This document shows positions 1-64,000 of a stretch of 64,000 nt of DNA, one piece after another. The position numbers were made by a program, and so were the translations under genes. Numbering within the stretch: the stretch's first letter is position 1; each line of letters opens with the position of its first letter. The notes under the pieces are model-generated. The model was not told the origin of the DNA and searched no databases. It saw only the letters and a list, made by a program, of their open reading frames with translations. The stretch comes from an uncultured Gammaproteobacteria bacterium (lineage in GTDB: Bacteria > Patescibacteriota > Patescibacteriia > UBA2196), in NCBI GenBank assembly GCA_964435065.1, contig CAYSXS010000001.1, forward strand, positions 20,538 through 84,537, in the 5' to 3' direction.

Positions 1-2
1 AT

Positions 3-812
3 ACAGATGAAGATATAGCAGATTTAGATGAAAGTACTTTGCAAATATATTATTGGGATCCTGCAACTAGTGCATGGGTTTTAACTGGTGGTACAGTAGA
101 TGTGGCTAATAATAGTATTTCAGTTGATGTAGCTCACTTTACTGTTTTTGCCGTTTTTGGCCAAGAAACATCAATATCAGAAGAAGATGCTGGAAGTTTA
201 ATTAAACTTGAATGTCCTGCAGGTGCTGGTGTTAACCACTCATGTAAAAGTGTATATTATGCAAACGACGGTAAACGCTATGCCTTTCCTGATGAAAAAA
301 CGTACAATAGTTGGTATACAGATTTTTCAGGAGTAGAAGCTGTTTCTCAAGAGGCATTATCCTCTTATCAGCTTGGTGGCAATGTTACTATGAGGCCAGG
401 TACTAATCTAATTAAGATTATGTCTGATCCAAAAGTATATGCTGTTGAGCCAGGTGGTGTTTTACGCTGGGTAGATTCTGAAGCTGCAGCTATGAATTTG
501 TATGGTGCTAATTGGTCAAGCAAGGTGGTTGATGTTTTAACCACTGCTTTCCCAGATTATGATGCCGATACAGCTGTATCTAATCCTTTAACTGATTCTA
601 GTAAACATCCAATTGGATCTTTGATTCAATATGCTGGTTCTGGAGATATATATTATATAACTGCAGGCAATGCAAAACGAGCATTTAGTAATTGGTCTGC
701 TTTTACTAATAACGGGCTTAGATCAGAATTTATAATTCAAACCGATGTAGACTACGCTGATGGTATTAATATCACTGGTTTAGAAACTGTTTTAACGAAG
801 ACAGCTAGTTAA
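3..812 (+). CDS. 3' end of a larger surface/secreted protein with ~60-aa degenerate tandem repeats. The reading frame is open to the window edge, so this is 5'-partial.
   Basis: There is no stop in frame from position 3. The ORF track begins at an internal TTG at 39. Three related repeat segments are visible (KSVYYANDGKRYAF... / KVYAVEPGGVLRWV... / DIYYITAGNAKRAF...). GC is higher than in neighbouring genes. Confidence 0.5.
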   Translation, partial: TDEDIADLDESTLQIYYWDPATSAWVLTGGTVDVANNSISVDVAHFTVFAVFGQETSISEEDAGSLIKLECPAGAGVNHSCKSVYYANDGKRYAFPDEKTYNSWYTDFSGVEAVSQEALSSYQLGGNVTMRPGTNLIKIMSDPKVYAVEPGGVLRWVDSEAAAMNLYGANWSSKVVDVLTTAFPDYDADTAVSNPLTDSSKHPIGSLIQYAGSGDIYYITAGNAKRAFSNWSAFTNNGLRSEFIIQTDVDYADGINITGLETVLTKTAS

Positions 813-833
813 TAAAAGACAATAAAACAAATT

Positions 834-872
834 AAAAGAACGTTCTTATTTCAAGAACGTTCTTTGTTTTTT
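834..872. terminator. Bidirectional rho-independent terminator between convergent genes
   Basis: Palindrome AAAGAACGTTCTT-atttc-AAGAACGTTCTTT followed by GTTTTTT. It lies between the + gene ending at 812 and the - gene ending at 882. Confidence 0.7.
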
Positions 873-881
873 AAATATATG

Positions 882-2024
882 TTAAATATATATCTGTTCG
901 GTTTCTCTAAGAGTCTTATTTAAACTGAATTGTTTAACTTTTTCTAAGTTATTCTCTTTAAATACATTTTTTAAATTATCGTCTTCCAATATTTTTTCAA
1001 TTGCTTCAGCCAAATCTAGAGGTCTTTTTGATTTTACTAAAATTCCATTAACATTATCCTTAACAATTTCAGGATTACCACCTACATTAGTTGTAACAAT
1101 GGGTACACCAGCTGCTAAAGCTTCAATTAATGTATATGATAAACCCTCTTTAACTGATGGAAGGCAGAATATGTCAAAAGCAGGTAAATATTGTTGGGCA
1201 TTGTTTTTTTGTCCAATTAATTTAAAATTGTTTTCTAATCCTAATTTCTTAATTTCTTTTTCTAAACTCTCTTTTAAGGCTCCCTGACCAATTACAATAA
1301 ACTTCAAATCTTTGTATTTATCAACTAATATCTTAGCTGCACGGATTAGATATATTAAACCTTTAGTTTCATATAGGTTGGCAATAGTTCCGATTATTTG
1401 GTTTGTAATTTGTAATTTTTCTTTAGCTTCTTGTTTAGATAAAAAGTTTAAATTATCCAAATTAATACCATTATGTATGGTGATTAGTTTTTTAGGTTTA
1501 GCAATTTTGTTTTTTAAACAAGATTGTTTATCAAAATTTGATACGCATATTATCTTATCTTCACATTTGCCAGATATTTTTTCAGATGTTTTGTAATATG
1601 TCCTTTGCCAATAGGGTAGTGGTTCGTTTAGAACTAAACCATGCACAGTATATATTATCCTCATCTTTCTGTTTTTCAACTTTTTGTAAATCCACCCAAC
1701 AACTGCACCTGTTGCACCAATTTTACTTGAGTTTAAATGAATGACATCTGGTTTGATTTGTTTTAGTAAAGAATATATTTCAAAGCCAGATAAAAAATCA
1801 TTAATTGGTTTTAGGTTTCTTACAACATGTTTTAATCTGTGAACTTTGATATTTTGTTTTTCTAAGTCTATCATCCATTGTTCTTCTTTTCCTTCACCAA
1901 CACCAACCTCAACTTCAAATCGATCTTTGTTTAAACCTAAAGCTAAGTCATGAATATATTTTTGTGCTCCACCTGGATCAGTTTGAGTAACAAGGTAGAG
2001 TATTTTTGTTTTTTTATCATTCAT
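882..2024 (-). CDS. Glycosyltransferase family 4 (GT-B fold)
   Basis: C-terminal EX7E-type motif FCLPSVKEGLSYTLIEALAAGVPIVTTNVGGNPEIV. The N-terminal nucleotide-sugar binding domain is typical of GT4. Confidence 0.8.
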   Translation of the reverse strand: MNDKKTKILYLVTQTDPGGAQKYIHDLALGLNKDRFEVEVGVGEGKEEQWMIDLEKQNIKVHRLKHVVRNLKPINDFLSGFEIYSLLKQIKPDVIHLNSSKIGATGAVVGWIYKKLKNRKMRIIYTVHGLVLNEPLPYWQRTYYKTSEKISGKCEDKIICVSNFDKQSCLKNKIAKPKKLITIHNGINLDNLNFLSKQEAKEKLQITNQIIGTIANLYETKGLIYLIRAAKILVDKYKDLKFIVIGQGALKESLEKEIKKLGLENNFKLIGQKNNAQQYLPAFDIFCLPSVKEGLSYTLIEALAAGVPIVTTNVGGNPEIVKDNVNGILVKSKRPLDLAEAIEKILEDDNLKNVFKENNLEKVKQFSLNKTLRETEQIYI

Positions 2025-2074
2025 ATGTGTATGTTTTAAATATATACTAATTTAAGCTAAAAATCAAAAATTGT

Positions 2075-2103
2075 TTGCCAAAAGGGTGTTTAAATTGTAA
2101 AAT
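2075..2103 (+). promoter_or_regulatory. Putative sigma70-type promoter for the operon starting at 2129
   Basis: TTGCCA - 17 nt - TAAAAT, located about 25 nt upstream of the 2129 start. Confidence 0.4.
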
Positions 2104-2128
2104 GTAGGTGTGATAACTTACTGAAATT

Positions 2129-3265
2129 ATGTCTGAAAAGCAAAGAACTAAACCCAAAGTTCTAGTTTTAAGTTTAACGTATTTACCCTATATAGGCGGA
2201 GCTGAGGTCGCTATAAAAGAGATCTCAAGCCGTTTAGAGGGTTTTTTTACTTTTGATGTATTAACTGCTAGATTAGACAGGAAATTACCCAAATACGAGC
2301 AAATAGACGGTATTGGTGTATATAGGGTTGGGGTTGGGCATAAGACAATAGATAAGTATATATTTACGTTTTTTGGGTTTTTTAAAGCTCTAAGATTACA
2401 CTTAAAGAATAGGTATTCGATTGTTTGGTCAATCATGGCAGCCTATTCTAGTTTTTCTGCTTTGTTTAGAATATTCACAAAAGCAAAAGTGGTTTTAACT
2501 TTACAAGAAGGAGATCCAATAGAATATATTACTGGTTTGAAAAGATTTAAGATATTTTTACCAGCATACAAAATATATTTTAAATTAGTAAATAAAGTAA
2601 CAGTAATTAGTAGTTTTCTTGGTAACTGGGCAGAATATCTAGGTGTTAAAAAAGAAAAGATCGTTCTTGTACCTAATGGAGTTGATTTTAAAAAGTTTAG
2701 TGAGATTGATAAAAAGAAAGATGGGGGAAATAAAGTGATTTTTACAGCATCTAGATTAGTTGAAAAAAACGGAGTTGAAGATTTAATCAAAGCAGTTAGT
2801 CTTTTAAATGATCCACAGATTGTTTTAAGAATTGCTGGAGATGGCCCATTAAGAAAACAATTAGAAAAATTAGCTAAAGAATTAAATTTAGAGAGCAATA
2901 TTTTTTTAGGAAAGATAGAGCATGAAAAAACATTAAAATATTATGCTCAAGCTGATGTATTTTGTAGGCCGTCGCTTTCGGAAGGATTTGGCAATGTATT
3001 TCCAGAGGCAATGGCAGCAGGAATTCCTATAATAGCTACGCCAGTTGGTGGAATATTGGATTTTTTAAAAGACAAAGAAACAGGTTGGTTTTGTAAAGTT
3101 AAAAATCCTGAAAGTATTGCAGATAAGATAAGATATATTTTAGATGAGAATAATGTTAATGAAGTTAATATGGTGGTGAGTAATGCAAAAAAGATGGTAA
3201 AGGAAAAATATACATGGGATAAGATTAGCGAGCAAATGAATAAAGTATTTAAAGAATTATGTTAA
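2129..3265 (+). CDS. Glycosyltransferase family 4
   Basis: Motif FCRPSLSEGFGNVFPEAMAAGIPIIATPVGGILDFL (EX7E region). Confidence 0.8.
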   Translation: MSEKQRTKPKVLVLSLTYLPYIGGAEVAIKEISSRLEGFFTFDVLTARLDRKLPKYEQIDGIGVYRVGVGHKTIDKYIFTFFGFFKALRLHLKNRYSIVWSIMAAYSSFSALFRIFTKAKVVLTLQEGDPIEYITGLKRFKIFLPAYKIYFKLVNKVTVISSFLGNWAEYLGVKKEKIVLVPNGVDFKKFSEIDKKKDGGNKVIFTASRLVEKNGVEDLIKAVSLLNDPQIVLRIAGDGPLRKQLEKLAKELNLESNIFLGKIEHEKTLKYYAQADVFCRPSLSEGFGNVFPEAMAAGIPIIATPVGGILDFLKDKETGWFCKVKNPESIADKIRYILDENNVNEVNMVVSNAKKMVKEKYTWDKISEQMNKVFKELC

Positions 3266-3696
3266 AAAATGTTTTTAAATTAATTTGGCAAATTATTTGG
3301 CATCGAACTATTCTTCGATGGCAACAGTTTTTTAAATTTTGTGTGGTAGGAACAACAGGAGCTATTATTGATATTGGTGGGCTATATATCCTGGTTGAAT
3401 TTTTAGGTATACATTATCTTGTGGCTGCTACAATATCTTTTATAGTAGCTGTAATTAATAACTATTTTCTTAATAAATATTGGACATTTAAGAATAAGAG
3501 TAAAGAACATACAAAACAGTTTATTGGCTTTGTATTAGTCAGTATTGCTGGGCTATTGATCAGTTTAGGTGTTATGTATGCGTTAACTGAATGGATAGGC
3601 GTATGGTACTTGCTTTCTAAGGCAATAGCAGCTATTATTGTTTTATTCTGGAATTTTTTTATGAACAAATATGTAACTTTTAAAGAATATGAATAA
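3259..3696 (+). CDS. GtrA-family membrane protein, a polysaccharide-synthesis / lipid-linked sugar translocation accessory protein
   Basis: FFKFCVVGTTGAIIDIGGLYILVEFLGIHYLVAATISF... with 4 TM helices, which is a GtrA-like signature. It overlaps the upstream gene by 7 nt. Confidence 0.7.
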   Translation: MLKNVFKLIWQIIWHRTILRWQQFFKFCVVGTTGAIIDIGGLYILVEFLGIHYLVAATISFIVAVINNYFLNKYWTFKNKSKEHTKQFIGFVLVSIAGLLISLGVMYALTEWIGVWYLLSKAIAAIIVLFWNFFMNKYVTFKEYE

Positions 3697-4879
3697 AGAT
3701 AAAAAAATATTTATAGCAGCAGACATATTCCCTCCAACATCAGGTGGCCCAGCCACTTATTCTTTAAATTTAGCTAAAAGTTTACACAAAAAAGGATATA
3801 CAGTTAGGGTTTTAACTTATGGGCATTTACACCAAAGAAAACCAAAAGTAGATTTTAAAATAACTAAAGTTAGTTCGCGCTGGCCTTTGCTTTTGAGGTA
3901 TCTTTTCTACTTCATACATTTGTTTATTCGATCATATAACTATGATGTAATTTATGCTCAAGGACCAGTAGCATCTGGTTGGCCAAGCCTTTTCGTTTCT
4001 AGACTTACAGCAAAGAGGTTAATTGTTAAAGTTGTTGGTGATTATGCTTGGGAACAAGCTAGATTAACACACAAAACCGAACAAGGGATTGAAGAATGGC
4101 AAATAAAGCCAGAATATAAGGAAAAAATAATTGGAAAATCTAGATTACTTATTAAAGCAGAGAAAGCTGTTGTTAAAGCTGCTGATAAAGTTATTGTTCC
4201 TTCTCATTATTTAAAAAAGATAGTAACTGGTTGGGGAGCAAAAGAAGGACAGGTGGAGGTTATATATAACAGCATATCGTTACCAGAAGCTGTAGATATT
4301 TCTAAAGGTGAAGTAAAGAAAAAAATAGGAATTTCTGGGAATATTTTAGTTTCAGTTAGTCGTCTAGTCCCCTGGAAAGGTTTTGAGTTTTTAATCAAAC
4401 TCATGCCTGACTTGTTGAAAATAAATCCAGAATTTAAATTAATCATTGTTGGTGATGGACCAGAATTAAAAAAATATCAAACAATCGTTCAAGATTTAAA
4501 CTTAGTTGAAAAAGTTTTTTTACCTGGTCGTATGTCACAAGAAAAACTTTTATTGTATTTCAAGGCAGCAGATATGTTTTTACTAAATACTGAATATGAA
4601 GGTTTGTCACATTTAATACTAGAGGCTATGTTCTGCAATGTCCCAGTTATTGTTTCAAATAGAGGTGGTAATCCTGAAATTATTGATCATGAAATTAATG
4701 GTTTGCTGGTTGAATATAGCAACAAAGAAGGATGGTTAAAAGCTATTACTAGAATTTGGGAAGATGAGGATAATAAGCTAAGAAAAAGGCTTACAGAACA
4801 TCCAACACCAAAACTTCCATGTTTTAACTTTGATGAATTAGTTAAAAGAACTTTAGAGGTTCTTTTAGAAGAAGATTAA
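3689..4879 (+). CDS. Glycosyltransferase family 4
   Basis: Motif MFLLNTEYEGLSHLILEAMFCNVPVIVSNRGGNPEII. Confidence 0.8.
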   Translation: MNKDKKIFIAADIFPPTSGGPATYSLNLAKSLHKKGYTVRVLTYGHLHQRKPKVDFKITKVSSRWPLLLRYLFYFIHLFIRSYNYDVIYAQGPVASGWPSLFVSRLTAKRLIVKVVGDYAWEQARLTHKTEQGIEEWQIKPEYKEKIIGKSRLLIKAEKAVVKAADKVIVPSHYLKKIVTGWGAKEGQVEVIYNSISLPEAVDISKGEVKKKIGISGNILVSVSRLVPWKGFEFLIKLMPDLLKINPEFKLIIVGDGPELKKYQTIVQDLNLVEKVFLPGRMSQEKLLLYFKAADMFLLNTEYEGLSHLILEAMFCNVPVIVSNRGGNPEIIDHEINGLLVEYSNKEGWLKAITRIWEDEDNKLRKRLTEHPTPKLPCFNFDELVKRTLEVLLEED

Positions 4880-4884
4880 TATAT

Positions 4885-6015
4885 ATGAAAGTATTAATGT
4901 TTTCAATGGATAAGACTTTGCTTGGTGCTACCAAAAGTGGCGGTGATGCAGTTAGACGCCATAAGGTTTATAGTGAGTTTTGTGATGAATTAAATATTGT
5001 TGTTTTTTGTAAAAAAGGATTTAAAAAACAGCAGTTGTCTAAGAATGTTTTTGTCTGGCCAACCAATTCATTAACTCGATGGGGGTTCTTTTTCAGTGGA
5101 TATATGATTGGTAAAGGAATATACAAGAATTCACCTTTTAATTTAGTAATAGGGGATATATTTACTGCTCTACCTGCCTGGTTTCTAAAAGTAAGGTTTA
5201 AAGTAAAGTTTTTAATGCATTTTCATGGAGATTTTTGGGGAAACAAAGATGCTTTAGAAAAAAAATGGCACAATTATTTTCTTTTGATATTTAGTAAATT
5301 TTTATCTCGTAGAGCTAATGCTGTTAGAGTTGTTTCAAAAAGGATAAAAGAAAAATTAGTTAAAGAAGGTATTAAAAAAGATAAGGTTTATGTTATTTCA
5401 ACTCCTGCAGATTTAAGTAAGTTTTTAACTTTTGATCAAACACGTGTGTATGAGTTAAAACAGAAATATCCAAATAAAAATATATTGTTTGTTGGAAGAC
5501 TTGAAACTGTAAAGAACTTAGATTGGTTTTTAGAAGTATTTAAAGAAATTAAGAAAGGATATACAGATGTTAGGTTTTTAATTGCAGGTGAGGGAAGTGA
5601 AAAAATAAATTTAGAATTAAAAGTAAAAGAATTAAAATTAGAGGATAGTGTGAAATTTTTGGGTAAAGTAGATTATGATAACCTAACAAACTATTATCAA
5701 TTAGCCGATATATTTGTTTTACCATCATTATCTGAAAGTTTTGGTAGGGTTTTAGTAGAGGCAGGAGCTAGTGGTACACCTTGTGTTGCTAATGCAACTA
5801 CAGGAGCTAAAGACGTTATTAAAGACAAAGAAACAGGCTTCTTAGTGTCGATTAACAACCAAAAACAAACGATAGATAAAGTAATAACTCTATTAAAAGA
5901 TAGTAAATTAGGTGTAAAGATGGGGAACAAAGCACAAGAGTTTGTAAAAGAAAACTTTGATGGCGATATACAAACAAAGAAGATAATTAGATTGTGGCAA
6001 GATTTAATATTTTAA
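4885..6015 (+). CDS. Glycosyltransferase family 4
   Basis: Motif FVLPSLSESFGRVLVEAGASGTPCVANATTGAKDVI. Confidence 0.8.
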   Translation: MKVLMFSMDKTLLGATKSGGDAVRRHKVYSEFCDELNIVVFCKKGFKKQQLSKNVFVWPTNSLTRWGFFFSGYMIGKGIYKNSPFNLVIGDIFTALPAWFLKVRFKVKFLMHFHGDFWGNKDALEKKWHNYFLLIFSKFLSRRANAVRVVSKRIKEKLVKEGIKKDKVYVISTPADLSKFLTFDQTRVYELKQKYPNKNILFVGRLETVKNLDWFLEVFKEIKKGYTDVRFLIAGEGSEKINLELKVKELKLEDSVKFLGKVDYDNLTNYYQLADIFVLPSLSESFGRVLVEAGASGTPCVANATTGAKDVIKDKETGFLVSINNQKQTIDKVITLLKDSKLGVKMGNKAQEFVKENFDGDIQTKKIIRLWQDLIF

Positions 6016-6035
6016 ATTGTTAAAATTAAATATCT

Positions 6036-6066
6036 AAAAACCAGCTTAAATTAAAAGCTGGTTTTT
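6036..6066. terminator. Bidirectional terminator hairpin
   Basis: AAAAACCAGCTT-aaattaa-AAGCTGGTTTTT, between convergent genes ending at 6015 (+) and 6078 (-). Confidence 0.7.
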
Positions 6067-6077
6067 AAGTATATGTT

Positions 6078-6950
6078 TTATTGATTATTTTGCTTTCTTG
6101 ACGAGTTTTTTATTTGGTTTAGTTCTTCTATTCCTTCTGCACGTGTTTTTCTAATTTGGGCGCGTACTTCAACATTATCTTTGATAAGTTCTTTCTTTTT
6201 ATCTTGTATGTCTTGCCAAAGTTCTTTATTTTCTGTCTTTATTTCGTTTAGCTTGTTTTGTATTTCTTCTCCAACTTCTGGTGTAGCGTCTTGCAACTCT
6301 TCAACAAAATTGTATTGTATCGCTCTTCTTACTGCATTTGATGTTCTATTTTGTATAGTGTTTTTTAATCGTTCAGCAAACTGCTCTTTATTTTCTAATT
6401 TCATCATTGTTTGGCTAAACTGTTGTAAGTGTGTTTCGCGTTGGGTACGTATTTTTTCCATTGCCCGTTCAGGAACTTGAGTTTCAAGTTTTTGCATTAT
6501 TTCTTGATGTTTTAATAGATGATCTGAGTATTTATCTAAAAATTTATTTAACTTTTCTGCATCAGGGTTATTTTCTTTAGCCTGCATAACTCTACTATTA
6601 ACTTTTTCCATTAAATCATCATATTTATTGCTTACTTTTTCTAGTAGTTTTTCAGCTTTTTCATCATCTGGGTTTTCATCTAAATATTTTTGGATTTTTA
6701 ATAACTGAGAACTGGCTTGTTGTAATTGTAATTCAGATTTTTTAATTGGATTTTTTGTAACAAATATTTTTACATTTCTCCAAGCATTGTGAAACCAAGA
6801 AGTTCCTCCAATATCTAAATCTTCTTCAGTGACCTCTAGTGTGGTTTCTTCTGGTTCGTCTACAGTTTCTGTTGTTTCTGCGGATACAGTTGCAGAGAAA
6901 CAAAAAACCATAGCAAATATGGTTGTCATTAAAATTGTTTTTTTGAGCAT
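6078..6950 (-). CDS. Secreted alpha-helical / coiled-coil protein of unknown function
   Basis: N-terminal signal peptide MLKKTILMTTIFAMVFCFSATVSA, followed by a long charged, heptad-like sequence. Confidence 0.5.
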   Translation of the reverse strand: MLKKTILMTTIFAMVFCFSATVSAETTETVDEPEETTLEVTEEDLDIGGTSWFHNAWRNVKIFVTKNPIKKSELQLQQASSQLLKIQKYLDENPDDEKAEKLLEKVSNKYDDLMEKVNSRVMQAKENNPDAEKLNKFLDKYSDHLLKHQEIMQKLETQVPERAMEKIRTQRETHLQQFSQTMMKLENKEQFAERLKNTIQNRTSNAVRRAIQYNFVEELQDATPEVGEEIQNKLNEIKTENKELWQDIQDKKKELIKDNVEVRAQIRKTRAEGIEELNQIKNSSRKQNNQ

Positions 6951-7050
6951 AGATTTTGTTTAATTTATATATTTTTATTATATCATGTATTCAGTATATT
7001 TCCGATAATGTAACCGTATATATGGTGTTAGGTGACAGTTGGGCTATTTT

Positions 7051-7548
7051 TTAGTCCATAAACTGGAAAGAATCTACTAAGTATTGAAAAATATCATCAT
7101 CATTTTGAGATTGTATGCTATAGATATTATCATCTTTTTCAATATTAATTAGATATACATCATCATTTAACATGTTACTAAAATAAGATTGTTTTTCGGC
7201 AGAATAATTATCTACGGTCATGTTTTTAATATTTTTATATTCTATTGCTATGGCTTCTATTTTTTTATGGTACACATCTTTATTGGTAATACTTATAGAA
7301 AGTAATGGTGGTGGCATAATGCCTTTGTTTGTGAATATCGTTTTATTAATAAACCAAGTATCACTTCCCTCAATTTTCGTGACATTCCATTCTTTTGGAT
7401 AGTCAAATTTAAACCTATACGGATTATTTTGGTAAGTCTGCCAGTTTTTAGTTTGATTGTTCTGTGTAGTAACTGAAGATTGTTGCCACCACCAAAAACC
7501 ACCACCAATAATAACAATTACAATAATTAAAATGATTATTTTTCTCAT
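7051..7548 (-). CDS. Membrane-anchored hypothetical protein
   Basis: A single N-terminal TM helix (IIILIIVIVIIGGGFWWW) followed by an extracytoplasmic domain. Confidence 0.45.
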   Translation of the reverse strand: MRKIIILIIVIVIIGGGFWWWQQSSVTTQNNQTKNWQTYQNNPYRFKFDYPKEWNVTKIEGSDTWFINKTIFTNKGIMPPPLLSISITNKDVYHKKIEAIAIEYKNIKNMTVDNYSAEKQSYFSNMLNDDVYLINIEKDDNIYSIQSQNDDDIFQYLVDSFQFMD

Positions 7549-7589
7549 ATTGTTAAATTAGTAATAAAAATTAGCACAATTTTGCTAAT

Positions 7590-7794
7590 GTATGTGTGCA
7601 TCTGAAGTTTGGCACTAATTTTCCTATATTAAAAGTAGTAGCTCTCAATAAATGAAAAAGGATATATCTAACACCAAAACTCCACCCAAACCCCACAAAA
7701 ATTAGTGGGGGACTTGGGTGGAAGAGAATGGACACTCCTTAAGGATTTAATTAATGTCGATTCTCTGTAGCCAGATATACGGTGTTATACGACG
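7590..7794 (+). repeat. Copy A of a repeated non-coding element family. It has the 5' box GTATGTGTGCATCTGAAGTTT and the 3' box CCAGATATACGGTGTTATACGACG.
   Basis: Homologous copies lie at 45820-45932 and 46905-47022. Internally it carries a strong GC hairpin (7681-7720: CCACCCAAACCCCAC-aaaaatta-GTGGGGGACTTGGGTGG). Confidence 0.6.
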
Positions 7795-7835
7795 TAATCT
7801 AAAAGCCGATTCATTATAAATTTTGGTAATTTATT
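7781..7835. repeat. Left arm of a ~55-bp imperfect inverted repeat; its partner is at 8056-8116
   Basis: GGTGTTATACGACGTAATCTAAAAGCC...ATAAATTTTGGTAATTTATT compared with the reverse complement of 8056-8116, GGCGTTATACGACATAATAAAAAGCC...AATAATTTTGGTAATTTATT. The matching core AATTTTGGTAATTTATT is 17 bp. Confidence 0.6.
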
Positions 7836-7836
7836 T

Positions 7837-7995
7837 ATTTTGATCCCTTAGTATTTCCAACACTTTTTCTGGTGGATTGCCGTACCCTTCGCCAGTGTAT
7901 TTATCTGCAACAGCTTTTAGTTCCGGCTTGGAAGCGATAAGATCATTTATTGTATTTTGAGGCGATATTTCGCCTGCGTTTTCTTTCTCCATAAA
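7837..7995 (-). CDS. Possible small ORF (53 aa) between the inverted-repeat arms. This may be non-coding.
   Basis: MEKENAGEISPQNTINDLIASKPELKAVADKYTGEGYGNPPEKVLEILRDQNK. It is GC-richer than its surroundings and has no recognisable family. Confidence 0.2.
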
Positions 7996-8055
7996 ATTTT
8001 TGCGTTATTAATTAATGTTAAAATATATAGAATTATCTTTATACGTCGACCCGAC

Positions 8056-8116
8056 AATAAATTACCAAAATTATTAATAAAATATATAGAGGCTTTTTAT
8101 TATGTCGTATAACGCC
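8056..8116. repeat. Right arm of the ~55-bp imperfect inverted repeat. It overlaps the start of GC-rich element copy 1.
   Basis: See 7781-7835. Confidence 0.6.
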
Positions 8117-8366
8117 GACGGATAGGCGAAGCCTAACGAAGGACTTTCCGCAGGATGTAAGCCGAAGGCTTACAGACTAAGGAAAGGACTGAGTTAGGTT
8201 TGGGCCGAGCAGGGTGAGTGCAGGATCTGGGCGAGCCGCTTATCCGTTGTTGTCAGAAGAATCGTGAGCCTCTAGAAGGCCCAAGCCTATCCGTCGGCGT
8301 TGTCAAAAATTGAGGAGCAAGACTGGAACGAAGTGGAAGGCGAGCGAACGATATTTTTGACAACTC
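8104..8366 (+). repeat. GC-rich 261-bp structured element, copy 1. Candidate structured ncRNA or recombination site.
   Basis: Identical except for one mismatch (260/261 positions) to 47546-47808. It contains a nested perfect 16-bp inverted repeat, ACGCCGACGGATAGGC (8112-8127) pairing with GCCTATCCGTCGGCGT (8285-8300). Internal helices include GTAAGCC-gaa-GGCTTAC and TTGGGCC...GGCCCAA. A second 12-bp stem joins GTTGTCAAAAAT (8299-8310) with ATTTTTGACAAC (8353-8364). Confidence 0.85.
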
Positions 8367-8536
8367 GTTATTATCTGGCCTTTTTGAATATAATATACAA
8401 TATTTTGTATGTTATATGAATATTTGATATAAATCAGTTTTTGTTTATAATTTCATCTTAATTCTAGCTAAAATATGACCTTTATGCAAATAAAGTGCCA
8501 TTTACTAGAACGAAGAAATAGTATAAGATTAAGTAT

Positions 8537-9589
8537 ATGAAGTTACTGTTTTTTACTAGAAAAATAAATAGAAACGACCCAAAAGCAGGGTTTGTTTCGG
8601 ATTGGGTGGAGAAACTGGCTAATGAGGTTGGTTTTTTATATATTTTGGTTTGGCAAAAGTCTAAAGCAGAGAATTTGCCAAAAAATGTTAAATTGATCGA
8701 ATTGCCAAAGAATAAAATATTAAGACTGTGGATTTTAAAATTTAAGCTTTTTAAATATATTCCTAAGGTTGATGGTGTGTTTACACATATGATGCCTATT
8801 TATCCAATTTTAGCTGGTTTTTTTACAAAGATCTTTAGAAAAAAACTTGTTCATTGGTATATGCATAAGAGTGTAGATTGGAAATTAAAGTTATCTAACT
8901 GGTTTGTTGATGAATATGTTTCAGCTTCTAAAGAAAGTTTTAGGTTAAAAACTAAAAAACCAGTCAATATATTTGGTCACGGGATAAATATTAATAAGTT
9001 TAATTTTTTAAATAAACAAGTTGAGAATGAAAATTTTAATATTCTAAGTGTAGGAAGAATAAGTCCAACTAAGAATATTGATACTTTGATTAAAATTGCA
9101 GAGCAAATTCAATTGAATAACCCAGAGTTTAGAGATAAATATATTTTTCAAATAGTTGGTGGCCCAGGGTTAGTATCTCAACAGAAATATTATTTAGATC
9201 TAATAGAAGAAGTTAAAGAAAAAGATTTAAATAATGTTGTTGATTTTATCGGTCCTTTACCTCAAGAAGAAATTTTAGAGTATTACAAAAATTGTGATTT
9301 GTTTATTAATCTATCAGATACAGGTTCAATAGATAAGGTTGTTTTAGAAGCTATGGTGAGTAATAAATTGGTTTTAACTTCAAACGAGGCGTTTAAAAAG
9401 ATTCTTCCTTCAGAACTGTTTTGTGAATCTAAAGATGTAGAATATTTGATTGATAAGATAAAAGAAATGTATTCCATACCAGAAGAGAAGAAAAAAGAAT
9501 TACAACAGCGATTAAAATATGAAGTAATTACTAATCATAATTTAGATAACTTAGTAAAAAAAATAGTGAAACTATATGAAAAAAATTGA
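8537..9589 (+). CDS. GT-B fold glycosyltransferase (GT4-like)
   Basis: C-terminal FINLSDTGSIDKVVLEAMVSNKLVLTSNEAFKKIL. It is the first gene of a ~22-kb co-directional gene run. Confidence 0.6.
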   Translation: MKLLFFTRKINRNDPKAGFVSDWVEKLANEVGFLYILVWQKSKAENLPKNVKLIELPKNKILRLWILKFKLFKYIPKVDGVFTHMMPIYPILAGFFTKIFRKKLVHWYMHKSVDWKLKLSNWFVDEYVSASKESFRLKTKKPVNIFGHGININKFNFLNKQVENENFNILSVGRISPTKNIDTLIKIAEQIQLNNPEFRDKYIFQIVGGPGLVSQQKYYLDLIEEVKEKDLNNVVDFIGPLPQEEILEYYKNCDLFINLSDTGSIDKVVLEAMVSNKLVLTSNEAFKKILPSELFCESKDVEYLIDKIKEMYSIPEEKKKELQQRLKYEVITNHNLDNLVKKIVKLYEKN

Positions 9590-10118
9590 TTTAGGATGTG
9601 GTAATGCAAAACGTGATAAAGAAAGTATTGGGGTTGATGCGGTAAAACTACCTGGAGTTGATTTTGTTTGTGATATTGATAAGGAAAAATTACCATTTGA
9701 GGACAATGAAATTGATGAAGTTTATTCAAGACATCTTTTTGAACATCTTGAGAATTTTTTCTTTGTTATGAAAGAGGTTCATCGTGTTTTAAAGCCTGAA
9801 GGGCAATTAGTTCTAAAAGTGCCATATTTTGCAGCACCAACTTCATATTCAGATCCAACACATAAAAGATTTTTTGGTATTTACAGTTTTCAATGTTTTG
9901 ATCCAACAAGTGGAAAATATAGTTATCGTGAAGTAGAAAACACAAAGTTTGAATTAATCTCTGTAAGATATTCGTTTCACTATGGATTTTTATCTAAGTT
10001 TTTTGAGAAGCTTTTTAATAAGAGTAAGGGTGTTCAAGCTAAGTATGAAAGGTATTTGTGCTATTTCATTCCTGCTTACGATTTAAAATTTATTCTAAAA
10101 CCAATCAAAGATGTTTAA
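9576..10118 (+). CDS. Class I SAM-dependent methyltransferase
   Basis: Motif I DLGCGNAKRDKESIGVDAV, plus the acidic D/E loop. Confidence 0.75.
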   Translation: MKKIDLGCGNAKRDKESIGVDAVKLPGVDFVCDIDKEKLPFEDNEIDEVYSRHLFEHLENFFFVMKEVHRVLKPEGQLVLKVPYFAAPTSYSDPTHKRFFGIYSFQCFDPTSGKYSYREVENTKFELISVRYSFHYGFLSKFFEKLFNKSKGVQAKYERYLCYFIPAYDLKFILKPIKDV

Positions 10119-10989
10119 AAGAAAAGAACTAATCAAAAGAGAACTGTTTTACTTTCGTAAAAGTCTTTTAGAATACAAAAGATTTTGGGCATATGTTTAT
10201 TATAAATATATATTTTCTAAAAAAATTTTAAAACAAGATAAAGTTTTAGAAAAGCCTGTTAATAATCCAAATTTATCTGTTCATGTATTAACTTGTCATT
10301 GGGATTTCAAAATGTTTTTTTGGTCTTTATCCAGTTATTATAAATCATTTGAAACAATAGGACAGTTATTTATTCATAATGATGGCACACTAAGCGTAAA
10401 AGAAGTTGATTTAATAAAAAAGTTTTTCCCAAGTTCTAAAATAATAGATGCTAGGACTTTTGACAAAGAGTTTTCTTTTAAATTAGACCAATATCCAGTT
10501 TTTAGAGATATACGTGCAAAGAATTTTGATTTTTTCTCTTTTAAAAAGATCATAGATCCATTTTTGGCTTCAGATAAAGATATGTGCCTTATTTTTGATA
10601 CTGATATTTTGTGGTTTAAAAAACCAACTGAATTAGAAGAACAAATACAAAATGGCTGTGAAAAATCTTTCATGCAGAAAAACAATAGTTATAACGATGC
10701 AGAGATTGATAAAAAATTAACTAAGTTTAATGCCGGCATTATGCTTTATGCTAGAAAGAATTTTGATACACAAATATTAACAGATTTTTTTAAGGGTCTA
10801 GATCAGAGTAATAAGGATGATTTACATTTTGCTGATCAGACAGGACATGTAAAATGTTTAAAGAACCTAGAGGCGCTACCAGAAGATAGATATATAATTA
10901 GAGGTGATGTTAATGAAAATATAGTAGCAAAACACTATACTGCTCCCAGAAGACCTTTGTTTTATATAGATGGTATTAGGAAGTTATAA
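10111..10989 (+). CDS. Putative GT-A fold nucleotide-diphospho-sugar transferase (GT8-like)
   Basis: DxD motif CLIFDTDILWF together with a NAGIMLY motif reminiscent of GT8 NxGVMLxN. Confidence 0.4.
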   Translation: MFKRKELIKRELFYFRKSLLEYKRFWAYVYYKYIFSKKILKQDKVLEKPVNNPNLSVHVLTCHWDFKMFFWSLSSYYKSFETIGQLFIHNDGTLSVKEVDLIKKFFPSSKIIDARTFDKEFSFKLDQYPVFRDIRAKNFDFFSFKKIIDPFLASDKDMCLIFDTDILWFKKPTELEEQIQNGCEKSFMQKNNSYNDAEIDKKLTKFNAGIMLYARKNFDTQILTDFFKGLDQSNKDDLHFADQTGHVKCLKNLEALPEDRYIIRGDVNENIVAKHYTAPRRPLFYIDGIRKL

Positions 10990-12031
10990 AAATTATATGA
11001 AAATATGTTTTTTTGGTAATTACATTTCAGATTATTCCAGAGTAAAAGTTTTGCGTAAAGGTTTTCAGCAAAATGATGTTGAGATTTTTGAATGCCATAC
11101 TAGAAAAACAGGTTTAAAGAAATATTTAGATTTATATAACCAACACAAAAAGATTAGAAATAAGTATGATGTTATCTTAGTTATGATGGGAGGACAAACA
11201 TTGGTTTGGTTTGCAAAGCTATTAACAAAAAAGAAATTAATTTTTGATGCTTTTACTTCTTTATATTTAACAAACATTGAAGATAGGAAAACATGCACAC
11301 CTGAAAGTTTCAAGGCTAAATATTATGCTTGGTTAGATAAAGCTTCTTGTAAAAAGGCAGATAAGGTTTTGTTAGATACTGATGCACAGATACAATATTT
11401 TATTGATAAATATAAGTTAGATAAAGATAAATTTATACGAGTTTTTGTTAGTTCAGACAATGAATGTAATTTAGAAAAAGAAAAGAATAATAAGTTTATT
11501 ATTCATTGGCATGGATATATTGTCCCGCTTTATAGTTTAGAAACAGTTATTAAATCAGCAAAAATATTAGAGAAATATGAAGATATTGAATTTCAGATAG
11601 TGACTCGTTTTAATAGTAAGTATGAGAAAATAAAAGAACTAACAGAAAAGTTAGAATTAAAGAATATTAAATTCTACCCAGAAACAGATTACGAAGGAGT
11701 AGCTAAATTTGTTAATAAAGCAGATGTTTGTTTAGGAATATTTGGGAACAACAAGAAAGCACAAGTTGTAATTCCTAACAAGGTTTACGAAGCAATAATT
11801 TGTGCTAAACCAGTTATTACTGCAAATCACAAAGTTATAGATGAGGTATTTACTAATGAAGATAATATTTTAACAGTTTTGCCGGAAGACGAAAAAGATT
11901 TAGCAAATAAAATATTGAAATTGAAAGATAATAGTGATTTAAGGTATAGAATTGGTCAATCAGCCCATACTTTGCATATTAACAACCTTAAACCAAAACA
12001 AATTGTTAAGGAATTAATAACTAAAATTTAG
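10970..12031 (+). CDS. Hypothetical protein, possibly a GT-B-like glycosyltransferase C-terminal domain
   Basis: ...CLGIFGNNKKAQVVIPNKVYEAIICAKPVITANHKVIDEVF resembles a GT-B C-terminal Rossmann domain, but no EX7E motif is present. Confidence 0.3.
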   Translation: MVLGSYKNYMKICFFGNYISDYSRVKVLRKGFQQNDVEIFECHTRKTGLKKYLDLYNQHKKIRNKYDVILVMMGGQTLVWFAKLLTKKKLIFDAFTSLYLTNIEDRKTCTPESFKAKYYAWLDKASCKKADKVLLDTDAQIQYFIDKYKLDKDKFIRVFVSSDNECNLEKEKNNKFIIHWHGYIVPLYSLETVIKSAKILEKYEDIEFQIVTRFNSKYEKIKELTEKLELKNIKFYPETDYEGVAKFVNKADVCLGIFGNNKKAQVVIPNKVYEAIICAKPVITANHKVIDEVFTNEDNILTVLPEDEKDLANKILKLKDNSDLRYRIGQSAHTLHINNLKPKQIVKELITKI

Positions 12032-12034
12032 TTT

Positions 12035-12703
12035 ATGTTTTATTTCTCAGGAACACGAAAACCAGATTATAAGAACTTGAATAAAGATATATATAATAAT
12101 TATTGGAAGGATAGAGGATATATAATGCGTGATAAGTTAATGGAACGAGAGATTGTCTTTTTAGATTGGATTAAACCAAACAGCAAGGTATTAAGCGTAG
12201 GTTGTGGTAATTCTAGATTACTTTATGAGTTACAAAAACAAAAACAATGTGAAGTTTTTGGGATTGATATATCACCAGAAGTTGTAGATGGTTTAAAACA
12301 AAACAATATTCCATCTGAGGTTCAGGATATTACAAAAGAAGATTTTTCTTTATCTAATAATTATGACTATATTGTAATGAGTGAATTATTAGAACATTTG
12401 GTTATGCCAGAGAATTTATTAGAAAAAGTAAGACATAGTGCAAAACATTTAATTTTATCAGTTCCTAATTCTGCATTTTATCGTTATCGTCTAGGTTTAT
12501 TATTTAAAGGAAGGTTTTGTACTCAATGGGCAAAACATCCAGCAGAACACTTAAGATATTGGAGCCATAAAGATTTTTTAGATTGGTTAGAAGCATTAGA
12601 TTTTCAAATTAAAGAATCTAAACCTTCAAATGGATTTTTTTTAAAAGATATTTGGCCAAACATGTTTGGTCACCAAATTTGTTATTTAATAAATAAGAAA
12701 TAA
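12035..12703 (+). CDS. Class I SAM-dependent methyltransferase
   Basis: VLSVGCGNSRLLYEL (motif I) and YDYIVMSELLEHL (motif II/III). Confidence 0.7.
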   Translation: MFYFSGTRKPDYKNLNKDIYNNYWKDRGYIMRDKLMEREIVFLDWIKPNSKVLSVGCGNSRLLYELQKQKQCEVFGIDISPEVVDGLKQNNIPSEVQDITKEDFSLSNNYDYIVMSELLEHLVMPENLLEKVRHSAKHLILSVPNSAFYRYRLGLLFKGRFCTQWAKHPAEHLRYWSHKDFLDWLEALDFQIKESKPSNGFFLKDIWPNMFGHQICYLINKK

Positions 12704-13852
12704 ATGAAAATATTATATATCTCAAATTCAAGAATTCCAACAGAAAAAGCATATGGTATTCAAATAATGAAGACGTGTGAAGCTTTTGGTTTGCAAAATA
12801 AAAAGATAGAGTTGGTTTTACCAACTAGAAAAAATAAGAAGTTTAAGAATATAAGCCCTTTTGATTATTATTCTGTTAAAAATTGTTTTAGAATAAAAAA
12901 AATTAAAACTTGTGATCCTAATTTTTTAATGAAATTACCAAAAGGTATATATATAAAATTTCAAGGATTGTTTTTTATTTTAAGATTATTTTTTTATCTA
13001 TTATTTAAAAAAAATAAGTCTGAGTATATTTTTTATACTCGTGATGAATATTTGTTACCTTTATTGCATAAATTTTCAGATAAAGTTATTTGGGAAGCTC
13101 ACACCTTACCAAAGAACACAGATAGATATTTAAAAAGTTGGCAAAAGTGTTATAAAATAATTACTATTAGCAAAGCCTTAAAAAGCGAGTTGGAGTCTTT
13201 AAATATTAAACAGGAAAAGATGTTTGTTGCTCATGATGGAGTAGACCTAGAGGAGTTTGAGCTTTCTGCTTTTAATTTACAAAAATCAAGAAAAAAATTA
13301 GGTTTACCTTTAGATAAAAAGATTATAATGTACACGGGGCACTTATATGACTGGAAAGGCGTACAGGTTTTAGCTGATTCAACTAATTTTTTATTGGATA
13401 ATCAAATGATAGTTTTTGTTGGTGGAACTCACTCAGATATTAAGATTTTTCAAAAGAAAAACATGCAATTAATTAAAGATAATAAAATTTTACTTTTAGG
13501 GCACAAAAATCCAAAACTAATTCCTGAATATTTACAATCAGCAGACGTGCTTATTTTACCCAATTCAGCCAAAGATAATAAATCAAAATGGACCTCACCA
13601 ATGAAACTTTTTGAATATATGGCTTCTGGAGTACCTATTGTTGCTTCAGGACTGCCAAGCATAAAGGAGGTTTTAAATAAAGATAATTCAATTTTAGTTA
13701 GTCCGGATAGCCCCAGGGACATTTTTGATGGGATTAAAATAGTTTTGGATAATAAGGAATTATCAAATAAGATTAGTAAACAAGCCCTACAAGACGTACA
13801 AGACTATACGTGGAATAAAAGAGCAGAGAAAATCTTAGAATTTATACAGTAA
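12704..13852 (+). CDS. Glycosyltransferase family 4
   Basis: SPMKLFEYMASGVPIVASGLPSIKEVL. Confidence 0.75.
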   Translation: MKILYISNSRIPTEKAYGIQIMKTCEAFGLQNKKIELVLPTRKNKKFKNISPFDYYSVKNCFRIKKIKTCDPNFLMKLPKGIYIKFQGLFFILRLFFYLLFKKNKSEYIFYTRDEYLLPLLHKFSDKVIWEAHTLPKNTDRYLKSWQKCYKIITISKALKSELESLNIKQEKMFVAHDGVDLEEFELSAFNLQKSRKKLGLPLDKKIIMYTGHLYDWKGVQVLADSTNFLLDNQMIVFVGGTHSDIKIFQKKNMQLIKDNKILLLGHKNPKLIPEYLQSADVLILPNSAKDNKSKWTSPMKLFEYMASGVPIVASGLPSIKEVLNKDNSILVSPDSPRDIFDGIKIVLDNKELSNKISKQALQDVQDYTWNKRAEKILEFIQ

Positions 13853-13860
13853 AATAACTT

Positions 13861-15678
13861 ATGTTAAATTGGATTAATAAAAATTATAAACTCATTTTAA
13901 TCTTAATAGTTTTAATAACTCTCTTGCTTAAAATCTTGCCTTTTGAAGTTCGTTCCTGGACAATGGATGCAGACAGCCAGATTGTTAAAGAGGCTCTTCA
14001 AATAGGAGAGTCAGTAACAAGTGGGGATTGGGAATTTTTAAAAGAACCAGTCCTGTTTCCTTTTATTGGCCCATATATCTATTTGTTTTTTTATGGTTTA
14101 TTTTTTTTAATAGGAAAATTAATTGGATTGTTTTCAAGTAGTACAGAGTTTGTAGATTATATATATTTTCATATTCAGAGTCTCTATTGGTGGAGTAGGA
14201 TTTTAATTGCAGTTTTTGGAACATTATTGATTCCGTTAGTCTTTTCTATCACACGCAGAATAATTCAAAAGATTGATCAACAAAAAGCGATTGTGTTATC
14301 TCTTTTTGCATCTAGTTTGGTGGCGTTGAATTTAATTTTAAATATTTTCTCTCAACAACCACGTCCACATGTTCTTGTGGCTTTTTTTATTCTTTTAACT
14401 TTCTATTTTTATCTCAGATTTTTGGATTATAAAAAAATTATAGATTATTTTTTATTAAGCTTATCTTGTGGATTAGCTATTGGTGTTTTACAAAACGGTA
14501 TATTTGCAGTGATCTTTTTTGTTTTAGCAAGTTATTATTTATTTAAAGATACTTATCTAAAGACAAATAAGGTTTTTGCTAATTTTTCTTGGTTAAAGTT
14601 TTTATTAGCTGGATTAATTATTTTAATAATTTTTGTCATAAGTTATCCATATGCAATTTTGAATTTTTCTTCTGTGTTAGAAGCACAAGGAAAGTTTGAG
14701 TCTGTAAATGGGTTTGATTTTACTTTGAGTAGTGGATCTCAAACATTCTCTGGTATAAATGGAAAGGGGATTAATATTTTGATACGTGGTTTATTGTTTT
14801 ATCACCAAGTATTAAGTTTTATTTTTTTATTAACTTTTTTATTGTATATATTTTCGAAATTTAGAAAAAAACAGTTGTATAACAAGATTAAGAATGTTGT
14901 TTTTGATAGAAGTTTAGTTGGTTTATATTTATTCACCATACTATATATTTTAATTCTAATTATATATGATGGAGCACGTATTAGGTTTATGAGTCCATTA
15001 ACTCCTTTTTTGTGTGTTATTGGAGCAGTATTTTTATTAAAATACATTATGCAAGCCAAAACATCGGTGAAAAGAGTTATTTTAGGGTTGATAATGGTTT
15101 TGATGTTATTTGAGTTTGTCCAAGTATTGCGTTTTGTACATATTTTATCACAACCATATACACGCGATGAGTCTGTTGAATGGATCCAAAAAAATATTCC
15201 TAAGGATGAATTAATTTTAATTCAAAGCCGTGGACCAATTTTAATACCAAATCGAAAGAGTTTAGAATTACAAGAAAGTATTAATCCAGAATCTTTAACA
15301 ACTAAGGATAATTTTTTATTAGAATTACCTTTAGATAAATATCCGGCGGATAATAACTATATTCTACGTTTAGGATTGGTTGGTAGTGAATTCCAAACAG
15401 AAGAAGAGTTAGAATCCTTGTTACTAGAATTAAAACCTGATTATTTCGTCTTGTTTTACACCACCCCTAAACCAGAAGATTTTATTGATGATTTTAAAGA
15501 ATTTAGATTAGCTGAGAAGTATGGGGAAAGTATAAAAAAATTTACACCGTTTAAAAACGAAGATAAGAAACAAAGAATGATGTTTACTTGGGCTTTTGAA
15601 AATCCAATTGTTGATTTATGGAATTTTAAACAATTAGGTCCCATTATTGATGTTTATGAATTAAAATGGGACAATTAA
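13861..15678 (+). CDS. GT-C fold membrane glycosyltransferase (ArnT/PMT-like, GT39/GT83 type) with a C-terminal soluble domain
   Basis: About 12 TM helices. The first-loop motif MDADSQIVKEALQIGESVTSGDWEFLKEP matches the ArnT/PMT 'DE..GDW' signature. Confidence 0.55.
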   Translation: MLNWINKNYKLILILIVLITLLLKILPFEVRSWTMDADSQIVKEALQIGESVTSGDWEFLKEPVLFPFIGPYIYLFFYGLFFLIGKLIGLFSSSTEFVDYIYFHIQSLYWWSRILIAVFGTLLIPLVFSITRRIIQKIDQQKAIVLSLFASSLVALNLILNIFSQQPRPHVLVAFFILLTFYFYLRFLDYKKIIDYFLLSLSCGLAIGVLQNGIFAVIFFVLASYYLFKDTYLKTNKVFANFSWLKFLLAGLIILIIFVISYPYAILNFSSVLEAQGKFESVNGFDFTLSSGSQTFSGINGKGINILIRGLLFYHQVLSFIFLLTFLLYIFSKFRKKQLYNKIKNVVFDRSLVGLYLFTILYILILIIYDGARIRFMSPLTPFLCVIGAVFLLKYIMQAKTSVKRVILGLIMVLMLFEFVQVLRFVHILSQPYTRDESVEWIQKNIPKDELILIQSRGPILIPNRKSLELQESINPESLTTKDNFLLELPLDKYPADNNYILRLGLVGSEFQTEEELESLLLELKPDYFVLFYTTPKPEDFIDDFKEFRLAEKYGESIKKFTPFKNEDKKQRMMFTWAFENPIVDLWNFKQLGPIIDVYELKWDN

Positions 15679-15681
15679 AGT

Positions 15682-17028
15682 ATGAAAATTACGAATAAAC
15701 AATTTATTCTAATCTTAATGGTGCTGGCCTTAATAAGCGGATTTTTTTGGGCTTTTGTGTTTGGTAATGATCCTGGTGTTAGCGATGATGCTCGAGGTTA
15801 TGACGAAACAGCACAATCTATAGTTTCAGAAGGTATTTTTAATAATGATAGGATGGAAGATACTTTAGACCGTCCAGTTTATTCATTTTTTTTAGCTATT
15901 ATTTATAAGGTTTTTGGACACAGCTTTGTTATTGTTCGTATTATCCAAATTTTATTTTTTGTAATGATAGCTTTATTGGTTTATAAATTATGTAATTTAT
16001 TATTTACAGAAAAAGTTAGTCGTTTTGCAGGAGTTTTAACAGCCTTTTCATATTCATTAGCGGCACACGCTGGTATTTTGTATAGAGAAGTTTTGTTTGC
16101 ATTTCTAGTTTTATTTTTAGTTTGGTGTCTATATAAAGCTCAATTTACTTTTAAAGTTATTTGGTTTTTATTGGCTGGGGCAGTATTGGGTATTATGTTT
16201 TTAACTAATTCAGTTGTTCAATTTTTAATATTTTTAATTTTAATTAATTTCATTTTTGTTTTTTATAAAAAAAGAAAAATTAAAGATTTAATCCCTCGAT
16301 TAGTATTATTTGTTTTAGCCTTTTTGCTTGTTTTAACTCCTTGGTTTGTTTTTTACAAAAGTAATTTTGGTCAGATACCAACAGGTGGAGGGGGTTTATA
16401 TCTGGCTGAACGAGCAGAAACAATGCAAAATATTGATGATAAATATTTATCGCATTTAATTGGTAATGGAATAGGGGATTTTGTGGCTTTTCAATTGTTT
16501 TCGGATTATGATCCAAAACTTTCAAGGCACGGATGGGAGGCTTGGCGTAAACATGATGAATTGTTGGCTCAAGGACAAAATGTTAAAGAAGCAGATAAAG
16601 AATTTATTGAAGATTCACTTAGAACATTTGCAAAACATCCGATTATGTTTTTAAAAATGGAGTTTATTGATTTTTTAAAATTTAATCAGCCAATGACACC
16701 AAAAGTTTGGATGCAAGCAATGTTTGTTGGTACACATCCAGGAATAGCTGATTGGATGAAAATTCTTATTATCTTTGGTATTAGGTTTGTTTATTTAATT
16801 TTTTCTGGTTTAATTATTTATTCTATTCTAAAAACATTTAAGAAATGGTCAAATGTGAGTTGGTTGATTATTATAATCTTCTACTTTAACTTTGTTTATA
16901 GTACTTTACATGCTACTGCTCGTTATTCAATTCCAATTTATCCGTTGTATATAATATTTTTGACTCTGGGTGTAATGTTGTTAATTAATAAATTTAGACA
17001 TAAAGATGAAAATCTGCTTAATAACTAA
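15682..17028 (+). CDS. GT-C fold membrane glycosyltransferase (ArnT/PMT-like)
   Basis: GNDPGVSDDARGYDETAQSIVSEGIF in the first extracytoplasmic loop, and a multi-TM body. Confidence 0.6.
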   Translation: MKITNKQFILILMVLALISGFFWAFVFGNDPGVSDDARGYDETAQSIVSEGIFNNDRMEDTLDRPVYSFFLAIIYKVFGHSFVIVRIIQILFFVMIALLVYKLCNLLFTEKVSRFAGVLTAFSYSLAAHAGILYREVLFAFLVLFLVWCLYKAQFTFKVIWFLLAGAVLGIMFLTNSVVQFLIFLILINFIFVFYKKRKIKDLIPRLVLFVLAFLLVLTPWFVFYKSNFGQIPTGGGGLYLAERAETMQNIDDKYLSHLIGNGIGDFVAFQLFSDYDPKLSRHGWEAWRKHDELLAQGQNVKEADKEFIEDSLRTFAKHPIMFLKMEFIDFLKFNQPMTPKVWMQAMFVGTHPGIADWMKILIIFGIRFVYLIFSGLIIYSILKTFKKWSNVSWLIIIIFYFNFVYSTLHATARYSIPIYPLYIIFLTLGVMLLINKFRHKDENLLNN

Positions 17029-18118
17029 TAATTTAGAAATGAGAGATGGATGGGGAAGCTATTCACGTAGCTTGGCTTTAGGTTTATTAAAAAATAATAT
17101 AGAGGTAGAGGTTTTAGTTGCATATGATCAATCTGTATCTGATATTAATAATTTAAAAGTACATAATATTTTACCAAAACTTTTTGTACCTAGGTTTAAA
17201 AAAACATATTGGTTTTTTAAAAACTATTTTAAAATAAAAAAAGTTATTAATAATTGTGATTTAGTACATGTGGTTGTAGAGCCATATTCAGCTTTACTTT
17301 ATTCATTAATAAAAAAGAAACCATATTTCATAACAGCTCACGGTACTTATGCTGTTCATCCGTTAACAAAGAAATATTTATTTAAAATTTATGAGAAGGT
17401 ATATAATCGAGCAAAAAAGATTATTTGTATTAGCAAATTTACACAAAACAAACTTTTGGATAAAATAAAATTAGATAATACATGTGTAATACCTAATGGT
17501 GTTAATTTATCTAAATTTATTGTTAAATCTTTAGATATAAAAAAAGAATTCCAATTTTTTAGTGTTGGTGTAATAATTGCACGCAAAGGTTATCATTTAG
17601 TTATAGGTGCTCTTGGTAAACTTAAACAGTTACGTCCAGAATTTAAATTTAAATATGTTATTCTTGGTAGAGTATATAACAAAGAATATTATCAAGAATT
17701 ATTACAATTGATAAAAGAAAACAATTTAAAAAATGAAGTTATTTTTAAGAAAGACTTAGAAGAACAAGAATTAGCTGAATTATATCAATCTAGTGATCTA
17801 TTTATCCTTATCCCTGAACAAAAAGGAGAATCTAAGTTTGAAGGCTTTGGTTTGGTGTATTTAGAAGCAATGGCTACGGGTGTTCCTGTTGTTGCTGCAA
17901 CAGACAGTGCTGCTGAAGAGTTTATTAAAGATAAAGAAAATGGTTTTTTATCTGACCCAAATATTGAAAAATTAAGTAATAAAATAATAGAAATTTTGGA
18001 TACGCCAGAATTATTAAAAGAAATAGGCGATAATGGTCGAACAACAGCTAAAGAATTTGATTGGGATATTATTGTCCCAAGATATATTGAAGTTTATGAA
18101 TCAACAAAAATTAGTTAA
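17006..18118 (+). CDS. Glycosyltransferase family 4
   Basis: FEGFGLVYLEAMATGVPVVAATDSAAEEFI. Confidence 0.8.
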   Translation: MKICLITNNLEMRDGWGSYSRSLALGLLKNNIEVEVLVAYDQSVSDINNLKVHNILPKLFVPRFKKTYWFFKNYFKIKKVINNCDLVHVVVEPYSALLYSLIKKKPYFITAHGTYAVHPLTKKYLFKIYEKVYNRAKKIICISKFTQNKLLDKIKLDNTCVIPNGVNLSKFIVKSLDIKKEFQFFSVGVIIARKGYHLVIGALGKLKQLRPEFKFKYVILGRVYNKEYYQELLQLIKENNLKNEVIFKKDLEEQELAELYQSSDLFILIPEQKGESKFEGFGLVYLEAMATGVPVVAATDSAAEEFIKDKENGFLSDPNIEKLSNKIIEILDTPELLKEIGDNGRTTAKEFDWDIIVPRYIEVYESTKIS

Positions 18119-19028
18119 GAGAATTAATGAAATTTATCATGATTGGGAAGCAAAATATTATTTAGAACGGCATCCTGAGATTTTTAAACAAGAAAGAAAT
18201 AACTGGCAAAAGTTTGCTAGTAAGTTTTTTACAAGTGAAAGAGCTAAAAGAATTTTAGATGTGGGTTGTGGTACAGGATTTGTTCCTCAGGTTATTGGAA
18301 GATATCTAACAAAAGATGATGAATTTTTTTGTAGTGATATTTCTTCTGATATGCTTGAAACTGCTAAAGATAATTTATCTAAGAATGGTTATATAAATAA
18401 ATTTTATTTTTTAAAGGGTAGTATTGAAGAATTAAATTTTGAACCAGAAAGTTTAGATATTGTTATTATAAATTCAGTTCTACATCATTTACCAGATATA
18501 GAAATATTTTTTAAAGAATCAAATAGGATTTTAAAACCTGGTGGTAAGTTAATTATATTTCATGAACCTAATAAAAAGTTTTTTCAACATAGTTTTTTAA
18601 GAAATAACTTTTTATTATTACAATATATTAAAAACACAGTTTTTAAGTTTAGAAAAAACTTAAGAGGACGGGTTTCAGATAAAAAAGAAAAAGAAGATAT
18701 TTTTGACTACATAAATAAAATACTTAAACAAGAAGAGTTAATTAGTAAAGATCTAGATAAAACAGAAATAAAGCAATTTGTTGATTATGGATCACCTACA
18801 GCATCTGGTAAAATAGATAAAGATAGAGGATTTGATATAAATGAGATCCAACAGCAATATTTAACTAATTTTAGTATTTTAGAGTTTACAACATACAATT
18901 ATTTGTGTAAGATTAATCATCGTTCAAATTTAATATTAACCCTTTATAACTACTTATTAAGCAGGTTTTGGCCTAAATCAGGGAGTAGTTGGGGAGCTAT
19001 TTTAGAAAAAAATGATACAACAAACTAA
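18033..19028 (+). CDS. Class I SAM-dependent methyltransferase. The true start is probably the ATG at 18096.
   Basis: ILDVGCGTGFV (motif I), LDIVIINSVLHHL. The track start at 18033 overlaps the upstream gene by 85 nt, whereas the internal ATG at 18096 would overlap by only 23 nt. Confidence 0.7.
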   Translation: MVEQQLKNLIGILLSQDILKFMNQQKLVKRINEIYHDWEAKYYLERHPEIFKQERNNWQKFASKFFTSERAKRILDVGCGTGFVPQVIGRYLTKDDEFFCSDISSDMLETAKDNLSKNGYINKFYFLKGSIEELNFEPESLDIVIINSVLHHLPDIEIFFKESNRILKPGGKLIIFHEPNKKFFQHSFLRNNFLLLQYIKNTVFKFRKNLRGRVSDKKEKEDIFDYINKILKQEELISKDLDKTEIKQFVDYGSPTASGKIDKDRGFDINEIQQQYLTNFSILEFTTYNYLCKINHRSNLILTLYNYLLSRFWPKSGSSWGAILEKNDTTN

Positions 19029-20337
19029 AAATCTATTTAAAATCAACTTTGTTAAAGATGTAGCAACTCTTCAGGTTGGTAAAATTGTATCAATGATATT
19101 GAGTGTGGCTGCTTCAATAGTTTTTGCGCGTGTTTTAAAAATAGAAGGATATGGAATTTATGGGTTGATTTTTTCTTTTGCAGGTATCTTAGGTATTTTA
19201 ATGAGTTGGGGGTCCATACATGCCACAGTAACACTATTATCAAAAGCATATGCTCAAAAAGATAAAATTGAAGTAAAAAATGTTTTATCTTATTTCGTAG
19301 GTTTAAATTTGATTAAGATCTGTACTTTAGGGATAATTTTTTATATATTAGCGCCATGGCTTAGTCAATTATTTTATCATAATATTCAAGTAGGTTTGTT
19401 GGTTAGAGTTATATTACTTGCTAATTATATAGAGATAGTTTTTTCCATGTTCACTGTTGTTTTGCAGGTTAGTCGTCGTATTAAAAAATTAACTTTAATT
19501 GAGACTTTTAAAAAGTTTATGATAAGTATCTTGCCGGCAGGGTTTGTACTTATTGGTTTAGGTCTTTCGGGTTTAGTTCTGGGACATTTTTTAGTAGCAG
19601 TTATCTTTTTATTAATTTCTTTTGGGATTTATTCTATTTATGGTCCACGCGATGCCTTATTGCCAAGTTTTAGAGATATTTTTAAAAACATTTCATTAAA
19701 AATAATTGCTAAGTATTTTAGGTTTGGCTTTGCGGTAGCTATAAATAAAAATCTGGGTAGTTTAATAGCGCATTTACCAATATTTTTACTTGGTTTTTTT
19801 GCTAGCTTAACAGATATTGGTTATTACAAGGTGGCAATGGCATATATTGTTTTGCCGAATATGTTTTTAGGACCTGTAAGTAGATTACTGAATGTACAAT
19901 TACCAAAGTCAATTAATTATAGTAATTCTATTTTTAAACAACATCTTATAAAAACCTCTTTATATTCAGGGTTTACTATGTTGGTAACATCGATTCCGTT
20001 GGTTTTATTATCTTCTTTTTTGATTTCTTTTTTTTATGGAGCAGAATATATGGGAGCAAGTAAATTGGTTTATTATTTAATATCACTAACTATCACATCA
20101 GGGTTTGCTGTTGGGTTTAGTCCGTTTTTCAGAACTGTAAGAAAAATGAAAGTAGCAATAATAATGTCGTTTTGTCAGTTTGCTTTAATTTTATTATCTG
20201 CGATTTTGGCTATATATACATTTAATGTTGATCCATTGATGGCTATAGTAGTGGCTTTAACAGCGGTTAGTTTTTTATTTTTTATTATTAATTGGTTATA
20301 CATTTTAAAATATTTCAAAAAAATTAAATTTACATAA
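19012..20337 (+). CDS. Wzx-like oligosaccharide flippase (MOP/polysaccharide biosynthesis protein family)
   Basis: 441 aa with about 12 TM helices. The N-terminal VGKIVSMILSVAASIVFARVL pattern is typical of Wzx/RfbX. Confidence 0.6.
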   Translation: MIQQTKNLFKINFVKDVATLQVGKIVSMILSVAASIVFARVLKIEGYGIYGLIFSFAGILGILMSWGSIHATVTLLSKAYAQKDKIEVKNVLSYFVGLNLIKICTLGIIFYILAPWLSQLFYHNIQVGLLVRVILLANYIEIVFSMFTVVLQVSRRIKKLTLIETFKKFMISILPAGFVLIGLGLSGLVLGHFLVAVIFLLISFGIYSIYGPRDALLPSFRDIFKNISLKIIAKYFRFGFAVAINKNLGSLIAHLPIFLLGFFASLTDIGYYKVAMAYIVLPNMFLGPVSRLLNVQLPKSINYSNSIFKQHLIKTSLYSGFTMLVTSIPLVLLSSFLISFFYGAEYMGASKLVYYLISLTITSGFAVGFSPFFRTVRKMKVAIIMSFCQFALILLSAILAIYTFNVDPLMAIVVALTAVSFLFFIINWLYILKYFKKIKFT

Positions 20338-20378
20338 AAGTAATTATAGATTGTATATGCACTAAGTATTTATATAAT

Positions 20379-21497
20379 ATGAAAAAAATTAAAGTAGCAT
20401 TTATTTCTGCGGGTTTAGGTTATGTCAATAGAGGAGTAGAAATTAAATACACAGAAATAGTTAAAGAACTTTCACAAAAACCAGATATGGAAATTAGTTT
20501 ATTTGGGTTGGGAAAAGATTTAAAAATTAAAAATGTTGATTTTTTTAAAATTTTTGGGTTTAAAAGAAAGTTTTTTACAAATTTTCCAAAAATCAAAAGA
20601 TTATATTTAAAACGTAATCATGACTATGAATCTTGTTTGTTTTCTATTTTGGTAATTCCATTTTTATTGTTTAAATCTTTTGATATAATTGTCTTTAGTT
20701 CTTTTCCTTTTAATTTGTTAGCATTAAAAATATATAGAAAAATAAGAAATTCAAAGGTTAAATTTGTTTATTTGACAGATGGTGGATCAGCTTTTACTGT
20801 TTCACGTCATGCAGAGGCAGATAAAGTGGTGGCTATAAATCCAGATTATAAAGAACTTTTTGGTAAAAAATTTGATTCGGTTCTAATCCCAAACGGTTTT
20901 AACAAAGAAATATTTTATCCAAGAAAAGATGTTGTACACGAAGATCTTAATTTGCCAAAAGATAAATTTATAATTTTTTCTTCTAGTGCTTTAGATAAGG
21001 TAAAAAGAATTGATTTCTTAATCAAAACTGTTAGTAAAATTCCAGATTCCCATCTTGTTATTGCTGGAAACGGAACAGAAGAAAATAATTTGAAACAAAG
21101 GAGTAAAGAATTAATGAATGAGAGTGTTACTTTTTTAGGATCAATTGATCAAGAAAAATTAGCACAGTATTATTCAATCGCAGATATTTTTGTACTCCCT
21201 TCATTGGTAGAACCATTTGGTATGGTTATTATTGAAGCAATGGCTTGTAAAACACCAGTTATTACAAATGATTCAAATACACAAAAGTGGATTGTTGGAG
21301 ATGGTGGAAGTTGTATTGATATGTCTAGTGAGGATAGATTAATTGAAGAAATTGAAAAATATCAAAATAAAGATTTTAATAAAGATATGGGAGAAAAGGC
21401 ATTCAAAAACGTTCATAATAGGTTTTTATGGAAAACAATAGCAGCAGATTATTACAAAGTTTTTAAAGAATTTAAGCAATTAGATGATTTAACCTAA
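20379..21497 (+). CDS. Glycosyltransferase family 4
   Basis: IFVLPSLVEPFGMVIIEAMACKTPVITND. Confidence 0.75.
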   Translation: MKKIKVAFISAGLGYVNRGVEIKYTEIVKELSQKPDMEISLFGLGKDLKIKNVDFFKIFGFKRKFFTNFPKIKRLYLKRNHDYESCLFSILVIPFLLFKSFDIIVFSSFPFNLLALKIYRKIRNSKVKFVYLTDGGSAFTVSRHAEADKVVAINPDYKELFGKKFDSVLIPNGFNKEIFYPRKDVVHEDLNLPKDKFIIFSSSALDKVKRIDFLIKTVSKIPDSHLVIAGNGTEENNLKQRSKELMNESVTFLGSIDQEKLAQYYSIADIFVLPSLVEPFGMVIIEAMACKTPVITNDSNTQKWIVGDGGSCIDMSSEDRLIEEIEKYQNKDFNKDMGEKAFKNVHNRFLWKTIAADYYKVFKEFKQLDDLT

Positions 21498-21568
21498 TCT
21501 CAAAATAATTATGAGAGAAGATAAAGAAACAAACCTAAAGTATATTAATATTTTATGTTAAAAAAAGG

Positions 21569-21614
21569 AAAACAATCAAGATTTTGTACGGCAGATTTTG
21601 GTGGTGGATAACCA
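21569..21614 (+). promoter_or_regulatory. Conserved ~45-nt upstream element R1, a candidate cis-regulatory site for a methyltransferase gene
   Basis: AAAACAATCAAG...GTACGGCAGATTTTGGTGGTGGATAACCA. A near-identical copy lies at 22512-22556. It contains the inverted repeat TTTGGT-N9-ACCA. Confidence 0.45.
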
Positions 21615-21663
21615 TGGCAGATTTGCAGGCAGTTAAATAAAAACAGATTATAAATAGTGTTTT

Positions 21664-22473
21664 ATGAATAAAGAAAAAGAATTATTCAAATTCTATAATC
21701 AAAATAAAGAGTATTATTCCTTAATAGAAGATAGTCATAAGCAAGATAATACTTTCCCTATACATAAACAAATTATCAGAGGATGTAACAAAAAACAAGG
21801 TTTGATAGTGGATCTTGGTTGTGGGGTTGGTGTTGATATTTTTGGGATGTCAAGTAACGCAAATTTTTGTTTAGGAATGGATATTTCAAGTTTTGCAATC
21901 GCACAAGCGACACAAAACAAAGATCATAACAAAAATATTGAATTTAAGCAGGCGAATTTAGAAAAATTGCCATTAAAGGATAGTAGTGTTGACACCGTGA
22001 CATCTTTTTTTACATTTGAACATTTATTTAATCCAGAAAAAGTTTTGGATGAGGTTGATCGTGTATTGAAAAGTAAAGGTGAATTTTTTTTACTTTGTCC
22101 AAATTACGTTAGTCCGTTTCGGGGAGCACCTATTTTTGGTGGGGTTCATAAGCTAAAGGTCTTGTATAAGATGATGCTTTATTTGTGGCGCATGGTAAAT
22201 GTATCTCTGTTTAGAAAAAAAGATTTTAGAGTCAGGTTGATTGACTCAAATTTGATTGATCTGACAAAAATCGGTGAAGATTGGGACGCTGTCAATGAGC
22301 CTTCGGTCTTCGAATTTGTTCATTATTTTAGACGTAAAGGGTATTCTGTTGATTTTCAAACTTGGCTTTCTCCCGTAAAGAGTGGTGTTGAGAAGTTTTT
22401 TTCATATTTTAAGAAGATATTGGTTATAAAATATTGTGGACCAGTGTGTTATCTTCATGTAGTTAAGAAATAA
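21664..22473 (+). CDS. Class I SAM-dependent methyltransferase
   Basis: VDLGCGVGVDIFGMS (motif I), VDTVTSFFTFEHL. Confidence 0.7.
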   Translation: MNKEKELFKFYNQNKEYYSLIEDSHKQDNTFPIHKQIIRGCNKKQGLIVDLGCGVGVDIFGMSSNANFCLGMDISSFAIAQATQNKDHNKNIEFKQANLEKLPLKDSSVDTVTSFFTFEHLFNPEKVLDEVDRVLKSKGEFFLLCPNYVSPFRGAPIFGGVHKLKVLYKMMLYLWRMVNVSLFRKKDFRVRLIDSNLIDLTKIGEDWDAVNEPSVFEFVHYFRRKGYSVDFQTWLSPVKSGVEKFFSYFKKILVIKYCGPVCYLHVVKK

Positions 22474-22511
22474 TGGAGATTAGTTAATAAATTTTTTATA
22501 TCTAAAAAAAT

Positions 22512-22556
22512 AAACAACCAAGGGTGTATAAGGCAGATTTTGGTGGGGGATAACCA
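22512..22556 (+). promoter_or_regulatory. Conserved upstream element R2, paralogous to R1
   Basis: AAACAACCAAGGGTGTATAAGGCAGATTTTGGTGGGGGATAACCA. Confidence 0.45.
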
Positions 22557-22797
22557 AATAGGATTATTATAAGGTTTTTTAGGAAAAAGGTATAAGGATA
22601 ATGAGTATGCAAAAAACAATGGACAGCAAACAACCAGTAATGTTTTATTGGGAAGAAATAAGCAAAAAGTATTACCAGGTATTTAGAAGTTTTATTAATA
22701 GAAAAAAGAATAGTAATTTAAGGTAATTTAAAATTAATTTTATCAGAATCCGTTTTTAAAGTATTTTTCAAAATCTACAAGAAACTAAAAATTTTAT

Positions 22798-23598
22798 ATG
22801 AAAAAAAGGTTATTACAAACAATTAGAGAACAACTTGAATTAATTTTACCGGTTTTTGTTTTTGATTTAGTATTGAAAATATTTAGAAAACTCAAATTAA
22901 TTTTAAAATCGATTATCCCTGAATCTTTTTTTAAGATAGTTGGTAAAGTAAAACAAAGAATAATGTGTGAGTATGTTAATTTTAGATATAAAAACTATTC
23001 AAGTGATAAATTAGCAAAATTATATAATCAAGATTATCATAAAGTTTATATTAATAATTCTGATGAAATTGAACTTAAAAAATGGCAAGTAGTTGTTATT
23101 AAAAGAGCGATTCCAGAGTTAAAGAAAGTTTTAGTAGCTGGCTGTTCAGGTGGTGAATTAGTAAGAGCATTAAGAAATATAGGAATTGACGCGTATGGAT
23201 TTGATGTTTCACCTGATTTGGATAAAATAGCGATAAGTGAATTGCGAGCATACATTAAACAAGGAAATATTTTAAATATTCCTTTTTCTACAGATGATAA
23301 ATTCGATGCGTTTATAGCTGTTGATATATTTGAGCATATTCCAATGAATCAAGTGAACTATATGGTAAAAGAAATAGCGAGAATTAATGCGAAATATATG
23401 ATTACCATAATTAATCATTTTGACTATATGCATCTTGGTCATATAACTATGAAACCATTGCTATGGTGGCAAAGAAAATTTAGAAATTATTATGAAATAA
23501 ATGAAAATATAAATTTTTCAAGAGAAGAAGTGCCATTGCTTTATTCTATTAATAATGATTCGGAACATAAATTTCTTTTTTGGGAAAGGGTCCAATAA
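22798..23598 (+). CDS. Class I SAM-dependent methyltransferase
   Basis: VLVAGCSGGELVRALRNIGIDAYGFDVSPD (motif I and post-I). Confidence 0.65.
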   Translation: MKKRLLQTIREQLELILPVFVFDLVLKIFRKLKLILKSIIPESFFKIVGKVKQRIMCEYVNFRYKNYSSDKLAKLYNQDYHKVYINNSDEIELKKWQVVVIKRAIPELKKVLVAGCSGGELVRALRNIGIDAYGFDVSPDLDKIAISELRAYIKQGNILNIPFSTDDKFDAFIAVDIFEHIPMNQVNYMVKEIARINAKYMITIINHFDYMHLGHITMKPLLWWQRKFRNYYEINENINFSREEVPLLYSINNDSEHKFLFWERVQ

Positions 23599-23601
23599 TG
23601 C

Positions 23602-24837
23602 ATGTCTAAAGATAATAAACAATTAAAAATTTTGATGTTAACTCATCTTTACTCAAACACATTTCCTGGTGGTGAAACCAGGGCGGCTTGGGAATTTACT
23701 CAAGAGTTGGCTGAAGAGGGTTTAAAAATATATGTAGTAACTACAACAGCTAAAATAGAAAATGTTAAGTTGCATAAAAACATAAAGGTGTATAGGATAC
23801 CTTTTTCAACGCAGTCCAGAAATTTTAGTAAGTTAGATGCTTTTAAAACTTTTTTTTATTCTTTACCAATTATTTTGTTTAAAAGAATTGATATTATTCA
23901 TTTAATCAACACACAAAGCCCGCATCCGTTTGCTTACTTTAAAATAAGACCATATGTTTCTACAGTTGATTTACATTGGAAATATGAGGATAAGAGGTTT
24001 AATAATGATTTAATGTATGATCGTAAACTTAAAAAAGAAGAGTTTGGTTTAGATGAGCAAAAGATGAATTTATTTGATAGGGTTTTAAATAGATTAACTG
24101 TGTATTTTTTTAAATGGTTTAAAATGGGTGAACCTTTGCCTAAAACAGTTGATTTGTGTGCCTATAGACATACAAAATTATTAGAAGGCTTACAACAAAC
24201 AAATCCAGAATCAAGAAAAGTTCATATACCGGTTGGAGCACATACTAATAAGTTTAAACCACAAGACATGCAAGAAAGACATTCAAGCAAAGACACGGTT
24301 TTTTTCTTCGCAGGTACTATTGCAAAAAGAAAAGGTGTGGAGTTTTTGGTTGAAGCTTTTAATTTATTAAATGAAGAAAACGAAGACGTCAAACTATTAT
24401 TGGCTGGGCCAGGTGCACCACAAACAGTTGAATTTATTAAGAATTTGATTAAAAATAAAGACAATGTTAAGCTTTTGGGACAGCTTTCAGCAGATGAATT
24501 AATACATTATTATAACTTAGCAGATGTTTTTGTAGCACCTTCGATCGGAATTGACCTAGGAATTAATAGAGTTGTTATTGAAGCAATGTCTTGTGGAACA
24601 CCAGTTATTATTAATAAAGCTCATGATTCATTGCCTTTGGATGGTAAAACAGGATATTGTGTAGATGGTGGAGATGTTGTTGGTATTAAGGAAGCAATGG
24701 AAAAGTTTATTAAAGATAAAAACTTAATTAAAGAAATGGGTGATAATGCAAGAGAATTTGTTTTAGAGAATCATGGTTGGGGTATTTTAGCTAAAAGATT
24801 AAAAAAATCATATATAGACCTTTTAAAAAATCCATAG
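23602..24837 (+). CDS. Glycosyltransferase family 4
   Basis: VFVAPSIGIDLGINRVVIEAMSCGTPVIINKAHDSLPL. Confidence 0.75.
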   Translation: MSKDNKQLKILMLTHLYSNTFPGGETRAAWEFTQELAEEGLKIYVVTTTAKIENVKLHKNIKVYRIPFSTQSRNFSKLDAFKTFFYSLPIILFKRIDIIHLINTQSPHPFAYFKIRPYVSTVDLHWKYEDKRFNNDLMYDRKLKKEEFGLDEQKMNLFDRVLNRLTVYFFKWFKMGEPLPKTVDLCAYRHTKLLEGLQQTNPESRKVHIPVGAHTNKFKPQDMQERHSSKDTVFFFAGTIAKRKGVEFLVEAFNLLNEENEDVKLLLAGPGAPQTVEFIKNLIKNKDNVKLLGQLSADELIHYYNLADVFVAPSIGIDLGINRVVIEAMSCGTPVIINKAHDSLPLDGKTGYCVDGGDVVGIKEAMEKFIKDKNLIKEMGDNAREFVLENHGWGILAKRLKKSYIDLLKNP

Positions 24838-24852
24838 ACAGAGGAGGAAACA

Positions 24853-26064
24853 ATGTTGAAAGTATTGATTGTCAGTTTGAGGAGTCCTTTTTTGGATTCC
24901 GATAAGGTTTTTCCTCATTTGGCTATATTGTATTTAAAAGCAGTGCTGGATAAGGAAGGAATAGAAAATCAACTTGAGGATAGTTTTGATTTTAATAACC
25001 CTCAAAAATATTCTGGTTTTACTCATTTTGCAATATCTGCTTTATCTTCCCAAATGTTAGAGGCAGATAAAATTCTTGATTTTAAAGAAAAATATTTTCC
25101 AAATATTAAAATAATTTTAGGTGGCCCTGCCTCAACATTCTATTTGGATGAATGTCGAGGGAAATCCTATGATTATTTAGTGGTCGGAGATGGAGAAAAA
25201 GCTATTTTAGAAATTTTATATGATCAAACAGGAAGAATAGTTCAAGACCAAATGACAAGAGATGAAATGAATTTGATGCCAATACCTTTTAGATCAGCAG
25301 AGTTTTTAAATAAGTATGTGTATCATCTTGACAAAGTTCGTGTTACAACTGTGATGACGTCAAGGGGTTGTCCATTTGGATGCGATTTTTGTGAGCACGC
25401 TAGAACAAAAGTTAGGTTATGTACACTAGAGCATATTGAACAAGAGATTATTAATATTAAAGAAATTGGTTTTGGTGGGATTATGTTTTTTGACGATTTG
25501 TTTGCTATGACACTAAAAAGAGTAAAAGATATTGGTCCTATTATTAAAAAACATAACATGATTTTTAGGTGTTTTGGTCATTCTAACACTATGACAGAGG
25601 AAATAGCAGAAACTCTTGCAGACAATGGATGTAAAGAAATAGGTGTTGGGTTTGAAAGTGGTGCACAATCTATTTTGGATGCTGTAAAACACCCAAGAAC
25701 AACTATTGATAAAAATTTAGATTTTGTTAAACTTTGTCATAAGTTTGGTATACGTGTAAAATCTTTTTTTGTTCTAGGTTTGCCCGGCGAAACTGCTGAG
25801 ACAGCCTTGTTAACAGAAAAATTTATCGAAGATTCAGGTGTTGATGATTTTGATTTAGCTGTTTATTATCCTTATCGAGGAACCAGGATAAGAGATAAAA
25901 TGGAAGAATATGATTTAACTTTTGTTGGTAATGGTGAGGAGAATGCAGTTGGTTACTATAAAGGATATGGTGGACATGCAGAAGCCATTATTAACACCTC
26001 TGCTTTATCTGCAGGAGAGATTGTAGCAATAAAAGACAGGATTTTTGAGAAGTATAAGAAATAA
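24853..26064 (+). CDS. Cobalamin-binding (class B) radical SAM enzyme
   Basis: N-terminal B12-binding-like Rossmann domain (IKIILGGPASTF, DYLVVGDGE) followed by the radical SAM CxxxCxxC motif TSRGCPFGCDFCEH. An RBS GAGGAGG precedes the start. Confidence 0.85.
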   Translation: MLKVLIVSLRSPFLDSDKVFPHLAILYLKAVLDKEGIENQLEDSFDFNNPQKYSGFTHFAISALSSQMLEADKILDFKEKYFPNIKIILGGPASTFYLDECRGKSYDYLVVGDGEKAILEILYDQTGRIVQDQMTRDEMNLMPIPFRSAEFLNKYVYHLDKVRVTTVMTSRGCPFGCDFCEHARTKVRLCTLEHIEQEIINIKEIGFGGIMFFDDLFAMTLKRVKDIGPIIKKHNMIFRCFGHSNTMTEEIAETLADNGCKEIGVGFESGAQSILDAVKHPRTTIDKNLDFVKLCHKFGIRVKSFFVLGLPGETAETALLTEKFIEDSGVDDFDLAVYYPYRGTRIRDKMEEYDLTFVGNGEENAVGYYKGYGGHAEAIINTSALSAGEIVAIKDRIFEKYKK

Positions 26065-26076
26065 TAAGTTTATTTG

Positions 26077-26115
26077 TCCCACAATATTCAATTGTGGGGC
26101 ATATTTATTTTCTTG
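26077..26115 (+). terminator. Rho-independent-like terminator
   Basis: CCCACAAT-attca-ATTGTGGG followed by a T-rich tract. Confidence 0.55.
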
Positions 26116-26148
26116 ATTTTATAGTCAAAATCATGGTTTAATTAAGAT

Positions 26149-27237
26149 ATGATAAATATATTAAAAAACATTAAAAACCTATATAGAGCCTATGATAAAA
26201 TGTTAATAGTTCATTTTATTAAACATCTATTTAATAGGTCTTGGCCTCCATATGGTTTAATCCTCTATGTTACTAATAGATGCAACAGCCGTTGCATCAT
26301 GTGTTTTAATTGGAAAATTTTAAATAAAGATTTACAGAATGAATTAACTTTAGAAGAAATAGATAAATTTACAAAAAAAATTGGGAAATTAAAATCAGTT
26401 GGTTTGGGTGGCGGAGAGCCGTCTTTAAGATCTGATTTACCAGAAATTGTTAATTTATTTGTTAAAAACAACAAAGCATCGGTTGTTTTTATTGCTTTTA
26501 ATTCTTTATTACCTGACAGGACTGCAGAACAAGTAGAAGCAATTTTTAAAAAATCACCTGATGTTAGTTTAAAAATTGGTTTATCATTAGATGGGGTAGG
26601 TGATGTTCATGATAAAGTACGTGGTGTTGAAGGTAATTTTGAAAAGTTTTTACAGACATATAAAAAACTGGATGATTTAAAAAAGAAATACCCAAGGTTA
26701 AGAACTAGAATTTGTACTACAGTTTTAAACCAAAATCTTAGTAATATACCAGAATTAATTGAATATGCAAAAGAAAATCTTAAATCAAGTTTTCATGGTT
26801 TAGAATTAGTTAAGGGTAGTGTCCCACAAGCAGACACAAAAGGGTTGGATCTTGAGGAGTATGAGAAAGTAATTAAATCAATTGAAGAAAACGAAAAGGA
26901 TAGTAAAAATATTTATAGAAGGATAATTAATCCACTTTACCAGAAGATGTGTGTTTATGTTTTAAAGCATAAGAAACAGGTCGTACCTTGTAGGATGTCA
27001 AGCTTTATGCCAGTCATTGATGCCCAAGGTAATGTGTATCCTTGTGAGGGTAGAGGAAAAATTGGAAATTTACGTGAAGCAAATTATGATTTAAAAAATA
27101 TTTGGCAATCAGATGGTGCAAAAACTGAAAGAAAGAAAATTAAGCAAGAAAAGTGTTTTTGTACACATTCAGTTTATCAAATTCCAAATGTATATATGAG
27201 TCCTAAAATGTTGTTAAAAATAATTTTTAGTAAATAG
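26149..27237 (+). CDS. Radical SAM enzyme with a C-terminal SPASM/twitch-like Cys-rich domain
   Basis: YVTNRCNSRCIMCFNW (CxxxCxxC), and C-terminal cysteines CRMSSF...YPCEGRG...CFCTHS. Confidence 0.8.
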   Translation: MINILKNIKNLYRAYDKMLIVHFIKHLFNRSWPPYGLILYVTNRCNSRCIMCFNWKILNKDLQNELTLEEIDKFTKKIGKLKSVGLGGGEPSLRSDLPEIVNLFVKNNKASVVFIAFNSLLPDRTAEQVEAIFKKSPDVSLKIGLSLDGVGDVHDKVRGVEGNFEKFLQTYKKLDDLKKKYPRLRTRICTTVLNQNLSNIPELIEYAKENLKSSFHGLELVKGSVPQADTKGLDLEEYEKVIKSIEENEKDSKNIYRRIINPLYQKMCVYVLKHKKQVVPCRMSSFMPVIDAQGNVYPCEGRGKIGNLREANYDLKNIWQSDGAKTERKKIKQEKCFCTHSVYQIPNVYMSPKMLLKIIFSK

Positions 27238-27238
27238 T

Positions 27239-28171
27239 ATGTATTTAAGTGTTGTTATCCCAACTCATAATAGGAAAGATTGTTGTAAAGAAGTTTTGCT
27301 ATCTTTTAATAATCAAAACTTTAAAGATTTTGAAATAGTAGTTATTGATGATGGCTCAAAAGAGTGTATTGAGGACATGATAAATAATTTAGAAGTATCT
27401 TTTCCTATACGTTTTGTTCGTCAAGAAAATTTAGGACAAGGCTCAGCTAGGAATTTAGGCATTAAAAATTCTCAAGGGGAAATAATCTTTTTTATAGACG
27501 ATGATTGTATTCCAGTCGACCCAGATCTCTTAAGAATACACGCAGAAGCCCATAAAAATGCTAATAACAACAAGGCAGTATTTTTGGGCTTAACTATATT
27601 ACATCCATCTATAAAAATTACACCTTTTGTTAAATATATTGATGGTTATCATTTGGCATATGATAAAATAACAGACCCAAATAATGTGCCTCCAGGATGT
27701 TTCTATACAGACAATGTTTCTGTTAGTAAAGAGTTTTTAATTCAATCGGGCATGTTTGATGAAGGGTTTTTCCCTAATGCAGCATATGAGGATGGGGAAT
27801 TAGGTTATCGTTTGCATAAAAATGGTATGAAAATGTCTTTTATTCCTGAAGCAAAAGTATGGCACAATAACCATATAACATTTAAGTCATACCCACATGA
27901 TATGTGGAAAAGAGGTTATTGGTCTGTACGTTTAGCTGAAAAAGTTCCAGAGTTGAAATATAAGACAAATATAAATGAAACAAAGAATATTTTTAAATTA
28001 ATTTTAAAAAGAATCATTTTTAATAAAGTCATTATGAATTTCTGTGTTAAAGTAATAAGTTTTCTTGATAAAAACAATATAAAAATTCCAATAGTTGTTT
28101 ACAGGAAAGTGTTAGATTTTTATAAAATACGAGGAATTAAAGATTATAAAAAAGAAAAAGGATTAATATGA
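27239..28171 (+). CDS. Glycosyltransferase family 2
   Basis: LSVVIPTHNRKDCCKEVLLSF...FEIVVIDDGS... and a DxD region (FIDDDCIP). Confidence 0.8.
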   Translation: MYLSVVIPTHNRKDCCKEVLLSFNNQNFKDFEIVVIDDGSKECIEDMINNLEVSFPIRFVRQENLGQGSARNLGIKNSQGEIIFFIDDDCIPVDPDLLRIHAEAHKNANNNKAVFLGLTILHPSIKITPFVKYIDGYHLAYDKITDPNNVPPGCFYTDNVSVSKEFLIQSGMFDEGFFPNAAYEDGELGYRLHKNGMKMSFIPEAKVWHNNHITFKSYPHDMWKRGYWSVRLAEKVPELKYKTNINETKNIFKLILKRIIFNKVIMNFCVKVISFLDKNNIKIPIVVYRKVLDFYKIRGIKDYKKEKGLI

Positions 28172-29094
28172 ACGATCAGCCTAAAATTTCTATTATCATA
28201 GCAAACTATAATGGGCAAGAGTTTTTGGCTGATTGTTTAGAATCAATTTTAAAATCTGATTATTCAGATTTTGAAGTTATCTTGGTTGATAATAACTCTA
28301 CCGACGATTCAGTAGAAATAATTAGAAATCAATTTCCTCAGGCAAAACTCATTATTAATAAAAAGAACTTAGGTTTTTCTAGAGCTAATAATATTGGTAT
28401 AGAACAGGCAAGCGGGGATGCTTATTTATTAATAAACAATGATACAATAATAAAACCTGATTTAGTTAAAGTTTTAAGCAATGAATTGTTTAGTTCAGAA
28501 AAAATAGGGATTGTTGGCCCAAAGATTTATTTCTTAGAAAAAGGGAAAGATTTAGAAAACCAAAAAACTATTTGGTTTGCTGGTGGTAAAATTGATTGGC
28601 AAAAAGCCAAAAGTTGGCATATTAGTAGAAATAAAGATGATTACAAAGATGAAAAAAAAGAAGTAGATTTTATTACAGGATGTACTTTAATGATAAAAAA
28701 AGAAGTTGTTGAAAAAATTGGGCTACTTGAAAAAAAGTTTTTTGCCTACTATGAAGATGCTGATTGGTGTCAACGAGCAAAAAAAGCAGGTTACAAGGTA
28801 TTATATATACCTTTTGGTGGTGTATGGCATTTAAAGTCAGCTACAGCTAGTCGTCACATTTTTAATAAAAATAGTAGTAAGATAAAGATTGTCTTGGAAT
28901 ATCTTAGTAATCTTAACCGTTTAAAATATAATCAATGGCGTAATCGTTTTATTTTTTATATACGTTGGCAGCCTAGAAAATATTTATTTAGATTTTTAAT
29001 AGATTTTATAATTTTAAAAACACCAATTTTTATTTATTCGATTTTGGTTCTAAGTCCAATTTCTTTAATTAAAATAGTTAAAAATCATTTATGA
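28168..29094 (+). CDS. Glycosyltransferase family 2 with a C-terminal membrane segment
   Basis: ISIIIANYNGQEFLADCLESI...FEVILVDNNSTDDS, and the DxD motif LINNDTII. Confidence 0.8.
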   Translation: MNDQPKISIIIANYNGQEFLADCLESILKSDYSDFEVILVDNNSTDDSVEIIRNQFPQAKLIINKKNLGFSRANNIGIEQASGDAYLLINNDTIIKPDLVKVLSNELFSSEKIGIVGPKIYFLEKGKDLENQKTIWFAGGKIDWQKAKSWHISRNKDDYKDEKKEVDFITGCTLMIKKEVVEKIGLLEKKFFAYYEDADWCQRAKKAGYKVLYIPFGGVWHLKSATASRHIFNKNSSKIKIVLEYLSNLNRLKYNQWRNRFIFYIRWQPRKYLFRFLIDFIILKTPIFIYSILVLSPISLIKIVKNHL

Positions 29095-30659
29095 ATAAAA
29101 AAATTAAAATTTTACTTATTGTTTTAGTTTTATTTGTAGTATCGATGGCTGTTCATTATTATCCTGTTTACAAAAAAGATTACAGTTTTGGGTTTAATGG
29201 TGGAAATTTAATTTTAGCTCGCAATTTTGCTGAAACAGGTCAGTTTAATTTAGAAAGTCCAGAAAATGTTATTTTAAACAGTCAGTTATCGGCTGAGGAG
29301 GGAATGTATTATAATCCAGGAAATGAATTGACTTATATAATATATGGTAATATTTTTAAATATTTTGGCTTTCAGAAAAATTTAGCTTTGTATTTATCAA
29401 TTTTACTATGGGCATTGAGTGGAACGATTTTATTTTTCTTAGTTAAGAAGTTATTTAATTTAAAAACAGCAATAATCTTTGGTGTAGTTACTATTTTTCT
29501 GCCATTTATTTTACAGGGGGTATTAATAAGTGGTTTTTATGAATGGGCGATTTTGTTTTTTTCTATTGCTTTGTTTTTGTTTTTTAATATAAAGGAAAAG
29601 TTTTTTTGGCTTAATCTCATATTAGCCGGTATATTTTTTAGTTTAGCGGTTTTATGTAGAAATGTTTTTGTTGTTTCAGTTATACCGTTTGTTATATATG
29701 AATTTTATCGTCATAGATCAATTAAGAAACTACTTTATTTATTATTACCAATTATATTGATTTTAGGTATTTTTTTTGGTAGTACAATAGTAAGTGGGCA
29801 AAAGAGTGACTATTTATCCAAAGAGGATTCAAATTTCTCTAATTATAGTCATCTTTATCCGGATCCATATACTTTTCATTTTGAAAAAGAAGAGTACCTT
29901 GAAACAATACAAGGTACTTCAAATTCAATGTTTTCTGAATATTTACTTAAGTATGACCAAAAGGTTAGTTTAAAGAATCAAATTATTATGTATTTTGCTT
30001 CAATTAAATTTTACCCTAAGGAATTTATTAAATTAATAATATCAGGTGGACCATTAATTATATTATTAATGTTTTTGGGCATATATTATTTATTTAAAAA
30101 AGACAAGAGATTGTTTAAATTGTTTATGTTGTGGTTTGTTGTTTGGTATGTTTTATTAGTTATTTTAAAAACAAATAACTGGGATCATTTTCTTGAGTTA
30201 AGTTGGCCTATAGGATTATTAATTGCATTAGGGATATATTATTTATTTGATTTTATTTGTAAATTAGAGATAAAAAAGAATTTTAAGTATCTAGCACTTG
30301 TTTTAATAAGTTTATGTATAATCTTACATTTTATGCAGGCTAATAAATGGATGTTGCATGAAGAATATAATACTTCAAATATAGACACTGTTATGGCACT
30401 TGTACCGTTTATTGATAATGCAGATATTGGGAACAAGGATGTTGTTGTTACTAGCCATCACCCAGGAACACCATTGATACTTAATTATTATACTAATAAG
30501 AATTTTATATATTTTCATACTGAGACAATAAAAAAACTGCTAGCCGAAGAAAGCTTACAGTCTGCTTTTCAAAAGTTTGGGGTAACTCACATTGTTGGAT
30601 TTGATAATGATTTAAGTAATCAAATATATACTCAAACTTCTGTAAATATAATTAAATAG
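29091..30659 (+). CDS. GT-C fold membrane glycosyltransferase (ArnT/PMT-like)
   Basis: Multi-TM protein. The first-loop region FNGGNLILARNFAETGQF resembles the ArnT 'YAEIAREMLETGDW' motif. Confidence 0.5.
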   Translation: MNKKIKILLIVLVLFVVSMAVHYYPVYKKDYSFGFNGGNLILARNFAETGQFNLESPENVILNSQLSAEEGMYYNPGNELTYIIYGNIFKYFGFQKNLALYLSILLWALSGTILFFLVKKLFNLKTAIIFGVVTIFLPFILQGVLISGFYEWAILFFSIALFLFFNIKEKFFWLNLILAGIFFSLAVLCRNVFVVSVIPFVIYEFYRHRSIKKLLYLLLPIILILGIFFGSTIVSGQKSDYLSKEDSNFSNYSHLYPDPYTFHFEKEEYLETIQGTSNSMFSEYLLKYDQKVSLKNQIIMYFASIKFYPKEFIKLIISGGPLIILLMFLGIYYLFKKDKRLFKLFMLWFVVWYVLLVILKTNNWDHFLELSWPIGLLIALGIYYLFDFICKLEIKKNFKYLALVLISLCIILHFMQANKWMLHEEYNTSNIDTVMALVPFIDNADIGNKDVVVTSHHPGTPLILNYYTNKNFIYFHTETIKKLLAEESLQSAFQKFGVTHIVGFDNDLSNQIYTQTSVNIIK

Positions 30660-30667
30660 TTATATCC

Positions 30668-31612
30668 TTATTCCTTATTTATTAAGACGTCAGGTTTTTT
30701 ATCCACGTCTTTTATTGTTGATAAACTTTTTATAAAAAATAAACCCAATACAGCAATAATCCAATAACCAAAGATAGAATATAGTATTCCTAAACTCAAA
30801 TTTATGTTTGCTGGAGCTACACCTGCGAATAAATATACAATAGCTGAGTCTCTAGTACCCATACCTGCCAGTGTCACTGGCAATATCCCAATAAACAAGG
30901 CTATTGGAAGTGTTAAACAAATAAAAATAAAGGAAACTTGTATACCTAATGCAAGATATAAGAAATATACTTGTAAAAAGGTTCCTAACCAGTTTAATAA
31001 AGTTATTAAAGCAATTTGTATGAATTGTTTTGGTTTTTTGATTAATATCTTTGAGCAATAGAAAACATTATTAATTTTTTCTCTATATTTATCTTTTATC
31101 GGTAATTTCATTTCATTTATATATTTTGCCAAGATAAAAAAAATAACAATAGCTATAAGGCCAGCTATCATTATTAATACAATTATTGTGTTTTTGTAAA
31201 TTATCCCGCCAATGAGAGCTAAAATTAGTAGAAGTAATATATCAAAAACTCTTTCTATTAAAATACTTCCAGCTGTCTTGCTTACGGGTACAGAATTCTT
31301 AATAGGGTTAGCTCGGATTAAATCACCTGCTTTTGAAGGAGTAACACTTGATAGAGACCATGCTCCCATTACGATTTTAAATGCTTTCCAAAAACTTAAG
31401 CTAAAACCCATTGAATTTAAAATGATGCGCCATCTAAGTGCACCAAAAACTGGATAGGTTAGTATTACTGAAAAAGTTGCTAACAGCCACCAAAGATTAG
31501 CATTTAATATAATATTCCAAACAGAATTAAGATCGATTTGTCTGAAAAGCAAATAAAAAACAACAAAAGTTGTAATTAAAATAATAAAGAATTTTAAATA
31601 TTTTTTTATCAT
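30668..31612 (-). CDS. Flippase-like domain membrane protein (UPF0104 / LPG-synthase TM-region family)
   Basis: 8 TM helices with the pattern ...YPVFGALRWRIILNSMGFSLSFWKAFKIVMGAWSLSSVTPSKAGDLIR... Confidence 0.55.
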   Translation of the reverse strand: MIKKYLKFFIILITTFVVFYLLFRQIDLNSVWNIILNANLWWLLATFSVILTYPVFGALRWRIILNSMGFSLSFWKAFKIVMGAWSLSSVTPSKAGDLIRANPIKNSVPVSKTAGSILIERVFDILLLLILALIGGIIYKNTIIVLIMIAGLIAIVIFFILAKYINEMKLPIKDKYREKINNVFYCSKILIKKPKQFIQIALITLLNWLGTFLQVYFLYLALGIQVSFIFICLTLPIALFIGILPVTLAGMGTRDSAIVYLFAGVAPANINLSLGILYSIFGYWIIAVLGLFFIKSLSTIKDVDKKPDVLINKE

Positions 31613-33063
31613 GTTGTTTTTTTGTCTTTTGGGAATGTGTTTTTGATAATAACAGACAAAAGTTTAGAACCAGCCTTAAAGTTATTTTTTAAAGCATCCC
31701 AACTACGTAACTCTTTTAGTCTTCTAAATATATATTTAGGATTTAAATAATATTGGCCATATGCATCAATTAATATCTTATACAATTGTTCACGTGTAAA
31801 TATTTCTTCCCAAGCAGGTGCTTTAAAGTCTGGTTGTGGATTTTTAGAAAACTTTTGCCAATAGTCTTCTTTGATAATATTTTCATTTAACCCTTTAAGG
31901 TATAGGTCGGTTGCGGGGAAAGGTGTTAGCACAGTGAAGTGAACAAAGTCTGGGAACATCTTTTTTGCTAACTTAATAGTTTCTTTAATGTCAGACATTG
32001 TTTCTGTTGGTGATCCAATCATAAAATATCCAGCAGTTTCTATGCCTGCTTCTTTTGTTAGTTTAAAAGCTGTTTCAACTTGTTCTAAAGTAATTCCTTT
32101 ACGTAAGACAGTTAGTATTTTTTTTGTTCCAGCTTCAACTCCATAATGGATACGTGTACAACCAGCAGACTTCATTAACAAAAGTAATTCTTTATCAACT
32201 GTATTAACTCTTGCGCGAATATCCCATTTAAGTTTTATTTTTTTATCTAGAATTAAATTACAAATATTTACTACACGTTGTCTATCAATGGTAAAAGTGT
32301 CGTCGTAAATAAAGACTTCATTAATTCCCATTTCTTGAATTTTCTCCATTTCTTTTACAACATCTTCAGCAGATCTAGCTCTGAATATTTTACCTAAATG
32401 GGGGCGATCACAAAACAAACATTTGTATGGGCAACCACGAGAAGTAAACATAGTAGTGGTTGGGTTTTTGTGAGCCATGATTGAATAATACTTTTTATAT
32501 GGTGTTAATTCGCGTGCAGGCATTGGTAGTTGGTCTAAATCCATTATTAACTCTCTTTTACCTGTATTAACAATTTTTTTGTTTGTATCTCTGAATACTA
32601 GGCCTCGTATATCTTTTAGCTTGTCTAAATCGTGAATATTATTCAATAAATCAATAAATGGCTGTTCTCCTTCACCTAAAACCAAGAAATCAACTTCTAA
32701 GTTATCCATTGTTTCTTCTGGATAGATGTTTACGTGTGGTCCACCTAAAACTATTTTTATCTCTGGATTAACTTCTTTAATTAATTTAGCTGTTTTAATA
32801 ACATCAATTAAAGTAAAAGTCATAGCAGTAATCCCAACTACGTCTGGTTTTTCTTCTTTAATCTTTTCTTGTATATTGGTGTAGTTTACCTTTTCTATTT
32901 CACAGTCTAATATTTTAACATCAAAATTTGTTTTTTCTTTAACATATGCAGCAATATACATTAATCCTAAAGGAGGTAAAAAATCCATGCCAGATTCTAA
33001 TTCTTTTGGCATGTCGCTCTCAATAATATTTTTAATGGGTGGATTAATTAGTAGAATCTTCAT
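31609..33063 (-). CDS. Cobalamin-binding (class B) radical SAM enzyme
   Basis: N-terminal B12-binding domain (KIVLGGPHVN, DFLVLGEGE) followed by the radical SAM motif FTSRGCPYKCLFCDRP. Confidence 0.85.
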   Translation of the reverse strand: MKILLINPPIKNIIESDMPKELESGMDFLPPLGLMYIAAYVKEKTNFDVKILDCEIEKVNYTNIQEKIKEEKPDVVGITAMTFTLIDVIKTAKLIKEVNPEIKIVLGGPHVNIYPEETMDNLEVDFLVLGEGEQPFIDLLNNIHDLDKLKDIRGLVFRDTNKKIVNTGKRELIMDLDQLPMPARELTPYKKYYSIMAHKNPTTTMFTSRGCPYKCLFCDRPHLGKIFRARSAEDVVKEMEKIQEMGINEVFIYDDTFTIDRQRVVNICNLILDKKIKLKWDIRARVNTVDKELLLLMKSAGCTRIHYGVEAGTKKILTVLRKGITLEQVETAFKLTKEAGIETAGYFMIGSPTETMSDIKETIKLAKKMFPDFVHFTVLTPFPATDLYLKGLNENIIKEDYWQKFSKNPQPDFKAPAWEEIFTREQLYKILIDAYGQYYLNPKYIFRRLKELRSWDALKNNFKAGSKLLSVIIKNTFPKDKKTT

Positions 33064-33799
33064 AAAGATATTTTTCTATGGAAACACAATCAAATCTTTT
33101 AACAATATATTGTAACTTTTTCCAAGTATTTTTAGTGTTATAGTATTTAAGGAATTTTTTAATAAATGTCATTTTAATATTTGGTACCTCAGTTGCAAAA
33201 TCAAATGGATGAAAATATAAACAAGTAGATTTTTTAATCGTTTTGTTTTTCAATAAGGTTTTAAATAAAAACCAGGGGATAGCTCTGATATAAAAACCAC
33301 CACTAAAAACTTTTATTTCTTTAAAATTATCTATATTAAATAAATTAGGTTTTATACTTAAAGGCAATATTGAAGAGTCATATTTTAAATTATTTTCTTT
33401 TAATACTTTTATTGACCACTCTGTAGATTTATTTAATGAAAAATTAACTGCTCGATGTCCAATTGGTTTTTTGTCGATTAAACTTTCAATCTGACTGATT
33501 AATTGTTTAATTTCTTCATTAAACATTTCTGGATTTTTATCCCACAATGGTTTATGGTCTGAAGAATGAACAGCAATTTCGTGACCAGCATTAGAAATTT
33601 GTTTTACTACATTTGGTTCTTTGTCTAAAACTTTTTTAGTAACAAAGAAGGTAGCAGTTGAATTTGTTTGTTTTAATAAGTTTAATAGGTTATTAATAAA
33701 GGTTGCCACTTCGTCCTTTTCATTACCAAGTAAATATTTTTGTATAGAGAGTGATTCAAACCAATACTCTAAATCAAATGTAAGTAAAATCTTTTTCAT
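33044..33799 (-). CDS. Polysaccharide deacetylase (NodB homology, CE4), ArnD/NaxD-like
   Basis: LTFDLEYWFE...ATFFVTKKVL...AGHEIAVHSSDHKPLW, which covers the NodB motifs TFD(D) and H-S-x-x-H. Confidence 0.75.
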   Translation of the reverse strand: MKKILLTFDLEYWFESLSIQKYLLGNEKDEVATFINNLLNLLKQTNSTATFFVTKKVLDKEPNVVKQISNAGHEIAVHSSDHKPLWDKNPEMFNEEIKQLISQIESLIDKKPIGHRAVNFSLNKSTEWSIKVLKENNLKYDSSILPLSIKPNLFNIDNFKEIKVFSGGFYIRAIPWFLFKTLLKNKTIKKSTCLYFHPFDFATEVPNIKMTFIKKFLKYYNTKNTWKKLQYIVKRFDCVSIEKYLYEDSTN

Positions 33800-33800
33800 G

Positions 33801-34703
33801 TTATTTTCTATTTAACTCTCTACGGATAGCAGCAAGTTGATCAGCTATTAAACCAAAGAAAAAGATTAAAACCGAAGTTATGAATAATAGGACGGTACTA
33901 TCAGTGATGTTGTTAAATTCAGAAATTAAAATATCATTTATGAATAGGCCTAAGAATCCTAAGAAAAATAAACCACTGATTGGTAAAAAGATTCGTAAAG
34001 GTGAGAAAAGCATAATTAAGCGGATTATCAACATAAAATAGGTGAGTGCATCTTTTGGGTTAACTAGACTTTTTCCACTATCACGTTTATTTATTTCAAG
34101 AGGGACAAATTTAATATTTAACTTTTCTTTAAGAAAAGCAAAGACACTTGTAGTTGAACAAGAAAAACCATCTGGATATAAATGTTCGAATCGTAAAAAT
34201 TCGTCACGTTTTATTAATCTTAATCCACAATTAAAGTCATTTACTTTATGACCCAATAAATATCTAGCTAACCAATGGATAACCTTTTTGCCTGGTTGGC
34301 GAATCCATGGACCTTGGTAACCTTGTCTTTCTCCAGCTATTAGATCATATTCATCTGTGTATTTTAGCATTTCTTCAATATACTTTGGGTTATGTTGACC
34401 ATCTGCATCAAAAGTTAAAACCCAATCATGTTTAGCATTCTTAGCTCCAGTTTTTAGTCCAGCACCGTATCCCTTATTGTATGAATGATTAATGGTTTTA
34501 ATATTTTCAATACTTTCAAGAACACTTTTTGTATTATCTGTAGAAGCATCGTTGATTACTATAATTTCAAAATTTTCTAAATTTAAATTATTTAGTGTAT
34601 TTTTTAAATTATCTAATACAGATTTAATACTGTCAGCTTCGTTGTATGCTGGTATAATAACTGAAATGTTTTTAGTTTGAGGGTTATTCATATTATTTAT
34701 CAT
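33801..34703 (-). CDS. GT2 polyprenyl-phosphate sugar synthase (GtrB/ArnC/DPM1-like) with C-terminal TM helices
   Basis: ISVIIPAYNEADSIKSVLDNL...FEIIVINDASTDNT...FDADGQH, and two C-terminal TM segments. Confidence 0.75.
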   Translation of the reverse strand: MINNMNNPQTKNISVIIPAYNEADSIKSVLDNLKNTLNNLNLENFEIIVINDASTDNTKSVLESIENIKTINHSYNKGYGAGLKTGAKNAKHDWVLTFDADGQHNPKYIEEMLKYTDEYDLIAGERQGYQGPWIRQPGKKVIHWLARYLLGHKVNDFNCGLRLIKRDEFLRFEHLYPDGFSCSTTSVFAFLKEKLNIKFVPLEINKRDSGKSLVNPKDALTYFMLIIRLIMLFSPLRIFLPISGLFFLGFLGLFINDILISEFNNITDSTVLLFITSVLIFFFGLIADQLAAIRRELNRK

Positions 34704-35646
34704 AATAATCTAGGTACCAATTAACAAAATTCTTAATACCAGATTTTATTGTTGTTTGTGGTGAGAAATTTAACATTTTTTGTGCTTTTGATAAATCTGC
34801 TTGAGTTTCTAACACTTCACCTGTTTGTATTGGGATATATTCTCGTATAGCTTTTTTATCTAAATATTTTTCTATTAATTCAACAAATTTTATTAATTCA
34901 ATTGATTCATTGCTACCAAGATTAAAAATTTCATAATCAAACGGGTTTTCTAAGGCCAAGGCTGTTCCATTAACAATATCGTCAACATACGACCAATTTC
35001 TTTTCATTTTTCCATTGTTATGTATATTTATTGGTTTATTTTCTAAAATGTTTTTTGTAAAAAGGAAAAGTGCCATATCTGGACGTCCCCACGGGCCATA
35101 AACCGTGAAGTATCTTAATCCAGTTGATTTTATGTTATGCACTTTATAATAACTATATGCAATCATCTCTGTGGCGATTTTAGAAGTAGCATAAAAAGAA
35201 AGTGGGGTTTGTGTTCTGTCGTTTTCTGAAAAAGGAAGCTTCTTGTTATCCCCATAGACACTAGAAGAAGAAGCATAAACAATTTGTTTAATATTAAATT
35301 CTTTTGCTAATTCAAAAATATTTAAGGTGCCTAGAATATTTGTTTGTTCGTATGCAAAAGGGTTTTCTACAGAATAACGTACACCAGCTTGAGCAGCTAA
35401 GTGAACAATTTTATCTATTTTATTCTCTTTAAAAACTTCCCTTAGTTTTTGTATATCAGAAATGTCAATTCTGTATAACTTAAAATTAAAACCTTTTAAT
35501 AAGATTTTAATTCGATCTTCTTTTAATTGGGGGTCATAATAATCATTGAAATTATCAACAATAATTATATTATGATTTTGTTGGATTAACTTTTTAGCTA
35601 CCTGTGATCCAATAAAACCAGCTCCACCTGTTATTAAAATATTCAT
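34693..35646 (-). CDS. NAD-dependent sugar-nucleotide epimerase/dehydratase (SDR; GalE/WbpP-like 4-epimerase candidate)
   Basis: MNILITGGAGFIGSQVAKKL (GxxGxxG), and the catalytic YxxxK motif (YATSK). Confidence 0.75.
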   Translation of the reverse strand: MNILITGGAGFIGSQVAKKLIQQNHNIIIVDNFNDYYDPQLKEDRIKILLKGFNFKLYRIDISDIQKLREVFKENKIDKIVHLAAQAGVRYSVENPFAYEQTNILGTLNIFELAKEFNIKQIVYASSSSVYGDNKKLPFSENDRTQTPLSFYATSKIATEMIAYSYYKVHNIKSTGLRYFTVYGPWGRPDMALFLFTKNILENKPINIHNNGKMKRNWSYVDDIVNGTALALENPFDYEIFNLGSNESIELIKFVELIEKYLDKKAIREYIPIQTGEVLETQADLSKAQKMLNFSPQTTIKSGIKNFVNWYLDYYDK

Positions 35647-35672
35647 ATATACTTTATATCATTTTTTGTTAT

Positions 35673-37091
35673 CTATTGTCCACCACCACTAAGAACTGTC
35701 TTAATCGTTTTAAGTAATATAGATAAATCTAAAAAGAATGATCTGTTTTTTATATAGTAAAGATCATATTGTAATTTTTCTAAAGCATCCTGTTCTGAAG
35801 CACCGTAAGGAAAATTAATTTGTGCCCAACCAGATAATCCTGGTTTGATTAAATGGCGTTGGTTATAGAAAGGAATCTTTTCAGCTAACTGAGTTACAAA
35901 TTCAGGTCTTTCTGGTCTAGGACCAATAAAGCTCATTTCACCTTTAAGAATATTAAATAATTGAGGAATTTCATCAATTCTTGTTTTACGCATAATTCTA
36001 CCACTACGTGTAATTCTAGGATCATTTTTTTGGGCCCATTGAGGACCATTAGTTTCAGCCCTTCTATTCATACTACGTATTTTAACAGCTAAAAATGATT
36101 TATTATTCTTTCCAGTTCTTTTTTGTTTAAACAAGAATGGCCCAGGACTGTTAAGCCTAACTATCATATATATGAAAGGAATGAATACTAAGGTTAGAAC
36201 CAAAAATACAGAAGCTATAAATATGTCCATAACTCTTTTAGATATTTGATAAATAGATTTTGATTCCTCGTTTAGGTTTTCTAAAAACCAAATTTGTCCA
36301 ATGGAGTTTACAGGAATTTTACCTGTAAATTTTTCTAAAAACGTAGGTAAATCAAATATTGTAATTTTTTCAGACAAACAATCATAAAGATCAGCAATTA
36401 ATTTTTGATCTTGTCGTATATCTGTACCAGCAATAATGGTTGATATTTTTTCTTCAATAATTAATTTCTTTAAGCTACTGGGTGCATCAATTAAATTAAT
36501 ACTTTCTGGTAAATCAGTTTCTAAAGGAAGTTGACCATCACGAGTTATTGCTACAACCTTGAAGCCAAGTTGTGGTTTGTTGTTAATTTCACTGGCCAAG
36601 TCAATAATTGAAGGTGAGTGTCCTAAAATTAAAACATTACTTTGTAAAGCAGTAGCACCAGCCAGCTTATTAAACAACTGTCTCCAGAGGATTAATAGTA
36701 AGGTAAATATTAAAAGCTGTATGAACAAGTTTGTCTTTGGAGCAATACCAGCATCAAATAAATAGAAGAAAGTAATTGCTAAACCAACACACCAAGAGAT
36801 GCTTTTAAAGAAATTGGCGAAAAACATAGTATTGTTTTTTGCCAAACTTAAATCATAGAAACTGGTGATGTAAAAGACAATTATCCATAGAACAAAGATT
36901 AATGTAAATGGAATAAAGTGTTGAGCCCATCTTTCTGTTGTTACGGCCTGATTGTACCTAATTAGTAAAGTTAGCCATAACGAAAAATAGAGAATAAAGA
37001 CATCTCCGATAAACAATGATATTTTTTTAATTCTTGTGGCTGTATTAATCATAACTAGTGGTATTGTACAATATTTCTTAAAAAGATGCAA
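35673..37091 (-). CDS. Polyprenyl-phosphate glycosyl-1-phosphate transferase, the initiating 'sugar transferase' (WbaP/CpsE family)
   Basis: C-terminal bacterial sugar-transferase domain KRVMDIFIASVFLVLTLVFIPF...GPFLFKQKRTGKNNKSFLAVKIRSM...DEIPQLFNILKGEMSFIGPRPERPEF. Confidence 0.85.
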   Translation of the reverse strand: MHLFKKYCTIPLVMINTATRIKKISLFIGDVFILYFSLWLTLLIRYNQAVTTERWAQHFIPFTLIFVLWIIVFYITSFYDLSLAKNNTMFFANFFKSISWCVGLAITFFYLFDAGIAPKTNLFIQLLIFTLLLILWRQLFNKLAGATALQSNVLILGHSPSIIDLASEINNKPQLGFKVVAITRDGQLPLETDLPESINLIDAPSSLKKLIIEEKISTIIAGTDIRQDQKLIADLYDCLSEKITIFDLPTFLEKFTGKIPVNSIGQIWFLENLNEESKSIYQISKRVMDIFIASVFLVLTLVFIPFIYMIVRLNSPGPFLFKQKRTGKNNKSFLAVKIRSMNRRAETNGPQWAQKNDPRITRSGRIMRKTRIDEIPQLFNILKGEMSFIGPRPERPEFVTQLAEKIPFYNQRHLIKPGLSGWAQINFPYGASEQDALEKLQYDLYYIKNRSFFLDLSILLKTIKTVLSGGGQ

Positions 37092-37156
37092 GTTTATATT
37101 TTTATTTATCCTAACTGTGGTATAATTGTATCAACTTTGGGTGTGATAGATTTTGG

Positions 37157-37185
37157 TTGACATTTTACTTAACTAAGTATATGAT
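37157..37185 (+). promoter_or_regulatory. Putative sigma70 promoter for brnT
   Basis: TTGACA - 17 nt - TATGAT, about 25 nt upstream of the 37211 start. Confidence 0.45.
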
Positions 37186-37210
37186 GAACATATACATAAT
37201 GATATAATTT

Positions 37211-37516
37211 ATGTTAGATTTATCAAAATTAAATGGATTTGAGTGGAATAATGCGAATGTGGATAAAAATTGGAATAAACACAAGGTTTATTGGAGAGAG
37301 TGTGAAGAAGTTTTTGTGGATTTACCTTTGTTGATTTCTTTAGATAAAAATCATTCACAAATAGAAATGAGATTTCATGCTTTAGGAAAGACGAGTGATA
37401 ATAGAAAATTATTTATAGTTTTTACTATTAGAAATAAGAAAATAAGAATAATTTCGGCTCGGAATCAGAACCGAAAAGAAAAAGAAATATATGACAAAGC
37501 AAAAAAAACAATTTAA
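37211..37516 (+). CDS. brnT: BrnT-family toxin (DUF497 ribonuclease toxin)
   Basis: FEWNNANVDKNWNKHKV...ECEEVF...RFHALGKTSDNRKLFIVFTIRNKKIRIISAR matches the BrnT fold signature. It overlaps the downstream antitoxin. Confidence 0.7.
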   Translation: MLDLSKLNGFEWNNANVDKNWNKHKVYWRECEEVFVDLPLLISLDKNHSQIEMRFHALGKTSDNRKLFIVFTIRNKKIRIISARNQNRKEKEIYDKAKKTI

Positions 37517-37775
37517 AAAAATACCTTTATTTAAAAACGAAAATGAAGAAATAGAATTTTGGGCAAACAACGACTCGACAGATTATATTAATTGGTCCGA
37601 ATCAGTTGTAAATCCAGAACTTCCTAATCTTAAGCTTTCTACAAAAAGTATATCTTTACGTTTACCTGTTCTTCTTTTGGATCGTTTAAAATCTTTAGCT
37701 AATCGTCGTGATGTTCCGTATCAATCCTATATCAAAATAATTTTAGATGAAAAAGTAAAGAATGAATTAAAATAA
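37491..37775 (+). CDS. brnA: BrnA-family antitoxin
   Basis: FKNENEEIEFWANNDSTDYINWSES...PNLKLSTKSISLRLPVLLLDRLKSLANRRDVPYQSYIKIIL matches the BrnA consensus (FWxxHDSTDYxDWS...ISLRLP...A..RDVPYQSLIK). Confidence 0.7.
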   Translation: MTKQKKQFKKIPLFKNENEEIEFWANNDSTDYINWSESVVNPELPNLKLSTKSISLRLPVLLLDRLKSLANRRDVPYQSYIKIILDEKVKNELK

Positions 37776-37777
37776 AT

Positions 37778-40048
37778 ATGGATAAAATTTCTAAGTACGT
37801 AAAATGGATCTTGGTAGGTATTTTATATCTAATTTTACTAACACCAATTTTAATAACTTCAAAATATGTTTTTCCTTTTATTACGGGAAAAACAATGTTT
37901 TTTAGGATTTTAGTTGAGGTTGCTCTTCTGGTTTATATTATTCTGGCTATTTTGAATAAGAAATATAGGCCAAAGATGAATAAGTTGATATGGGCTGTTG
38001 TGATCTTTGGAGTTATAGTTGGTTTAACGGGATTTCTAGGTGTAGATGCGTATAAAAGTTTTTGGGGCACTATTGAAAGAGGAGAAGGTTTTTTAACTAT
38101 CTCTCATCTGGTTATTTTCTTTTTAATACTCAGTTGGACCTTAAAAACTAAGGGTGAGTGGTTAAGTTATTTAACCGGATTGGTTGTTGTAGGTTTATTG
38201 GTGGATTTATACGCCATATTACAAAGAGCAGAAATAGAAAAGTTTTTCTTGTTTGGAAATATTATTCATTCTGGAGAAGGTAGGCTGTCATCTACGTTAG
38301 GTAATGCAGCATTTTTAGGTGCTTTTACTTTGGCTCAATTTTTTATTAGCTTTTTGTTATTTTTAAAAAGAAAACATGTACTTTGGAAGATATTTTTTGC
38401 TTTAGCCAGTTTGATGAACCTATATATCCTATATCAAACCCAAACCCGTGGTGCAGCTATTGGTTTGGTTGTTGTATTCATTTTACTTTCCATATTATAC
38501 ATAGCTAAAAGTCCTGAACGGATTAAAAGGATAATAGCTAGCGTCTTGTTGTTATCAGTTATAGTTTTTGGTTTACTTGTTTGGTTTAACAAAGATGCTG
38601 AGTGGGTTAAAAAAGCTCCAATGTTAGAACGTTTAACAAGTATTTCTCGAGGTGATATTACAACTGAGTCTCGTTTAATGGCTTGGGATACTTCGTGGAA
38701 AGGGCTGAAAGATAGACTTTTGCTTGGTTATGGTTGGGAAAATTATAATGTTGCGTTTAATAAATATTTTCATCCAGAGATATTTATAGATAACGGATCT
38801 CAACTTTGGTTTGATAGAGCTCATAATACAATATTTGATATTGCTATAGCTACTGGCTTTATTGGTTTAGTATCATATTTTTTAATATTTTTTATAGCTC
38901 TATGTTATCTATTTAAAAATCTTAAAAAAGATTTTGATTTTTCAGCTATATTAATAGGTTTGTTAATTGCTCATTTTGTTCAGAATATTTTTGTGTTTGA
39001 TGTCTTGTCTACTTTTGTTATTTTGTTTAGCGTATTTGGCATAGTTGGTTATCTTGATAATCCAAAATATGAAGAAAAAGAAAAACCAGAAGATTTTACA
39101 GATAATTTTATATTAAAAATTACAATAATCATTATTGCTCTAGCCCTAGTACTTTCAAGTATTCAATATTTTAATCTTAAACCCCTTAAAGCTAATGAAA
39201 TAGCTATTCAGGGTTTAATGTATGGTTCATCAGATAGGTTACAAGAATCAATTAAATATTTTGATGAATCAATTTCAATGGACACCTACCAGAAACAAGA
39301 AATTAGAAGAAAAGCAGTAGATATAGTTATTCAGAATAACAAGATACCTGAAGATGGAGATAAAGTAAAAGAAGCACAAGCTAGAGAATATTTTAAGTTT
39401 GCTAAAGATCAAATAGAAGACAATATTAAAGAACACCCAGCAGACGTACAAGATTTGATGTACCTTATGATGCTTTTGAATCGTAATGCTCGTTTGGATG
39501 TAAATAACTTTGCTGAAACTGTTAGAATTGGGAAAAAAGCTTTAGAATTATCGCCTACACGTGCTCATATATATTTTGAAATGGGTCAAGCAGAGCTTAA
39601 TCAAGGACATGTTGATGAAGGTATAGGATATTTTGAAAAAGCTGTTGAGTTAAACCCAAGAACAATGGAGTCTCAATTTAATTTAATGACAGCATATTCT
39701 TTGATCAAAAGACAAGATAAAGTAGATGAGGTTGTAAATAACATGGAAGAATTAGGTTATACGTTTGTGGATATATCTCAATTAGAGAGGATATATACCA
39801 TATATGCTAGAGCTAATAGATATGATAAGATGTCTTGGGTATTAGAAAAGGTAATTGAACAAGATCAATCAGTTAAATGGTATACAATGTTAGCCAGTGT
39901 ATATAGAGATATGGGAGATTATGAAAAATCCATTGAGACAGCAAGAAAAGCTGCTGAAATTGATCCAAAGATGAAGAAAGATGTAGATAAGTTTATTAAT
40001 TCCCTCTACCCACCAACGCCTGTTGTGGAGGAGGAAACAGAGGAATAA
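37778..40048 (+). CDS. O-antigen ligase/polymerase-domain membrane protein (Wzy_C-like) with a C-terminal TPR-repeat domain
   Basis: About 12 TM helices. The periplasmic-loop region ...RAHNTIFDIAIATGFIGL... is typical of O-antigen ligase family proteins. The C-terminal ~250 aa carry TPR-like repeats (e.g. AHIYFEMGQAELNQGHVDEGIGYFEKAVELNP). Confidence 0.65.
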   Translation: MDKISKYVKWILVGILYLILLTPILITSKYVFPFITGKTMFFRILVEVALLVYIILAILNKKYRPKMNKLIWAVVIFGVIVGLTGFLGVDAYKSFWGTIERGEGFLTISHLVIFFLILSWTLKTKGEWLSYLTGLVVVGLLVDLYAILQRAEIEKFFLFGNIIHSGEGRLSSTLGNAAFLGAFTLAQFFISFLLFLKRKHVLWKIFFALASLMNLYILYQTQTRGAAIGLVVVFILLSILYIAKSPERIKRIIASVLLLSVIVFGLLVWFNKDAEWVKKAPMLERLTSISRGDITTESRLMAWDTSWKGLKDRLLLGYGWENYNVAFNKYFHPEIFIDNGSQLWFDRAHNTIFDIAIATGFIGLVSYFLIFFIALCYLFKNLKKDFDFSAILIGLLIAHFVQNIFVFDVLSTFVILFSVFGIVGYLDNPKYEEKEKPEDFTDNFILKITIIIIALALVLSSIQYFNLKPLKANEIAIQGLMYGSSDRLQESIKYFDESISMDTYQKQEIRRKAVDIVIQNNKIPEDGDKVKEAQAREYFKFAKDQIEDNIKEHPADVQDLMYLMMLLNRNARLDVNNFAETVRIGKKALELSPTRAHIYFEMGQAELNQGHVDEGIGYFEKAVELNPRTMESQFNLMTAYSLIKRQDKVDEVVNNMEELGYTFVDISQLERIYTIYARANRYDKMSWVLEKVIEQDQSVKWYTMLASVYRDMGDYEKSIETARKAAEIDPKMKKDVDKFINSLYPPTPVVEEETEE

Positions 40049-40049
40049 T

Positions 40050-40460
40050 ATGTCGCAAGTACACTGTGCAATTAAGGCATTAATTAAAAAAGAAGATAAG
40101 TTTTTGATTGTTAATATAAATGTACAGGGAGAAGAATTTTGGGATTTACCTGGTGGTAAAGTTGATTTTGGAGAATCTCCATACGAGACTTTGCACAGAG
40201 AAATAAAGGAAGAGATTGATTTAAAAGCAAAGATTATTAAACCATTAGGTATGTGGTGGTTTTTTAGAAAAGTAGACGGGGATCAAGTTGTTTGTAATAC
40301 TTTTCTTTGTGAACCAGAAGGATATGACGTAGATATATCAAAAAATCCTGATACAGAAAAAATAACAAAATTTAAATGGATAACAAAAGAAGAATTTTTA
40401 TCTGATGAATGTAAAGTAGCCCATAAAAGTTTTAAGGAGTTTATTTCAAAAGTAATTTAA
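40050..40460 (+). CDS. NUDIX hydrolase. The likely start is the ATG at 40050; the track lists a TTG at 40023.
   Basis: Nudix box GGKVDFGESPYETLHREIKEEIDL. A GAGG RBS sits 8 nt upstream of 40050. Confidence 0.75.
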   Translation: MSQVHCAIKALIKKEDKFLIVNINVQGEEFWDLPGGKVDFGESPYETLHREIKEEIDLKAKIIKPLGMWWFFRKVDGDQVVCNTFLCEPEGYDVDISKNPDTEKITKFKWITKEEFLSDECKVAHKSFKEFISKVI

Positions 40461-40465
40461 TACAT

Positions 40466-42682
40466 ATGTTTAATATACAAAACAAATTAATATATTCCAT
40501 AATAATTTTCTTGTTAGTGTTTTTGCCTTTAGGAATAAAGACTGAGGCAAAAGAACAAGAACTTCCTGCTCATCAAGCAGGAGAGCTTCTAGTTAAATTA
40601 AAAACTAGTGAAAAGATTTTTAAATTTAAATTTAGTTCAGATATTGAATTACAAGAATTAATGGATATATATAATTCTCAAGACAGTGTTGAGTATGCAG
40701 AACCAAACTATATCTATCGCGCTAGTTTAGAACCAAAAGATACTTTTTACACTCAACAATTGTATTTATCAAAAATTAAAGCAAATCGTGCTTGGGACAT
40801 TACAACTGGTTCCAGAAGGGTTACAATAGCAATTGTAGATTCTGGTGTTGATTTAGATCATCCAGATTTAAGACAAAATATTTGGTTTAACAATAAAGAA
40901 ACAGTTAATAATAATATAGATGATGATAGGAATGGATATATAGATGATATATATGGTTGGGATTTTGTTGGAGATGATAATGACCCAAATCCTGATACAA
41001 GTGTAGAATACAATAAGACAGGAATAAATCATGGTACAGTAATTTCAGGAATTGCTGCTGCTCAAGGGGGAAACAAAGAAGGAATAGCTGGTATAAGTTG
41101 GTCTAGTAAAATTATGGCACTAAGGGTTTTAGATAGCGAGGGTTATGGAACAACAGACAAGGTTGCTAAAGCTATTGATTATGCAGTTAATAATAAAGCT
41201 GATGTTATAAACCTAAGCTTCGTTGGTACTGGTAAAAGTTTAACTTTAGAAAGAGCAATTAAACGAGCGTATGATGCAGGAGTAATAGTAGTAGCAGCTG
41301 CCGGTAATGAAGTCGCTTCTGGTGTAGATATGGGCAAAGAAGAGAATAAACAATATCCTGTTTGTCATGATGGGCCAAATAGTGAGAATTGGGTGATTGG
41401 AGTAGCTTCAATAGATAATGATGATCATTTAGCTAGCTTTTCAAATTATGGTTCAAGTTGTATTGATTTAGTTACCCCTGGTGTACGTTTGTTTAGTACT
41501 GTGTATCACGATGAATCTAATAGTGATTTCAAAGACTATTATCAACACGGTTGGACAGGTACTTCTGTTTCTGCACCACAAGTAGCAGGAGCGTTTGCTT
41601 TAGTAAAATCATACAAGCCATCTTTTTCTGCTCAACAGATTAAAGATTTGTTTTTAAATAATGCGATAGATATAGATAGCAAGAATCCAACATATAGGAA
41701 TAAGTTAGGTAGTGGTTTAATGAATGTTTATGCAACCATTTCTAAAGCTTTAGGTGAACAACCAGAAGAAGCAGTTAAAAAAGAATTAGTTATCACAGCT
41801 GCTGGACAAGGTGGTGGGCCACATGTAAAAGCTTTTAGAAAAAACTATCTAGAAAATGAATTTTTTGCTTTTGATGCATACTATAGAGGAGGGCTTTCTG
41901 TTGCTTCAGGAGATTTAGATAGAGATGGGGATATAGAGGTTGTGGTTGGTTTGGGAGCAGGAACACATCCATGGTTTAAGATTTTTTCTGAAGAAGGTGA
42001 ATTACAAAGTCAATTCATGGCTTACGGAGAAGGTTTTCGTGGTGGAGTAGAAGTTGCCATAGGTGATGTTGATGGAGATGGTATAAAAGAGATAATTACA
42101 GGGGCTGGTCCTGGAGGAGGTCCACACATTAGAATTTTTTCACATAATGGAGCGTTAAAAAATCATTTCTTTGCTTTTGATAGAAATTTTACAGGTGGAG
42201 TAGAATTAGCAAGCGGAGATGTTAATGGGGATGGTAAAGATGAAATTATTGTAGTTCCAAAATCAAATCGTGAATCAAAGGTTAAAGTATTTAATTTAAA
42301 AGGGGAGTTAATTAGTGAATTTTTAGCTTTTGATTTAGGGGTTAAGAATGGAATACATGTTGCAGCAGGAGATTTAGATAATGACGGAAAAGATGAAATA
42401 ATTATTGGAGCAGGTTATGGCAATAGTCCACAGATAAAAACTTTTGATTTAAATGGTAATAATATAACTGAATTCACATCTTATCACCCTAATTTCCGTG
42501 GTGGTGTGTATGTTGCATCTGGAGATACTGATTCGGATGGGTTTGATGAGATAATAGCAGGTGCTGGTAAAACAGGAGGTCCTCATGTAAGGGTATTTAA
42601 CAAAAATGGGGGATTAGAATTTCATTTCTTTGCGTATAACGAGAACTTTAGAGGTGGAGTTCGTGTGTCTTCAAGTAACTAA
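40466..42682 (+). CDS. Secreted subtilisin-like serine protease (S8) fused to a C-terminal FG-GAP-type repeat beta-propeller
   Basis: Signal peptide present. Catalytic triad motifs AIVDSGVD (Asp), HGTVISGIAAA (His) and GTSVSAPQVAGAFAL (Ser). These are followed by ~7 repeats of ...GGGPHVKAF...FFAFD..FRGGV.VA.GD.DGDG.DEII... Confidence 0.8.
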   Translation: MFNIQNKLIYSIIIFLLVFLPLGIKTEAKEQELPAHQAGELLVKLKTSEKIFKFKFSSDIELQELMDIYNSQDSVEYAEPNYIYRASLEPKDTFYTQQLYLSKIKANRAWDITTGSRRVTIAIVDSGVDLDHPDLRQNIWFNNKETVNNNIDDDRNGYIDDIYGWDFVGDDNDPNPDTSVEYNKTGINHGTVISGIAAAQGGNKEGIAGISWSSKIMALRVLDSEGYGTTDKVAKAIDYAVNNKADVINLSFVGTGKSLTLERAIKRAYDAGVIVVAAAGNEVASGVDMGKEENKQYPVCHDGPNSENWVIGVASIDNDDHLASFSNYGSSCIDLVTPGVRLFSTVYHDESNSDFKDYYQHGWTGTSVSAPQVAGAFALVKSYKPSFSAQQIKDLFLNNAIDIDSKNPTYRNKLGSGLMNVYATISKALGEQPEEAVKKELVITAAGQGGGPHVKAFRKNYLENEFFAFDAYYRGGLSVASGDLDRDGDIEVVVGLGAGTHPWFKIFSEEGELQSQFMAYGEGFRGGVEVAIGDVDGDGIKEIITGAGPGGGPHIRIFSHNGALKNHFFAFDRNFTGGVELASGDVNGDGKDEIIVVPKSNRESKVKVFNLKGELISEFLAFDLGVKNGIHVAAGDLDNDGKDEIIIGAGYGNSPQIKTFDLNGNNITEFTSYHPNFRGGVYVASGDTDSDGFDEIIAGAGKTGGPHVRVFNKNGGLEFHFFAYNENFRGGVRVSSSN

Positions 42683-42713
42683 AAAATATATATAATTAAA
42701 TAAAAATAAAATT

Positions 42714-43715
42714 ATGAATTATCCTTCAGGCAAAAAAAATATTTTAATTACTGGTGGGGCCGGTTTTATTGGCTCTCATTTATGTGATATCTTAGCTAAA
42801 GACAATCATGTAATTTGTATAGACAATTTTATCACTGGTAGTGAAAAACACATTGACCACTTACTTAAGAATCCTAACTTTGAGTTTATTAAACACGATG
42901 TCTCAGAACCTTTTAAGTTTGAAGATTTTCCTGAGTTAAAACAGTTTAAAGCAGAACTTCAAGGTGTTCAAGAAATTTATCATTTAGCTTGTCCAACTTC
43001 ACCTAAAGAATATAACAGGTTTCCAATTGAAACTTTAATTACAAACTCTCATGGTACGTTAAATACATTGCAGATAGCTAAGAAGTTTGGATCAAAGTTT
43101 TTGCTTCTTTCAACATCAGCAATATATGGAGATCAAGAAGGACATGTAAAAGAAGATAACTGGGGGAGTATTAATCCAATTGGCCCACGTTCTTGCTATA
43201 ACGAAGGTAAAAGGTTTACTGAAAGTTTAACTAGAAGTTTTCACACAAAAGAAGAAGTTGATACTAAAATAGCTAGAGTATTTAATACTTATGGCCCAAG
43301 AATGAAATTAGATGATGGTCGTATGATCCCAGACTTTATTGTGAACTCTCTGAAGAGTGAACCAGTTACTGTTTTTGGTTCAGAAGAAGAACAAGGAAGC
43401 TATTGCTATGTTCAAGATATGGTGGAAGGAATTATTCAATTAATGGCTGCAGATATTAATACACCTGTTAATTTAGGCAGTGATCACGCAGTTAAATTAG
43501 TTGATGTTGCTAAAAAAGTAATTAAAATGACAACCAGTGAATCAAAGATTGAATTTAAAGAATATCCTCCATATACAGCTAAACAAATTATCCCAGATAT
43601 TTCTTTAGCAAAAGAAACCTTTGATTGGTTCCCAATGGTTGGCTTAGATGATGGTTTAGAAAAAACTATTGAAAATATGCGTGTAAACTTAGGGGAATAC
43701 AAGGCAGAGCTTTAA
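42714..43715 (+). CDS. NAD-dependent epimerase/dehydratase, UDP-glucuronate decarboxylase-like (UXS/ArnA C-domain type)
   Basis: ILITGGAGFIGSHLCDIL, followed by a catalytic YNEGKR (YxxxK) motif. The overall pattern matches UXS1-type enzymes. Confidence 0.65.
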   Translation: MNYPSGKKNILITGGAGFIGSHLCDILAKDNHVICIDNFITGSEKHIDHLLKNPNFEFIKHDVSEPFKFEDFPELKQFKAELQGVQEIYHLACPTSPKEYNRFPIETLITNSHGTLNTLQIAKKFGSKFLLLSTSAIYGDQEGHVKEDNWGSINPIGPRSCYNEGKRFTESLTRSFHTKEEVDTKIARVFNTYGPRMKLDDGRMIPDFIVNSLKSEPVTVFGSEEEQGSYCYVQDMVEGIIQLMAADINTPVNLGSDHAVKLVDVAKKVIKMTTSESKIEFKEYPPYTAKQIIPDISLAKETFDWFPMVGLDDGLEKTIENMRVNLGEYKAEL

Positions 43716-43718
43716 ATT

Positions 43719-44378
43719 ATGAATATATACATAATCATACCGGTTTTTAATGAGGAGAATAACATCCAAACAACTTTGGGAGATTTAAAACAGTATGGTT
43801 ATACAATAATAGTAGTTGATGATGGTTCAAAAGATAAGACAGTAGAGATAGTAGAATCAATGAATGTAAAGGTGTTGAAACATAAAGTTAATCGTGGACA
43901 AGGAGCAGCTCTTCAAACAGGTACAACTTATGCAGTTCAAAAAGGAGCAGATATTATTGTACACTTTGATGGTGATGGTCAATTTTTAGCACAAGAGATT
44001 AAAGATTTAATTGAACCAATTAAATTTGAAAATTTAGATATTACTCTTGGATCAAGATTTTTAAAAGAAAATAAAGGAATGCCATGGCTAAAGAAATATA
44101 TTATCCATCCTGTTTCTAGAGTTATTAATACAATTTTTACAAGAATAAAGTTAACAGATGTGCATTGTGGTTTTCGGGCTTTATCAAAACAAGCAGCTGA
44201 GAAAATATATATTACACAAGATGGAATGTCTCATGGAACAGAGATTATTTCCCAAATCAAGAAATATGGGTTAAAATATCGAGAAGTTCCTGTAACGGTT
44301 ATATATAAAGAGTTTGGGCAAGGAATTAAAGGAGGATTTAATATATTAAAAGAATTATTATTAGGTAAATTTGTATAA
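43719..44378 (+). CDS. GT2 glycosyltransferase, soluble catalytic domain of the DPM1/Ppm1 type
   Basis: IIIPVFNEENNIQTTLGDL...IIVVDDGSKDKT...FDGDGQF. It has no TM helix, and the next gene is a small membrane protein. Confidence 0.7.
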   Translation: MNIYIIIPVFNEENNIQTTLGDLKQYGYTIIVVDDGSKDKTVEIVESMNVKVLKHKVNRGQGAALQTGTTYAVQKGADIIVHFDGDGQFLAQEIKDLIEPIKFENLDITLGSRFLKENKGMPWLKKYIIHPVSRVINTIFTRIKLTDVHCGFRALSKQAAEKIYITQDGMSHGTEIISQIKKYGLKYREVPVTVIYKEFGQGIKGGFNILKELLLGKFV

Positions 44379-44700
44379 ACATATGTTAATTCAAATCCTT
44401 TTATCAATATTTATACTTTTTGCAATTATTAGATTAATTGTGAAATTTAAAAAAACTGATGCTAAAGCATCAGGTTCATTATGGTTATTGTTTTGGATAA
44501 TAACTGTTGTAGCTGTTTGGGTACCAGATTTTTTAACTCAAGTAGCTAATCTGGTTGGTATTGGTCGTGGTGCAGATTTAGTTTTGTATGTTAGTGTTGT
44601 CGTTGTTTTTTATTTAATTTTCAAAATATATGTTAGATTAGAAAAGATAGAAAGGAATATTACTAAAGTAGTAAGAAAAGATAGTCTTAAAGAAGATTAG
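44371..44700 (+). CDS. Small membrane protein (DUF2304-like), a probable membrane partner of the upstream GT2
   Basis: 109 aa with 3 TM helices. It overlaps the upstream GT2 by 8 nt. Confidence 0.45.
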   Translation: MYKHMLIQILLSIFILFAIIRLIVKFKKTDAKASGSLWLLFWIITVVAVWVPDFLTQVANLVGIGRGADLVLYVSVVVVFYLIFKIYVRLEKIERNITKVVRKDSLKED

Positions 44701-44703
44701 GAT

Positions 44704-45735
44704 ATGGTATACATTGTAATTTTAACTTGGAATGGAATCAAATATTTACCCAAATTGTTTACAAGTTTGGGTAATTTAGTTTTTGATGAAAATAAGTTGA
44801 AAATAGTTGTTATTGATTCAGGATCAACAGATGGGAGTAGAGAATATTTGGAGGATTTAGATAATATACATTTAATAAAATTAGATAAGAATATCGGGTT
44901 TGTTAAGGGTAATAATTTGGGAATGCAATATGCTTTGGATAATAAAGCAGAATATGTTGTGTTATTAAACCAAGACATAGAAGTTAAAGAAGATTTTTTA
45001 GATTATTTAGTAAATACAGCAGAAAGCGATAAAAAGATTGGTATAGTACAGCCCTTAATGATGTATTATGAAAATAGAGAAGAAATTAATTCTAAGGGTA
45101 ATCTTTTACACTATCTAGGATATGGATATTGTGAAGGTAACCATGAAAAAGTTACAAATAACAAACAAACAAAAGAAATTGAATATGCTTCTGCTGCCGC
45201 AGTGATATATAAGGCAAAGATGTTAAAAGAAATAGGGTTATTTGATGAAAATATTTTTGCTTATCATGAAGATAGTGAAATTTGTTTAAGGGCTAAATTA
45301 AGAGGATACAAAATATATTTAGAACCTAAATCTATTGTTTATCATGATTATTCTTTCCCAACAGGAAAGAATAAAGAAAGATACTTTTGGATGGAAAAGA
45401 ATAGACTATACATAATCCTTAAATTCTATAAACTAAAAACAATCTTTTTGATTTTGCCGATGATATGGTTTATGGATTTAGGACAGATATATTTTGCAAT
45501 TACTAAAAGATATTTTTATCAATGGTTAAGATCAAGGTTTTGGTTTGTTTTTAATTTAAACAGTTTTTTAAAAGCTAGAAGAGACATACAAAAGAATAGA
45601 CAAATTTCTGATAAAGAATTAACTAAGAATTTCACTAGTGAAATTCTTTATCAAGAAGTTTCTAATCCTTTATTAGATAAAATTGCTAATCCAATAATGA
45701 AGGTCTATTGGAAAGTAGTTAAAAAATTTGTTTGA
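44704..45735 (+). CDS. Glycosyltransferase family 2
   Basis: VYIVILTWNGIKYLPKLFTSL...IVVIDSGSTDGS, plus the DxD-type motif LNQDIEV. Confidence 0.75.
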   Translation: MVYIVILTWNGIKYLPKLFTSLGNLVFDENKLKIVVIDSGSTDGSREYLEDLDNIHLIKLDKNIGFVKGNNLGMQYALDNKAEYVVLLNQDIEVKEDFLDYLVNTAESDKKIGIVQPLMMYYENREEINSKGNLLHYLGYGYCEGNHEKVTNNKQTKEIEYASAAAVIYKAKMLKEIGLFDENIFAYHEDSEICLRAKLRGYKIYLEPKSIVYHDYSFPTGKNKERYFWMEKNRLYIILKFYKLKTIFLILPMIWFMDLGQIYFAITKRYFYQWLRSRFWFVFNLNSFLKARRDIQKNRQISDKELTKNFTSEILYQEVSNPLLDKIANPIMKVYWKVVKKFV

Positions 45736-45780
45736 AATAAAAAATAGCCGTTGGTCGCAGCTATTTTTTATTTCAAACAA
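45729..45780 (+). terminator. Rho-independent terminator (long A/U-rich stem) at the end of the + operon
   Basis: GTTTGAAATAAAAAATAGC-cgttggtcgca-GCTATTTTTTATTTCAAAC. It overlaps the stop codon of the GT2 gene. Confidence 0.65.
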
Positions 45781-45819
45781 GGTGATATTTAATCAGTTTT
45801 AAAATATTTTTTGAATAAC

Positions 45820-45932
45820 GTATGTCTGTATCTGAAGTTTTTTGCTTTCTTCATTACTATCGAAAGCAAAATTAGTAATTTAAGCGAAGGGCGAGCCGAG
45901 CCCTTAAGCCAGATACACGCCGTTAAGCGACC
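45820..45932 (+). repeat. Copy B of the repeated non-coding element family (5' box GTATGTCTGTATCTGAAGTTT; 3' box CCAGATACACGCCGTTAAGCGACC)
   Basis: Homologous to 7590-7794 and 46905-47022. Internal hairpins are TTTTGCTTTC...GAAAGCAAAA and AAGGGC-gagccga-GCCCTT. Confidence 0.6.
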
Positions 45933-46091
45933 CCAACGGAATGAAATGGAGTGAGAGCACAGCGTGGCCCGAGTTCAAAAAATATTTTTCGTCTTTATTC
46001 ATCAGATAGTCTTTCGTATATTTCTTATAAATTTGATTTTTTCGTTTTGAAAAATGAAAGAGGGGTTAGCGGTGAATTTCATTTTTTAGAA

Positions 46092-46655
46092 TTAATAATA
46101 TTTCTCTATTCCTCCAAAACCTATTAGTTTGTTTTCTCTTGTTTTGTTGATGAAGTTTTTTAGCCTTTTTTTGAATTCTTCTGGATGCTTTTGTACTCTA
46201 TGAATATAGGCAATACGAATTCTTTTGTATGTATCAGAAAATGTATTGTAATTTTTCCATGCGATTTTATCCTCCTTTACAGCATCAATGATGTCTTTTG
46301 GAAAAACAAACTTTTCTGAGGCAATTTTCTTTGCTTTGTCCAATATTAGGGGATGAATCATGTCATGTTTTAAAAGCCATTTTATTCTTTCTTTGTTTTG
46401 CTGAGAATAAGTGCTTTTGGGATTTCTTGGAGAAAAACGTTGAACACTACTCTCTTCATCAAAAGATTTAATCGTGCTATCGATCCAACCAAAACATAAT
46501 GACTCCTCTACGGCATCGTTGTATACAATTCTTATTTTACCTGAAGATTTTTTCGGATACATCAACCAGACATCTTTTTCTTTATCAAAATTCTTTTCCA
46601 GCCATTTACGCCAGTCTTTCCTATTTGTCACATAGAGTGTTTTTTCTATATTCAT
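46092..46655 (-). CDS. YdeI/OmpD-associated family protein (bacteriocin-protection-like, DUF1801-related)
   Basis: ...DVWLMYPKKSSGKIRIVYNDAVEESLCFGWIDSTIKSFDEESSVQRFSPRNPKSTYSQQNKERIKWL... Confidence 0.6.
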   Translation of the reverse strand: MNIEKTLYVTNRKDWRKWLEKNFDKEKDVWLMYPKKSSGKIRIVYNDAVEESLCFGWIDSTIKSFDEESSVQRFSPRNPKSTYSQQNKERIKWLLKHDMIHPLILDKAKKIASEKFVFPKDIIDAVKEDKIAWKNYNTFSDTYKRIRIAYIHRVQKHPEEFKKRLKNFINKTRENKLIGFGGIEKYY

Positions 46656-46699
46656 TTTATTTATTATAAATTAATGAATGATAATTTTAAATATTTTCA

Positions 46700-46924
46700 T
46701 GATCCATTTATTTGAGTCGCAAAATTATTTAAAATCTGTGCTAACTCAACAGGTTTACCAAGCATGGGAAAATGCCTAGAATCGATATCATTTTTTTTGA
46801 CTTGAAGATTCTTAATCATATTATCCTGAATTTTCTCACTAAATGCCTTATTTTTTTTCAGGCGAATATATAGGGAATTAACAGGGATGTCTTTTGTGTT
46901 TAATGTATGCGTACATCTGAAGTT
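46700..46924 (-). pseudogene. C-terminal fragment of an alpha/beta-hydrolase fold gene whose 5' part is missing
   Basis: The minus-strand translation ...DIPVNSLYIRLKKNKAFSEKIQDNMIKNLQVKKNDIDSRHFPMLGKPVELAQILNNFATQINGS* carries the catalytic-His 'HFPML' C-terminal signature of alpha/beta hydrolases. The frame is open to ~46924 and then terminates exactly inside repeat copy C. No start or N-terminal domain is present. Confidence 0.5.
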
Positions 46925-47022
46925 TCAGCTCCTTCTTTGTAGCTTATCAATATATTAACAGATAAAAAAGATACAAAGAAGGAGCTGAAATTTGGATGAA
47001 CATTTGGCGTAGTTGTACGAAG
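46905..47022 (+). repeat. Copy C of the repeated non-coding element family (5' box GTATGCGTACATCTGAAGTTT; 3' box CATTTGGCGTAGTTGTACGAAG)
   Basis: Perfect 17-bp hairpin TCAGCTCCTTCTTTGTA...TACAAAGAAGGAGCTGA. It abuts the truncated hydrolase gene. Confidence 0.6.
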
Positions 47023-47195
47023 TTCTGTTTTTTAGCTACGACTGCAAGGAGTAGCTATTTGGGCGATAAGCCCAAATAAAGAAATATTTTTTGTTATTTT
47101 TAGCTTATTGACTTATATTTTTACCTATGCTTATATTATGTAATAAAGACTAAACCAATAATTAAAATTTTACAAATAAGGTAGGAGAAATAGTT

Positions 47196-47441
47196 ATGAA
47201 AGATTTAATTAACTTTGGAGACAAGCTTCCTAGGGTCGGTCAGATTATCAATTTGTTTCGTCCTCCCGGAGCTTCCATAGTTTCATGTGAAGATACGAAG
47301 GGTTGTAGCAGTGAAAAGAGATGGGAAGTTGACAATCTTGTTGCGGATGGAGATTTTTGGTTTCGTTGCACAAAATGTAACAGATTAATCTCTCTTCATG
47401 CTAACGTGAAAGAAAAATATAATTGGAAATCGTGTGATTAA
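47196..47441 (+). CDS. Small (81 aa) Cys-rich, zinc-ribbon-like protein of unknown function
   Basis: Strong RBS AGGAGA 8 nt upstream. It has a C-x5-C ... C-x2-C arrangement (SCEDTKGC / CTKC) and is GC-richer than the surrounding genes. Confidence 0.5.
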   Translation: MKDLINFGDKLPRVGQIINLFRPPGASIVSCEDTKGCSSEKRWEVDNLVADGDFWFRCTKCNRLISLHANVKEKYNWKSCD

Positions 47442-47545
47442 GCGACACGAAGAAATAAACTTGTATCATGGCCCAGCAAGTATAAAATATGGGTCTTTTT
47501 CATTTGCCAGAAAAATAACAAAAAATATTTCTTAAAAAATGGAAT

Positions 47546-47808
47546 TTCGTACAACGCCGACGGATAGGCGAAGCCTAACGAAGGACTTTCCGCAGGATGT
47601 AAGCCGAAGGCTTACAGACTAAGGAAAGGACTGAGTTAGGTTTGGGCCGAGCAGGGTGAGTGCAGGATCTGGGCGAGCCGCTTATCCGTTGTTGTCAGAA
47701 GAATCGTGAGCCTCTAGAAGGCCCAAGCCTATCCGTCGGCGTTGTCAAAAATTGAGGAGCAAGACTGGAACGAAGTGGAAGGCGAGCGAACGATATTTTT
47801 GACAACTG
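47546..47808 (+). repeat. GC-rich 261-bp structured element, copy 2
   Basis: 260/261 nt identical to 8104-8366, with the same orientation and the same nested inverted repeats. It ends 108 bp upstream of the tyrosine recombinase gene. Confidence 0.85.
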
Positions 47809-47915
47809 GTTTATATATGAAAACAATTCGTATAATGACCTTTATTTGTACTGTATACGAATGTATCGTATAATTAATCTATATATAATTTTATTATAAT
47901 CTTTTTTTAAAAAAT

Positions 47916-48749
47916 ATGCAATTTGATTTTGAAAAATATTTAAATAAAACCAAAGACGAGTTAAGGTTAAGAAATTATAGTCAAAAGACCATAAAAAGCT
48001 ATTCAGGTTGTTTGAAAGATTATTTTAATTTTTTAAATACTAATAAGGGTATTGTTGACTTAAAATCAGTTGAAAAAGTAAAAAAATTTTTATTGAATAA
48101 ACAGAACAAGGGCAATTCAGGACAAACTATAAATTTATATTTAAATGCTATTAAATTTTTTTATAGAGATATTCTGAAGAATAATGAAAAAATAGATTTG
48201 AAGTTTTCTAAAACAAGTAAAAAATTGCCGGTGGTTTTATCACATAGTGAAATTGAAAAAATATTAAGTCATATTAGGAATGGTAAGCATAAATTAATGA
48301 TTTCTTTGGTTTATGGTGCTGGCTTAAGGATAAGTGAGGTAATTAATTTAAAAGTCCAAGATGTTGATCTAAATGAATTAACAATTCATTTAAAACAAGC
48401 AAAAGGCAAAAAAGATAGAATAACAATTCTATCTCCTAAAATTAAAGAAGAGCTGAATAACTTTTTGATGAACAAGCAGATGAAAGATTTGGTTTTTGAA
48501 AGTGAACGAGGTGGTAAGTTATCTGAAAGAACAGCTCAAAAAGTTTTTGAAAATGGATTAAAATCAGCTAAAATAAATAAACCAGCAACTTTTCATTCTT
48601 TGCGTCATTCATTTGCAACACATTTATTGGAAAATGGGGTAGATGTACGTTATGTGCAAGAACTATTAGGACATGCAAATATTCGTACAACACAGATATA
48701 CACTAAAGTAACTAATCCAAGCTTAAAAAATATTAAAAGTCCATTATGA
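47916..48749 (+). CDS. Tyrosine site-specific recombinase (phage-integrase / XerCD-like family)
   Basis: N-terminal SAM-like core-binding domain. Catalytic motifs are GLRISEVINLKVQDVD (Arg I), HSLRHSFATHLL (HxxR) and GHANIRTTQIYTKV (the Tyr nucleophile). 277 aa. Confidence 0.85.
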   Translation: MQFDFEKYLNKTKDELRLRNYSQKTIKSYSGCLKDYFNFLNTNKGIVDLKSVEKVKKFLLNKQNKGNSGQTINLYLNAIKFFYRDILKNNEKIDLKFSKTSKKLPVVLSHSEIEKILSHIRNGKHKLMISLVYGAGLRISEVINLKVQDVDLNELTIHLKQAKGKKDRITILSPKIKEELNNFLMNKQMKDLVFESERGGKLSERTAQKVFENGLKSAKINKPATFHSLRHSFATHLLENGVDVRYVQELLGHANIRTTQIYTKVTNPSLKNIKSPL

Positions 48750-49852
48750 AAATAGCTCATGTTGTTTGTAGATTTCCACCATATAAAGGTGGAATGGGAA
48801 ATGTAGCATATGAGCAAGCTAAAGAGCTTGCTAAATTAGGGTATGAAGTTACAGTGTTTACACCAAATTATTCTCATAAAGAACAGGATTTTAATTTTAA
48901 TGTAATATATTTAAAATCTTTAATTAAATTTGGTAATGCTGCTTTTTTACCTCAGTTGATATATAGGTTGAGGAAATTTGATGTTGTACAATTACACCAT
49001 CCTTTTTTTGGTGCTACAGAAATTGTTTGGGTAGCAAAAAAGTTAGGATTAATAAAAAAGTTGGTAGTTTTTTGTCATATGGAATTTATTCCTAAAAATT
49101 TGTTTTTTAAACTTTTTATGACACCAGATAAAATTATTTTAAAATCTTTATTAAACTCATCAAGTAAAATAGTTGTTAGTAGCTTAGATTATGTTCGTCA
49201 ATTATCAATTAAGAAGTACTTTGAAAAGAATAAAGAAAAATTTATTGAGATTCCTTTTGGTTCACAATTTAATTTACCTGAGTTGAAAGAAAAAACAAGA
49301 GATAAGAATATTCTTTTTGTTGGTGCTTTAGATAAAGCACATAATTTTAAAGGTGTAGATATATTATTAAAATCCTTTAAAGAGGTTTTGTCTAAAGTAA
49401 ATGATATCAAATTAAATATTGTTGGGGGTGGAGATATGATGGAAGAATATATTAAACAAGCCAAAGGTTTAGGGATTATTGATAATGTTAATTTTCCTGG
49501 GCGTGTGTCAGATGAAAAATTGAAAGAATATTATGCAAATTGTGATTTTTTTGTATTACCTTCCGTGGATTCTGGTGAAGCTTTTGGGTTAGTTCTTGTC
49601 GAAGCGATGAGTTTTGCAAAATCAGTTATTGCTTCTAACTTGCCAGGCGTACGTACAGTTTGTAGAGACAATCAGAATGGGTTTTTAATTGAACCAGGAA
49701 ATATGCAAGATTTAACTGAAAAAATGTTAAAATTAATACAGGATAATGATTTATCTAAAGAAATGGGTAAAAAGAGTAGACAAATAGTAGAAAATGAATA
49801 TACTTGGCCTGTTCATGTAAAGAAATTAGAAGAAGTTTATGAGAGTATATAG
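48746..49852 (+). CDS. Glycosyltransferase family 4
   Basis: FVLPSVDSGEAFGLVLVEAMSFAKSVIASNLPGVRTV. It overlaps the recombinase stop by 4 nt (ATGA). Confidence 0.8.
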   Translation: MKIAHVVCRFPPYKGGMGNVAYEQAKELAKLGYEVTVFTPNYSHKEQDFNFNVIYLKSLIKFGNAAFLPQLIYRLRKFDVVQLHHPFFGATEIVWVAKKLGLIKKLVVFCHMEFIPKNLFFKLFMTPDKIILKSLLNSSSKIVVSSLDYVRQLSIKKYFEKNKEKFIEIPFGSQFNLPELKEKTRDKNILFVGALDKAHNFKGVDILLKSFKEVLSKVNDIKLNIVGGGDMMEEYIKQAKGLGIIDNVNFPGRVSDEKLKEYYANCDFFVLPSVDSGEAFGLVLVEAMSFAKSVIASNLPGVRTVCRDNQNGFLIEPGNMQDLTEKMLKLIQDNDLSKEMGKKSRQIVENEYTWPVHVKKLEEVYESI

Positions 49853-51026
49853 GATAGTATTAATATTTTTAATATTTGTATTACTGCCAGTAAGTTTGGC
49901 TAGTGCTTTTGTTAATGAAGAAAGTAATTTAGATGAATATGTAAAACCTTTCTATAACCGGTATTCAAAACATTTTGATCAATATGGATTAAAATATATG
50001 AGTCCTAGTTATGGAATAGAAGATTTTAAAGAACCTGTTACAGCAAGAGAATGGATGTCTTTAGCTTCTTACTATAAATACACTAATAACCAGGACATTA
50101 TTCATGATTCAATAATTAAAGCATATAGGGAAATTAGTAGAAGACCTTCGTATACTCAATCTTTTAATGATGCAGAAGCTTTTTTATTAATTATTAGATT
50201 GATGGAGAATAATAAAGAAGTATTAACATATATTGAAAAAGAAAGAGTTCTTGATTTAATGTCAGCATATTTAGAACAAGGCATAAAAGCTAAAGATACA
50301 GAAAATAGGGCAATTATTGCATCAGCTCATTGGCAATACATTACAAATTATCTTTATTCTAATAACAGAATTATAAATAAAATATATTATGATGGTTTAA
50401 TAAAAGAAAAAATAGATAAAGCTATACAGGAAAGTATAAATAAAGATGGTTGGTACTTTGAAAATAATATGAAATCGTTTACACCTCATTACCACACTAT
50501 TTCTGCTTTCATGTTATTAATCTATGGAGATTTAACTCAACAGAATGAATATCTTGATTTATCTAAAAAAATGTATTTTAACATTAAGAAAATTACTTTT
50601 AAAAATGGGATGGTTGAAGCAAAGCTAGGGCATAGACCTTTAGGTTTAGGAGCTCAGTTCTATTTAACTCAATCGTTATTAGGTCAATATTTTAATGATG
50701 ATGACTACAAGGTATATTTATTCTATGCAAGTGGGAATAGATTTTTTTCAGATAAACAGTATTCTAATAGATTAGAATTTCATTCAACTATTGAAAATAC
50801 AGAACCAATCTATCATGATGATTATGCATTTAGTGATATAGCTGAGTTGGGTCTTGTTATTACTAAATTAAAAGATATTAATTTAGAACATAAATACTAT
50901 TTAACCAATCCAGTTCAAAATTTAAGAGATAATACTTTTAGGATATATAACTATGGAAAATTAATATTTTTTAATGGAAAAAGAAATATTTTAGGTAGTT
51001 ATGGTAACTGGTCACATATTTTATGA
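49839..51026 (+). CDS. Secreted hypothetical protein, largely alpha-helical, possibly glycan-binding or glycan-processing
   Basis: Signal peptide MRVYRIVLIFLIFVLLPVSLASAF. No confident family assignment. Confidence 0.4.
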   Translation: MRVYRIVLIFLIFVLLPVSLASAFVNEESNLDEYVKPFYNRYSKHFDQYGLKYMSPSYGIEDFKEPVTAREWMSLASYYKYTNNQDIIHDSIIKAYREISRRPSYTQSFNDAEAFLLIIRLMENNKEVLTYIEKERVLDLMSAYLEQGIKAKDTENRAIIASAHWQYITNYLYSNNRIINKIYYDGLIKEKIDKAIQESINKDGWYFENNMKSFTPHYHTISAFMLLIYGDLTQQNEYLDLSKKMYFNIKKITFKNGMVEAKLGHRPLGLGAQFYLTQSLLGQYFNDDDYKVYLFYASGNRFFSDKQYSNRLEFHSTIENTEPIYHDDYAFSDIAELGLVITKLKDINLEHKYYLTNPVQNLRDNTFRIYNYGKLIFFNGKRNILGSYGNWSHIL

Positions 51027-51724
51027 AAACATATATAGTCATCCCAACATATAATGAGAAAGAGAATATTGAAGAATTAGTTAAAGAAATAGACAATCTT
51101 AAGATTGAAGATTTAAATATTTTAATTGTTGATGATAATTCACCTGATGGAACAGGTGAAATTGCTGATAGATTGAAAAATAGTTATCCAGTAGAAGTTT
51201 TACATAGACAAGATAAGCAAGGATTAGGATCAGCGTATAGAGCAGGGTTTAAATATTGTTTAGAACATAATGCAGAATATATATTTGAAATGGATGCAGA
51301 TTTTTCTCATAAACCAAAAGATGTTCCTCGTATGTTACAAGCAGCACAAGTAGGTGCAGATTTAGTTATTGGTTCAAGAAAGATTAAAGGAGGTAAAATC
51401 ATTGGCTGGAATGCTTGGCGTCATTTTTGTTCAGATGGAGCGATGTTTGCTTCTAGAATAATGTTAGGTTTAAAAACTAAAGATGTGACAGCTGGTTTTC
51501 GTTGTTTTAAAGCAGAAACGCTGAAAACTATTAAATATTCAGAAATTAAAAGTAATGGATATGCTTTTCAGGAAGAAATGATATATAGAATAGAAAAAGC
51601 TGGTTTAAAGGTAGTTGAAGTTCCAGTAGTATTTCTTGATCGTGAAAAAGGCAAGTCTAAGCTTAATAAAAAGGACATTATTGATTTTTTTGTTACTATT
51701 ATTAGATTAAAGTTTAAAAAATGA
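51023..51724 (+). CDS. Polyprenol-monophosphate mannose/hexose synthase (DPM1/Ppm1-like GT2)
   Basis: YIVIPTYNEKENIEELVKEI...ILIVDDNSPDGTGEIADRL...EMDADFSHKPKD is a close match to DPM1-type signatures. Confidence 0.75.
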   Translation: MKTYIVIPTYNEKENIEELVKEIDNLKIEDLNILIVDDNSPDGTGEIADRLKNSYPVEVLHRQDKQGLGSAYRAGFKYCLEHNAEYIFEMDADFSHKPKDVPRMLQAAQVGADLVIGSRKIKGGKIIGWNAWRHFCSDGAMFASRIMLGLKTKDVTAGFRCFKAETLKTIKYSEIKSNGYAFQEEMIYRIEKAGLKVVEVPVVFLDREKGKSKLNKKDIIDFFVTIIRLKFKK

Positions 51725-52317
51725 AATATTTTAAATACATATTAATATTTTTTCTTTTTCTGGGTTGTTTTAATTTTGTTTATGCTCAAAATGAGATTGA
51801 ACAAACGTCAGCATATGTTTTGTATGTGATTGATGGAGATACTGTAAGAGTAAGTATTGATGGTAAGGAACATAGAGTTAGATTACTTGGAATTGACGCA
51901 CCAGAGATTGTTAATGTAGAAGAAAACAAAGAAGGTGAGTGTTTTTCAGATGAAGCTACAAAAAAGTTAAAAGAATTGATTTTAAACAAAGAAATTGTGC
52001 TGGTTAATGATTCTTTAAGTGATGATAAGGATAAATATAATAGGTTGTTAAGATATATATATTTAGATGACTTAGATGTTAATGCAGAACTACTAAAAGA
52101 TGGGTACGCTAAGTCTTTTTTGTTTTTTCCTTTTGATAAAGCGCAAGAATATGGAATTTTAGATAATTTCGCTAAATTACAAAATTCAGGGTTATATGAT
52201 CCAGATGCCTGTTCTAAAGTTGTTGATGATACAGAAACAGATACGCCATATCTTTTATTTGGAATAGCAGGACTAGCTATTCTCTTAATTATTATTTTTT
52301 TAAAGAAAAATGATTAA
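51721..52317 (+). CDS. Thermonuclease (SNase/micrococcal-nuclease-like) with an N-terminal signal and a C-terminal TM anchor
   Basis: YVLYVIDGDTVRVSIDGKEHRVRLLGIDAPEI is the SNase signature. The C-terminal hydrophobic segment is LLFGIAGLAILLIIIFL. Confidence 0.75.
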   Translation: MKYFKYILIFFLFLGCFNFVYAQNEIEQTSAYVLYVIDGDTVRVSIDGKEHRVRLLGIDAPEIVNVEENKEGECFSDEATKKLKELILNKEIVLVNDSLSDDKDKYNRLLRYIYLDDLDVNAELLKDGYAKSFLFFPFDKAQEYGILDNFAKLQNSGLYDPDACSKVVDDTETDTPYLLFGIAGLAILLIIIFLKKND

Positions 52318-53653
52318 AAAAAACTTATACAAAATTGTTTTATTTCTCTTCTTCATATTTTTAATCTTTTTCCGCTTACACAATGCGGATGTTTTTAATT
52401 CATATTGGGGTTATGATGGAGGAGGACATTTAGAATATATACAGGAAATATATGAACAAGGAAGTTTGCCTAACATGGAAGAAAACTATTTAGCTTGGCA
52501 TGAGCCAGCTTTTTATTTCTCCTATTCTGTAATTGGTAAAATATTTAATTTAATTTATCCAAGTGATTTTACTGTTGTTATTAAGTTTTTACAGATATTT
52601 TCTGCAATGCTTGGTGTTTTAATGATTTGGTTAATTTACAAAATTGCGCAGCAATTTAGTAAGAATAAGAATGTTTGGTTAGCAGCAGTATTTTCTTCAG
52701 GATTTTTATCAGTAATTATAGAAACAACTAACTATTTAACTAATGAATTGTTATTAGCTTTTTTAATTATTCTCCTTTTTTACTATTTCATTAGGTTTTC
52801 AAAAAAAGGTTGGAATTTAAAAAGGGTTTTAGGTATTTCTGTTTTGTGTGGAATAGCTTTATTAGTTAAACTATCAGCTTTAATTTTTATCTTTTCCATA
52901 TTAATTTGGTTTTTATATAGATGTATATATACAGGTAAGATTAAATGGTTAGGATATCTCGTGGCTTTTGTTGTTGTTGCTTCTTTAATTTATTCTCCTT
53001 GGGCGATATATAAGCAAAAGAACATTGGTAGTTTATGGTCAATTAATATATATGAAGATAATTTATCTGAAAGCGGGGAACTTAACTCAGATTTCTTCTA
53101 TAGACTAAATCCTCAGATATTTAATAATCCATTTTGGATGACAAGTAGTAATTCTTTCTGCGCAGTAATTTTTGCAGATACATTTTCAGACTATTACTCA
53201 ATATCTAATAACCTTGATAAAAATTTATCATTGCCAGATAATCAAAAAATATGGGTAGATAGTGGTAATTTTGTAACTCATTTGAAGTATAGGTTGTCTA
53301 TTCTTCTACTTTATTCCTCTGTATTCTTCATTCTAATCTTCTTAGGAGGAGTAATTGGCTTATGTTGGCAATTAATTAAGAAAAAACTAAAACCAGGTAT
53401 TAACCTATTTATCTTAATATTCATAATTGGTTCTTTTCTAGCATTGATGTATAATGTTTTTAGTTTTCCATTCTTGGAACGGGGGACATTAAAGGCCAGT
53501 TTTGTATTAAGTGTCTGGCCAATCCTTATGATTATCTCATGGTCGTGGTTAGGACAAGTTTTAAAGAAGTTTAAATTATCTTTTTTATGGATCCCTATTT
53601 GGTTTTTAATTTTAATTTGGTGTAGTTTATCTGTAGCCATAAATTGGATTTAA
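52310..53653 (+). CDS. GT-C fold membrane glycosyltransferase (PMT/ArnT-like)
   Basis: Multi-TM protein. The first loop YWGYDGGGHLEYIQEIYEQGSLPN resembles the PMT/ArnT acidic-loop motif. Confidence 0.5.
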   Translation: MIKKNLYKIVLFLFFIFLIFFRLHNADVFNSYWGYDGGGHLEYIQEIYEQGSLPNMEENYLAWHEPAFYFSYSVIGKIFNLIYPSDFTVVIKFLQIFSAMLGVLMIWLIYKIAQQFSKNKNVWLAAVFSSGFLSVIIETTNYLTNELLLAFLIILLFYYFIRFSKKGWNLKRVLGISVLCGIALLVKLSALIFIFSILIWFLYRCIYTGKIKWLGYLVAFVVVASLIYSPWAIYKQKNIGSLWSINIYEDNLSESGELNSDFFYRLNPQIFNNPFWMTSSNSFCAVIFADTFSDYYSISNNLDKNLSLPDNQKIWVDSGNFVTHLKYRLSILLLYSSVFFILIFLGGVIGLCWQLIKKKLKPGINLFILIFIIGSFLALMYNVFSFPFLERGTLKASFVLSVWPILMIISWSWLGQVLKKFKLSFLWIPIWFLILIWCSLSVAINWI

Positions 53654-53660
53654 AATATAT

Positions 53661-54806
53661 ATGAAGATTTGTTTAATAAACAATTTATACAAACCTTTTA
53701 ATAAAGGTGGAGCAGAAGCAGTTGTAGAAGATACTGCTAAATGTTTAGTTTCTTTAAAACACGAAGTAATTTTAATTACTTTAGGTGAAGAGGATAAAAT
53801 AGAAGAATTGGATGGAGTTAAGGTATACAGAATTAAACCTTGGAATATATTTTCTTTTTTAGATATGGATAATAAGAATGGGGTGGTTAGATTTATCTGG
53901 TGGTTTTTTAATGTTTTTAATCTATCTTCAAGAAAGAAAATTAAGAATATTTTAAAAAAAGAAAAACCAGATCTTGTGCATATACACAATATGGTTGGTA
54001 TGAGTTTTTTAATTTCACGATTGATTAGTAGATTAAAGATAAAATCAGTATTAACTATTCATGACATTCAATTAGTTTATCCTTCAGGGCAATTAATTTA
54101 TGGGCAAGAGAATACATTTATTAACACCTTCTTTTTAAGAAAATGGTATGAAAAACTTGTTAAGTTTTTAATTTCATCTCCTGATGTAGTTATTTCCCCA
54201 TCAAAATGGTTATTGGATTTTTATGCAAAAAAAGGATTCTTTAAGGATTCATATAAAAAAGTTTTACCAAATTCAGTTCCTCAAATATCTAGTCAAAGAG
54301 TCGAAAGTGAAAAATTAAGATTTTTGTATGTCGGACAAGTAGGAGAATACAAAGGAATATTTACTTTGTTAAATGTATTTAAAGATTTAGATTATGAATT
54401 GCATGTTGTTGGTGATGGTAAAGATTTAGAAAAAGCTAAAAAGTTTGAAAGTAATAATATATTATTCCATGGAAGATTAGATAAAAAAGAATTAGAAAAT
54501 ATATATTCTAATTCAGATATTTTAATCTTTCCAAGTTTAACTTATGAAAATTGTCCAATGGCTATTATGTTGGCTTTTGGTTTTGGTATTCCAGTAATTG
54601 GCTCACGTATTGGTGGTGTACCTGAATTAATCGAAGAAAACATAACAGGTTGGTTGTTTGAACCAGGTAATGAGCAAGAATTAGGTAAATTAGTTAGTAT
54701 ATGCAAAGATAAGGTTAAAGGAATGAGAGATAACTGTTTAAATAGAGCAAAAGAGCATACTATTGAAAAATATTTAAAAAAATTAGAAGAAATATATATA
54801 ACTTGA
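53661..54806 (+). CDS. Glycosyltransferase family 4
   Basis: NKGGAEAVVEDTAKCL at the N-terminus, and LIFPSLTYENCPMAIMLAFGFGIPVIGSRIGGVPELI at the C-terminus. Confidence 0.75.
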   Translation: MKICLINNLYKPFNKGGAEAVVEDTAKCLVSLKHEVILITLGEEDKIEELDGVKVYRIKPWNIFSFLDMDNKNGVVRFIWWFFNVFNLSSRKKIKNILKKEKPDLVHIHNMVGMSFLISRLISRLKIKSVLTIHDIQLVYPSGQLIYGQENTFINTFFLRKWYEKLVKFLISSPDVVISPSKWLLDFYAKKGFFKDSYKKVLPNSVPQISSQRVESEKLRFLYVGQVGEYKGIFTLLNVFKDLDYELHVVGDGKDLEKAKKFESNNILFHGRLDKKELENIYSNSDILIFPSLTYENCPMAIMLAFGFGIPVIGSRIGGVPELIEENITGWLFEPGNEQELGKLVSICKDKVKGMRDNCLNRAKEHTIEKYLKKLEEIYIT

Positions 54807-54839
54807 TTTTATTAACCTTTTATGTAAAAATACATTACT

Positions 54840-55541
54840 ATGACTGATACAAAACAACAAAACAACCCACAACAAAATGAAGAGCAAGCAAAGCTTGCTA
54901 AAGAATTTCAAGAACAAATGAATAAATCTTTGGACGAAATGTCTAAAATAGATGATTTTAAGGAATATTTTAAAGTTCAAAGAGAAATTATTCAGAAATA
55001 TATTAATACTTGGAAATATATTGAAACGAATCTAGAAAGAGATTCTGTTGAAGATTATACCATGTTACTTAAGAGTTTTGGACAAATGGCAGAATTAGAT
55101 AAGGAAAAAGGTAAGATACCCAAAGAAAAATCAGAAACTATAGATAAGTTTAATAAACAGGTTTTAGAAACCTTAGAAAAAGGTGATTATCAAAAGACTT
55201 CAGAACAGTTATTCTATGTCTTATTAGGAAATGTCTTAGAACATGTTAACAAAGCGGATATAGACATGAAAGAGTTTAATATTCAGAAAGACTTATACCC
55301 ACATCTACAAATGCCTTTAGGTTTATCTTTCTTTCTGTTCCAAAATTTAATCTTTGGAAAAATGGCTCAGAAAGTTAATGAACTTAGTAAAGAATATTTA
55401 AAAAAATATTGTGCTTTACTTCTTGGTTTGTGGCGTATGATTTTTGAGTTAATGCAGTATGAGAAGCAAATGGAAGCCATGAAAAAGAAACAAGCTGAAG
55501 AAGGAAAGGAAGGTGAAGAAAGTAAAGAAGAAAATAAATAG
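54840..55541 (+). CDS. Acidic coiled-coil hypothetical protein
   Basis: Q/E/K-rich, no signal peptide, no recognised domain. Confidence 0.4.
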   Translation: MTDTKQQNNPQQNEEQAKLAKEFQEQMNKSLDEMSKIDDFKEYFKVQREIIQKYINTWKYIETNLERDSVEDYTMLLKSFGQMAELDKEKGKIPKEKSETIDKFNKQVLETLEKGDYQKTSEQLFYVLLGNVLEHVNKADIDMKEFNIQKDLYPHLQMPLGLSFFLFQNLIFGKMAQKVNELSKEYLKKYCALLLGLWRMIFELMQYEKQMEAMKKKQAEEGKEGEESKEENK

Positions 55542-55576
55542 TTTAAATATTTTCAAAATTTAACACTGGAGGGCAA

Positions 55577-55891
55577 ATGTATAAGATAATAATTGTTGTT
55601 TTGTCTTTTTTATTTCTACAATTAAATTCTTTTGCGCAGAATTCTGTGCAAGTTTTTTCTGTTGAATCCATTAACATCTCGGAAAAGACAAAAAACTTTG
55701 GTAACGGTTTTTTGTCCGAAGTTGATGATTTAAAAAATATTTTGAAAGGAAAGTTGGATGTTTTAAAACAAATTTATGTTTTTAGTTGGAAAAACTATCG
55801 TTTTGAAGTGAAATCAAATATTGATGATTTTGTTATGAACGGTAGGAGTAAGAGAAACAAATTTATAATTACAATTTTTATATCACATTAA
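55577..55891 (+). CDS. Small secreted hypothetical protein
   Basis: Signal peptide MYKIIIVVLSFLFLQLNSFAQ, with the RBS GGAGGG upstream. Confidence 0.45.
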   Translation: MYKIIIVVLSFLFLQLNSFAQNSVQVFSVESINISEKTKNFGNGFLSEVDDLKNILKGKLDVLKQIYVFSWKNYRFEVKSNIDDFVMNGRSKRNKFIITIFISH

Positions 55892-55927
55892 ATTCACAAA
55901 TAGTTCATTTAAAAATGAGGTGAAGAA

Positions 55928-56740
55928 ATGAAAAAAAATACAGGAAGATTATTAGCTTTTGGTTTATTGTTTTCTATAGTCGTAATTTGTTTAATTTTAG
56001 TAATGTTTATTATCATAGATGTGGAACATAAAGTTAATTTTAAAGTTTGGTTTGAATATCCGATTCTTTTTTTTTATGCCACCCTTATTTTATTTCTACC
56101 ATTTATTATGTGGCTTGAGAGTGGTTCGCAGAAAAAAATTAGGTGTTATGGAACATGGAAAGAGACATTAGAGACAAGCGCTATTGTTTGCACACTTATT
56201 ATAATGTTTTTTCTCTATTACAAAATGTGGGCAATCGTCAATGTGGAGTTAGTTAGATTTATTTGGATATTTTATGTGGCAATTGCATATCTTGTTATAT
56301 ACTACTTTTTTTTGCGTCCTATCTATCCAGTTTCTTCAATGTATATATCCAAAAACAATATATTATACAAACCAGGTAAAATAATCTTTATTTCTCAGTT
56401 TAAAAGATATTTTATTAAAACCTGGGATAAAACAATTTCGTTTTTAAGAGAGCAAGAAGTCATTTTTAAAGACGGTAAACTTATGATGCAAGTAGGTTTT
56501 TCTGTAAGTATAACAATTTTAGGAGAAGATTTTCAGAACGCTGCTTATTTTAAGGATCAGAATGATTTAGAAGACTTAATATGGATTAATTGTTTTCAAG
56601 ACATTATTACTCTTAAATTTGGATATATGACGTATCTGGAAATAAAACAAACAGAAAAATTGTTTTCTGAATACCAAGAAAGACTAGCAAATTATTTTAT
56701 GGTTAAATGGGATGGAAAAATAACAATGGAGGAAGTATAA
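55928..56740 (+). CDS. Integral membrane hypothetical protein (about 5 TM)
   Basis: An RBS GAGG precedes the start, and there are hydrophobic helices throughout the N-terminal half. Confidence 0.45.
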   Translation: MKKNTGRLLAFGLLFSIVVICLILVMFIIIDVEHKVNFKVWFEYPILFFYATLILFLPFIMWLESGSQKKIRCYGTWKETLETSAIVCTLIIMFFLYYKMWAIVNVELVRFIWIFYVAIAYLVIYYFFLRPIYPVSSMYISKNNILYKPGKIIFISQFKRYFIKTWDKTISFLREQEVIFKDGKLMMQVGFSVSITILGEDFQNAAYFKDQNDLEDLIWINCFQDIITLKFGYMTYLEIKQTEKLFSEYQERLANYFMVKWDGKITMEEV

Positions 56741-56764
56741 ACATTTGTTGTTCATATAATTTTG

Positions 56765-56803
56765 TCCCCAGTGTCTGTTTTAGATACTGGGGATATTTTT
56801 TTT
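56765..56803 (+). terminator. Rho-independent terminator
   Basis: TCCCCAGT-gtctgttttagat-ACTGGGGA followed by TATTTTTTTT. Confidence 0.7.
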
Positions 56804-56830
56804 GACAAATTCTGTGTTTTGTAGTAATAT
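56802..56830 (+). promoter_or_regulatory. Near-consensus sigma70 promoter driving rnpB
   Basis: TTGACA - 17 nt - TAATAT, ending about 7 nt before the predicted RNase P RNA 5' end. Confidence 0.6.
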
Positions 56831-56837
56831 ACTAATT

Positions 56838-57216
56838 GTCCGGGTAGGTGAGTGATTACCTGTATTTCTTAGGAAATATGGGAGGAAAGTCCGAACACCA
56901 ACCTATTCAATTAGGAATAATAGTTCTGAAATAGAACCAGGTATAAGACTTACGAGAAAAGTAGTTCACGATCGTGTTACTTTTAGTGGACAAAGTCAAA
57001 ACCTCGAGCTAGTGCCACAGAGACTATACTAACCCTTATGGGTGAAATGTGAAAAGTGAACTGATGTTTTTTTAAAGCTACAGTTCTCATCCCTTGGTGA
57101 CAAGGAGATGTGGTAAACCTTATTTTGGTGCAAGTCATAATTGACGCGTAGATAGATGATCACAATTACTGCTTTGCAGTAATACAGAATTCGGCTTATG
57201 ACCCTGCCTGGACAAC
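56838..57216 (+). ncRNA. rnpB: RNase P RNA (bacterial type, ~379 nt)
   Basis: Conserved P4 strands GGAGGAAAGTCCGAACACC (5') and ACAGAATTCGGCTTATG (3', corresponding to ACAGAACCCGGCUUA). P1 closes through GTCCGGGTAGG pairing with CCTGCCTGGAC. The region is GC-richer than its flanks and contains no ORF. Confidence 0.8.
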
Positions 57217-57240
57217 AATTAAATTTATATTACTTAATAT

Positions 57241-58632
57241 ATGAAAAAGAATGATTTGATCTTTTCTGCAGTCTTGGTTCCTATAGATTATATTATGATT
57301 ATATTAGCCGGCGTTGCCGCCTATTTTTTACGTTATGAAAGATGGGTGCAAGAAATACGTCCGGTTATTTTTAATTTAGATTTTAAGTCATACCTTTCAT
57401 ATATCTGGTGGGTTGCTCTGGTTTGGTTAGTTATTTTTGTAATTGCTGGGTTGTATCAAACAAAAGGTGCACGAAAGGTTTTTGATGAAATTGGTAAGGT
57501 ATTTTTAGCTTGTTCAACAGGTATGCTGGTTGTTATTGTTGCAGCTTTTTTCTCACGTGAACTATTTGATTCTCGTTTTATCCTATTGGCTGGTTGGATT
57601 TTAGCTTTTCTTTTTGTTTCTGTCGGTAGATTGGTTGTAAATGGTGTTCAACGCTTGTTATATATCAAGAAAATTGGTGTACATAAAGTAGTTTTGATTG
57701 GAGCAGATAATTCAACTGAAGATATTGCTAAGGAGATATATAAGAGTAGAACATTGGGTTATACAATTATTGGTCGTTTCCAAAATTTACAAAATGGTAA
57801 TTTGGATAAATTAACAGAATTACATAAATCTAAATTTATTGATGAGATTATTCAAGGGGATACTAATCTAAGTAGACAAGAAAATTTAGCTTTACTCGAT
57901 TTTGCTGATGAACACCATATTATTTTTAAATACGCAGCTGACTTTTTTGATACACAAAGTAAAAATGTTGACTTATACACAATGGCTGGGATACCGGTTG
58001 TAGAAGTTAGAAGAACAAAACTAGATGGTTGGGGAAAGATATTGAAAAGATTTTTTGATATTATCATATCTTCCTTGCTTTTAATCATATTTTCACCGTT
58101 TTTCTTAATATTAGCTTTAATTGTTAAGGTAGACTCTAGAGGGCCTGTTTTTTACGGTTCTAAGCGTGTAGGAGCTAAAGGAAAGAAGATCAGGATATAT
58201 AAGTTTAGATCTATGATTAGGAACGCAGAACGTCTTAAAAAGAAGCTTTTATCTAAAAATGAACGTCTTGACGGCCCTTTATTTAAGATGGAAGATGATC
58301 CTCGTGTAACAAGAGTAGGTAAGTTTATGCGTAAATGGAGTATTGATGAATTACCCCAATTCTGGAATGTTCTAAAAGGAGATATGAGTTTAGTTGGTCC
58401 TCGTCCTCATGAACCAAATGAAGTTGCTAAATATGAAAAACACCATAAAAAGTTATTAAATATTAAACCTGGTGTAACAGGTATGGCTCAAGTTTCTGGT
58501 AGATCAGATTTAGAATTTGAAGAAGAAGTTAAGTTAGATACTTTCTATATCGAGAACTGGACTCCATGGCTTGATTTAATAATTTTAATAAAAACACCTT
58601 TTATTGTTTTATTGAAAAAAGGTGCGAAGTAA
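57241..58632 (+). CDS. Polyprenyl-phosphate glycosyl-1-phosphate transferase (WbaP/WcaJ/CpsE-like), second copy
   Basis: [57 protein letters not shown]...[24 protein letters not shown]. Confidence 0.85.
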
Positions 58633-58766
58633 GATTAGGCAGTAGTCATCCTGAATGAGTCTTGGTGCTTTGGGAGGAGCCGAAGGATTCTGTACAGTTT
58701 TAATTTTGTTAGTTTTGTTTTTTCATGTTACAATGAAAATACTAAAATAATTTTATCCACAATTTT

Positions 58767-59207
58767 ATGAAAAATATAAATTCAAACAATTTAGTGGGCG
58801 CAGAGAAATTAAGAGAGCTTGTAAGGGAAGAATTAAAAAATACTGCAACCAAAGATGATTTAAAGGGTTTTGCAACCAAAGATGATTTAAAGGGTTTTGC
58901 AACCAAAGATGATTTAAAAAACTTTGCTACTAAAGATGATTTTAATAATTTAGCAGATAAAGTTTTAGGATTAGACACAAAAATTGATAATGTTAAGGAA
59001 GATCTACAGGATCAAATGAATGAAAAATTTGATAAAGTTTTAGAAAGCAATGATAAACTTGGAAAAAAGATGGATATCATAATTGCAGAGTCAGCAGCAC
59101 ATTCTAAGTCATATAAAGATAATGAAGAAGAAATAGAAAAACATGAGGAAGTTTTGGATAATCACGAAAATAGAATTAAGGTTTTGGAAATACAACCTGC
59201 AATATAA
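58767..59207 (+). CDS. Coiled-coil protein with 4 tandem 9-aa repeats (ATKDDLKGF)
   Basis: ...NTATKDDLKGFATKDDLKGFATKDDLKNFATKDDFNNLADKVLGL... followed by a charged helical region. A TTGTTA-17-TACAAT promoter-like sequence lies upstream. Confidence 0.5.
   Translation: MKNINSNNLVGAEKLRELVREELKNTATKDDLKGFATKDDLKGFATKDDLKNFATKDDFNNLADKVLGLDTKIDNVKEDLQDQMNEKFDKVLESNDKLGKKMDIIIAESAAHSKSYKDNEEEIEKHEEVLDNHENRIKVLEIQPAI
58845..58952 (+). repeat. 4 tandem copies of a 27-bp repeat (GCAACCAAAGATGATTTAAAGGGTTTT) within the CDS
   Basis: Copies 1-2 are identical, and copies 3-4 are progressively diverged. This also explains the spurious antisense ORF at 58742-58978. Confidence 0.85.
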
Positions 59208-59227
59208 TTTTTAGTTTTTAGTTATTT

Positions 59228-59253
59228 CCAGCTAACTTTAGCTGGATTTTTTT
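59228..59253 (+). terminator. Rho-independent terminator
   Basis: CCAGCTA-actt-TAGCTGG followed by ATTTTTTT. Confidence 0.7.
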
Positions 59254-59330
59254 ATTGTTTGACATTATTATCATAATATGTTATGCTATAGGTACATAAA
59301 AACAATTTATTAATTTTTAAAAATCAATTT

Positions 59331-60071
59331 TTGGAGGATAAGATGAGAAATATATATTTTTTGTTTTTAACAATTTTATTTTTTTTCTCAAATCTACATG
59401 GGCAAGATGAGATATTCCAATTCTCATTAGACAAAACTTCTCTTTTGACTTTTGGCTGGGTAATAACATCAGACCAATTAAAGAGAAATCCAGCTGAATT
59501 TGAAGGTCTGCCAACTAATTTTTGGGGACATCACCTGCATTTGGGATATGGACTTCATTTATCAGGAGCAATTATAAAGAATAAATTTCCCGAATTTTAT
59601 CAAGGTTTACCAAATGGATTAAAGGTTTTATTTAATTTAGGCTCTGTAATAGAGATAGATGATATTTATCAACATCTTTATTTACAGAGAAATGATGAAT
59701 TTGGACCAGGATTCAAAGGAGGACATCCGGCATCAAGTCCAATTCATAAGTTTTATTGCTGGACATTAAGACAAGAGAGAGAGAGAGTTAATTGGAAAAA
59801 CATGCTAGAATTATTTCGGTATAAACGATTAAATATCTCAGCAGGGTTTTACAAAGGCCCAGCATTTGAAATGACATTAAAATTGGCAGAATGGAAAAAG
59901 ATTTATGTTTCTGCTAATTATATTCAAAAATTTGAATATAATTCAAAAACAGAACTTAAAATTGAAACAGGAATTTTAGGCGGAATGATTGGAGTAAAGA
60001 TATTGGATTGGTTAAAATTTGAATGTGGAATTGGAATCGGAGGGAATATTTTTTATGGGTTTAAAATTTAA
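59331..60071 (+). CDS. Secreted hypothetical protein
   Basis: Signal peptide MRNIYFLFLTILFFFSNLHG, RBS GGAGGA upstream, and a Gly/aromatic-rich C-terminus. Confidence 0.45.
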   Translation: MEDKMRNIYFLFLTILFFFSNLHGQDEIFQFSLDKTSLLTFGWVITSDQLKRNPAEFEGLPTNFWGHHLHLGYGLHLSGAIIKNKFPEFYQGLPNGLKVLFNLGSVIEIDDIYQHLYLQRNDEFGPGFKGGHPASSPIHKFYCWTLRQERERVNWKNMLELFRYKRLNISAGFYKGPAFEMTLKLAEWKKIYVSANYIQKFEYNSKTELKIETGILGGMIGVKILDWLKFECGIGIGGNIFYGFKI

Positions 60072-60154
60072 AAACTAAACTCGTTAGTAGCAGAAATGCG
60101 AACGCGGGTTTTTTTATTTTTGCCAATTTTAGATTAAATTGTTAAGATGATGGT

Positions 60155-61243
60155 ATGAAAATTGCTTTAATCCATGACATGTTAGTACAAGAAGGTGGGC
60201 AGGAAAGAGTTTTGCGTGCTTTGCAAGAGCTTTTTTCAGATGCTCCTACTTTTGTTTTGATTTATGATAGGGATAATAAGGAGAAGTATTATAAAGAAAA
60301 GGATATTAGAGCTACTTTTTTACAAAAAATGCCTGGAATTGAAAAGAAGTTTCAATGGTATTTACCTTTAATGTCTTCTGCTATTGAATCTCATGATTTA
60401 CGTGGTTTTGATTTAATATTATCTTCTAGCTCTTCTTTTGCTAAAGGAGTAATTACACAACCAGGTACACAACATGTTTGCTATTGTCATACACCTACTC
60501 GTTATCTTTGGTCAGATTCACAAGGATATGTAGAAGATTTACCTTATCCTAATATTGTTAAAAAAGTTTTACCTCTATATCTATCTCATCTACGTAATTG
60601 GGATTGGGCTGCTTCACAAAGAATAGATGGTTTTTTAGCTAATTCCAAAACAGTTAAAGATAGAATTAAGAGATATTATAATAAAGAGGCTCAGGTTATA
60701 TATCCACCAGTTGATACAGATAAATTCTATATATCTAACTATTTAGGTAACTATTATCTAATAGGTGGTAGATTGGTGCCATATAAGAGGTATGATTTGG
60801 CTATTAAAGCTTTTAATAAACTTGATATGCCTTTAAAGGTTTTTGGTATAGGCCCAGAGTTAGAAAGATTAAAAAGCATAGCTAGACCAAATATTGAATT
60901 TTTAGGTGAAGTCAATGAACAACAAAAAGCAGAATTATATTCTAAATCCTTAGCTTTTATACATCCTCAAGAAGAAGATTTTGGTATTACAGCTGTAGAA
61001 GCAATGGCTTCTGGCCGTCCTGTAGTTGCTTACAAAGCAGGGGGTGCTTTAGAAACAATTGTTGAAGATCATACAGGGCAGTTTATTAAAGATCAGACAT
61101 GGGAAGATTTAGCCAATACAATTATTCATTTTAAACCAGAGAAATATAAATCAGATGAAATTAAAAATCATGCTAGGAAATTTTCCAAAGCACGATTTAT
61201 GGAAGAAGTTAGGGGTTTTGTAAATAGTATAAAAGAAAATTAA
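60155..61243 (+). CDS. Glycosyltransferase family 4
   Basis: MKIALIHDMLVQEGGQERV... at the N-terminus, and FIHPQEEDFGITAVEAMASGRPVVAYKAGGALETI at the C-terminus. Confidence 0.8.
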   Translation: MKIALIHDMLVQEGGQERVLRALQELFSDAPTFVLIYDRDNKEKYYKEKDIRATFLQKMPGIEKKFQWYLPLMSSAIESHDLRGFDLILSSSSSFAKGVITQPGTQHVCYCHTPTRYLWSDSQGYVEDLPYPNIVKKVLPLYLSHLRNWDWAASQRIDGFLANSKTVKDRIKRYYNKEAQVIYPPVDTDKFYISNYLGNYYLIGGRLVPYKRYDLAIKAFNKLDMPLKVFGIGPELERLKSIARPNIEFLGEVNEQQKAELYSKSLAFIHPQEEDFGITAVEAMASGRPVVAYKAGGALETIVEDHTGQFIKDQTWEDLANTIIHFKPEKYKSDEIKNHARKFSKARFMEEVRGFVNSIKEN

Positions 61244-63288
61244 TATTCAAAAATCCATATTTTATTATTTCCAATTTCAAAACTTTTTATTGCATTAGCT
61301 TGTGCCTCTGGCACAAGCTTTTTAAAATTTGTCCAATAATCATTAATAACTAAATATACTTTATCTGTGTTAGTTAAATCTTTAACTTGTTGGATATATT
61401 CATCTTTTATTCCTGTATATGATATATTTAAATATATTTTATACAATTCAGACGATGTGGGTATTGGGTAATAGAAAAGTTGTTGTTCATTATTTGTAAA
61501 ATATTTTTTAAAACCAAATTCTTGTAAAGCAGCTGCGGAAGTAGATTGATTTGTTAGAACAACAAAATTATCTGTATCAGACATTTCTTGAATTTTTTGT
61601 ACAGCTAATATATCTGCTTGTGAAACAGAGTATCCTTTATTTTTTTCAATCACATCATATGTTGGGTAGGCTAGATATACACAACTAGTTAAAACAAAAG
61701 CAGTGATAATGATTAAAAGCTTTTTGTTTTTAATTGATATTTTAAGTATGTGGTAAATAGCGTAGATAACAAAAGGTAATACAAAGAAATATGAAAAATG
61801 AATTAAACGTTCAGGAAATATATTTTGCTCATAATATATTACGGCATTGAATTTTAATAAAGATAGTAAGTATGAGTTGATTATTAATATTAAAGAAACA
61901 AGCAAAAATATCCAAGTTTCCTTGTATTTTTTAAACATCATCCAAAATCCTGTTCCAGTTAGGATTAATATTAAGATAGGGAATAGAGACTTTAGGAAAT
62001 ATATAGAGTGTAAGAAAGAATGAAAAGGTAGATAAGTAAAGTCAAAAGTGGATATTAATCTTTGTTTTAAATTAGATAAGTCTAAAGAAATATCAAAACC
62101 TGGTAATATGTAAGATAAAGCATAGAATGCAATAGGAATACAAACAAGGAATATTAGGACAGAAAGTATTGTTAGAGTTCTTTTTTTACGTACAGAAAGT
62201 AACCAAACCAACATTAATGCAGGTAATCCAGCTAAAGGGTGGATACAAGTAATAGCTATGGCTAAAAGCCATAGATGGTTTAACTTTAATATGTTACTTC
62301 TAAAATATATTAAAGTTAAGAATATATATATGATTAAAAAGATATTGGCTAAATGTTGAGGAACAGTAAAGAAGGTTGTAAAAATAATTAAGAAAGGAAG
62401 AACAAAAGAAACAATTTGAGAAAGTCTTCTTTCTAGATTTAGTTTTAATAAAGTAAAATATGTTAGTGTAGGAATAATTAAAGAAGATAAAACAGGAACT
62501 AAAAGTTTATCTATTAAACTAACACTAACTTGAAAAATTTTACTTAATATTACAACCAAAGAATATTGTCCTATGTAGTATGGATTTTTAGGAAGAATAT
62601 ATCCATTTTCTAAAATTATCTTTTCAGTAGCACGATGGATAAAAGGATCAAAACCATATCCTATAGAGTAAATTATTAATGCAATGGCAGAGGTTAAAAA
62701 AGTATGGATTGTAATTAAAAATATATTTAACTTTTCTGAAAAAGTGAATATCTTATACAACAATAAACATGTTGAGATAAAATATATGATAAAGAAATAT
62801 GAAGGCACAACCTGCCAAGGAGAAACAATAGCTTCGGTTGTATTGTGAGAAAACAAGATGTACACCAAGGAAATTATTAAACCTAAATATATACCATCTA
62901 AAAACCATATATATTTCTTTTTATATTCTTTAACTTCAATTTCTAATTTAGATGTATCTAAATTAGAAATATTTTTTCTATACAACAAAAAGATGGAAAG
63001 TAATGGGATTAATAATATTAAAGAAATAGTCCAGCTAAATAACCCAATTGTGTAATATATTATTGTTCCACAGATAGTAACTAGTATTAATAGAAAGATA
63101 AATCCTAAAATCCAAGAAAAACTTTTATCTTTTTCTTTAAATAGGTTTTTACCTAAAAAGTATGAAAATGTAGATAAGTATAATATTCCGAAAATAACAC
63201 CCAAAACAACACTTTTTATTAAAAAGATGTTTAGAATGGTTATTAAGAATATAATACCTAAAATTGGTAAAAACTTGATTTTTTGCAT
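61240..63288 (-). CDS. Large GT-C fold membrane glycosyltransferase-like protein (ArnT/PMT/YfhO-like) with a C-terminal extracytoplasmic domain
   Basis: 682 aa with more than 14 TM helices. The loop motif FDPFIHRATEKIILENGYILPKNPYYIGQ matches the ArnT-type 'DE..R..E......G' acidic loop. Confidence 0.45.
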   Translation of the reverse strand: MQKIKFLPILGIIFLITILNIFLIKSVVLGVIFGILYLSTFSYFLGKNLFKEKDKSFSWILGFIFLLILVTICGTIIYYTIGLFSWTISLILLIPLLSIFLLYRKNISNLDTSKLEIEVKEYKKKYIWFLDGIYLGLIISLVYILFSHNTTEAIVSPWQVVPSYFFIIYFISTCLLLYKIFTFSEKLNIFLITIHTFLTSAIALIIYSIGYGFDPFIHRATEKIILENGYILPKNPYYIGQYSLVVILSKIFQVSVSLIDKLLVPVLSSLIIPTLTYFTLLKLNLERRLSQIVSFVLPFLIIFTTFFTVPQHLANIFLIIYIFLTLIYFRSNILKLNHLWLLAIAITCIHPLAGLPALMLVWLLSVRKKRTLTILSVLIFLVCIPIAFYALSYILPGFDISLDLSNLKQRLISTFDFTYLPFHSFLHSIYFLKSLFPILILILTGTGFWMMFKKYKETWIFLLVSLILIINSYLLSLLKFNAVIYYEQNIFPERLIHFSYFFVLPFVIYAIYHILKISIKNKKLLIIITAFVLTSCVYLAYPTYDVIEKNKGYSVSQADILAVQKIQEMSDTDNFVVLTNQSTSAAALQEFGFKKYFTNNEQQLFYYPIPTSSELYKIYLNISYTGIKDEYIQQVKDLTNTDKVYLVINDYWTNFKKLVPEAQANAIKSFEIGNNKIWIFEY

Positions 63289-63353
63289 ATATTCGTATAG
63301 GGTTATATTAACAGATATTAATCAGTAGGTAAATTGATTTCAATAAATCTTTT

Positions 63354-63653
63354 TTGGAGGAGGTTAACATGGCAATACAGTATCGTACATTAATAACAGT
63401 TGATTTTTCTCATGGTATTGAAGGTGGAAATACTGTTATAAACATCGAGGGTTTGGGGATTAAAGAATCAAACATATTTCTCAAAGGCAAACATAACAAA
63501 GAGACTGTTGAGAAATTTTTGAAGGAAGTTGCTAATGGGGGCGAATTTCCTTTAATCAGGGAAAGATTACTGGTAAAATTTGGGAATTCGGATAGTGAAC
63601 AGGAAACTTTGTCTATTTTTGAAGAGGATGATATTGACGGAATGGTTCCTTAA
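63354..63653 (+). CDS. Small hypothetical cytoplasmic protein
   Basis: Strong RBS GGAGGAGG upstream and a terminator downstream. No family recognised. Confidence 0.4.
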   Translation: MEEVNMAIQYRTLITVDFSHGIEGGNTVINIEGLGIKESNIFLKGKHNKETVEKFLKEVANGGEFPLIRERLLVKFGNSDSEQETLSIFEEDDIDGMVP

Positions 63654-63682
63654 AGATAGACGTTATTGCCTTCGAATTATAA

Positions 63683-63717
63683 AACCCCACATCTTCTTGG
63701 TGTGGGGGTTGTTTTTT
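63683..63717 (+). terminator. Rho-independent terminator
   Basis: CCCCACA-tcttcttgg-TGTGGGG followed by GTTGTTTTTTG. Confidence 0.75.
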
Positions 63718-63755
63718 GCCCAAACACAATATATATGGGTATAATATAGATATAT

Positions 63756-64000
63756 GAAATGTTTACAGAAAAACAAGATAAAAGTCATATTAGGCACATT
63801 GTGTATAGTTTTTTTTGTAATATATTCATATTTACCTTTATCCCAGATCATACAGAGTGATATTCCAATGAATGAGATAGGAATGCGTTTTAATACACCA
63901 GATGAAGTAATGAATTTTCATTTTACAAATATATTTGTAGATGAGAATAAGATGTACTATGTAGAGCCATACAATATAGTTGCTAATGGAGTTGTATTTC
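63756..64000 (+). CDS. 5' part of a membrane-anchored protein that runs off the window (3'-partial)
   Basis: ATG at 63756 with no stop before the window end. MKCLQKNKIKVILGTLCIVFFVIYSYLPL... contains an N-terminal TM helix. Confidence 0.4.

Follow-up and report, generated by a model that had tools for sequence, protein, structure and literature searches.

Three copies of a short sequence element, A, B and C, recur in the window, the 64,000-nucleotide stretch of DNA analysed here, and raise the question of what the element does: a small RNA family and MITE-like or att-remnant sequences were proposed in an earlier note. Their 5' boxes start at 7590, 45820 and 46905, exactly as described there, and a search for TATGYNTGYATCTGAAGTTT allowing up to 3 mismatches finds 3 matches in the window against 0.19 expected (0/100 shuffles reach 3). 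The common 3' box, CAGATAYACGSYGTTAWRCGAC, occurs at 7772-7793 in A and at 45910-45931 in B (chance expectation 0); in C it is degenerate and offset by one base (CATTTGGCGTAGTTGTACGAAG, about 47000-47021). Each copy lies on the + strand, confirming the single orientation. A exceeds B and C by about 90-100 nt, consistent with the ~90-nt insertion reported for it; 103 nt of A, including the CTCCACCCAAACCCCAC/GTGGGGGACTTGGGTGGAG hairpin, are assigned to the loop of hairpin 2 in the covariance-model alignment. A metagenome scan returned 62 loci, ~35 with true copies, and A, B and C are members of a large family in Patescibacteria contigs. A genome-collection scan gave only a chance-level number of matches outside this phylum and the window holds three exact copies in 64 kb, which speaks against a common promoter word. 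We propose, with a probability of about 80%, that A, B, C and their relatives serve as attC-type recombination sites in an integron-like gene-cassette system of a Patescibacteria (CPR) bacterium.

RNAalifold and a covariance model (R1), built from copies of the metagenome-scan loci, yield a three-way junction as the family fold, read on the + strand of the window. The fold comprises a closing R stem (nnnnnTAAC / GTTAnnnnn), a 4-nt asymmetric bulge (GTAT against T), a covarying 11-bp stem, a hairpin with an invariant G·T whose base (AAGTT/AATTT) is stacked on the 11-bp stem, and a third hairpin branching at the junction. A three-way junction is also predicted for element B as single-stranded DNA, and the stacked hairpin base is proposed to make ATTATCTGAAGTT a putative second recombinase-binding arm. 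Two pairings had escaped the earlier note: TAAY, immediately before the 5' box, pairs with the GTTR in the 3' box, and the two boxes pair with each other. Among 67 distinct copies, 94% of cells pair, as compared with 26-45% in slid controls, and the alignment suggested previously as a check for compensatory change revealed double changes, on both sides, in 21/27 pairs. G·T pairs outnumber A·C pairs (67 vs 26), an excess biased by the RNA-trained model.

Covariation by itself cannot separate folded DNA from RNA. A structured small RNA, 3'-UTR/terminator-like or cis-regulatory and with DNA-level patterns as a secondary matter, would fit the strong covariation, the GNRA-like loops and invariant G·U (if the copies are read as RNA), the slightly better folding of the + than the - strand and the location of the elements at gene ends. 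However, the search of the elements against Rfam matched no family, and the G·U strand would be antisense to most flanking ORFs, since most of these lie on the opposite strand.

The arrangement of the copies argues for recombination sites. There are 2-5 copies per locus on the same strand, separated by one or a few ORFs (at 2321, 2825, 3536 and 6616 in locus L024, for example), and the cassette ORFs are mostly on the strand opposite to the sites. When the 5 nt beyond GTTA/TAAC are compared, the right flank of one copy and the left flank of the next form 3.2/5 Watson-Crick pairs, whereas the two flanks of the same copy form 1.97/5 and random pairs 1.91/5 (neighbour excess p<1e-5); pairing is perfect in 11/30 neighbour pairs vs 4.6% of random pairs. 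This flank rule spans 0.3-3 kb, whichever way the intervening ORFs point, and roughly one in three neighbour pairs breaks it, possibly where intermediate sites were missed or have decayed. Complementarity to the next neighbour, and not between own flanks, is the signature of integron cassettes, and such a DNA-level rule over hundreds to thousands of bases is evidence against a small RNA as the primary function. It also bears on MITE-/REP-like selfish repeats or decayed phage/island att remnants without current function. The elements are repeated, intergenic and hairpin-forming, as such sequences would be, and copy C and a site at 6995-7042 look decayed; yet target-site duplications are absent, the terminal repeats belong to neighbouring units, and compensatory change keeps the structure across very divergent copies. 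We consider such repeats or remnants hardly credible, although the att idea itself pointed in the right direction, as the elements behave as recombination (att-type) sites.

In the window, element A (7586-7799, +; R1 38.2 bits, E 6e-8) consists of TAAT at 7586-7589, the 5' box at 7590-7610, a long hairpin-2 insert, the junction motif ACTTGGGTGGAAG (about 7713-7725), the 3' box and the right arm GTTATACGACGTAAT (7784-7798). Its crossover would lie at 7588|7589 and open a 524-nt cassette, A/53aa (7589-8112, +), that contains the element and a 53-aa ORF (7831-7992, -). This predicted cassette is bounded by a 15-bp inverted repeat, GTTATACGACGTAAT and ATTATGTCGTATAAC (8099-8113), with 5/5 complementary positions beyond GTTA/TAAC. 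It abuts an ORF-less cassette of 251 nt (8113-8363, +; R1 with filters off 33 bits, E 1e-7; fold z=-6.2). In it, a diverged family member (8099-8264) is followed by a duplicate of the 3' half that ends in GTTGTCAAAAAT (8299-8310), by 42 nt of cargo and, at 8353-8364, by ATTTTTGACAA(C). The 261-bp GC-rich element of the earlier note is this family member, which occurs twice in the window within such a cassette; its membership had gone unnoticed, and a family model built without it still detects both copies (E 1e-7 and 3e-8). Gaps of 308 bp from the end of A to GC-rich copy 1 (8102-8377) and 522 bp from the end of C to copy 2 (47544-47819) agree with the 300-550 bp given before. The composite module suggested on that basis was on the right track: element, ORF and GC-rich element form adjacent cassettes. 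Copy 1 leads into a simple, attI-like site read directly from the sequence, TTTTTGACAA|C-TCGTT-ATTATCTGG (8353-8378, +), which has no adjoining recombinase gene and whose right arm ATTATCTG is the conserved arm of the family.

Element B (45816-45937, +), the best family member of the window (R1 70.4 bits, E 4e-17), has TAAC at 45816-45819, its 5' box at 45820-45840 and the right arm GTTAAGC at 45922-45928, with the crossover predicted at 45818|45819. The putative B/OmdA cassette (45819-46903, +; 1085 nt) would comprise element B with a GC-rich tail (about 45929-45975), an AT-rich stretch that is conserved, and a YdeI/OmdA-like ORF of 187 aa (46092-46655, -); read directly, the right arm of B and the left arm of C (GTTTAAT) form 7 bp, 2 of them G·T. 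Element C (46901-47021, +; R1 40.7 bits, E 1e-8) also has a predicted fold, with TAAT at 46901-46904, the 5' box at 46905-46925 and the right arm GTTGTACGAA at 47012-47021; hairpin 2 is long and perfect, and stem 1 and hairpin 3 are degenerate. From a probable crossover at 46903|46904, the C/81aa cassette would extend over 651 nt (46904-47554, +), with element C and an 81-aa ORF (47196-47441, +) bounded by the inverted repeat GTTGTACGAAGTTC / GGAATTTCGTACAAC. GC-rich copy 2 (47555-47805, +; R1 35 bits, E 3e-8; family member at 47541-47706) has the sequence of 8113-8363. Flanks pair over 15 bp from A to copy 1, 14 bp from C to copy 2 and 12 bp from the GC-rich cassette to the simple site. The window array is B/OmdA, C/81aa and the GC-rich ORF-less cassette, at the recombinase-proximal simple site; the second cluster, 39 kb away, has A/53aa, the same GC-rich cassette and no recombinase gene. 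A weak candidate for a minimal or simple site there, TAAT-GTAACCG-TATATATGG-T-GTTAGG (6995-7042, +; R1 21 bits, E=0.004 for the whole window, 0.0003 with filters off), has no stable single-stranded fold; direct reading shows that it shares TATATATG with the simple site near the recombinase gene. This candidate may delimit a cassette with a 165-aa ORF (7051-7548, -), which would perhaps also belong to the second cluster.

Sequence identity and strain differences locate the boundaries of the units. The GC-rich copies were 98% identical over 276 nt in a first comparison and are 100% identical over exactly 8111-8365 and 47553-47807, AAC to AAC; it stops at the points where crossover is predicted, TAA|C. 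Loci L030 and L057, from related strains, have a common anchor up to ...GAGCAGCTAAC and different cassettes after it, and their last cassettes are 96.6% identical. Duplication and strain-polymorphism boundaries both fall exactly at TAA|C, a further point against a small RNA. Apparently recombinant contigs (L006/L098, L099, L102) were seen and could be artefacts of assembly at the 255-nt repeat; no circular junction or unambiguous rearrangement was seen in the contigs examined.

Downstream of the array is a gene for a 277-aa tyrosine recombinase (47916-48749, +; Pfam Phage_integrase 6e-44), which the earlier note had passed over. In 6/6 informative loci (the window, L030, L087, L088, L110 and L111), the recombinase gene is preceded on its own strand by one or more family elements, and the array ends at a conserved simple site ~100 nt upstream of the gene. 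The attI-like region of the window (47795-47880, +), conserved upstream of the recombinase gene in the 5 loci aligned, contains the simple site TTTTTGACAA|C-TGGTT-TATATATGAAAAC (47795-47824), followed by an inverted copy of the arm, AATTCGTATAAT (47825-47836), by GACCTTTATTTGT and by a third copy of the arm, TGTATACGAATGT (47852-47864), with a TATAAT -10-like box at ~47869-47874. One-strand, ordered arrays that end at a recombinase gene are not expected of MITEs or remnants, and linkage to this gene and to a simple site with the same arm motif leaves the small RNA reading highly improbable.

By sequence, the recombinase appears to be a Xer 'Cand'/XerA-IntI-like protein, closest to IntI and XerA. 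It scores 237 bits with the NCBIfam XerA_Arch/integron integrase model (cut-off 220) and 226.6 bits with TIGR02249, under the cut-off of 265. The best PDB match is VchIntIA (2a3v), with a 16-aa segment where VchIntIA has 59 aa, and the alignment to IntI1 of R46 (31% identity) has a gap of about 45 aa. The protein lacks the IntI-specific insertion, which is reported to be essential for integron recombination (PMC9668308, PMC8138268). Integron-like gene capture in an ultrasmall bacterium would involve a recombinase without the domain thought to define integron integrases.

The recombinase may primarily be a housekeeping Xer, since its best 120 of 6588 homologs, all 270-293 aa, are 65-79% identical across Patescibacteria proteins and its gene is syntenic with ribosomal protein genes at L087. 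In the window it is co-oriented with a housekeeping-type glycosyltransferase gene, whose start (48746) overlaps the recombinase stop. These features, together with the missing insertion and the passed XerA_Arch cut-off, would suit an arrangement of the IMEX type (Xer-exploiting integrative elements), in which the upstream simple site is dif-like and the cassettes, as small integrative elements, hijack Xer via a folded hairpin in the manner of CTX phage with XerCD; the mechanics would almost equal those of the integron-like system, but the primary role of the platform would be chromosome dimer resolution. Some single-Xer systems have dif beside xer (XerS/difSL). The presumed cellular role of the 'Cand' subgroup, to which Smyshlyaev et al. 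assign candidate-phyla Xer-related recombinases (PMC8138268), also counts for this arrangement. Against it, cumulative GC skew keeps rising through 47.8 kb without changing sign, which places the site away from a skew-defined terminus, and the same cassette type is found at a second simple site 39 kb off. Homogeneous sites and as many as 4-5 single-ORF cassettes per array fit the integron pattern, whereas IMEX elements are typically a few large phages or islands. We regard the IMEX-type arrangement as unlikely.

For the integron-like system, we infer that the 277-aa protein is the catalyst and acts on the single-stranded + strand, by way of circular intermediates. A cassette on the + strand would read C, site, GTTAnnnnn, cargo and nnnnnTAA; the cargo is usually one ORF opposite to the site strand, so that, as in integrons, each ORF has its own site after it. 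The adjacent recombinase would cut TAAC between A and C on the folded + strand and excise cassettes as circles, in which the complementary flanks would meet and complete the R stem. In the 53-aa cassette the predicted circle junction is ATTATGTCGTATAA|TGTATGTGTGCATCTG, and in the GC-rich cassette it is GATATTTTTGACAA|CGCCGACGGATAGGC. Insertion would occur at the conserved, double-stranded simple site ~100 nt upstream of the recombinase gene, laid out as arm, 8-9 bp spacer and arm TATnCGAAnT.

The nearest known systems are integrons, especially sedentary chromosomal integrons (Vibrio superintegron) and archaeal integrons (Ghaly et al., 2022; PMC9668308); no description of such a platform in Patescibacteria was found in the searchable literature. 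Shared features include arrays whose cassettes mostly carry a single ORF, sites that have ...AAC on one side and GTT... on the other (some in the Patescibacteria family exactly GCCTAAC / GTTAGGC), and an imperfect hairpin built of R stem, unpaired spacer, L stem and variable distal part. As in integrons, the cassette start complements the inner R box of the site that the cassette carries, ORFs precede sites, and the recombinase gene points away from the cassette ORFs, with the simple site between. Sites are homogeneous per genome, ORF-less cassettes and integrase-free (CALIN-like) clusters occur, and the best solved-structure match of the recombinase is VchIntIA. Unlike integrons, the system is hosted by Patescibacteria, and its recombinase is ~45 aa short of IntI1 and VchIntIA for want of the additional domain and shows much higher conservation than is usual among IntIs. 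Beyond R boxes, the site has conserved sequence (GTATG, GAAGTT/AATTTGG) within a conserved three-way junction, and canonical class 1 attC sites escape the family model. Judged from the R46 aadA1 attC sequence and the general attC structure, the asymmetric bulge appears to lie on the arm with the predicted crossover, which would be the mirror of its placement in canonical attC.

Other Xer-related systems share parts of this design. The single-stranded attP of the IMEX phage CTX folds into a hairpin that mimics dif for XerCD. There, as proposed here, a Xer-type recombinase without the IntI domain is offered two binding arms around a partly unpaired centre of a folded single strand; the elements integrate at a simple site of arm, spacer and arm, and can accumulate in tandem. 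In contrast, the family has its target away from a GC-skew switch, its units are tiny cassettes of one gene, not phages or islands, and its arrays are ordered, follow the integron flank rule and have one recombinase gene beside the site. The pdif modules of Acinetobacter plasmids are gene modules flanked by XerC/D-type sites and resemble the family as small modules between Xer-type sites, apparently moved by a Xer-type recombinase. However, pdif sites are 28 bp, double-stranded and of alternating orientation, whereas the family has ~100-nt folded sites in a single orientation and a dedicated insertion site beside the recombinase gene. Cre recombines double-stranded symmetric sites (loxP, ATAACTTCGTATA-GCATACAT-TATACGAAGTTAT) and has no cassettes, unlike the family. 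Even so, the predicted family arm TTATnnGAAGTT (TATACGAA in the attI region) is close to the loxP arm TATACGAAGTTAT, the family spacer is 8-9 bp, and with the arms aligned the probable A|C cut, one base into the spacer, coincides with the Cre cleavage position.

Three copies of the element reported in the earlier note, A, B and C, were located on re-reading the sequence; they begin at 7590, 45820 and 46905 on the + strand of the window and carry the 5′ boxes that had been quoted for them. The repetition of the 5′ box is real, as a degenerate 20-mer allowing up to 3 mismatches matched 3 times where 0.19 matches are expected, and 0 of 100 shuffled sequences reached 3. The proposed 3′ box was clear in A and B (0 expected by chance) but degenerate in C. 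Element A exceeds B and C in length by about 90–100 nt, as had been observed, and the copies of a “261-bp GC-rich element” do lie downstream of A and C, with A 308 bp upstream of copy 1 (8102–8377) and C 522 bp upstream of copy 2 (47544–47819). The 5′ and 3′ boxes of the window copies are mutually complementary, as are the GTTR of the 3′ box and the TAAY directly ahead of the 5′ box.

A scan with GTATGNNTRYATCTGAAGTTT of one genome per species, a set outside which the source genome falls, returned 18 matches, about the level of chance. The sole true relative among them was L024, a 740-kb Patescibacteria contig with copies at 2321, 2825, 3536 and 6616, all on the same strand with small opposite-strand ORFs between them. 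Its main stems differ by compensatory changes (GCGTATATCTG/CAGATATACGC, CGGCATATCTG/CAGATATGCCG and CGAGTATCCG/CGGATACTCG). A metagenome scan yielded 62 loci, ∼35 of which carry true copies, and the family consensus reads ATTnnnnnnTAAC-GTAT-GCGATTATCTG-AAGTT[hairpin]AATTT-GGG[hairpin]CC-CAGATAATCGC-T-GTTAnnnGAWGT, for which RNAalifold predicted a three-way junction. A covariance model, R1, was trained on 27 copies that did not include the GC-rich elements. Across 67 distinct R1 matches, pairing was found in 94% of cells compared with 71% in shuffles and 26–45% with slid partners, absolute values that are biased towards structure by the fitting of the 67-copy alignment to R1. Compensatory change, for which the earlier note had recommended an alignment of all copies, was found in this alignment, with changes on both sides in 21 of 27 pairs; an initial MAFFT alignment gave the same covariation pattern. 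Covariation extends to the inner 11-bp stem, the distal hairpins range in length from 20 to >100 nt, and hairpin 2 retains its basal G·U pair in 65 of 67 copies. The outer TAAC/GTTA is nearly invariant (AU in 66/66 and 65/66, CG or UG in 65/66), and some flanks read GCCTAAC/GTTAGGC. In the window, R1 identified A, B, C and a weak minimal site at 6995–7042. With filters off, it also matched both GC-rich elements (33 and 35 bits, E = 1e-7 and 3e-8); since the model was not trained on them, these elements are diverged members of the family, each consisting of a family member, a repeat of the 3′ half and a short cargo, in that order.

The sequences flanking the sites follow a rule that links neighbors. 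Over the five positions beyond the conserved TAAC/GTTA, the right flank of one copy and the left flank of the next form 3.2 of 5 possible Watson–Crick pairs (p<1e-5), as compared with 1.97 when both flanks come from one copy and 1.91 when they are drawn at random from different loci. Perfect complementarity was present in 11/30 neighbor pairs versus 4.6% of random pairs, and clear cases were found in L035, L055, L076 (twice), L065, L081, L039, L030, L074, L085, L087 and L088. In the window, the inverted repeats between neighboring sites are 15, 14 and 12 bp. The right flank of A, GTTATACGACGTAAT (7784–7798), is the reverse complement of ATTATGTCGTATAAC (8099–8113) just 5′ of GC-rich copy 1, and C shows the same relation between its right flank, GTTGTACGAAGTTC, and GGAATTTCGTACAAC just 5′ of GC-rich copy 2. 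The flank pairs of A and C are unlike each other and thus covary across ORFs (53 aa, - strand, and 81 aa, + strand, respectively). Complementarity between neighboring flanks is a hallmark of integron cassettes, being the relation left when a circular cassette is opened within one R box and then inserted. The own-flank values rule out a hairpin extended by a copy's own flanks. They also count against the MITE-like origin suggested earlier, as complementarity between own flanks does not exceed the random level and no direct duplications are present beside A, B or C; MITE and REP readings fail on target duplications, on flank statistics and on the ordered arrays.

Cassette boundaries could be read from two comparisons. 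The GC-rich copies are 100% identical from 8111–8365 and 47553–47807, a stretch bounded by the AAC of the site and that of ATTTTTGACAAC, with unrelated sequence beyond; this delimits a cassette of 251 nt between putative cut points at 8112/8113 and 8363/8364. The related strains L030 and L057 have an upstream gene in common up to ...GAGCAGCTAAC, carry different sites and cassettes directly after TAAC, and again share distal cassettes at 96.6% identity. Both comparisons place the crossover at the TAAC end of the site, so that a cassette on the + strand would consist of C, the site, the GTTA flank, cargo, and the complementary flank ending in TAA. The occurrence of the same cassette in two contexts, with boundaries at the putative crossover point, points to cassette mobility. 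The last cassette of L030 additionally contains a 1.87-kb insertion (4353–5906, +), missing from the 97%-identical L057, with a 517-aa ORF that is probably an IS transposase.

Delimited in this manner, the recombinase-proximal array of the window would comprise a cassette with B and an OmdA-like ORF (45819–46903), a cassette with C and the 81-aa ORF (46904–47554), and copy 2 of the GC-rich, ORF-less cassette (47555–47805). A second cluster would contain A with the 53-aa ORF (7589–8112), copy 1 of the GC-rich cassette (8113–8363) and possibly a cassette of 165 aa. The cluster is closed by a simple arm-spacer-arm site (8353–8378) and has no recombinase gene, which likens it to the CALINs of integron surveys (integrase-less attC clusters). 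Cassette ORFs are mostly opposite to the element strand (all in L024, L030 and L088, 5/6 in L087 and 3/4 in the window), so that the site of each such ORF comes after it. Among the genes carried are those for toxin-antitoxin pairs, methyltransferases and small secreted proteins.

A tyrosine recombinase gene is preceded, on the same strand, by one or more family elements in the window (277 aa, 47916–48749, +) and in L030, L087, L088, L110 and L111, which amounts to 6/6 loci with upstream DNA present. In the window this gene begins some 100 nt past GC-rich copy 2. The recombinase of L030 is 39% identical to that of the window, and those of the other four loci are 69–71% identical. In each of the six loci an array ends at an attI-like simple site, beyond which the recombinase gene is directed away from the array, as in the integron layout of array, attI and divergent integrase gene. 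Many other recombinase contigs stop at the array position, as expected of a repeat; contigs L001–L005, L089, L090 and L112 begin within 100–900 nt upstream of the recombinase gene. As repeats of ∼100–250 nt, the cassette sites appear to break assemblies, which would account for Patescibacteria contig breaks just upstream of this gene, and arrays are probably under-represented in Patescibacteria MAGs.

The insertion site, about 100 nt upstream of the recombinase start codon, reads in order ...nnnTAA/C, an 8–9 nt spacer, TATnCGAAnT, an inverted arm copy, a direct arm copy and a TATAAT box, and the region including the extra arm copies is conserved in five loci. A promoter consensus scan gave 12 sites versus 8.8 expected and no convincing cassette promoter (Pc) on the - strand near attI; the promoter and terminator scan was uninformative. 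The motif of the simple-site arm, TTATnnGAAGT, recurs in the conserved part of the 5′ box (ATTATCTGAAGTT) and in the right-flank consensus GTTAnnnGAWGT. From this shared motif we infer that the 5′ box is one recombinase-binding arm and the R stem the other. When modeled as folded, the site would present an arm, a partly unpaired spacer and an arm, with both arms sharing RTTAnnnGAAGT. The putative arms TTATnnGAAGTT and TATACGAA (window 47812–47864; family ATTATCTGAAGTT) are very like the loxP arm of Cre, TATACGAAGTTAT, and the putative cut one base into the 8–9 nt spacer would agree with the Cre cleavage position.

The earlier note had favored a small RNA family or a MITE-like or att-remnant sequence, an interpretation that is partly supported. 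A small RNA family would leave the flank rule, the boundaries, the geometry, the recombinase linkage and the insertion site unexplained, and an RNA hairpin needs its own flanks to be paired, which they are not. No Rfam family matches the elements: at the gathering threshold the whole window returned RNase P only, E-value mode around the elements gave miRNA-type hairpin noise only, and a tRNA/tmRNA scan found none. The flank rule, the boundaries at TAA/C and the linkage to a recombinase instead fit DNA recombination sites, and a small-RNA role may exist as a secondary function. By eye, no core motifs of self-cleaving ribozymes or group I/II introns were seen, nor was there a reverse transcriptase or TnpA/TnpB nearby that would indicate a retron or IS200/IS605 ends.

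The recombinase contains Phage_integrase and SAM-like domains. It passes the NCBIfam XerA_Arch model (237 against a cut-off of 220) and misses the integron-integrase model TIGR02249 (226.6 against a cut-off of 265, with the match in two stretches). Its best solved relative is VchIntIA, the Vibrio integron integrase (2a3v, E = 1e-44), relative to which the additional domain of IntI was not found, with 16 residues of the query (183–198) standing opposite 59 of IntIA (180–238). IntI1 of plasmid R46 is 31% identical with a gap of ∼45 residues in the same region; that alignment has 48 gap positions, almost all of them at IntI1 ∼195–251, and the lengths of its aligned stretches differ by 42 residues. 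The additional domain is regarded as defining for integron integrases (Ghaly et al., 2022, PMC9668308) and as essential for integron function (Smyshlyaev et al., 2021, PMC8138268). Homologs are numerous (6588 at E<1e-30), and the best 120 of the 6588 are 65–79% identical and 270–293 aa long. Xer-related recombinases of candidate phyla form a “Cand” subgroup that has been placed among enzymes of presumed cellular function (Smyshlyaev et al., 2021, PMC8138268). The recombinase gene and a GT4 glycosyltransferase gene overlap stop-to-start at 48746–48749, and the order recombinase then glycosyltransferase also occurs in L087 and L089; by this overlap and the kept gene order, the recombinase looks embedded in a conserved chromosomal operon and not in a mobile element.

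The strong conservation of the recombinase, its synteny and the missing IntI domain lend weight to a serious rival of the IMEX type, in which the enzyme could be a housekeeping Xer, the simple site its dif and the cassettes hitch-hikers. Both an Xer-type enzyme without an element-specific domain and an arm-spacer-arm mimic, as in IMEX/Xer-dif systems, are present here. The window has a GC content of ∼29% and a strongly positive GC skew, and the cumulative skew rises through 47.8 kb with no inversion at the site, an argument against this rival; the terminus itself lies outside the window. A second occupied simple site 39 kb away is another such argument. The IMEX alternative differs from the reading that we prefer in emphasis only. 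We favor, with a probability of roughly 80%, the interpretation that the elements are attC-like sites of an integron-like platform.

Under the attC-like interpretation, the adjacent recombinase would bind both arms of the folded + strand and cut between the A and C of TAAC. Tyrosine recombinases cut each strand at the 5′ edge of the spacer, a polarity with which the proposed A/C cut accords. Cassettes would be excised as circles and then inserted at the simple site; the expected circle junctions are ATTATGTCGTATAA joined to TGTATGTGTGC for the 53-aa cassette and GATATTTTTGACAA joined to CGCCGACGG for the GC-rich cassette. In integron integrases, an extra domain around patch III reads extrahelical bases of the folded attC DNA. 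We speculate that here the third hairpin, leaving the helix at the junction of stacked stems, marks strand and register as those bases do. G·T exceeds A·C by 67 to 26 in the stems and by 18 to 7 in the flank pairs, the direction expected for the folding strand; the RNA training of the model and base composition both confound this asymmetry.

Among the contigs compared, no recombination product or excised circle was observed directly. Parental joints occur in three JGI contigs (L093, L096 and L097). Other metagenome contigs, compared with window 7804–8369 and 47544–48834, join the 53-aa cassette, the GC-rich element and the recombinase (L006/L098 and L099, two samples) or the 81-aa cassette, the GC-rich element and the glycosyltransferase gene at 8537 (L102). 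These two recombinant joints are the reciprocal products expected from recombination between the GC-rich copies. They may represent a real rearrangement or an assembly artefact at the 255-nt exact repeat, and are not decisive because they come from MEGAHIT and Logan assemblies, which do not resolve a repeat of this length.

Compared with known systems, five of the defining DNA-level features of integrons are found here, whereas the defining protein feature, the IntI domain, is absent. Family sites have the outer R boxes (RYYYAAC...GTTRRRY), inner stem and variable center of attC, and cassette starts are complementary to the R″ box of their own attC. With the window + strand taken as the “bottom” strand, the array layout is canonical. 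The asymmetric bulge, in contrast to classical attC, seems to be on the opposite arm, and R1 matched no attC in the R46 class 1 integron (best E 0.75). The missing domain, the failure of R1 to recognize class 1 attC and the position of the bulge together indicate an integron-like variant and not a canonical integron; after integrons, the nearest known systems are CTX-phage-type Xer hairpin integration and pdif modules. A search of full-text literature, from which most subscription journals are absent, found neither integrons nor cassette arrays described for Patescibacteria or CPR, and such a description may exist.

If the attC-like interpretation is correct, a platform with every DNA-level hallmark of an integron, but with a plain Xer-like recombinase and a three-way-junction site of different build, would show that the integron principle works without the extra IntI domain, and the transition from Xer to IntI becomes directly testable. 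Tiny-genome Patescibacteria, with few recognized mobile elements, would possess a concrete and apparently widespread means of gaining and shuffling accessory genes, at loci that standard pipelines label at best “CALIN” or “XerD”. A broader proposal, which we advance tentatively and lean slightly against, is that the highly conserved Patescibacteria “Cand” Xer-type recombinase is a working integron-type integrase without the IntI domain, running a chromosomal cassette-capture platform, widespread across Patescibacteria, with three-way-junction attC sites in which the branched hairpin may replace the extrahelical bases. The integron principle would then either have arisen independently from a Xer/dif system or survive here in its ancestral state, and the platform would rank among the main routes by which genes flow in these reduced, symbiotic bacteria.

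Several additional features of the elements and the window were recorded. The extra ∼100 nt of A contain a partial inverted hairpin 2 and junction motif (7661–7715, - strand; AAGTCCCCCAC...GTGGGGTTTGGGTGGAG), a weak R1 match (E=0.85), and this inverted part-copy, paired with the junction motif of A itself, forms the “15-bp GC hairpin” ascribed to A. A GC-rich tail of 40–90 nt, of the type CCCGAGC-GNRA-GCGAGAGCCTGCAAGGCGTGG, lies 3′ of many family copies; for B it is at about 45929–45975. The 3′ half of B, its tail and the AT-rich stretch up to the ORF stop (45877–46088) are 82% identical to L088 7148–7356, and the adjoining ORFs differ (OmdA-like in the window versus radical SAM in L088); the tail and AT-rich stretch could be a conserved 3′-UTR, a terminator or an accessory module traveling with the site. 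Protein neighbors of the window bear Patescibacteria or Parcubacteria names, and glycosyltransferase genes are many. A bacterial class A RNase P RNA at 56841–57214 (+) scores 107 bits, narrowly over the gathering score of 100, and has long insertions when aligned to the model. A coding region contains four tandem 27-nt units at 58827–58961, and FG-GAP-like repeats with a 153-nt period occupy 41850–42657 in the gene preceding an epimerase.

Follow-up and report, generated by a model that had tools for sequence, protein, structure and literature searches.

In integrons, a double-stranded insertion site (attI) lies directly upstream of the integrase gene, and beside it lies an array of mostly single-gene cassettes, mostly of unknown function, that reads away from the recombinase. 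The cassettes are co-oriented, with the ORF first and the recombination site (attC) at its 3′ end, and they are excised and inserted as units; ORF-less cassettes also exist. The attC sites are imperfect hairpins of 57-141 nt with R''/R' boxes (RYYYAAC/GTTRRRY), L boxes, extrahelical bases and an unpaired central spacer, and their repeats are noted to break assemblies (PMC9024848). Integron integrases are defined by an additional IntI-specific domain around patch III (PMC9668308). In single-recombinase Xer modules (XerS/difSL, XerH/difH, archaeal XerA/dif), the site has two imperfect inverted arms around a centre of 6-8 bp and is a single site at the replication terminus, marked by a switch in GC skew; difSL lies immediately upstream of xerS (PMC1914069). 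In addition, a 'Cand' subgroup of Xer-related recombinases from candidate phyla has been catalogued (PMC8138268). IMEX elements of the CTX-phi type, with a folded single-stranded attP, form a third comparison (see PMC4246890). In these a folded hairpin that mimics a Xer site recombines with a double-stranded site by a one-sided exchange, and elements accumulate next to the site with the newest closest to it. Finally, the pdif/dif modules of Acinetobacter form 'dif module islands', in which rows of small gene modules are bounded by Xer-type sequences, each module being seen between inverted repeats (PMC12907356).

The locus described here most resembles an integron-like cassette array beside a Xer-type recombinase, although it does not meet the definition of a canonical integron and no recombination event was observed directly. 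It lies in a 64-kb stretch of DNA (the window) from a Patescibacterium (CPR), which is AT-rich (29% GC) and rich in glycosyltransferase genes. A first-pass annotation had described a long inverted repeat around a small ORF at each of two loci and had proposed a shufflon or invertible-cassette system. The inverted repeats were confirmed. The proposed interpretation was only partly supported: cassette-like units bounded by recombination-site sequences and associated with a tyrosine recombinase are present, but inversion is not supported.

Inverted repeats and elements of the two loci

Local alignment of 7780-7835 with the reverse complement of 8056-8117 gives 63 columns, of which 48 are identical (76%), with a score of 50, whereas the best of 500 shuffles scores 30. 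A repeat search splits the alignment into two blocks, 7780-7803/8094-8117 (24 nt, 83%) and 7810-7835/8056-8081 (26 nt, 88%), and the 17-nt perfect core AATTTTGGTAATTTATT is located at 7819-7835/8056-8072. The repeat flanks 220 bp with a GC content of 35.5%, which hold a 53-codon ORF on the minus strand, and the right arm runs into the first of two GC-rich copies (53% GC), which are 100% identical over 8111-8365 = 47553-47807. At the second locus the inverted pair that had been described exists but was understated. Its outer part is 47012-47036 vs 47531-47555 (20 of 25 identical), and a perfect 23-nt repeat lies at 47079-47101 / 47511-47533 (0 of 500 shuffles), the two parts of the left arm being separated by a 42-nt insertion richer in G+C (47037-47078).

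The elements of the two loci are as follows; L and R arm denote the two 11-nt halves of the 29-bp site described below.

6998..7038, plus strand: tentative minimal site with L arm ATTTCCGATAA, 19 nt and R arm TTAGGTGACAG (half-site score 11.8), which would make the next gene a cassette; a 15-nt repeat, 7039-7053 / 7565-7579, flanks that gene (0 of 500 shuffles).
7051..7548, minus strand: PsbP-like gene of 165 aa (Pfam PsbP_2 at 24 bits, below the cut-off), a probable cassette lying between the minimal site and site A.
7578..7795, plus strand: hairpin site A with L arm 7578-7588, structured body and R arm 7785-7795 (TTATACGACGT); DNA fold z = -4.4, 84% identical to positions 6394-6629 of the related locus L105.
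7780..7835, no strand: left arm of the inverted repeat, made of the R arm plus its extension, the far end of the 53-aa cassette.
7831..7992, minus strand: 53-aa ORF, the cassette content, an orphan.
8056..8117, no strand: right arm of the inverted repeat, made of the extension plus L arm ATGTCGTATAA (8102-8112), the near end of the 53-aa cassette; conserved in L105 7197-7321.
8113..8364, plus strand: GC-rich element copy 1, an ORF-less cassette, with long hairpin H1 (stem 8111-8127 / 8285-8301), R' arm 8300-8310, 42-nt purine-rich loop and L' arm 8353-8363.
8353..8381, plus strand: full 29-bp site 1, ATTTTTGACAA-CTCGTTA-TTATCTGGCCT (score 32.3); its flank 8350-8494 is 79% identical to the region upstream of xer in locus L111.
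45808..45933, plus strand: hairpin site B with L arm 45808-45818 and R arm 45923-45933 (z = -3.6).
45934..46091, no strand: extension of the R arm of the YdeI/OmdA cassette, including a conserved module of about 115 nt (45972-46086) that is 75-89% identical to L105, L107 and L046.
46092..46819, minus strand: cassette content, a YdeI/OmdA-like gene of 187 aa (46092-46655; Pfam OmdA) and a 40-aa ORF (46697-46819).
46893..47023, plus strand: hairpin site C with L arm 46893-46903 and R arm 47013-47023 (TTGTACGAAGT) (z = -6.6).
47012..47101, no strand: left repeat arm of the 81-aa cassette, 47012-47036 and 47079-47101, split by the 42-nt insertion.
47196..47441, plus strand: 81-aa ORF, cassette content without a family match, pointing toward the recombinase, unlike most cassette genes.
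47511..47555, no strand: right repeat arm of the 81-aa cassette, ending in L arm ATTTCGTACAA (47544-47554).
47555..47806, plus strand: GC-rich element copy 2, identical to copy 1.
47795..47823, plus strand: full 29-bp site 2 (attI-like or dif-like; score 28.6), starting 121 nt upstream of the recombinase start and homologous to the empty site in L105.
47916..48749, plus strand: tyrosine recombinase of 277 aa, XerA-like and IntI-related but without the IntI-specific domain.

Two trivial origins of the repeats had been named in advance as grounds for rejecting the shufflon reading, and neither applies. The arms are not terminators, since no terminator-like site overlaps them, and they are not low-complexity chance matches, since both are conserved at 78-84% in a related genome. 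The occurrence of inverted variants had likewise been set as the test of the shufflon, and it was examined on assembled contigs, not on reads. All public contigs encoding exactly the 53-aa protein (10) or the 81-aa protein (8), from at least 8 samples and three assembly pipelines, keep the window's orientation and spacing relative to the neighboring genes. The two ORFs are complete and unrelated, and are not alternative gene ends; the first-pass annotation had already called them not detectably homologous. The only hit of the 53-aa ORF among 5.8 billion proteins is itself, and no family was found for it.

In the related genome L105, whose recombinase is 77% identical to that of the window, both arms are conserved but flank an unrelated gene of 180 aa. 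Window positions 7600-7831 and 7997-8112 match L105 at 84% and 78%, and the similarity stops at the start and stop codons of the ORF, the 53-aa and 180-aa products showing no similarity. Furthermore, one position in the repeat core has changed on both arms together, being TTGGTAATT/AATTACCAA in the window and TTGGCAATT/AATTGCCAA in L105. Significant flanking repeats of 15-80 nt were found around nine of the 10 cassettes tested, which come from the window, L105, L030 (Saccharibacteria), L043, L032 and L046 (Gracilibacteria). The YdeI/OmdA cassette has no significant long repeat in this window, and it and the PsbP-like cassette have weak arm matches (5 of 11).

The recombinase and its 29-bp site

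The recombinase passes the XerA family model NF040815 (recomb_XerA_Arch) with 237 bits against a cut-off of 220, but not the integron integrase model TIGR02249, with 226.6 bits against a cut-off of 265 and a match in two stretches. Its best solved relative is the Vibrio integron integrase VchIntIA (E = 1e-44), ahead of the archaeal XerA structures 4A8E (E = 5e-41) and 5HXY (E = 7e-39). In the alignment with VchIntIA (2A3V), residues 182-199 stand where IntI has residues 179-239, so that only 17 residues are found where VchIntIA has 60 and about 43 are missing. The IntI-specific domain is therefore absent, and membership among canonical integrons was rejected for this reason. Among 8000 candidates scored, 6588 relatives were found at E <= 1e-30. 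The listed best hits are about 65-79% identical and are labelled Patescibacteria wherever a source names them, and the family corresponds to the 'Cand' subgroup (PMC8138268).

Eighty related loci were retrieved from species-representative genomes (loci and contigs are given by their L numbers). Upstream of the gene in Patescibacteria lies a conserved 29-bp palindromic site, ATTTYSNRYAA-CTCNTTN-TTATRCGAAGT, made of two imperfect inverted 11-nt arms around a 7-nt center, the arms matching in 5-10 of 11 positions. A position matrix finds it on the coding strand 65-174 nt upstream of the start in 23 of 34 Patescibacteria loci, of which 12 were not used to build the matrix, and seven of the 11 misses have less than 125 nt of upstream sequence. 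Shuffled 64-kb windows give 0-3 hits each, and upstream of 47 non-CPR homologues the best score is 9.4 or less. Contigs of about 20 MAGs end within a few hundred bases upstream of the gene, at or next to the site, with L031, L034 and L042 starting at ...ATAAC, inside the site.

The window holds exactly two full sites, at 8353 and 47795, each at the right end of a GC-rich copy and in direct orientation 39,442 bp apart. The outer end of the left arm at the first locus (7785-7795) is an R-type half-site and that of the right arm (8102-8112) an L-type half-site. Both rank among the best half-site matches in the window, as do the pair around the 81-aa ORF at 47013 and 47544. However, half-site matches alone are not enriched in the window (39 observed against 38 expected), so that single arms cannot be called without context. 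Three contigs or contig pairs (L006/L014, L015 and L018) join the flanks of the two GC copies crosswise, which are the junctions expected if the two direct sites recombined, but assembly chimeras across a 255-nt repeat are an equally good explanation. The 39.4-kb segment between the full sites was also considered as one giant cassette; its ends were compared by eye, without a script, and no matching extended repeat was seen, and the crosswise contigs do not decide the matter. A metagenome DNA scan with the 22-mer of the right arm gave a single hit, an unrelated terminator (L112).

Structured elements between the genes

Elements A, B and C are strongly structured, and each starts with an L arm ending ...AA|C/T and ends with G|TT plus an R arm. 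Arrays with the same end boxes occur in the regions upstream of xer in L028, L029, L030, L032, L035, L037, L043, L063, L100, L105 and L046, with up to about six units (L063). To test for a common structure (arm duplex, 5-nt/2-nt asymmetric internal loop, 7-bp inner stem), 23 such sites, including A, B and C, were trimmed only by the conserved AA and TT. In register the structure is 72% paired, against 30-50% when slid, and covariation is 0.303 against 0.131 or less. None of 500 shuffles reaches these values, and all seven inner-stem pairs show double changes. The hairpin sites were chosen by eye, which may bias the covariation set. In the arrays the L and R arms around a hairpin body match in only 5-8 of 11 positions, so that the folded site is imperfect there.

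All sites point the same way. Across 12 loci, about 33 of 36 cassette genes, by our count, point away from the recombinase with the hairpin body at their 3′ side, the exceptions seen being the 81-aa ORF, a 163-aa ORF in L108 and a 433-aa gene in L029. The YdeI/OmdA gene has homologues 70-93% identical in MAGs of several bacterial and archaeal phyla, and in L116/L117 it keeps its 3′ flank and hairpin body but has different neighbors.

The GC-rich element sits exactly at AA^C of the recombinase-proximal site. L105, L032, L036 and L028 have an uninterrupted site next to xer, whereas the window (twice), L046, L049 and L052 carry a GC-rich two-hairpin insert immediately after ...AAC. The insert consists of a long stem abutting the L arm, an R' arm, a purine-rich loop and an L' arm that rebuilds the full site. 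R' and L' are perfectly complementary to each other, apart from one indel in L052, and the genomic L arm differs from them. The two window copies are identical from AA to AACT. A generic search for repeats ending in AAC was too noisy to be of use, but revealed the duplicated GC element of L046, whose two identical copies lie in exactly the order expected from three successive insertions at the proximal site. BLASTN and nhmmer found no homologues of the window's element in the 80 related loci, only the architecture being conserved. Rfam searches of the whole window at gathering thresholds and of both loci at E-value thresholds gave only RNase P and chance hairpin matches, and no tRNA or tmRNA was found for the GC-rich element.

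Interpretation as a cassette array and alternative explanations

The inverted repeat is most likely the pair of matching ends of one gene cassette in an integron-like array, a reading that is held with moderate confidence. The analysis itself shows the palindromic site just upstream of the conserved XerA/IntI-like recombinase gene throughout Patescibacteria, the run of genes beyond it, mostly pointing away from the recombinase and separated by structured elements of about 90-490 nt (most 104-221), and the covariation of the stem next to the arms. It also shows that each gene segment lies between an R arm and an L arm, which match closely (9-11 of 11 in most cassettes) and extend into 15-80-nt inverted repeats, that the same arms flank a different gene in a relative, and that the AA^C position occupied by the GC-rich element is empty in relatives.

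The mechanism, in contrast, is inferred. A free cassette would carry one folded site (L extension and L arm, hairpin body, R arm and R extension), with the long repeat forming the base of the hairpin, and the recombinase would exchange strands at AA^C between this folded, attC-like site and the double-stranded, attI-like site next to its gene. The product would be previous L arm, body, R arm, gene, L arm, 7 nt, R0, so that the two halves of the cassette's own stem end up on either side of its gene and the array grows at the recombinase-proximal end. The inverted repeats would in this view arise because each site is palindromic, a cassette lying between the right arm of one site and the left arm of the next. 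This would account for the repeats around the cassettes, the closely matching arms around cassettes and the non-matching arms around hairpin bodies, the shared polarity of the genes and the position of the GC-rich element, which would be an ORF-less cassette and the latest insertion at both full sites. It is the integron/CTX-phi logic of a folded site recombining with a duplex site (PMC4792948, PMC5027507). Whether cassettes are excised and inserted as units is left undecided: gene replacement between conserved arms, filled and empty proximal sites and the YdeI/OmdA cassette in another context speak for it, but no excised circle, empty-slot allele or reshuffled array was seen within one population, all contigs of this population sharing the window's cassettes. 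The two ORFs that point the 'wrong' way, the 81-aa ORF and that in L108, and the weak arm matches of some cassettes also speak against the reading, as does the recombinase itself, which lacks the IntI additional domain and is so conserved and widespread that it may simply be the housekeeping Xer.

Compared with integrons, the cassette array next to the recombinase gene, the insertion site beside the gene, the co-orientation of the cassettes, the ORF-less cassettes and the assembly breaks are shared. The hairpin sites have conserved ...AA|C and G|TT ends, an unpaired asymmetric spacer next to the crossover point and a covarying inner stem, but are larger (88-486 nt) with 11-nt, Xer-like arms; the attC covariance model of IntegronFinder was not applied, and their standing as attC sites is not settled by these data. 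In addition, the crossover lies between an 11-nt arm and the hairpin body, so that the 15-80-bp base of the hairpin is split and flanks the gene, and the insertion site is a regular palindromic Xer-type site. Compared with CTX-phi-type IMEX elements, the units are single genes or ORF-less hairpins, not phages or plasmids, with many kinds per array, and the similarity in exchange and in the accumulation of elements holds on the present reading. In Acinetobacter each boundary is a complete 28-bp XerC/D site and the sites alternate in direction, whereas here the genes are bounded by half-sites with a structured element between the two halves, and both full sites of the window point the same way; membership among pdif modules was rejected because only half-sites bound the genes.

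A wider reading, tentative and somewhat less likely than not, is that Patescibacteria as a whole carry a gene-capture platform that works like an integron, run by a Xer-type recombinase, the closest solved relative of integron integrases, that has not acquired the IntI domain, and pairing a palindromic dif-like site as attI with large folded hairpins as attC. This would be either a living model of the step between Xer/dif and integrons or an independent invention of cassette capture, and also a route for the cross-domain gene flow seen for the YdeI/OmdA cassette. If the cassette reading holds, ultra-small, host-dependent Patescibacteria have a dedicated way to acquire and stockpile accessory genes, the arrays often bordering variable glycosylation gene clusters in the loci studied. 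Furthermore, folded-hairpin recombination would not need the IntI-specific domain, which bears directly on how integron integrases evolved from Xer-like recombinases (PMC4792948). It would also explain why many Patescibacteria MAG contigs break just upstream of this gene, and it gives a testable 29-bp site and a defined crossover point (AA^C) for a recombinase family so far only catalogued (PMC8138268). No description of such a system was found in full-text literature searches, which drew on an incomplete library.

The strongest alternative, although unlikely, is a housekeeping Xer/dif module with parasites. In this case the recombinase would be the only chromosome-dimer resolvase of the cell and the 29-bp site its dif, placed next to the gene as in XerS/difSL (PMC1914069). 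The hairpin elements and the GC-rich element would be small IMEX-like elements that pile up at dif, as the CTX-phi folded attP does, and the genes between them would be passengers or ordinary chromosomal genes and not a dedicated gene-capture system. The XerA assignment, the conservation and wide distribution of the recombinase, the existence of the 'Cand' subgroup, the gene order xer-ftsK-recA in L111 and the site architecture of 11 + 7 + 11 nt directly upstream of the gene agree with this. However, cumulative GC skew rises steadily through both full sites, so that neither lies at a skew switch within the 64-kb window, to which this analysis was confined, and two full sites in direct orientation lie only 39.4 kb apart. 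The units are single genes without replication functions, share an orientation, carry their own folded site, as integron cassettes do, and form arrays. This alternative overlaps the cassette reading in mechanism and differs mainly in purpose.

Less likely still, the hairpin and GC-rich elements may be structured RNAs (terminators, stabilisers or small RNAs), the long repeats pairing the 5′ and 3′ ends of each cassette's mRNA and the conserved boxes being processing or protein-binding signals. The GC-rich element folds better as plus-strand RNA (-113.9 kcal/mol) than as the minus strand (-93.6), with z = -6.6, the inner stems covary, one position of the repeat core changes on both arms together, and promoter-like hexamers lie within the right arm. 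On the other hand, no Rfam family matches, the covariation fits folded DNA equally well, and an RNA role does not explain the filled and empty alleles exactly at AA^C of a palindromic site, the arms shared with that site or the link to the recombinase gene.

Relics of transposons or MITEs with passenger genes, unrelated to the recombinase, are very unlikely. They would fit the 15-80-nt inverted repeats around single genes and the identical GC-rich copies at two places, but no transposase and no target-site duplications were seen, the repeat termini are the arms of the recombinase-proximal site, and every array examined was found upstream of xer (the loci were chosen through that gene) and shares one polarity.

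Finally, inversion of the segment by the recombinase to switch expression is the least likely explanation: although inverted repeats with recombinase half-sites flank small ORFs in opposite orientations, no inverted variant appears in the 18 contigs, the ORFs are unrelated, gene orientation is strongly biased across loci, and each arm holds only one half-site and not a full crossover site.

Sites, elements and boxes around the two GC-element loci

The two identical GC-rich copies are associated with the full 29-bp sites at 8353-8381 and 47795-47823 of the window. Three metagenome contigs (L006/L014, L015 and L018) join the flanks of these copies crosswise. Two of them read 53-aa ORF, GC-rich element, recombinase, and one reads 81-aa ORF, GC-rich element, glycosyltransferase 8537. 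These are the junctions expected if the two direct full sites, which lie 39,442 bp apart, recombined to give a deletion plus a circle or a tandem copy, but they could also be assembly chimeras. A Gracilibacteria relative (L046) carries two identical copies (3990-4238 and 5650-5901) of its own GC-rich two-hairpin element, unrelated in sequence, flanking one hairpin site and one gene and thereby mirroring the arrangement in the window.

The sequence following GC-rich copy 1 (8350-8494) is 79% identical to the region directly upstream of xer in another genome (L111, positions 93-243), where the gene order is xer-ftsK-recA. In the window, a glycosyltransferase gene follows instead. Locus 1 thus looks like a recombinase-proximal region that has lost or swapped its recombinase. 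In addition, a minimal site-like sequence (L arm, 19 nt, R arm) was identified at 6998-7038, between the ORF 6078-6950 and the PsbP-like gene, which suggests that the array at locus 1 extends one cassette further to the left.

A second conserved box, TTGTATRTTATRCGAA, is located at 47855-47870 and at 8399-8414 and was also found upstream of xer in most CPR loci. It lies about 40 nt downstream of the 29-bp site and before the recombinase start, and may be a promoter or an extra half-site, two possibilities which were not distinguished here. Outside Patescibacteria, the only borderline match to the 29-bp site was ATTGCATATAACACTATCATATCGAAAAT, with a score of 9.4, about 145 nt upstream of the recombinase of a Pacearchaeota locus (L056). 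A DPANN archaeon may have a related site.

Cassette gene and module shared between lineages

The YdeI/OmdA-like cassette protein (46092-46655, minus strand) has homologues with 70-93% identity in MAGs labelled Actinomycetia, Planctomycetota, WOR-3, Diapherotrites, Altiarchaeota and Methanomethylovorans (among them the loci L116, L117, L118 and L120), which is an unusually high identity across domains. In L116/L117 it keeps the same 3′ flank and hairpin body.

Furthermore, a conserved non-coding module of about 115 nt (TTCAAAAAATATTTTT ... AAATTTGATTTTTTC ... GAAAGAGGGG) was found at 45972-46086. It also lies at 4133-4309 in the related genome L105, at 4379-4493 in L046 and at 4565-4690 in L116. 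It recurs at cassette ends in either orientation in distant Patescibacteria lineages, and looks like a promoter plus ribosome-binding site.

Further features of the window

The bacterial RNase P RNA (56841-57214) only just passes its Rfam threshold (107 bits, cut-off 100), in line with a divergent CPR lineage. Finally, in-frame 27-nt tandem repeats lie at 58827-58961, and repeats at multiples of 153 nt (41850-42657) lie inside the 738-aa ORF 40466-42682. Both are probably repetitive surface proteins.

Follow-up and report, generated by a model that had tools for sequence, protein, structure and literature searches.

The question raised by this locus is how two non-coding sequences, lying 39.4 kb apart as direct repeats among glycosylation genes of a member of the Patescibacteria, come to be almost identical. 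Within the window (the whole 64-kb stretch of DNA analysed here), alignment and a script both show that positions 8105-8365 and 47547-47807 are identical except for one base, T8110 versus C47552. The first-pass annotation had drawn the pair as 8104-8366 and 47546-47808 with a single difference between them; the near-identity stands but the count does not, since the first (G/T) and last (C/G) bases of those intervals differ too. What the copies share exactly is a 251-nt core (251/251 identical), and the flanks adjoining it are only ~50% alike, so that the boundaries are sharp. GC content is 0.53-0.57 within the elements versus 0.22-0.36 elsewhere, bearing out the contrast reported earlier, and the earlier view that neither copy is coding also holds: no open reading frame exceeds 39 amino acids, and those present are broken by 1-nt indels between species. 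We found no conserved ORF, tRNA or transposase in the element, no transposase, reverse transcriptase or TnpA/TnpB gene in the element or the window, and neither terminal inverted repeats nor a clear target duplication.

The surroundings differ somewhat from what had been proposed. Copy A does precede a glycosyltransferase operon (its first gene heads a ~22-kb co-directional glycosylation block), but the gene at 47916, which starts 108 bp downstream of copy B, encodes a tyrosine recombinase. Its product matches Pfam Phage_integrase (E = 6e-44) and scores 237 bits against NCBIfam recomb_XerA_Arch, whose equivalog cutoff is 220; in relatives, this recombinase likewise stands at the head of glycosylation clusters. 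The picture of a locus bracketed by the repeats is only partly right, as glycosylation genes flank both copies on both sides and extend beyond them (882-6015 and 48746-61243).

Short-read assemblies fragment at this sequence, with contigs ending inside the repeat, and the pair could on that account be taken for a duplication created by assembly or scaffolding. Independent junctions and flank-linked variants refute it. All four flank-element junctions are recovered in several independent metagenome assemblies from many samples; one contig (L011) spans the whole of copy A and both its flanks at 100% identity, another (L005) begins at element base 7 and extends across the remainder of copy B into the flank on its right, and the single-base variants that distinguish A from B each stay with their own left flank.

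To see what the element interrupts, we turn to loci that lack it. These empty sites carry an intact, dif-like imperfect palindrome of ~27 bp, ATTTCRTATAA-CTNGT-TTATATSYGAA, about 100-190 bp upstream of a XerA-type gene, and the element lies exactly at the boundary between left arm and spacer. When the core is removed, the flanks of the two window copies (winA, winB) and of a copy in a second species (sp2_c1) become colinear with the uninterrupted loci L030, L026/L028 and L048. All five or six insertions occupy the same position of this one palindrome, and the sole A/B difference, T8110, falls in the left arm of copy A, outside the core. At the right junction a dif-like site is rebuilt from the element 3' end, ATTTTTGACAAC, and the right flank. 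A degenerate pattern derived from the empty sites finds 3 matches in the window versus 0.5 expected by chance, among them 47795-47816 (1 mismatch) and 8353-8374 (3 mismatches). The mimicry of the arms is weak, however: position-weight scores are 1.4 bits for the left arm carried by the element and 3.5 bits for the putative right arm, which is nonetheless the top-scoring match and stands at the expected place.

Coordinates of the features at the two element copies and their flanks (all on the + strand of the window)
Feature	Position	Strand	Basis or remark
Chromosomal left arm at copy A, ATGTCGTATAA+C	8102..8113	+	Aligns with the left arms of L026 and L034 ('TAWTATGTCG..TAAC')
Element copy A, GC-rich non-coding core, GCCGACGG...TTTTTGACAAC	8114..8364	+	251 bp; comparison of filled and empty sites
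P2, 29-bp rod containing three GA/GA internal loops in tandem plus a GAA loop	8131..8199	+	Fold
Variable segment V1, peripheral hairpin within P3	8215..8231	+	6/16 positions identical to sp2
Degenerate direct copy of the splint, GCTTATCCGTTGTTGTCAGAAGAAT	8238..8262	+	Alternative partner for both end segments; differences wobble-compatible
Splint, internal 26 nt, GCCTATCCGTCGGCGTTGTCAAAAAT	8285..8310	+	Direct reading, folds, pattern search; 47727-47752 in copy B
Variable segment V2, middle of the purine-rich 40-nt P4 loop	8318..8341	+	9/23 positions identical to sp2
Rebuilt dif-like site at copy A, ATTTTTGACAA + spacer CTCGT + chromosomal right arm	8353..8379	+	3 mismatches to the empty-site pattern
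Promoter-like box after copy A, TTGTAT-17-TATAAA	8405..8433	+	Flank alignment; conserved in filled and empty sites
GT1-family glycosyltransferase, first gene after copy A	8537..9589	+	
Chromosomal left arm at copy B, ATTTCGTACAA+C	47544..47555	+	Colinear with L030 ATTTCCGATAAC, L028 ATTTCACATAAC, L048 ATTTCATATAAC
Element copy B, core	47556..47806	+	251 bp; alignment, script, filled and empty sites
Rebuilt dif-like site at copy B, ATTTTTGACAA-CTGGT-TTATATATGAA	47795..47821	+	1 mismatch to the empty-site pattern
Promoter-like box after copy B, TTGTAC-17-TATAAT	47846..47874	+	Conserved in filled and empty sites
XerA-type tyrosine recombinase gene	47916..48749	+	Overlaps the start of the downstream GT4 gene

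This target has the architecture of a tyrosine-recombinase site and, as far as its sequence goes, resembles the XerA dif of P. abyssi. Contigs L026 and L027 are 100% identical to L028 rightwards from TAAC|TAGTG through xer and unrelated to it leftwards; judged from such alignments, the insertion point is a natural crossover point, at which two strains of another species with differing left contexts are joined. Given 11-bp arms, the spacer is 5 nt, where 6-8 nt is usual. Neither site in the window coincides with a switch in GC skew and each genome has at least 2-3 dif-like sites, so these observations do not support the status of chromosomal dif for them. Of the alternatives weighed in the first-pass annotation, a recombination site thus comes closest to what we find, namely an element inserted at the point of crossover in a dif-like site next to a XerA-type gene.

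The interior of the element is largely self-complementary, and the pairings described earlier are all there: a perfect 16-bp inverted repeat (8112-8127 / 8285-8300; 19 bp in copy B) enclosing 157 nt, the helices GTAAGCC-GAA-GGCTTAC and TTGGGCC/GGCCCAA, an alternative partner of the 5' arm (GCTTATCCG at 8238-8248) and a 12-bp stem (8299-8310 / 8353-8364). The predicted RNA fold of the + strand reaches -113.5 kcal/mol (z = -7.4) and that of the - strand -92.7, a modelled stability far beyond chance; folded as DNA, the two strands give -54.5 and -47.7. Every copy has one strongly folding strand; as RNA the + strand is always better than the - strand, by 20-34 kcal/mol. An internal stretch of 26 nt, which we call the splint, is exactly the reverse complement of the element 3' end joined to the 5' start. 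It contributes the 3' side of P1 and the 5' side of P4, and because of this complementarity one strand can fold with its two ends adjacent. Its degenerate direct copy is used in the folds of growing transcripts until about nt 185; it is 100% conserved in sp2_c1 and has lost 10 nt in sp2_c2.

The homologue search suggested earlier does find the element elsewhere, in two other Patescibacteria. In one of them, a second species from the same samples, two full copies flank a single small gene and a third precedes ftsK (ftsK-recA), and the scaffold is 203/211 (96%) identical to ours while V1 and V2 are only about 40% conserved and the recombinase protein is only 61% identical. On these sequence comparisons, the discrepancy between scaffold and recombinase points to transfer, and the element occurs patchily and across species: it is missing from relatives whose recombinases are 77-79% identical and from L048 and L049, and the closest relatives do not have it at the same loci. 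Internally deleted copies in L034 and L037 are decay products, and the mosaic copy in L043 shows gene conversion; the earlier attribution of near-identity to mobility or gene conversion holds. The family is known from three species and about five distinct sequences, with 2-3 copies seen per genome, and all observed insertions could stem from few events.

We interpret the repeats, tentatively and with a probability of roughly 45%, as a gene-less integrative element that exploits the Xer recombinase of its host, with a single strand folded in the manner of the CTXphi attP. The 251-bp GC-rich element would integrate at the left-arm/spacer boundary of the dif-like palindrome; it has no recombinase gene, and the host Xer-family enzyme would most likely integrate it, and perhaps excise it too, as is the case for IMEX (integrative mobile elements exploiting Xer). 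Its 3' end would serve as a substitute left arm, ATTTTTGACAA, so that a full site is rebuilt at the right junction, and pairing of the splint with the joined ends would bring both ends of one folded strand side by side in duplex, much like the attP that the single-stranded genome of CTXphi forms as a hairpin. The precise insertion and its boundaries, the empty sites, the spread of the family over several species, the identity pattern and the fold are direct observations; Xer catalysis, a single-stranded intermediate and the route of transfer are inferred, and neither a free circle of the element alone nor a single-stranded form nor a helper element was seen.

The main competitor, though less likely, is a functional structured RNA, either an independent small RNA or a long cis-acting leader or upstream transcript of the xer, glycosylation and ftsK operons (acting, for example, through processive antitermination, stabilisation or a conformational switch). 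Duplication and horizontal transfer would have spread this RNA, and its location within a palindrome would be secondary. The strand-specific fold described above is what one would expect of it, as is the alternative pairing with the conserved internal copy, which would give a sequential folding path. Outside the variable hairpin, every substitution in paired columns keeps the pairing, with 2 compensatory changes (one of them a U-A/A-U change in the P2 apical stem) and about 10 G-U-compatible ones, the single A/B difference included. Yet the wobble-compatible substitutions suit single-stranded DNA as well as RNA, most pairs are invariant, and the compensatory signal, equalled by 22 of 500 shuffles, is not significant; the covariation is too sparse to choose between an integrative element and a structured RNA, and the riboregulator or ribozyme proposed in the first-pass annotation gains no direct support. 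The scaffold, 96% conserved beside two freely varying segments, implies that much more than a 30-bp att site is under selection, and a functional RNA would fit this too. Five of the six copies are co-directional with the following gene, but the asymmetry of the target explains this orientation bias. Filled and empty sites share a conserved promoter-like box, TTGTAT-17-TATAAT, on the downstream side of the element position, so the operon transcript need not include the element, and no terminator was found after it. The helices are nearly all perfect Watson-Crick and conserved in sequence, unlike those of old RNAs, the closest relatives do without the element, and an Rfam scan gave no match even at E <= 10, in agreement with the earlier failure to place it in a known RNA family.

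The remaining explanations keep recombination or transposition but change the role of the element. Improbable, in our estimate, is a non-mobile accessory part of a composite, cer/psi-like recombination site (about 250 bp beside the 27-bp core), at which the recombinase would delete or re-insert whatever DNA lies between two sites in direct repeat. Each repeat indeed has a complete core on its right side, the copies lie next to the recombinase gene, which heads glycosylation clusters in relatives too, L026 and L028 exchange left contexts at the site, and each of the two reciprocal junctions is found in other samples: L006 joins A-left, element and B-right, and L014, from a 1-3% divergent strain, joins B-left, element and A-right. 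Exact look-ups in the L006 sample find the recombinase and neither border gene of the 39-kb block. These junction contigs are short, though (1.6 and 3.4 kb), and could be assembler paths through the 262-bp repeat or have arisen by ordinary homologous recombination; the copies in the second species enclose one small gene or precede ftsK, and relatives recombine at the core with no such accessory DNA. To our knowledge, accessory sequences are protein-binding DNA and not self-complementary GC-rich rods like this one. Less probable again is a non-autonomous IS200/IS605-type palindrome-associated element, which a Y1 HUH transposase encoded elsewhere would move as single-stranded DNA and insert 3' of the pentanucleotide AYAAC. 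The element ends in ACAAC, the same pentanucleotide lies immediately to its left, the ends lack inverted repeats and a clear target duplication, and the strand-specific fold includes an internal GTTGT that can pair with both cleavage-site copies. But all insertions sit at one position of a single palindrome even though AYAAC is common in this AT-rich genome, related loci are as free of TnpA/TnpB genes as the window, and the Rfam IS605-associated RNAs give no match. We give still less credence to inversion of the 157-bp segment between the 16-19-bp inverted repeats by the adjacent tyrosine recombinase, which would switch glycosylation operon expression like fimS or the Bacteroides capsule promoters. 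The perfection of the repeat, the nearby recombinase gene and a position upstream of surface-glycan operons invite the idea; about 20 contigs entering the element in more than 10 samples are nevertheless all colinear and none has an inverted interior, the interior is GC-rich and self-complementary, our scan lists no + strand promoter-like site within it, and the conserved promoter is outside.

How does an integrative element using Xer compare with known systems? The IMEX known to date, whether phages or islands, measure several kb to tens of kb, whereas this element has 251 bp and zero genes. Like CTXphi-type IMEX, it has no recombinase of its own, sits where arm and spacer meet in a dif-like site linked to a Xer-family recombinase, has only very short crossover homology (ACAAC) and rebuilds a complete site on one side. 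It differs in that the host recombinase is a single XerA-type enzyme rather than XerC/XerD, in using sites that number several per genome and lie away from a GC-skew switch, and in its weak arm mimicry. CTXphi is also a precedent in that a hairpin of single-stranded DNA serves as its Xer substrate, with two inverted copies of the att sequence that let one strand fold into a duplex site, as here (PMC9226527). The palindrome just upstream of a single xer gene recalls XerS/difSL, where a conserved imperfect palindrome is found just upstream of xerS (PMC1914069). The arms resemble the experimentally used XerA dif of P. abyssi, ATTGGATATAA-TCGGCC-TTATATCTAAA, but archaeal dif sites, according to that paper, do not adjoin xerA (PMC2958812), and the spacer here is one nucleotide shorter. 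In contrast to both systems, similar sites here also precede a glycosyltransferase operon and ftsK.

Among repeats of comparable size, ERIC, BOX, Correia and Rickettsia palindromic elements and MITEs are likewise short, non-coding and strongly self-complementary, with several near-identical copies in a genome, located in promoter-proximal intergenic DNA, and with decayed copies; they differ in that this element lacks terminal inverted repeats, is seen in just 2-3 copies per genome, is confined to one 27-bp target and is far more GC-rich than its host. Polysaccharide-operon leaders (EAR; putL/putR of HK022) share the RNA-like structure heading long polysaccharide gene blocks and, for putL/putR, the two similar copies per genome. 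Here, by contrast, the Rfam EAR model gives no match, a promoter-like box lies downstream of the element, one copy precedes ftsK-recA, and the closest relatives carry the same operons with no element. The accessory sequences of cer and psi also occupy about 200-250 bp on the left-arm side of a Xer-type core and form resolvable direct repeats, but our element is inserted into a pre-existing core and is thus not an integral part of the site, and it is self-complementary and GC-rich; we know of no accessory proteins in these bacteria.

Taken at its present strength, the pair looks like a new, very small mobile element and not a known RNA gene. For the organism, direct repeats 39.4 kb apart mean that homologous or site-specific recombination can delete or circularise the intervening glycosylation genes; were the element instead an accessory part of the site, the 39.4-kb glycosylation block would be an excisable cassette for surface-glycan variation.

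Gapless alignment confirms the two near-identical repeats of the first-pass annotation: positions 8105 to 8365 are identical to 47547 to 47807 save for a single base (T8110 versus C47552), and GC content is 0.53-0.57 within both repeats versus 0.22-0.36 across the rest of the window. All of the helices listed there are found in the sequence, and the predicted RNA fold reaches -113.5 kcal/mol (z = -7.4) for the + strand and -92.7 kcal/mol for the - strand (as DNA, -54.5 and -47.7 kcal/mol). The element is indeed without an ORF, the longest frame being at most 39 aa and frames being broken by 1-nt indels between species; for small ORFs within it, exact look-up finds no match on record. An assembly duplication, which the annotation had asked about, is excluded: exact-protein look-ups of the genes flanking the repeats gave contigs of more than 10 independent assemblies, which between them contain the four junctions of flank and element. 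The majority of those contigs terminate within the repeat, as they should where a real repeat exceeds the assembler's k in length; contig L011 covers copy A entirely and L005 begins at element base 7 and runs through the remaining copy B and its right flank.

At several other loci (L030, L026/L028, L048) the sequences that flank the window's element run contiguously, giving empty sites. The empty site of L030 reads ATTTCCGATAAC|TCGTTTATATGCGAAAATAATTCGTATAATGACC..., and the filled site of the window reads AATTTCGTACAAC[251 nt]TGGTTTATATATGAAAACAATTCGTATAATGACC.... Once the cores are removed, filled and empty sites align colinearly as far as the start codon, across a promoter-like box (TTGTAT-17-TATAAT) that is conserved in both. 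Each core has thus been inserted cleanly into an AT-rich module that was already there, and the insertion falls at the boundary of left arm and spacer of an imperfect palindrome, ATTTCRTATAA-CTNGT-TTATATSYGAA; two inverted arms of ~11 bp about a short 5-nt spacer are the architecture of a tyrosine-recombinase site. All insertions share one position in this same 27-bp palindrome, and there are several such sites per genome. A box, TCGTATAAT, which occurs twice directly and once inverted (ATTCGTATA...TATACGAAT), overlaps the promoter-like region upstream of the recombinase gene xer and is also present in L030; it may be an operator.

The palindrome closely resembles the XerA dif of P. abyssi that has served in experiments, ATTGGATATAA-TCGGCC-TTATATCTAAA (PMC2958812), and its arrangement upstream of xer is that described for xerS/difSL, where a conserved site lies immediately upstream of the single xer gene (PMC1914069). 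We call the insertion site dif-like for its architecture and its resemblance to the P. abyssi sequence, and we treat it as at most a candidate for the chromosomal dif since GC skew shows no switch at either site. The motif TTCGTATAAY is not enriched in the window (18 matches versus 13.4 expected). The element's insertion point is itself a natural recombination breakpoint at a dif-like site: L026/L027 and L028 encode identical recombinase proteins, and their DNA is 100% identical rightwards of TAAC|TAGTG and unrelated leftwards, with different upstream genes in the two strains.

Both copies had been described as heading glycosyltransferase operons, which stands for copy A but not for copy B, since the ORF downstream of the latter encodes a tyrosine recombinase (E = 6e-44 to Pfam Phage_integrase; NCBIfam XerA-type equivalog, 237 bits versus a cutoff of 220). 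Similarly, the repeats do have glycosylation genes between them as annotated, but such genes lie on either side of both copies and fill the whole window. Because the recombinase family is ~70% conserved over thousands of Patescibacteria proteins, we take the enzyme to be the lineage's resident Xer-type recombinase and not a phage integrase. The 64-kb window holds no transposase, reverse transcriptase or TnpA/TnpB gene.

Coordinates of the element, its surroundings and other features (window positions unless a locus is named)
Feature	Position	Remark
Core, copy A	8114-8364	
Core, copy B	47556-47806	
Variable segment V1	8215-8231	
Variable segment V2	8318-8341	
26-mer	8285-8310	
Degenerate third copy of 26-mer	8238-8262	
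Empty-site pattern	47795-47816	1 mismatch
Empty-site pattern	8353-8374	3 mismatches
xer (XerA-type recombinase gene)	47916-48749	encodes 277 aa; adjoins copy B
TCGTATAAT boxes	47827-47874	
Strain breakpoint interval	L026 715-765; L028 1110-1160	
Insertion sequence (IS)	L034 3440-4815	rve-family transposase; 5-bp duplication (CAATT)
Second GC-rich island	45880-46090; L030 6130-6310; L038 about 960-880 (-)	common to three Patescibacteria
72-nt direct repeat	21543-21614; 22485-22556	74% identical, ending GGCAGATTTTGGTGGKGGATAACCA; ~50-240 nt upstream of methyltransferase genes (21664, 22798); may be a shared leader
Palindrome	46920-46993	37-nt arms, gapless, 81% complementary; intergenic between OmdA-like gene and 81-aa zinc-ribbon-like ORF
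BrnT-toxin/CopG-antitoxin gene pair	37211-37775	within glycosylation block (L013 gene table)
RNase P RNA, bacterial class A	56841-57214 (+)	107 bits versus gathering score 100; sole Rfam match in window
Tandem 27-nt repeats, 4-5 units	58827-58961	in ORF 58767-59207; code repeated ...KDDLKGFATK... units

Homologues in other Patescibacteria were recovered by scanning a genome collection with the element's 5' arm as the pattern, and the element is known from three species only. An earlier genome scan with a mid-element pattern gave zero matches; short-read assemblies break inside the repeat and may lack this part of the element. Two metagenome-contig scans also gave zero matches, in a collection without these samples, so that these zeros do not count as absence; the element-bearing JGI contigs do contain the patterns used. 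The second species is a MAG labelled Gammaproteobacteria with Patescibacteria-like proteins, and equals a 134.7-kb JGI contig from the window organism's samples. (For the CAZNIO01 contigs L034 and L038, from a MAG labelled 'uncultured Gammaproteobacteria', every named match to the DUF2000 protein comes from a Patescibacteria lineage, and GC is 0.34-0.37; this MAG has probably been mislabelled or misbinned.)

The second species carries two full copies on the same strand, 630 bp apart with a DUF2000 gene between them: c1 lies upstream of an ftsK-...-recA block and co-directional with it, and in c2 the 5' arm is degenerate and 10 nt are deleted. The c2 copy of another sample has a c1-like interior, showing that gene conversion has occurred. 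At a third locus of this species (L034) only the first 75 nt of the element are left, followed by an IS and then an XerA-type gene, and in a third species (L037) ~88 nt are retained upstream of a GT4-GT2-SNase-PMT operon in synteny with the one that follows copy B. Between copy A and c1, 218/250 positions of the whole core are identical; the scaffold outside V1 and V2 matches at 203/211 (96%), V1 at 6/16, V2 at 9/23 and the AT-rich right flank at 26/46, and the recombinase proteins of the two species are 61% identical. The element is absent upstream of xer in L026-L033, relatives with 77-79% identical recombinases, and absent at L048 and L049, loci reached via DUF2000; two further relatives found via neighbouring proteins (P0121, P0122) begin inside xer and so offer no upstream DNA. 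We abandoned an argument for rearrangement built on L048, which is no close relative of species 2 (recombinases 48% identical, 207-aa neighbours unrelated).

Adjoining c2 in species 2 is a second conserved GC-rich non-coding island, with the sequence ...CCAGATAYACG..GCGACCCGACGACTG.AAGGAGGAGAGCGCAGCG... followed by a terminator-like AAAATGAAA...TTTCATTTT hairpin, and with no Rfam match at E <= 1.

The ends of the element bear on how it might enter such a site. Its 3' end is ATTTTTGACAAC, which joined to the right flank re-creates the palindrome. A degenerate pattern of the empty site matches at two tabulated positions and one further place in the window, with 0.5 matches expected by chance. 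At the left junction the spacer is GC-rich and the match to the right arm weak (3.5 bits), and by weight matrix the arm mimicry is weak. ACAAC (or AYAAC) occurs at the 3' terminus of the element and again immediately to the element's left. The 26-mer is the exact reverse complement of the element's 3' end joined to its 5' start, so that helices P1 and P4 form one continuous duplex broken only where the flanks enter, with the left-flank and terminal ACAAC vying for the same GTTGT; the degenerate third copy can pair with both end segments via G-T/G-U wobbles. In CTXphi the single-stranded genome folds into a hairpin that serves as attachment site and is masked once the DNA is integrated and double-stranded; integration involves one pair of strand exchanges with the resulting junction resolved by replication (PMC9226527). 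By analogy, the pairing of the 26-mer with the joined ends would follow the logic of that hairpin (PMC9226527).

Like integrative mobile elements exploiting Xer (IMEX), the element is integrated in a dif-like site. It has no conserved ORF, and an XerA-type gene adjoins copy B and the L034 copy; unlike IMEX, it is 251 bp without phage or island genes. Integrated IMEX have a dif-like site on either side (attL and attR); here the right junction fits the empty-site pattern with 1 and 3 mismatches, and the left one has the weak right-arm match given above. Judging from this context, the host Xer would catalyse its integration, as for IMEX. Neither a circle of the element alone nor a helper element was seen, and phage, plasmid and viral collections gave no matches bearing on a replicating or transferable form.

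Could the element instead belong to a known class? The first-pass annotation had recognized no RNA family, and the Rfam scan likewise gives none at the gathering threshold, with noise only (15-23 bits) at E <= 10; riboswitches, ribozymes, group I/II introns, EAR, HEARO, IS605-associated RNAs, 6S, tmRNA and SRP are thereby rejected. A group I intron would have a conserved P3-P9 core with a G-binding P7, an exon ending in U and an intron ending in G; Intron_gpI gives no match at E <= 10, 4/5 copies obey the U/G rule only if the cut is placed to suit within the ambiguous ACAAC, and on inspection of the sequences the proposed P1 pairing is not kept across copies. A MITE is rejected because GCCGACGG... 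and ...TTTTTGACAAC, the two termini, do not form an inverted repeat, and because the ACAAC on both sides, which could pass for a target duplication, belongs on one side to the element's conserved 3' end and on the other to the target arm; copy A and species 2 have it only in imperfect form. A palindrome-associated element derived from IS200/IS605, which would insert 3' of any occurrence of a 4-5-nt target, fits neither the confinement of insertions to one palindrome position nor the lack of TnpA/TnpB in the window or loci. In a fimS-like switch the interior would invert, but every match long enough shows it colinear with the flanks; matches on the opposite strand arise solely where the near-palindromic P2 rod aligns to itself. 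Nor are the copies attL/attR of a tRNA or small-RNA island: the window has no tRNA or tmRNA, the element has no Rfam match, and the recombinase, being the lineage's conserved enzyme, lies outside the bracketed segment. Phage and plasmid sequences searched by BLAST gave no match to the element, and six viral-contig pattern scans found only chance 16-mers in GC-rich coding DNA. As guide RNAs, V1 and V2 have no complementary targets past random 10-mers in the window or the species-2 loci, and as a CsrA sponge the element has about as many GGA motifs as its purine-rich composition predicts (a rough hand estimate).

A functional RNA is the strongest rival, and we rank it second. The + strand fold is the stabler in every copy, and outside the variable hairpin all substitutions in paired columns keep pairing, including two compensatory changes and the sole difference between copies A and B. 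The conservation of the scaffold beside two freely varying segments is the best argument for a sequence-specific function beyond a 30-bp att site. Against this, the covariation is weak: 94.9% of cells are paired and 2 pairs are doubly changed among few distinct sequences, most pairs are invariant, and 22/500 shuffles equal the observed score. Substitutions that preserve pairing would suit a folded DNA strand equally, the element precedes the conserved promoter-like box and is followed by no terminator, and the orientation bias is accounted for by the asymmetric target. If an RNA it is, the element would be a new ~250-nt structured class with a very highly conserved scaffold. Our preference is for a gene-less element making use of the host recombinase, on account of its precise insertion at an active crossover point of a dif-like site beside an XerA-type gene, its near-identity across species, gene conversion and decayed copies. 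Weighing against this model are the weak arm mimicry, the 5-nt spacer, the unswitched GC skew, the several sites per genome, the failure to see a circle or helper element, and the restriction to three species.

Recombination between the copies would yield two reciprocal products for the 39.4-kb block (a deletion, and a circle or tandem), and two contigs have the corresponding junctions, unless they are assembler chimeras: in L006 (ERZ27316110) the element is preceded by the left flank of A and followed by the right flank of B, and L014 (ERZ27316076), from a strain 1-3% divergent, has the converse pairing, B-left with A-right. Exact look-ups in the sample of L006 find the recombinase and neither border gene of the block. 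Since both contigs are short, the joins may also be assembler paths through the repeat or plain homologous recombination.

We conclude that this is a genuine family of non-coding elements, previously undescribed; in the literature searched we found no paper describing such an element. To the full reading we assign a probability of only about one in four: a 251-nt gene-less DNA parasite of an Xer-family recombinase, consisting of a self-folding attachment site and a scaffold, that hops among co-occurring Patescibacteria species, entering dif-like sites where operons begin, and whose paired copies make the 39-kb surface-glycosylation block a cassette open to excision and re-insertion by the same recombinase. 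If correct, the element would be the first of its kind in the Candidate Phyla Radiation and the smallest known to exploit a host Xer recombinase, and a bare folded attachment site would suffice to persist and to cross species. The palindrome beside the recombinase gene is also a candidate recombination site for the single XerA-type recombinase of Patescibacteria, and the crossover between L026 and L028 makes the Xer biology of these uncultured bacteria directly testable in vitro. Glycosylation islands are well known for variability at the level of strains, and gain and loss between directly repeated sites is the mechanism that the full reading, if correct, would suggest for it.
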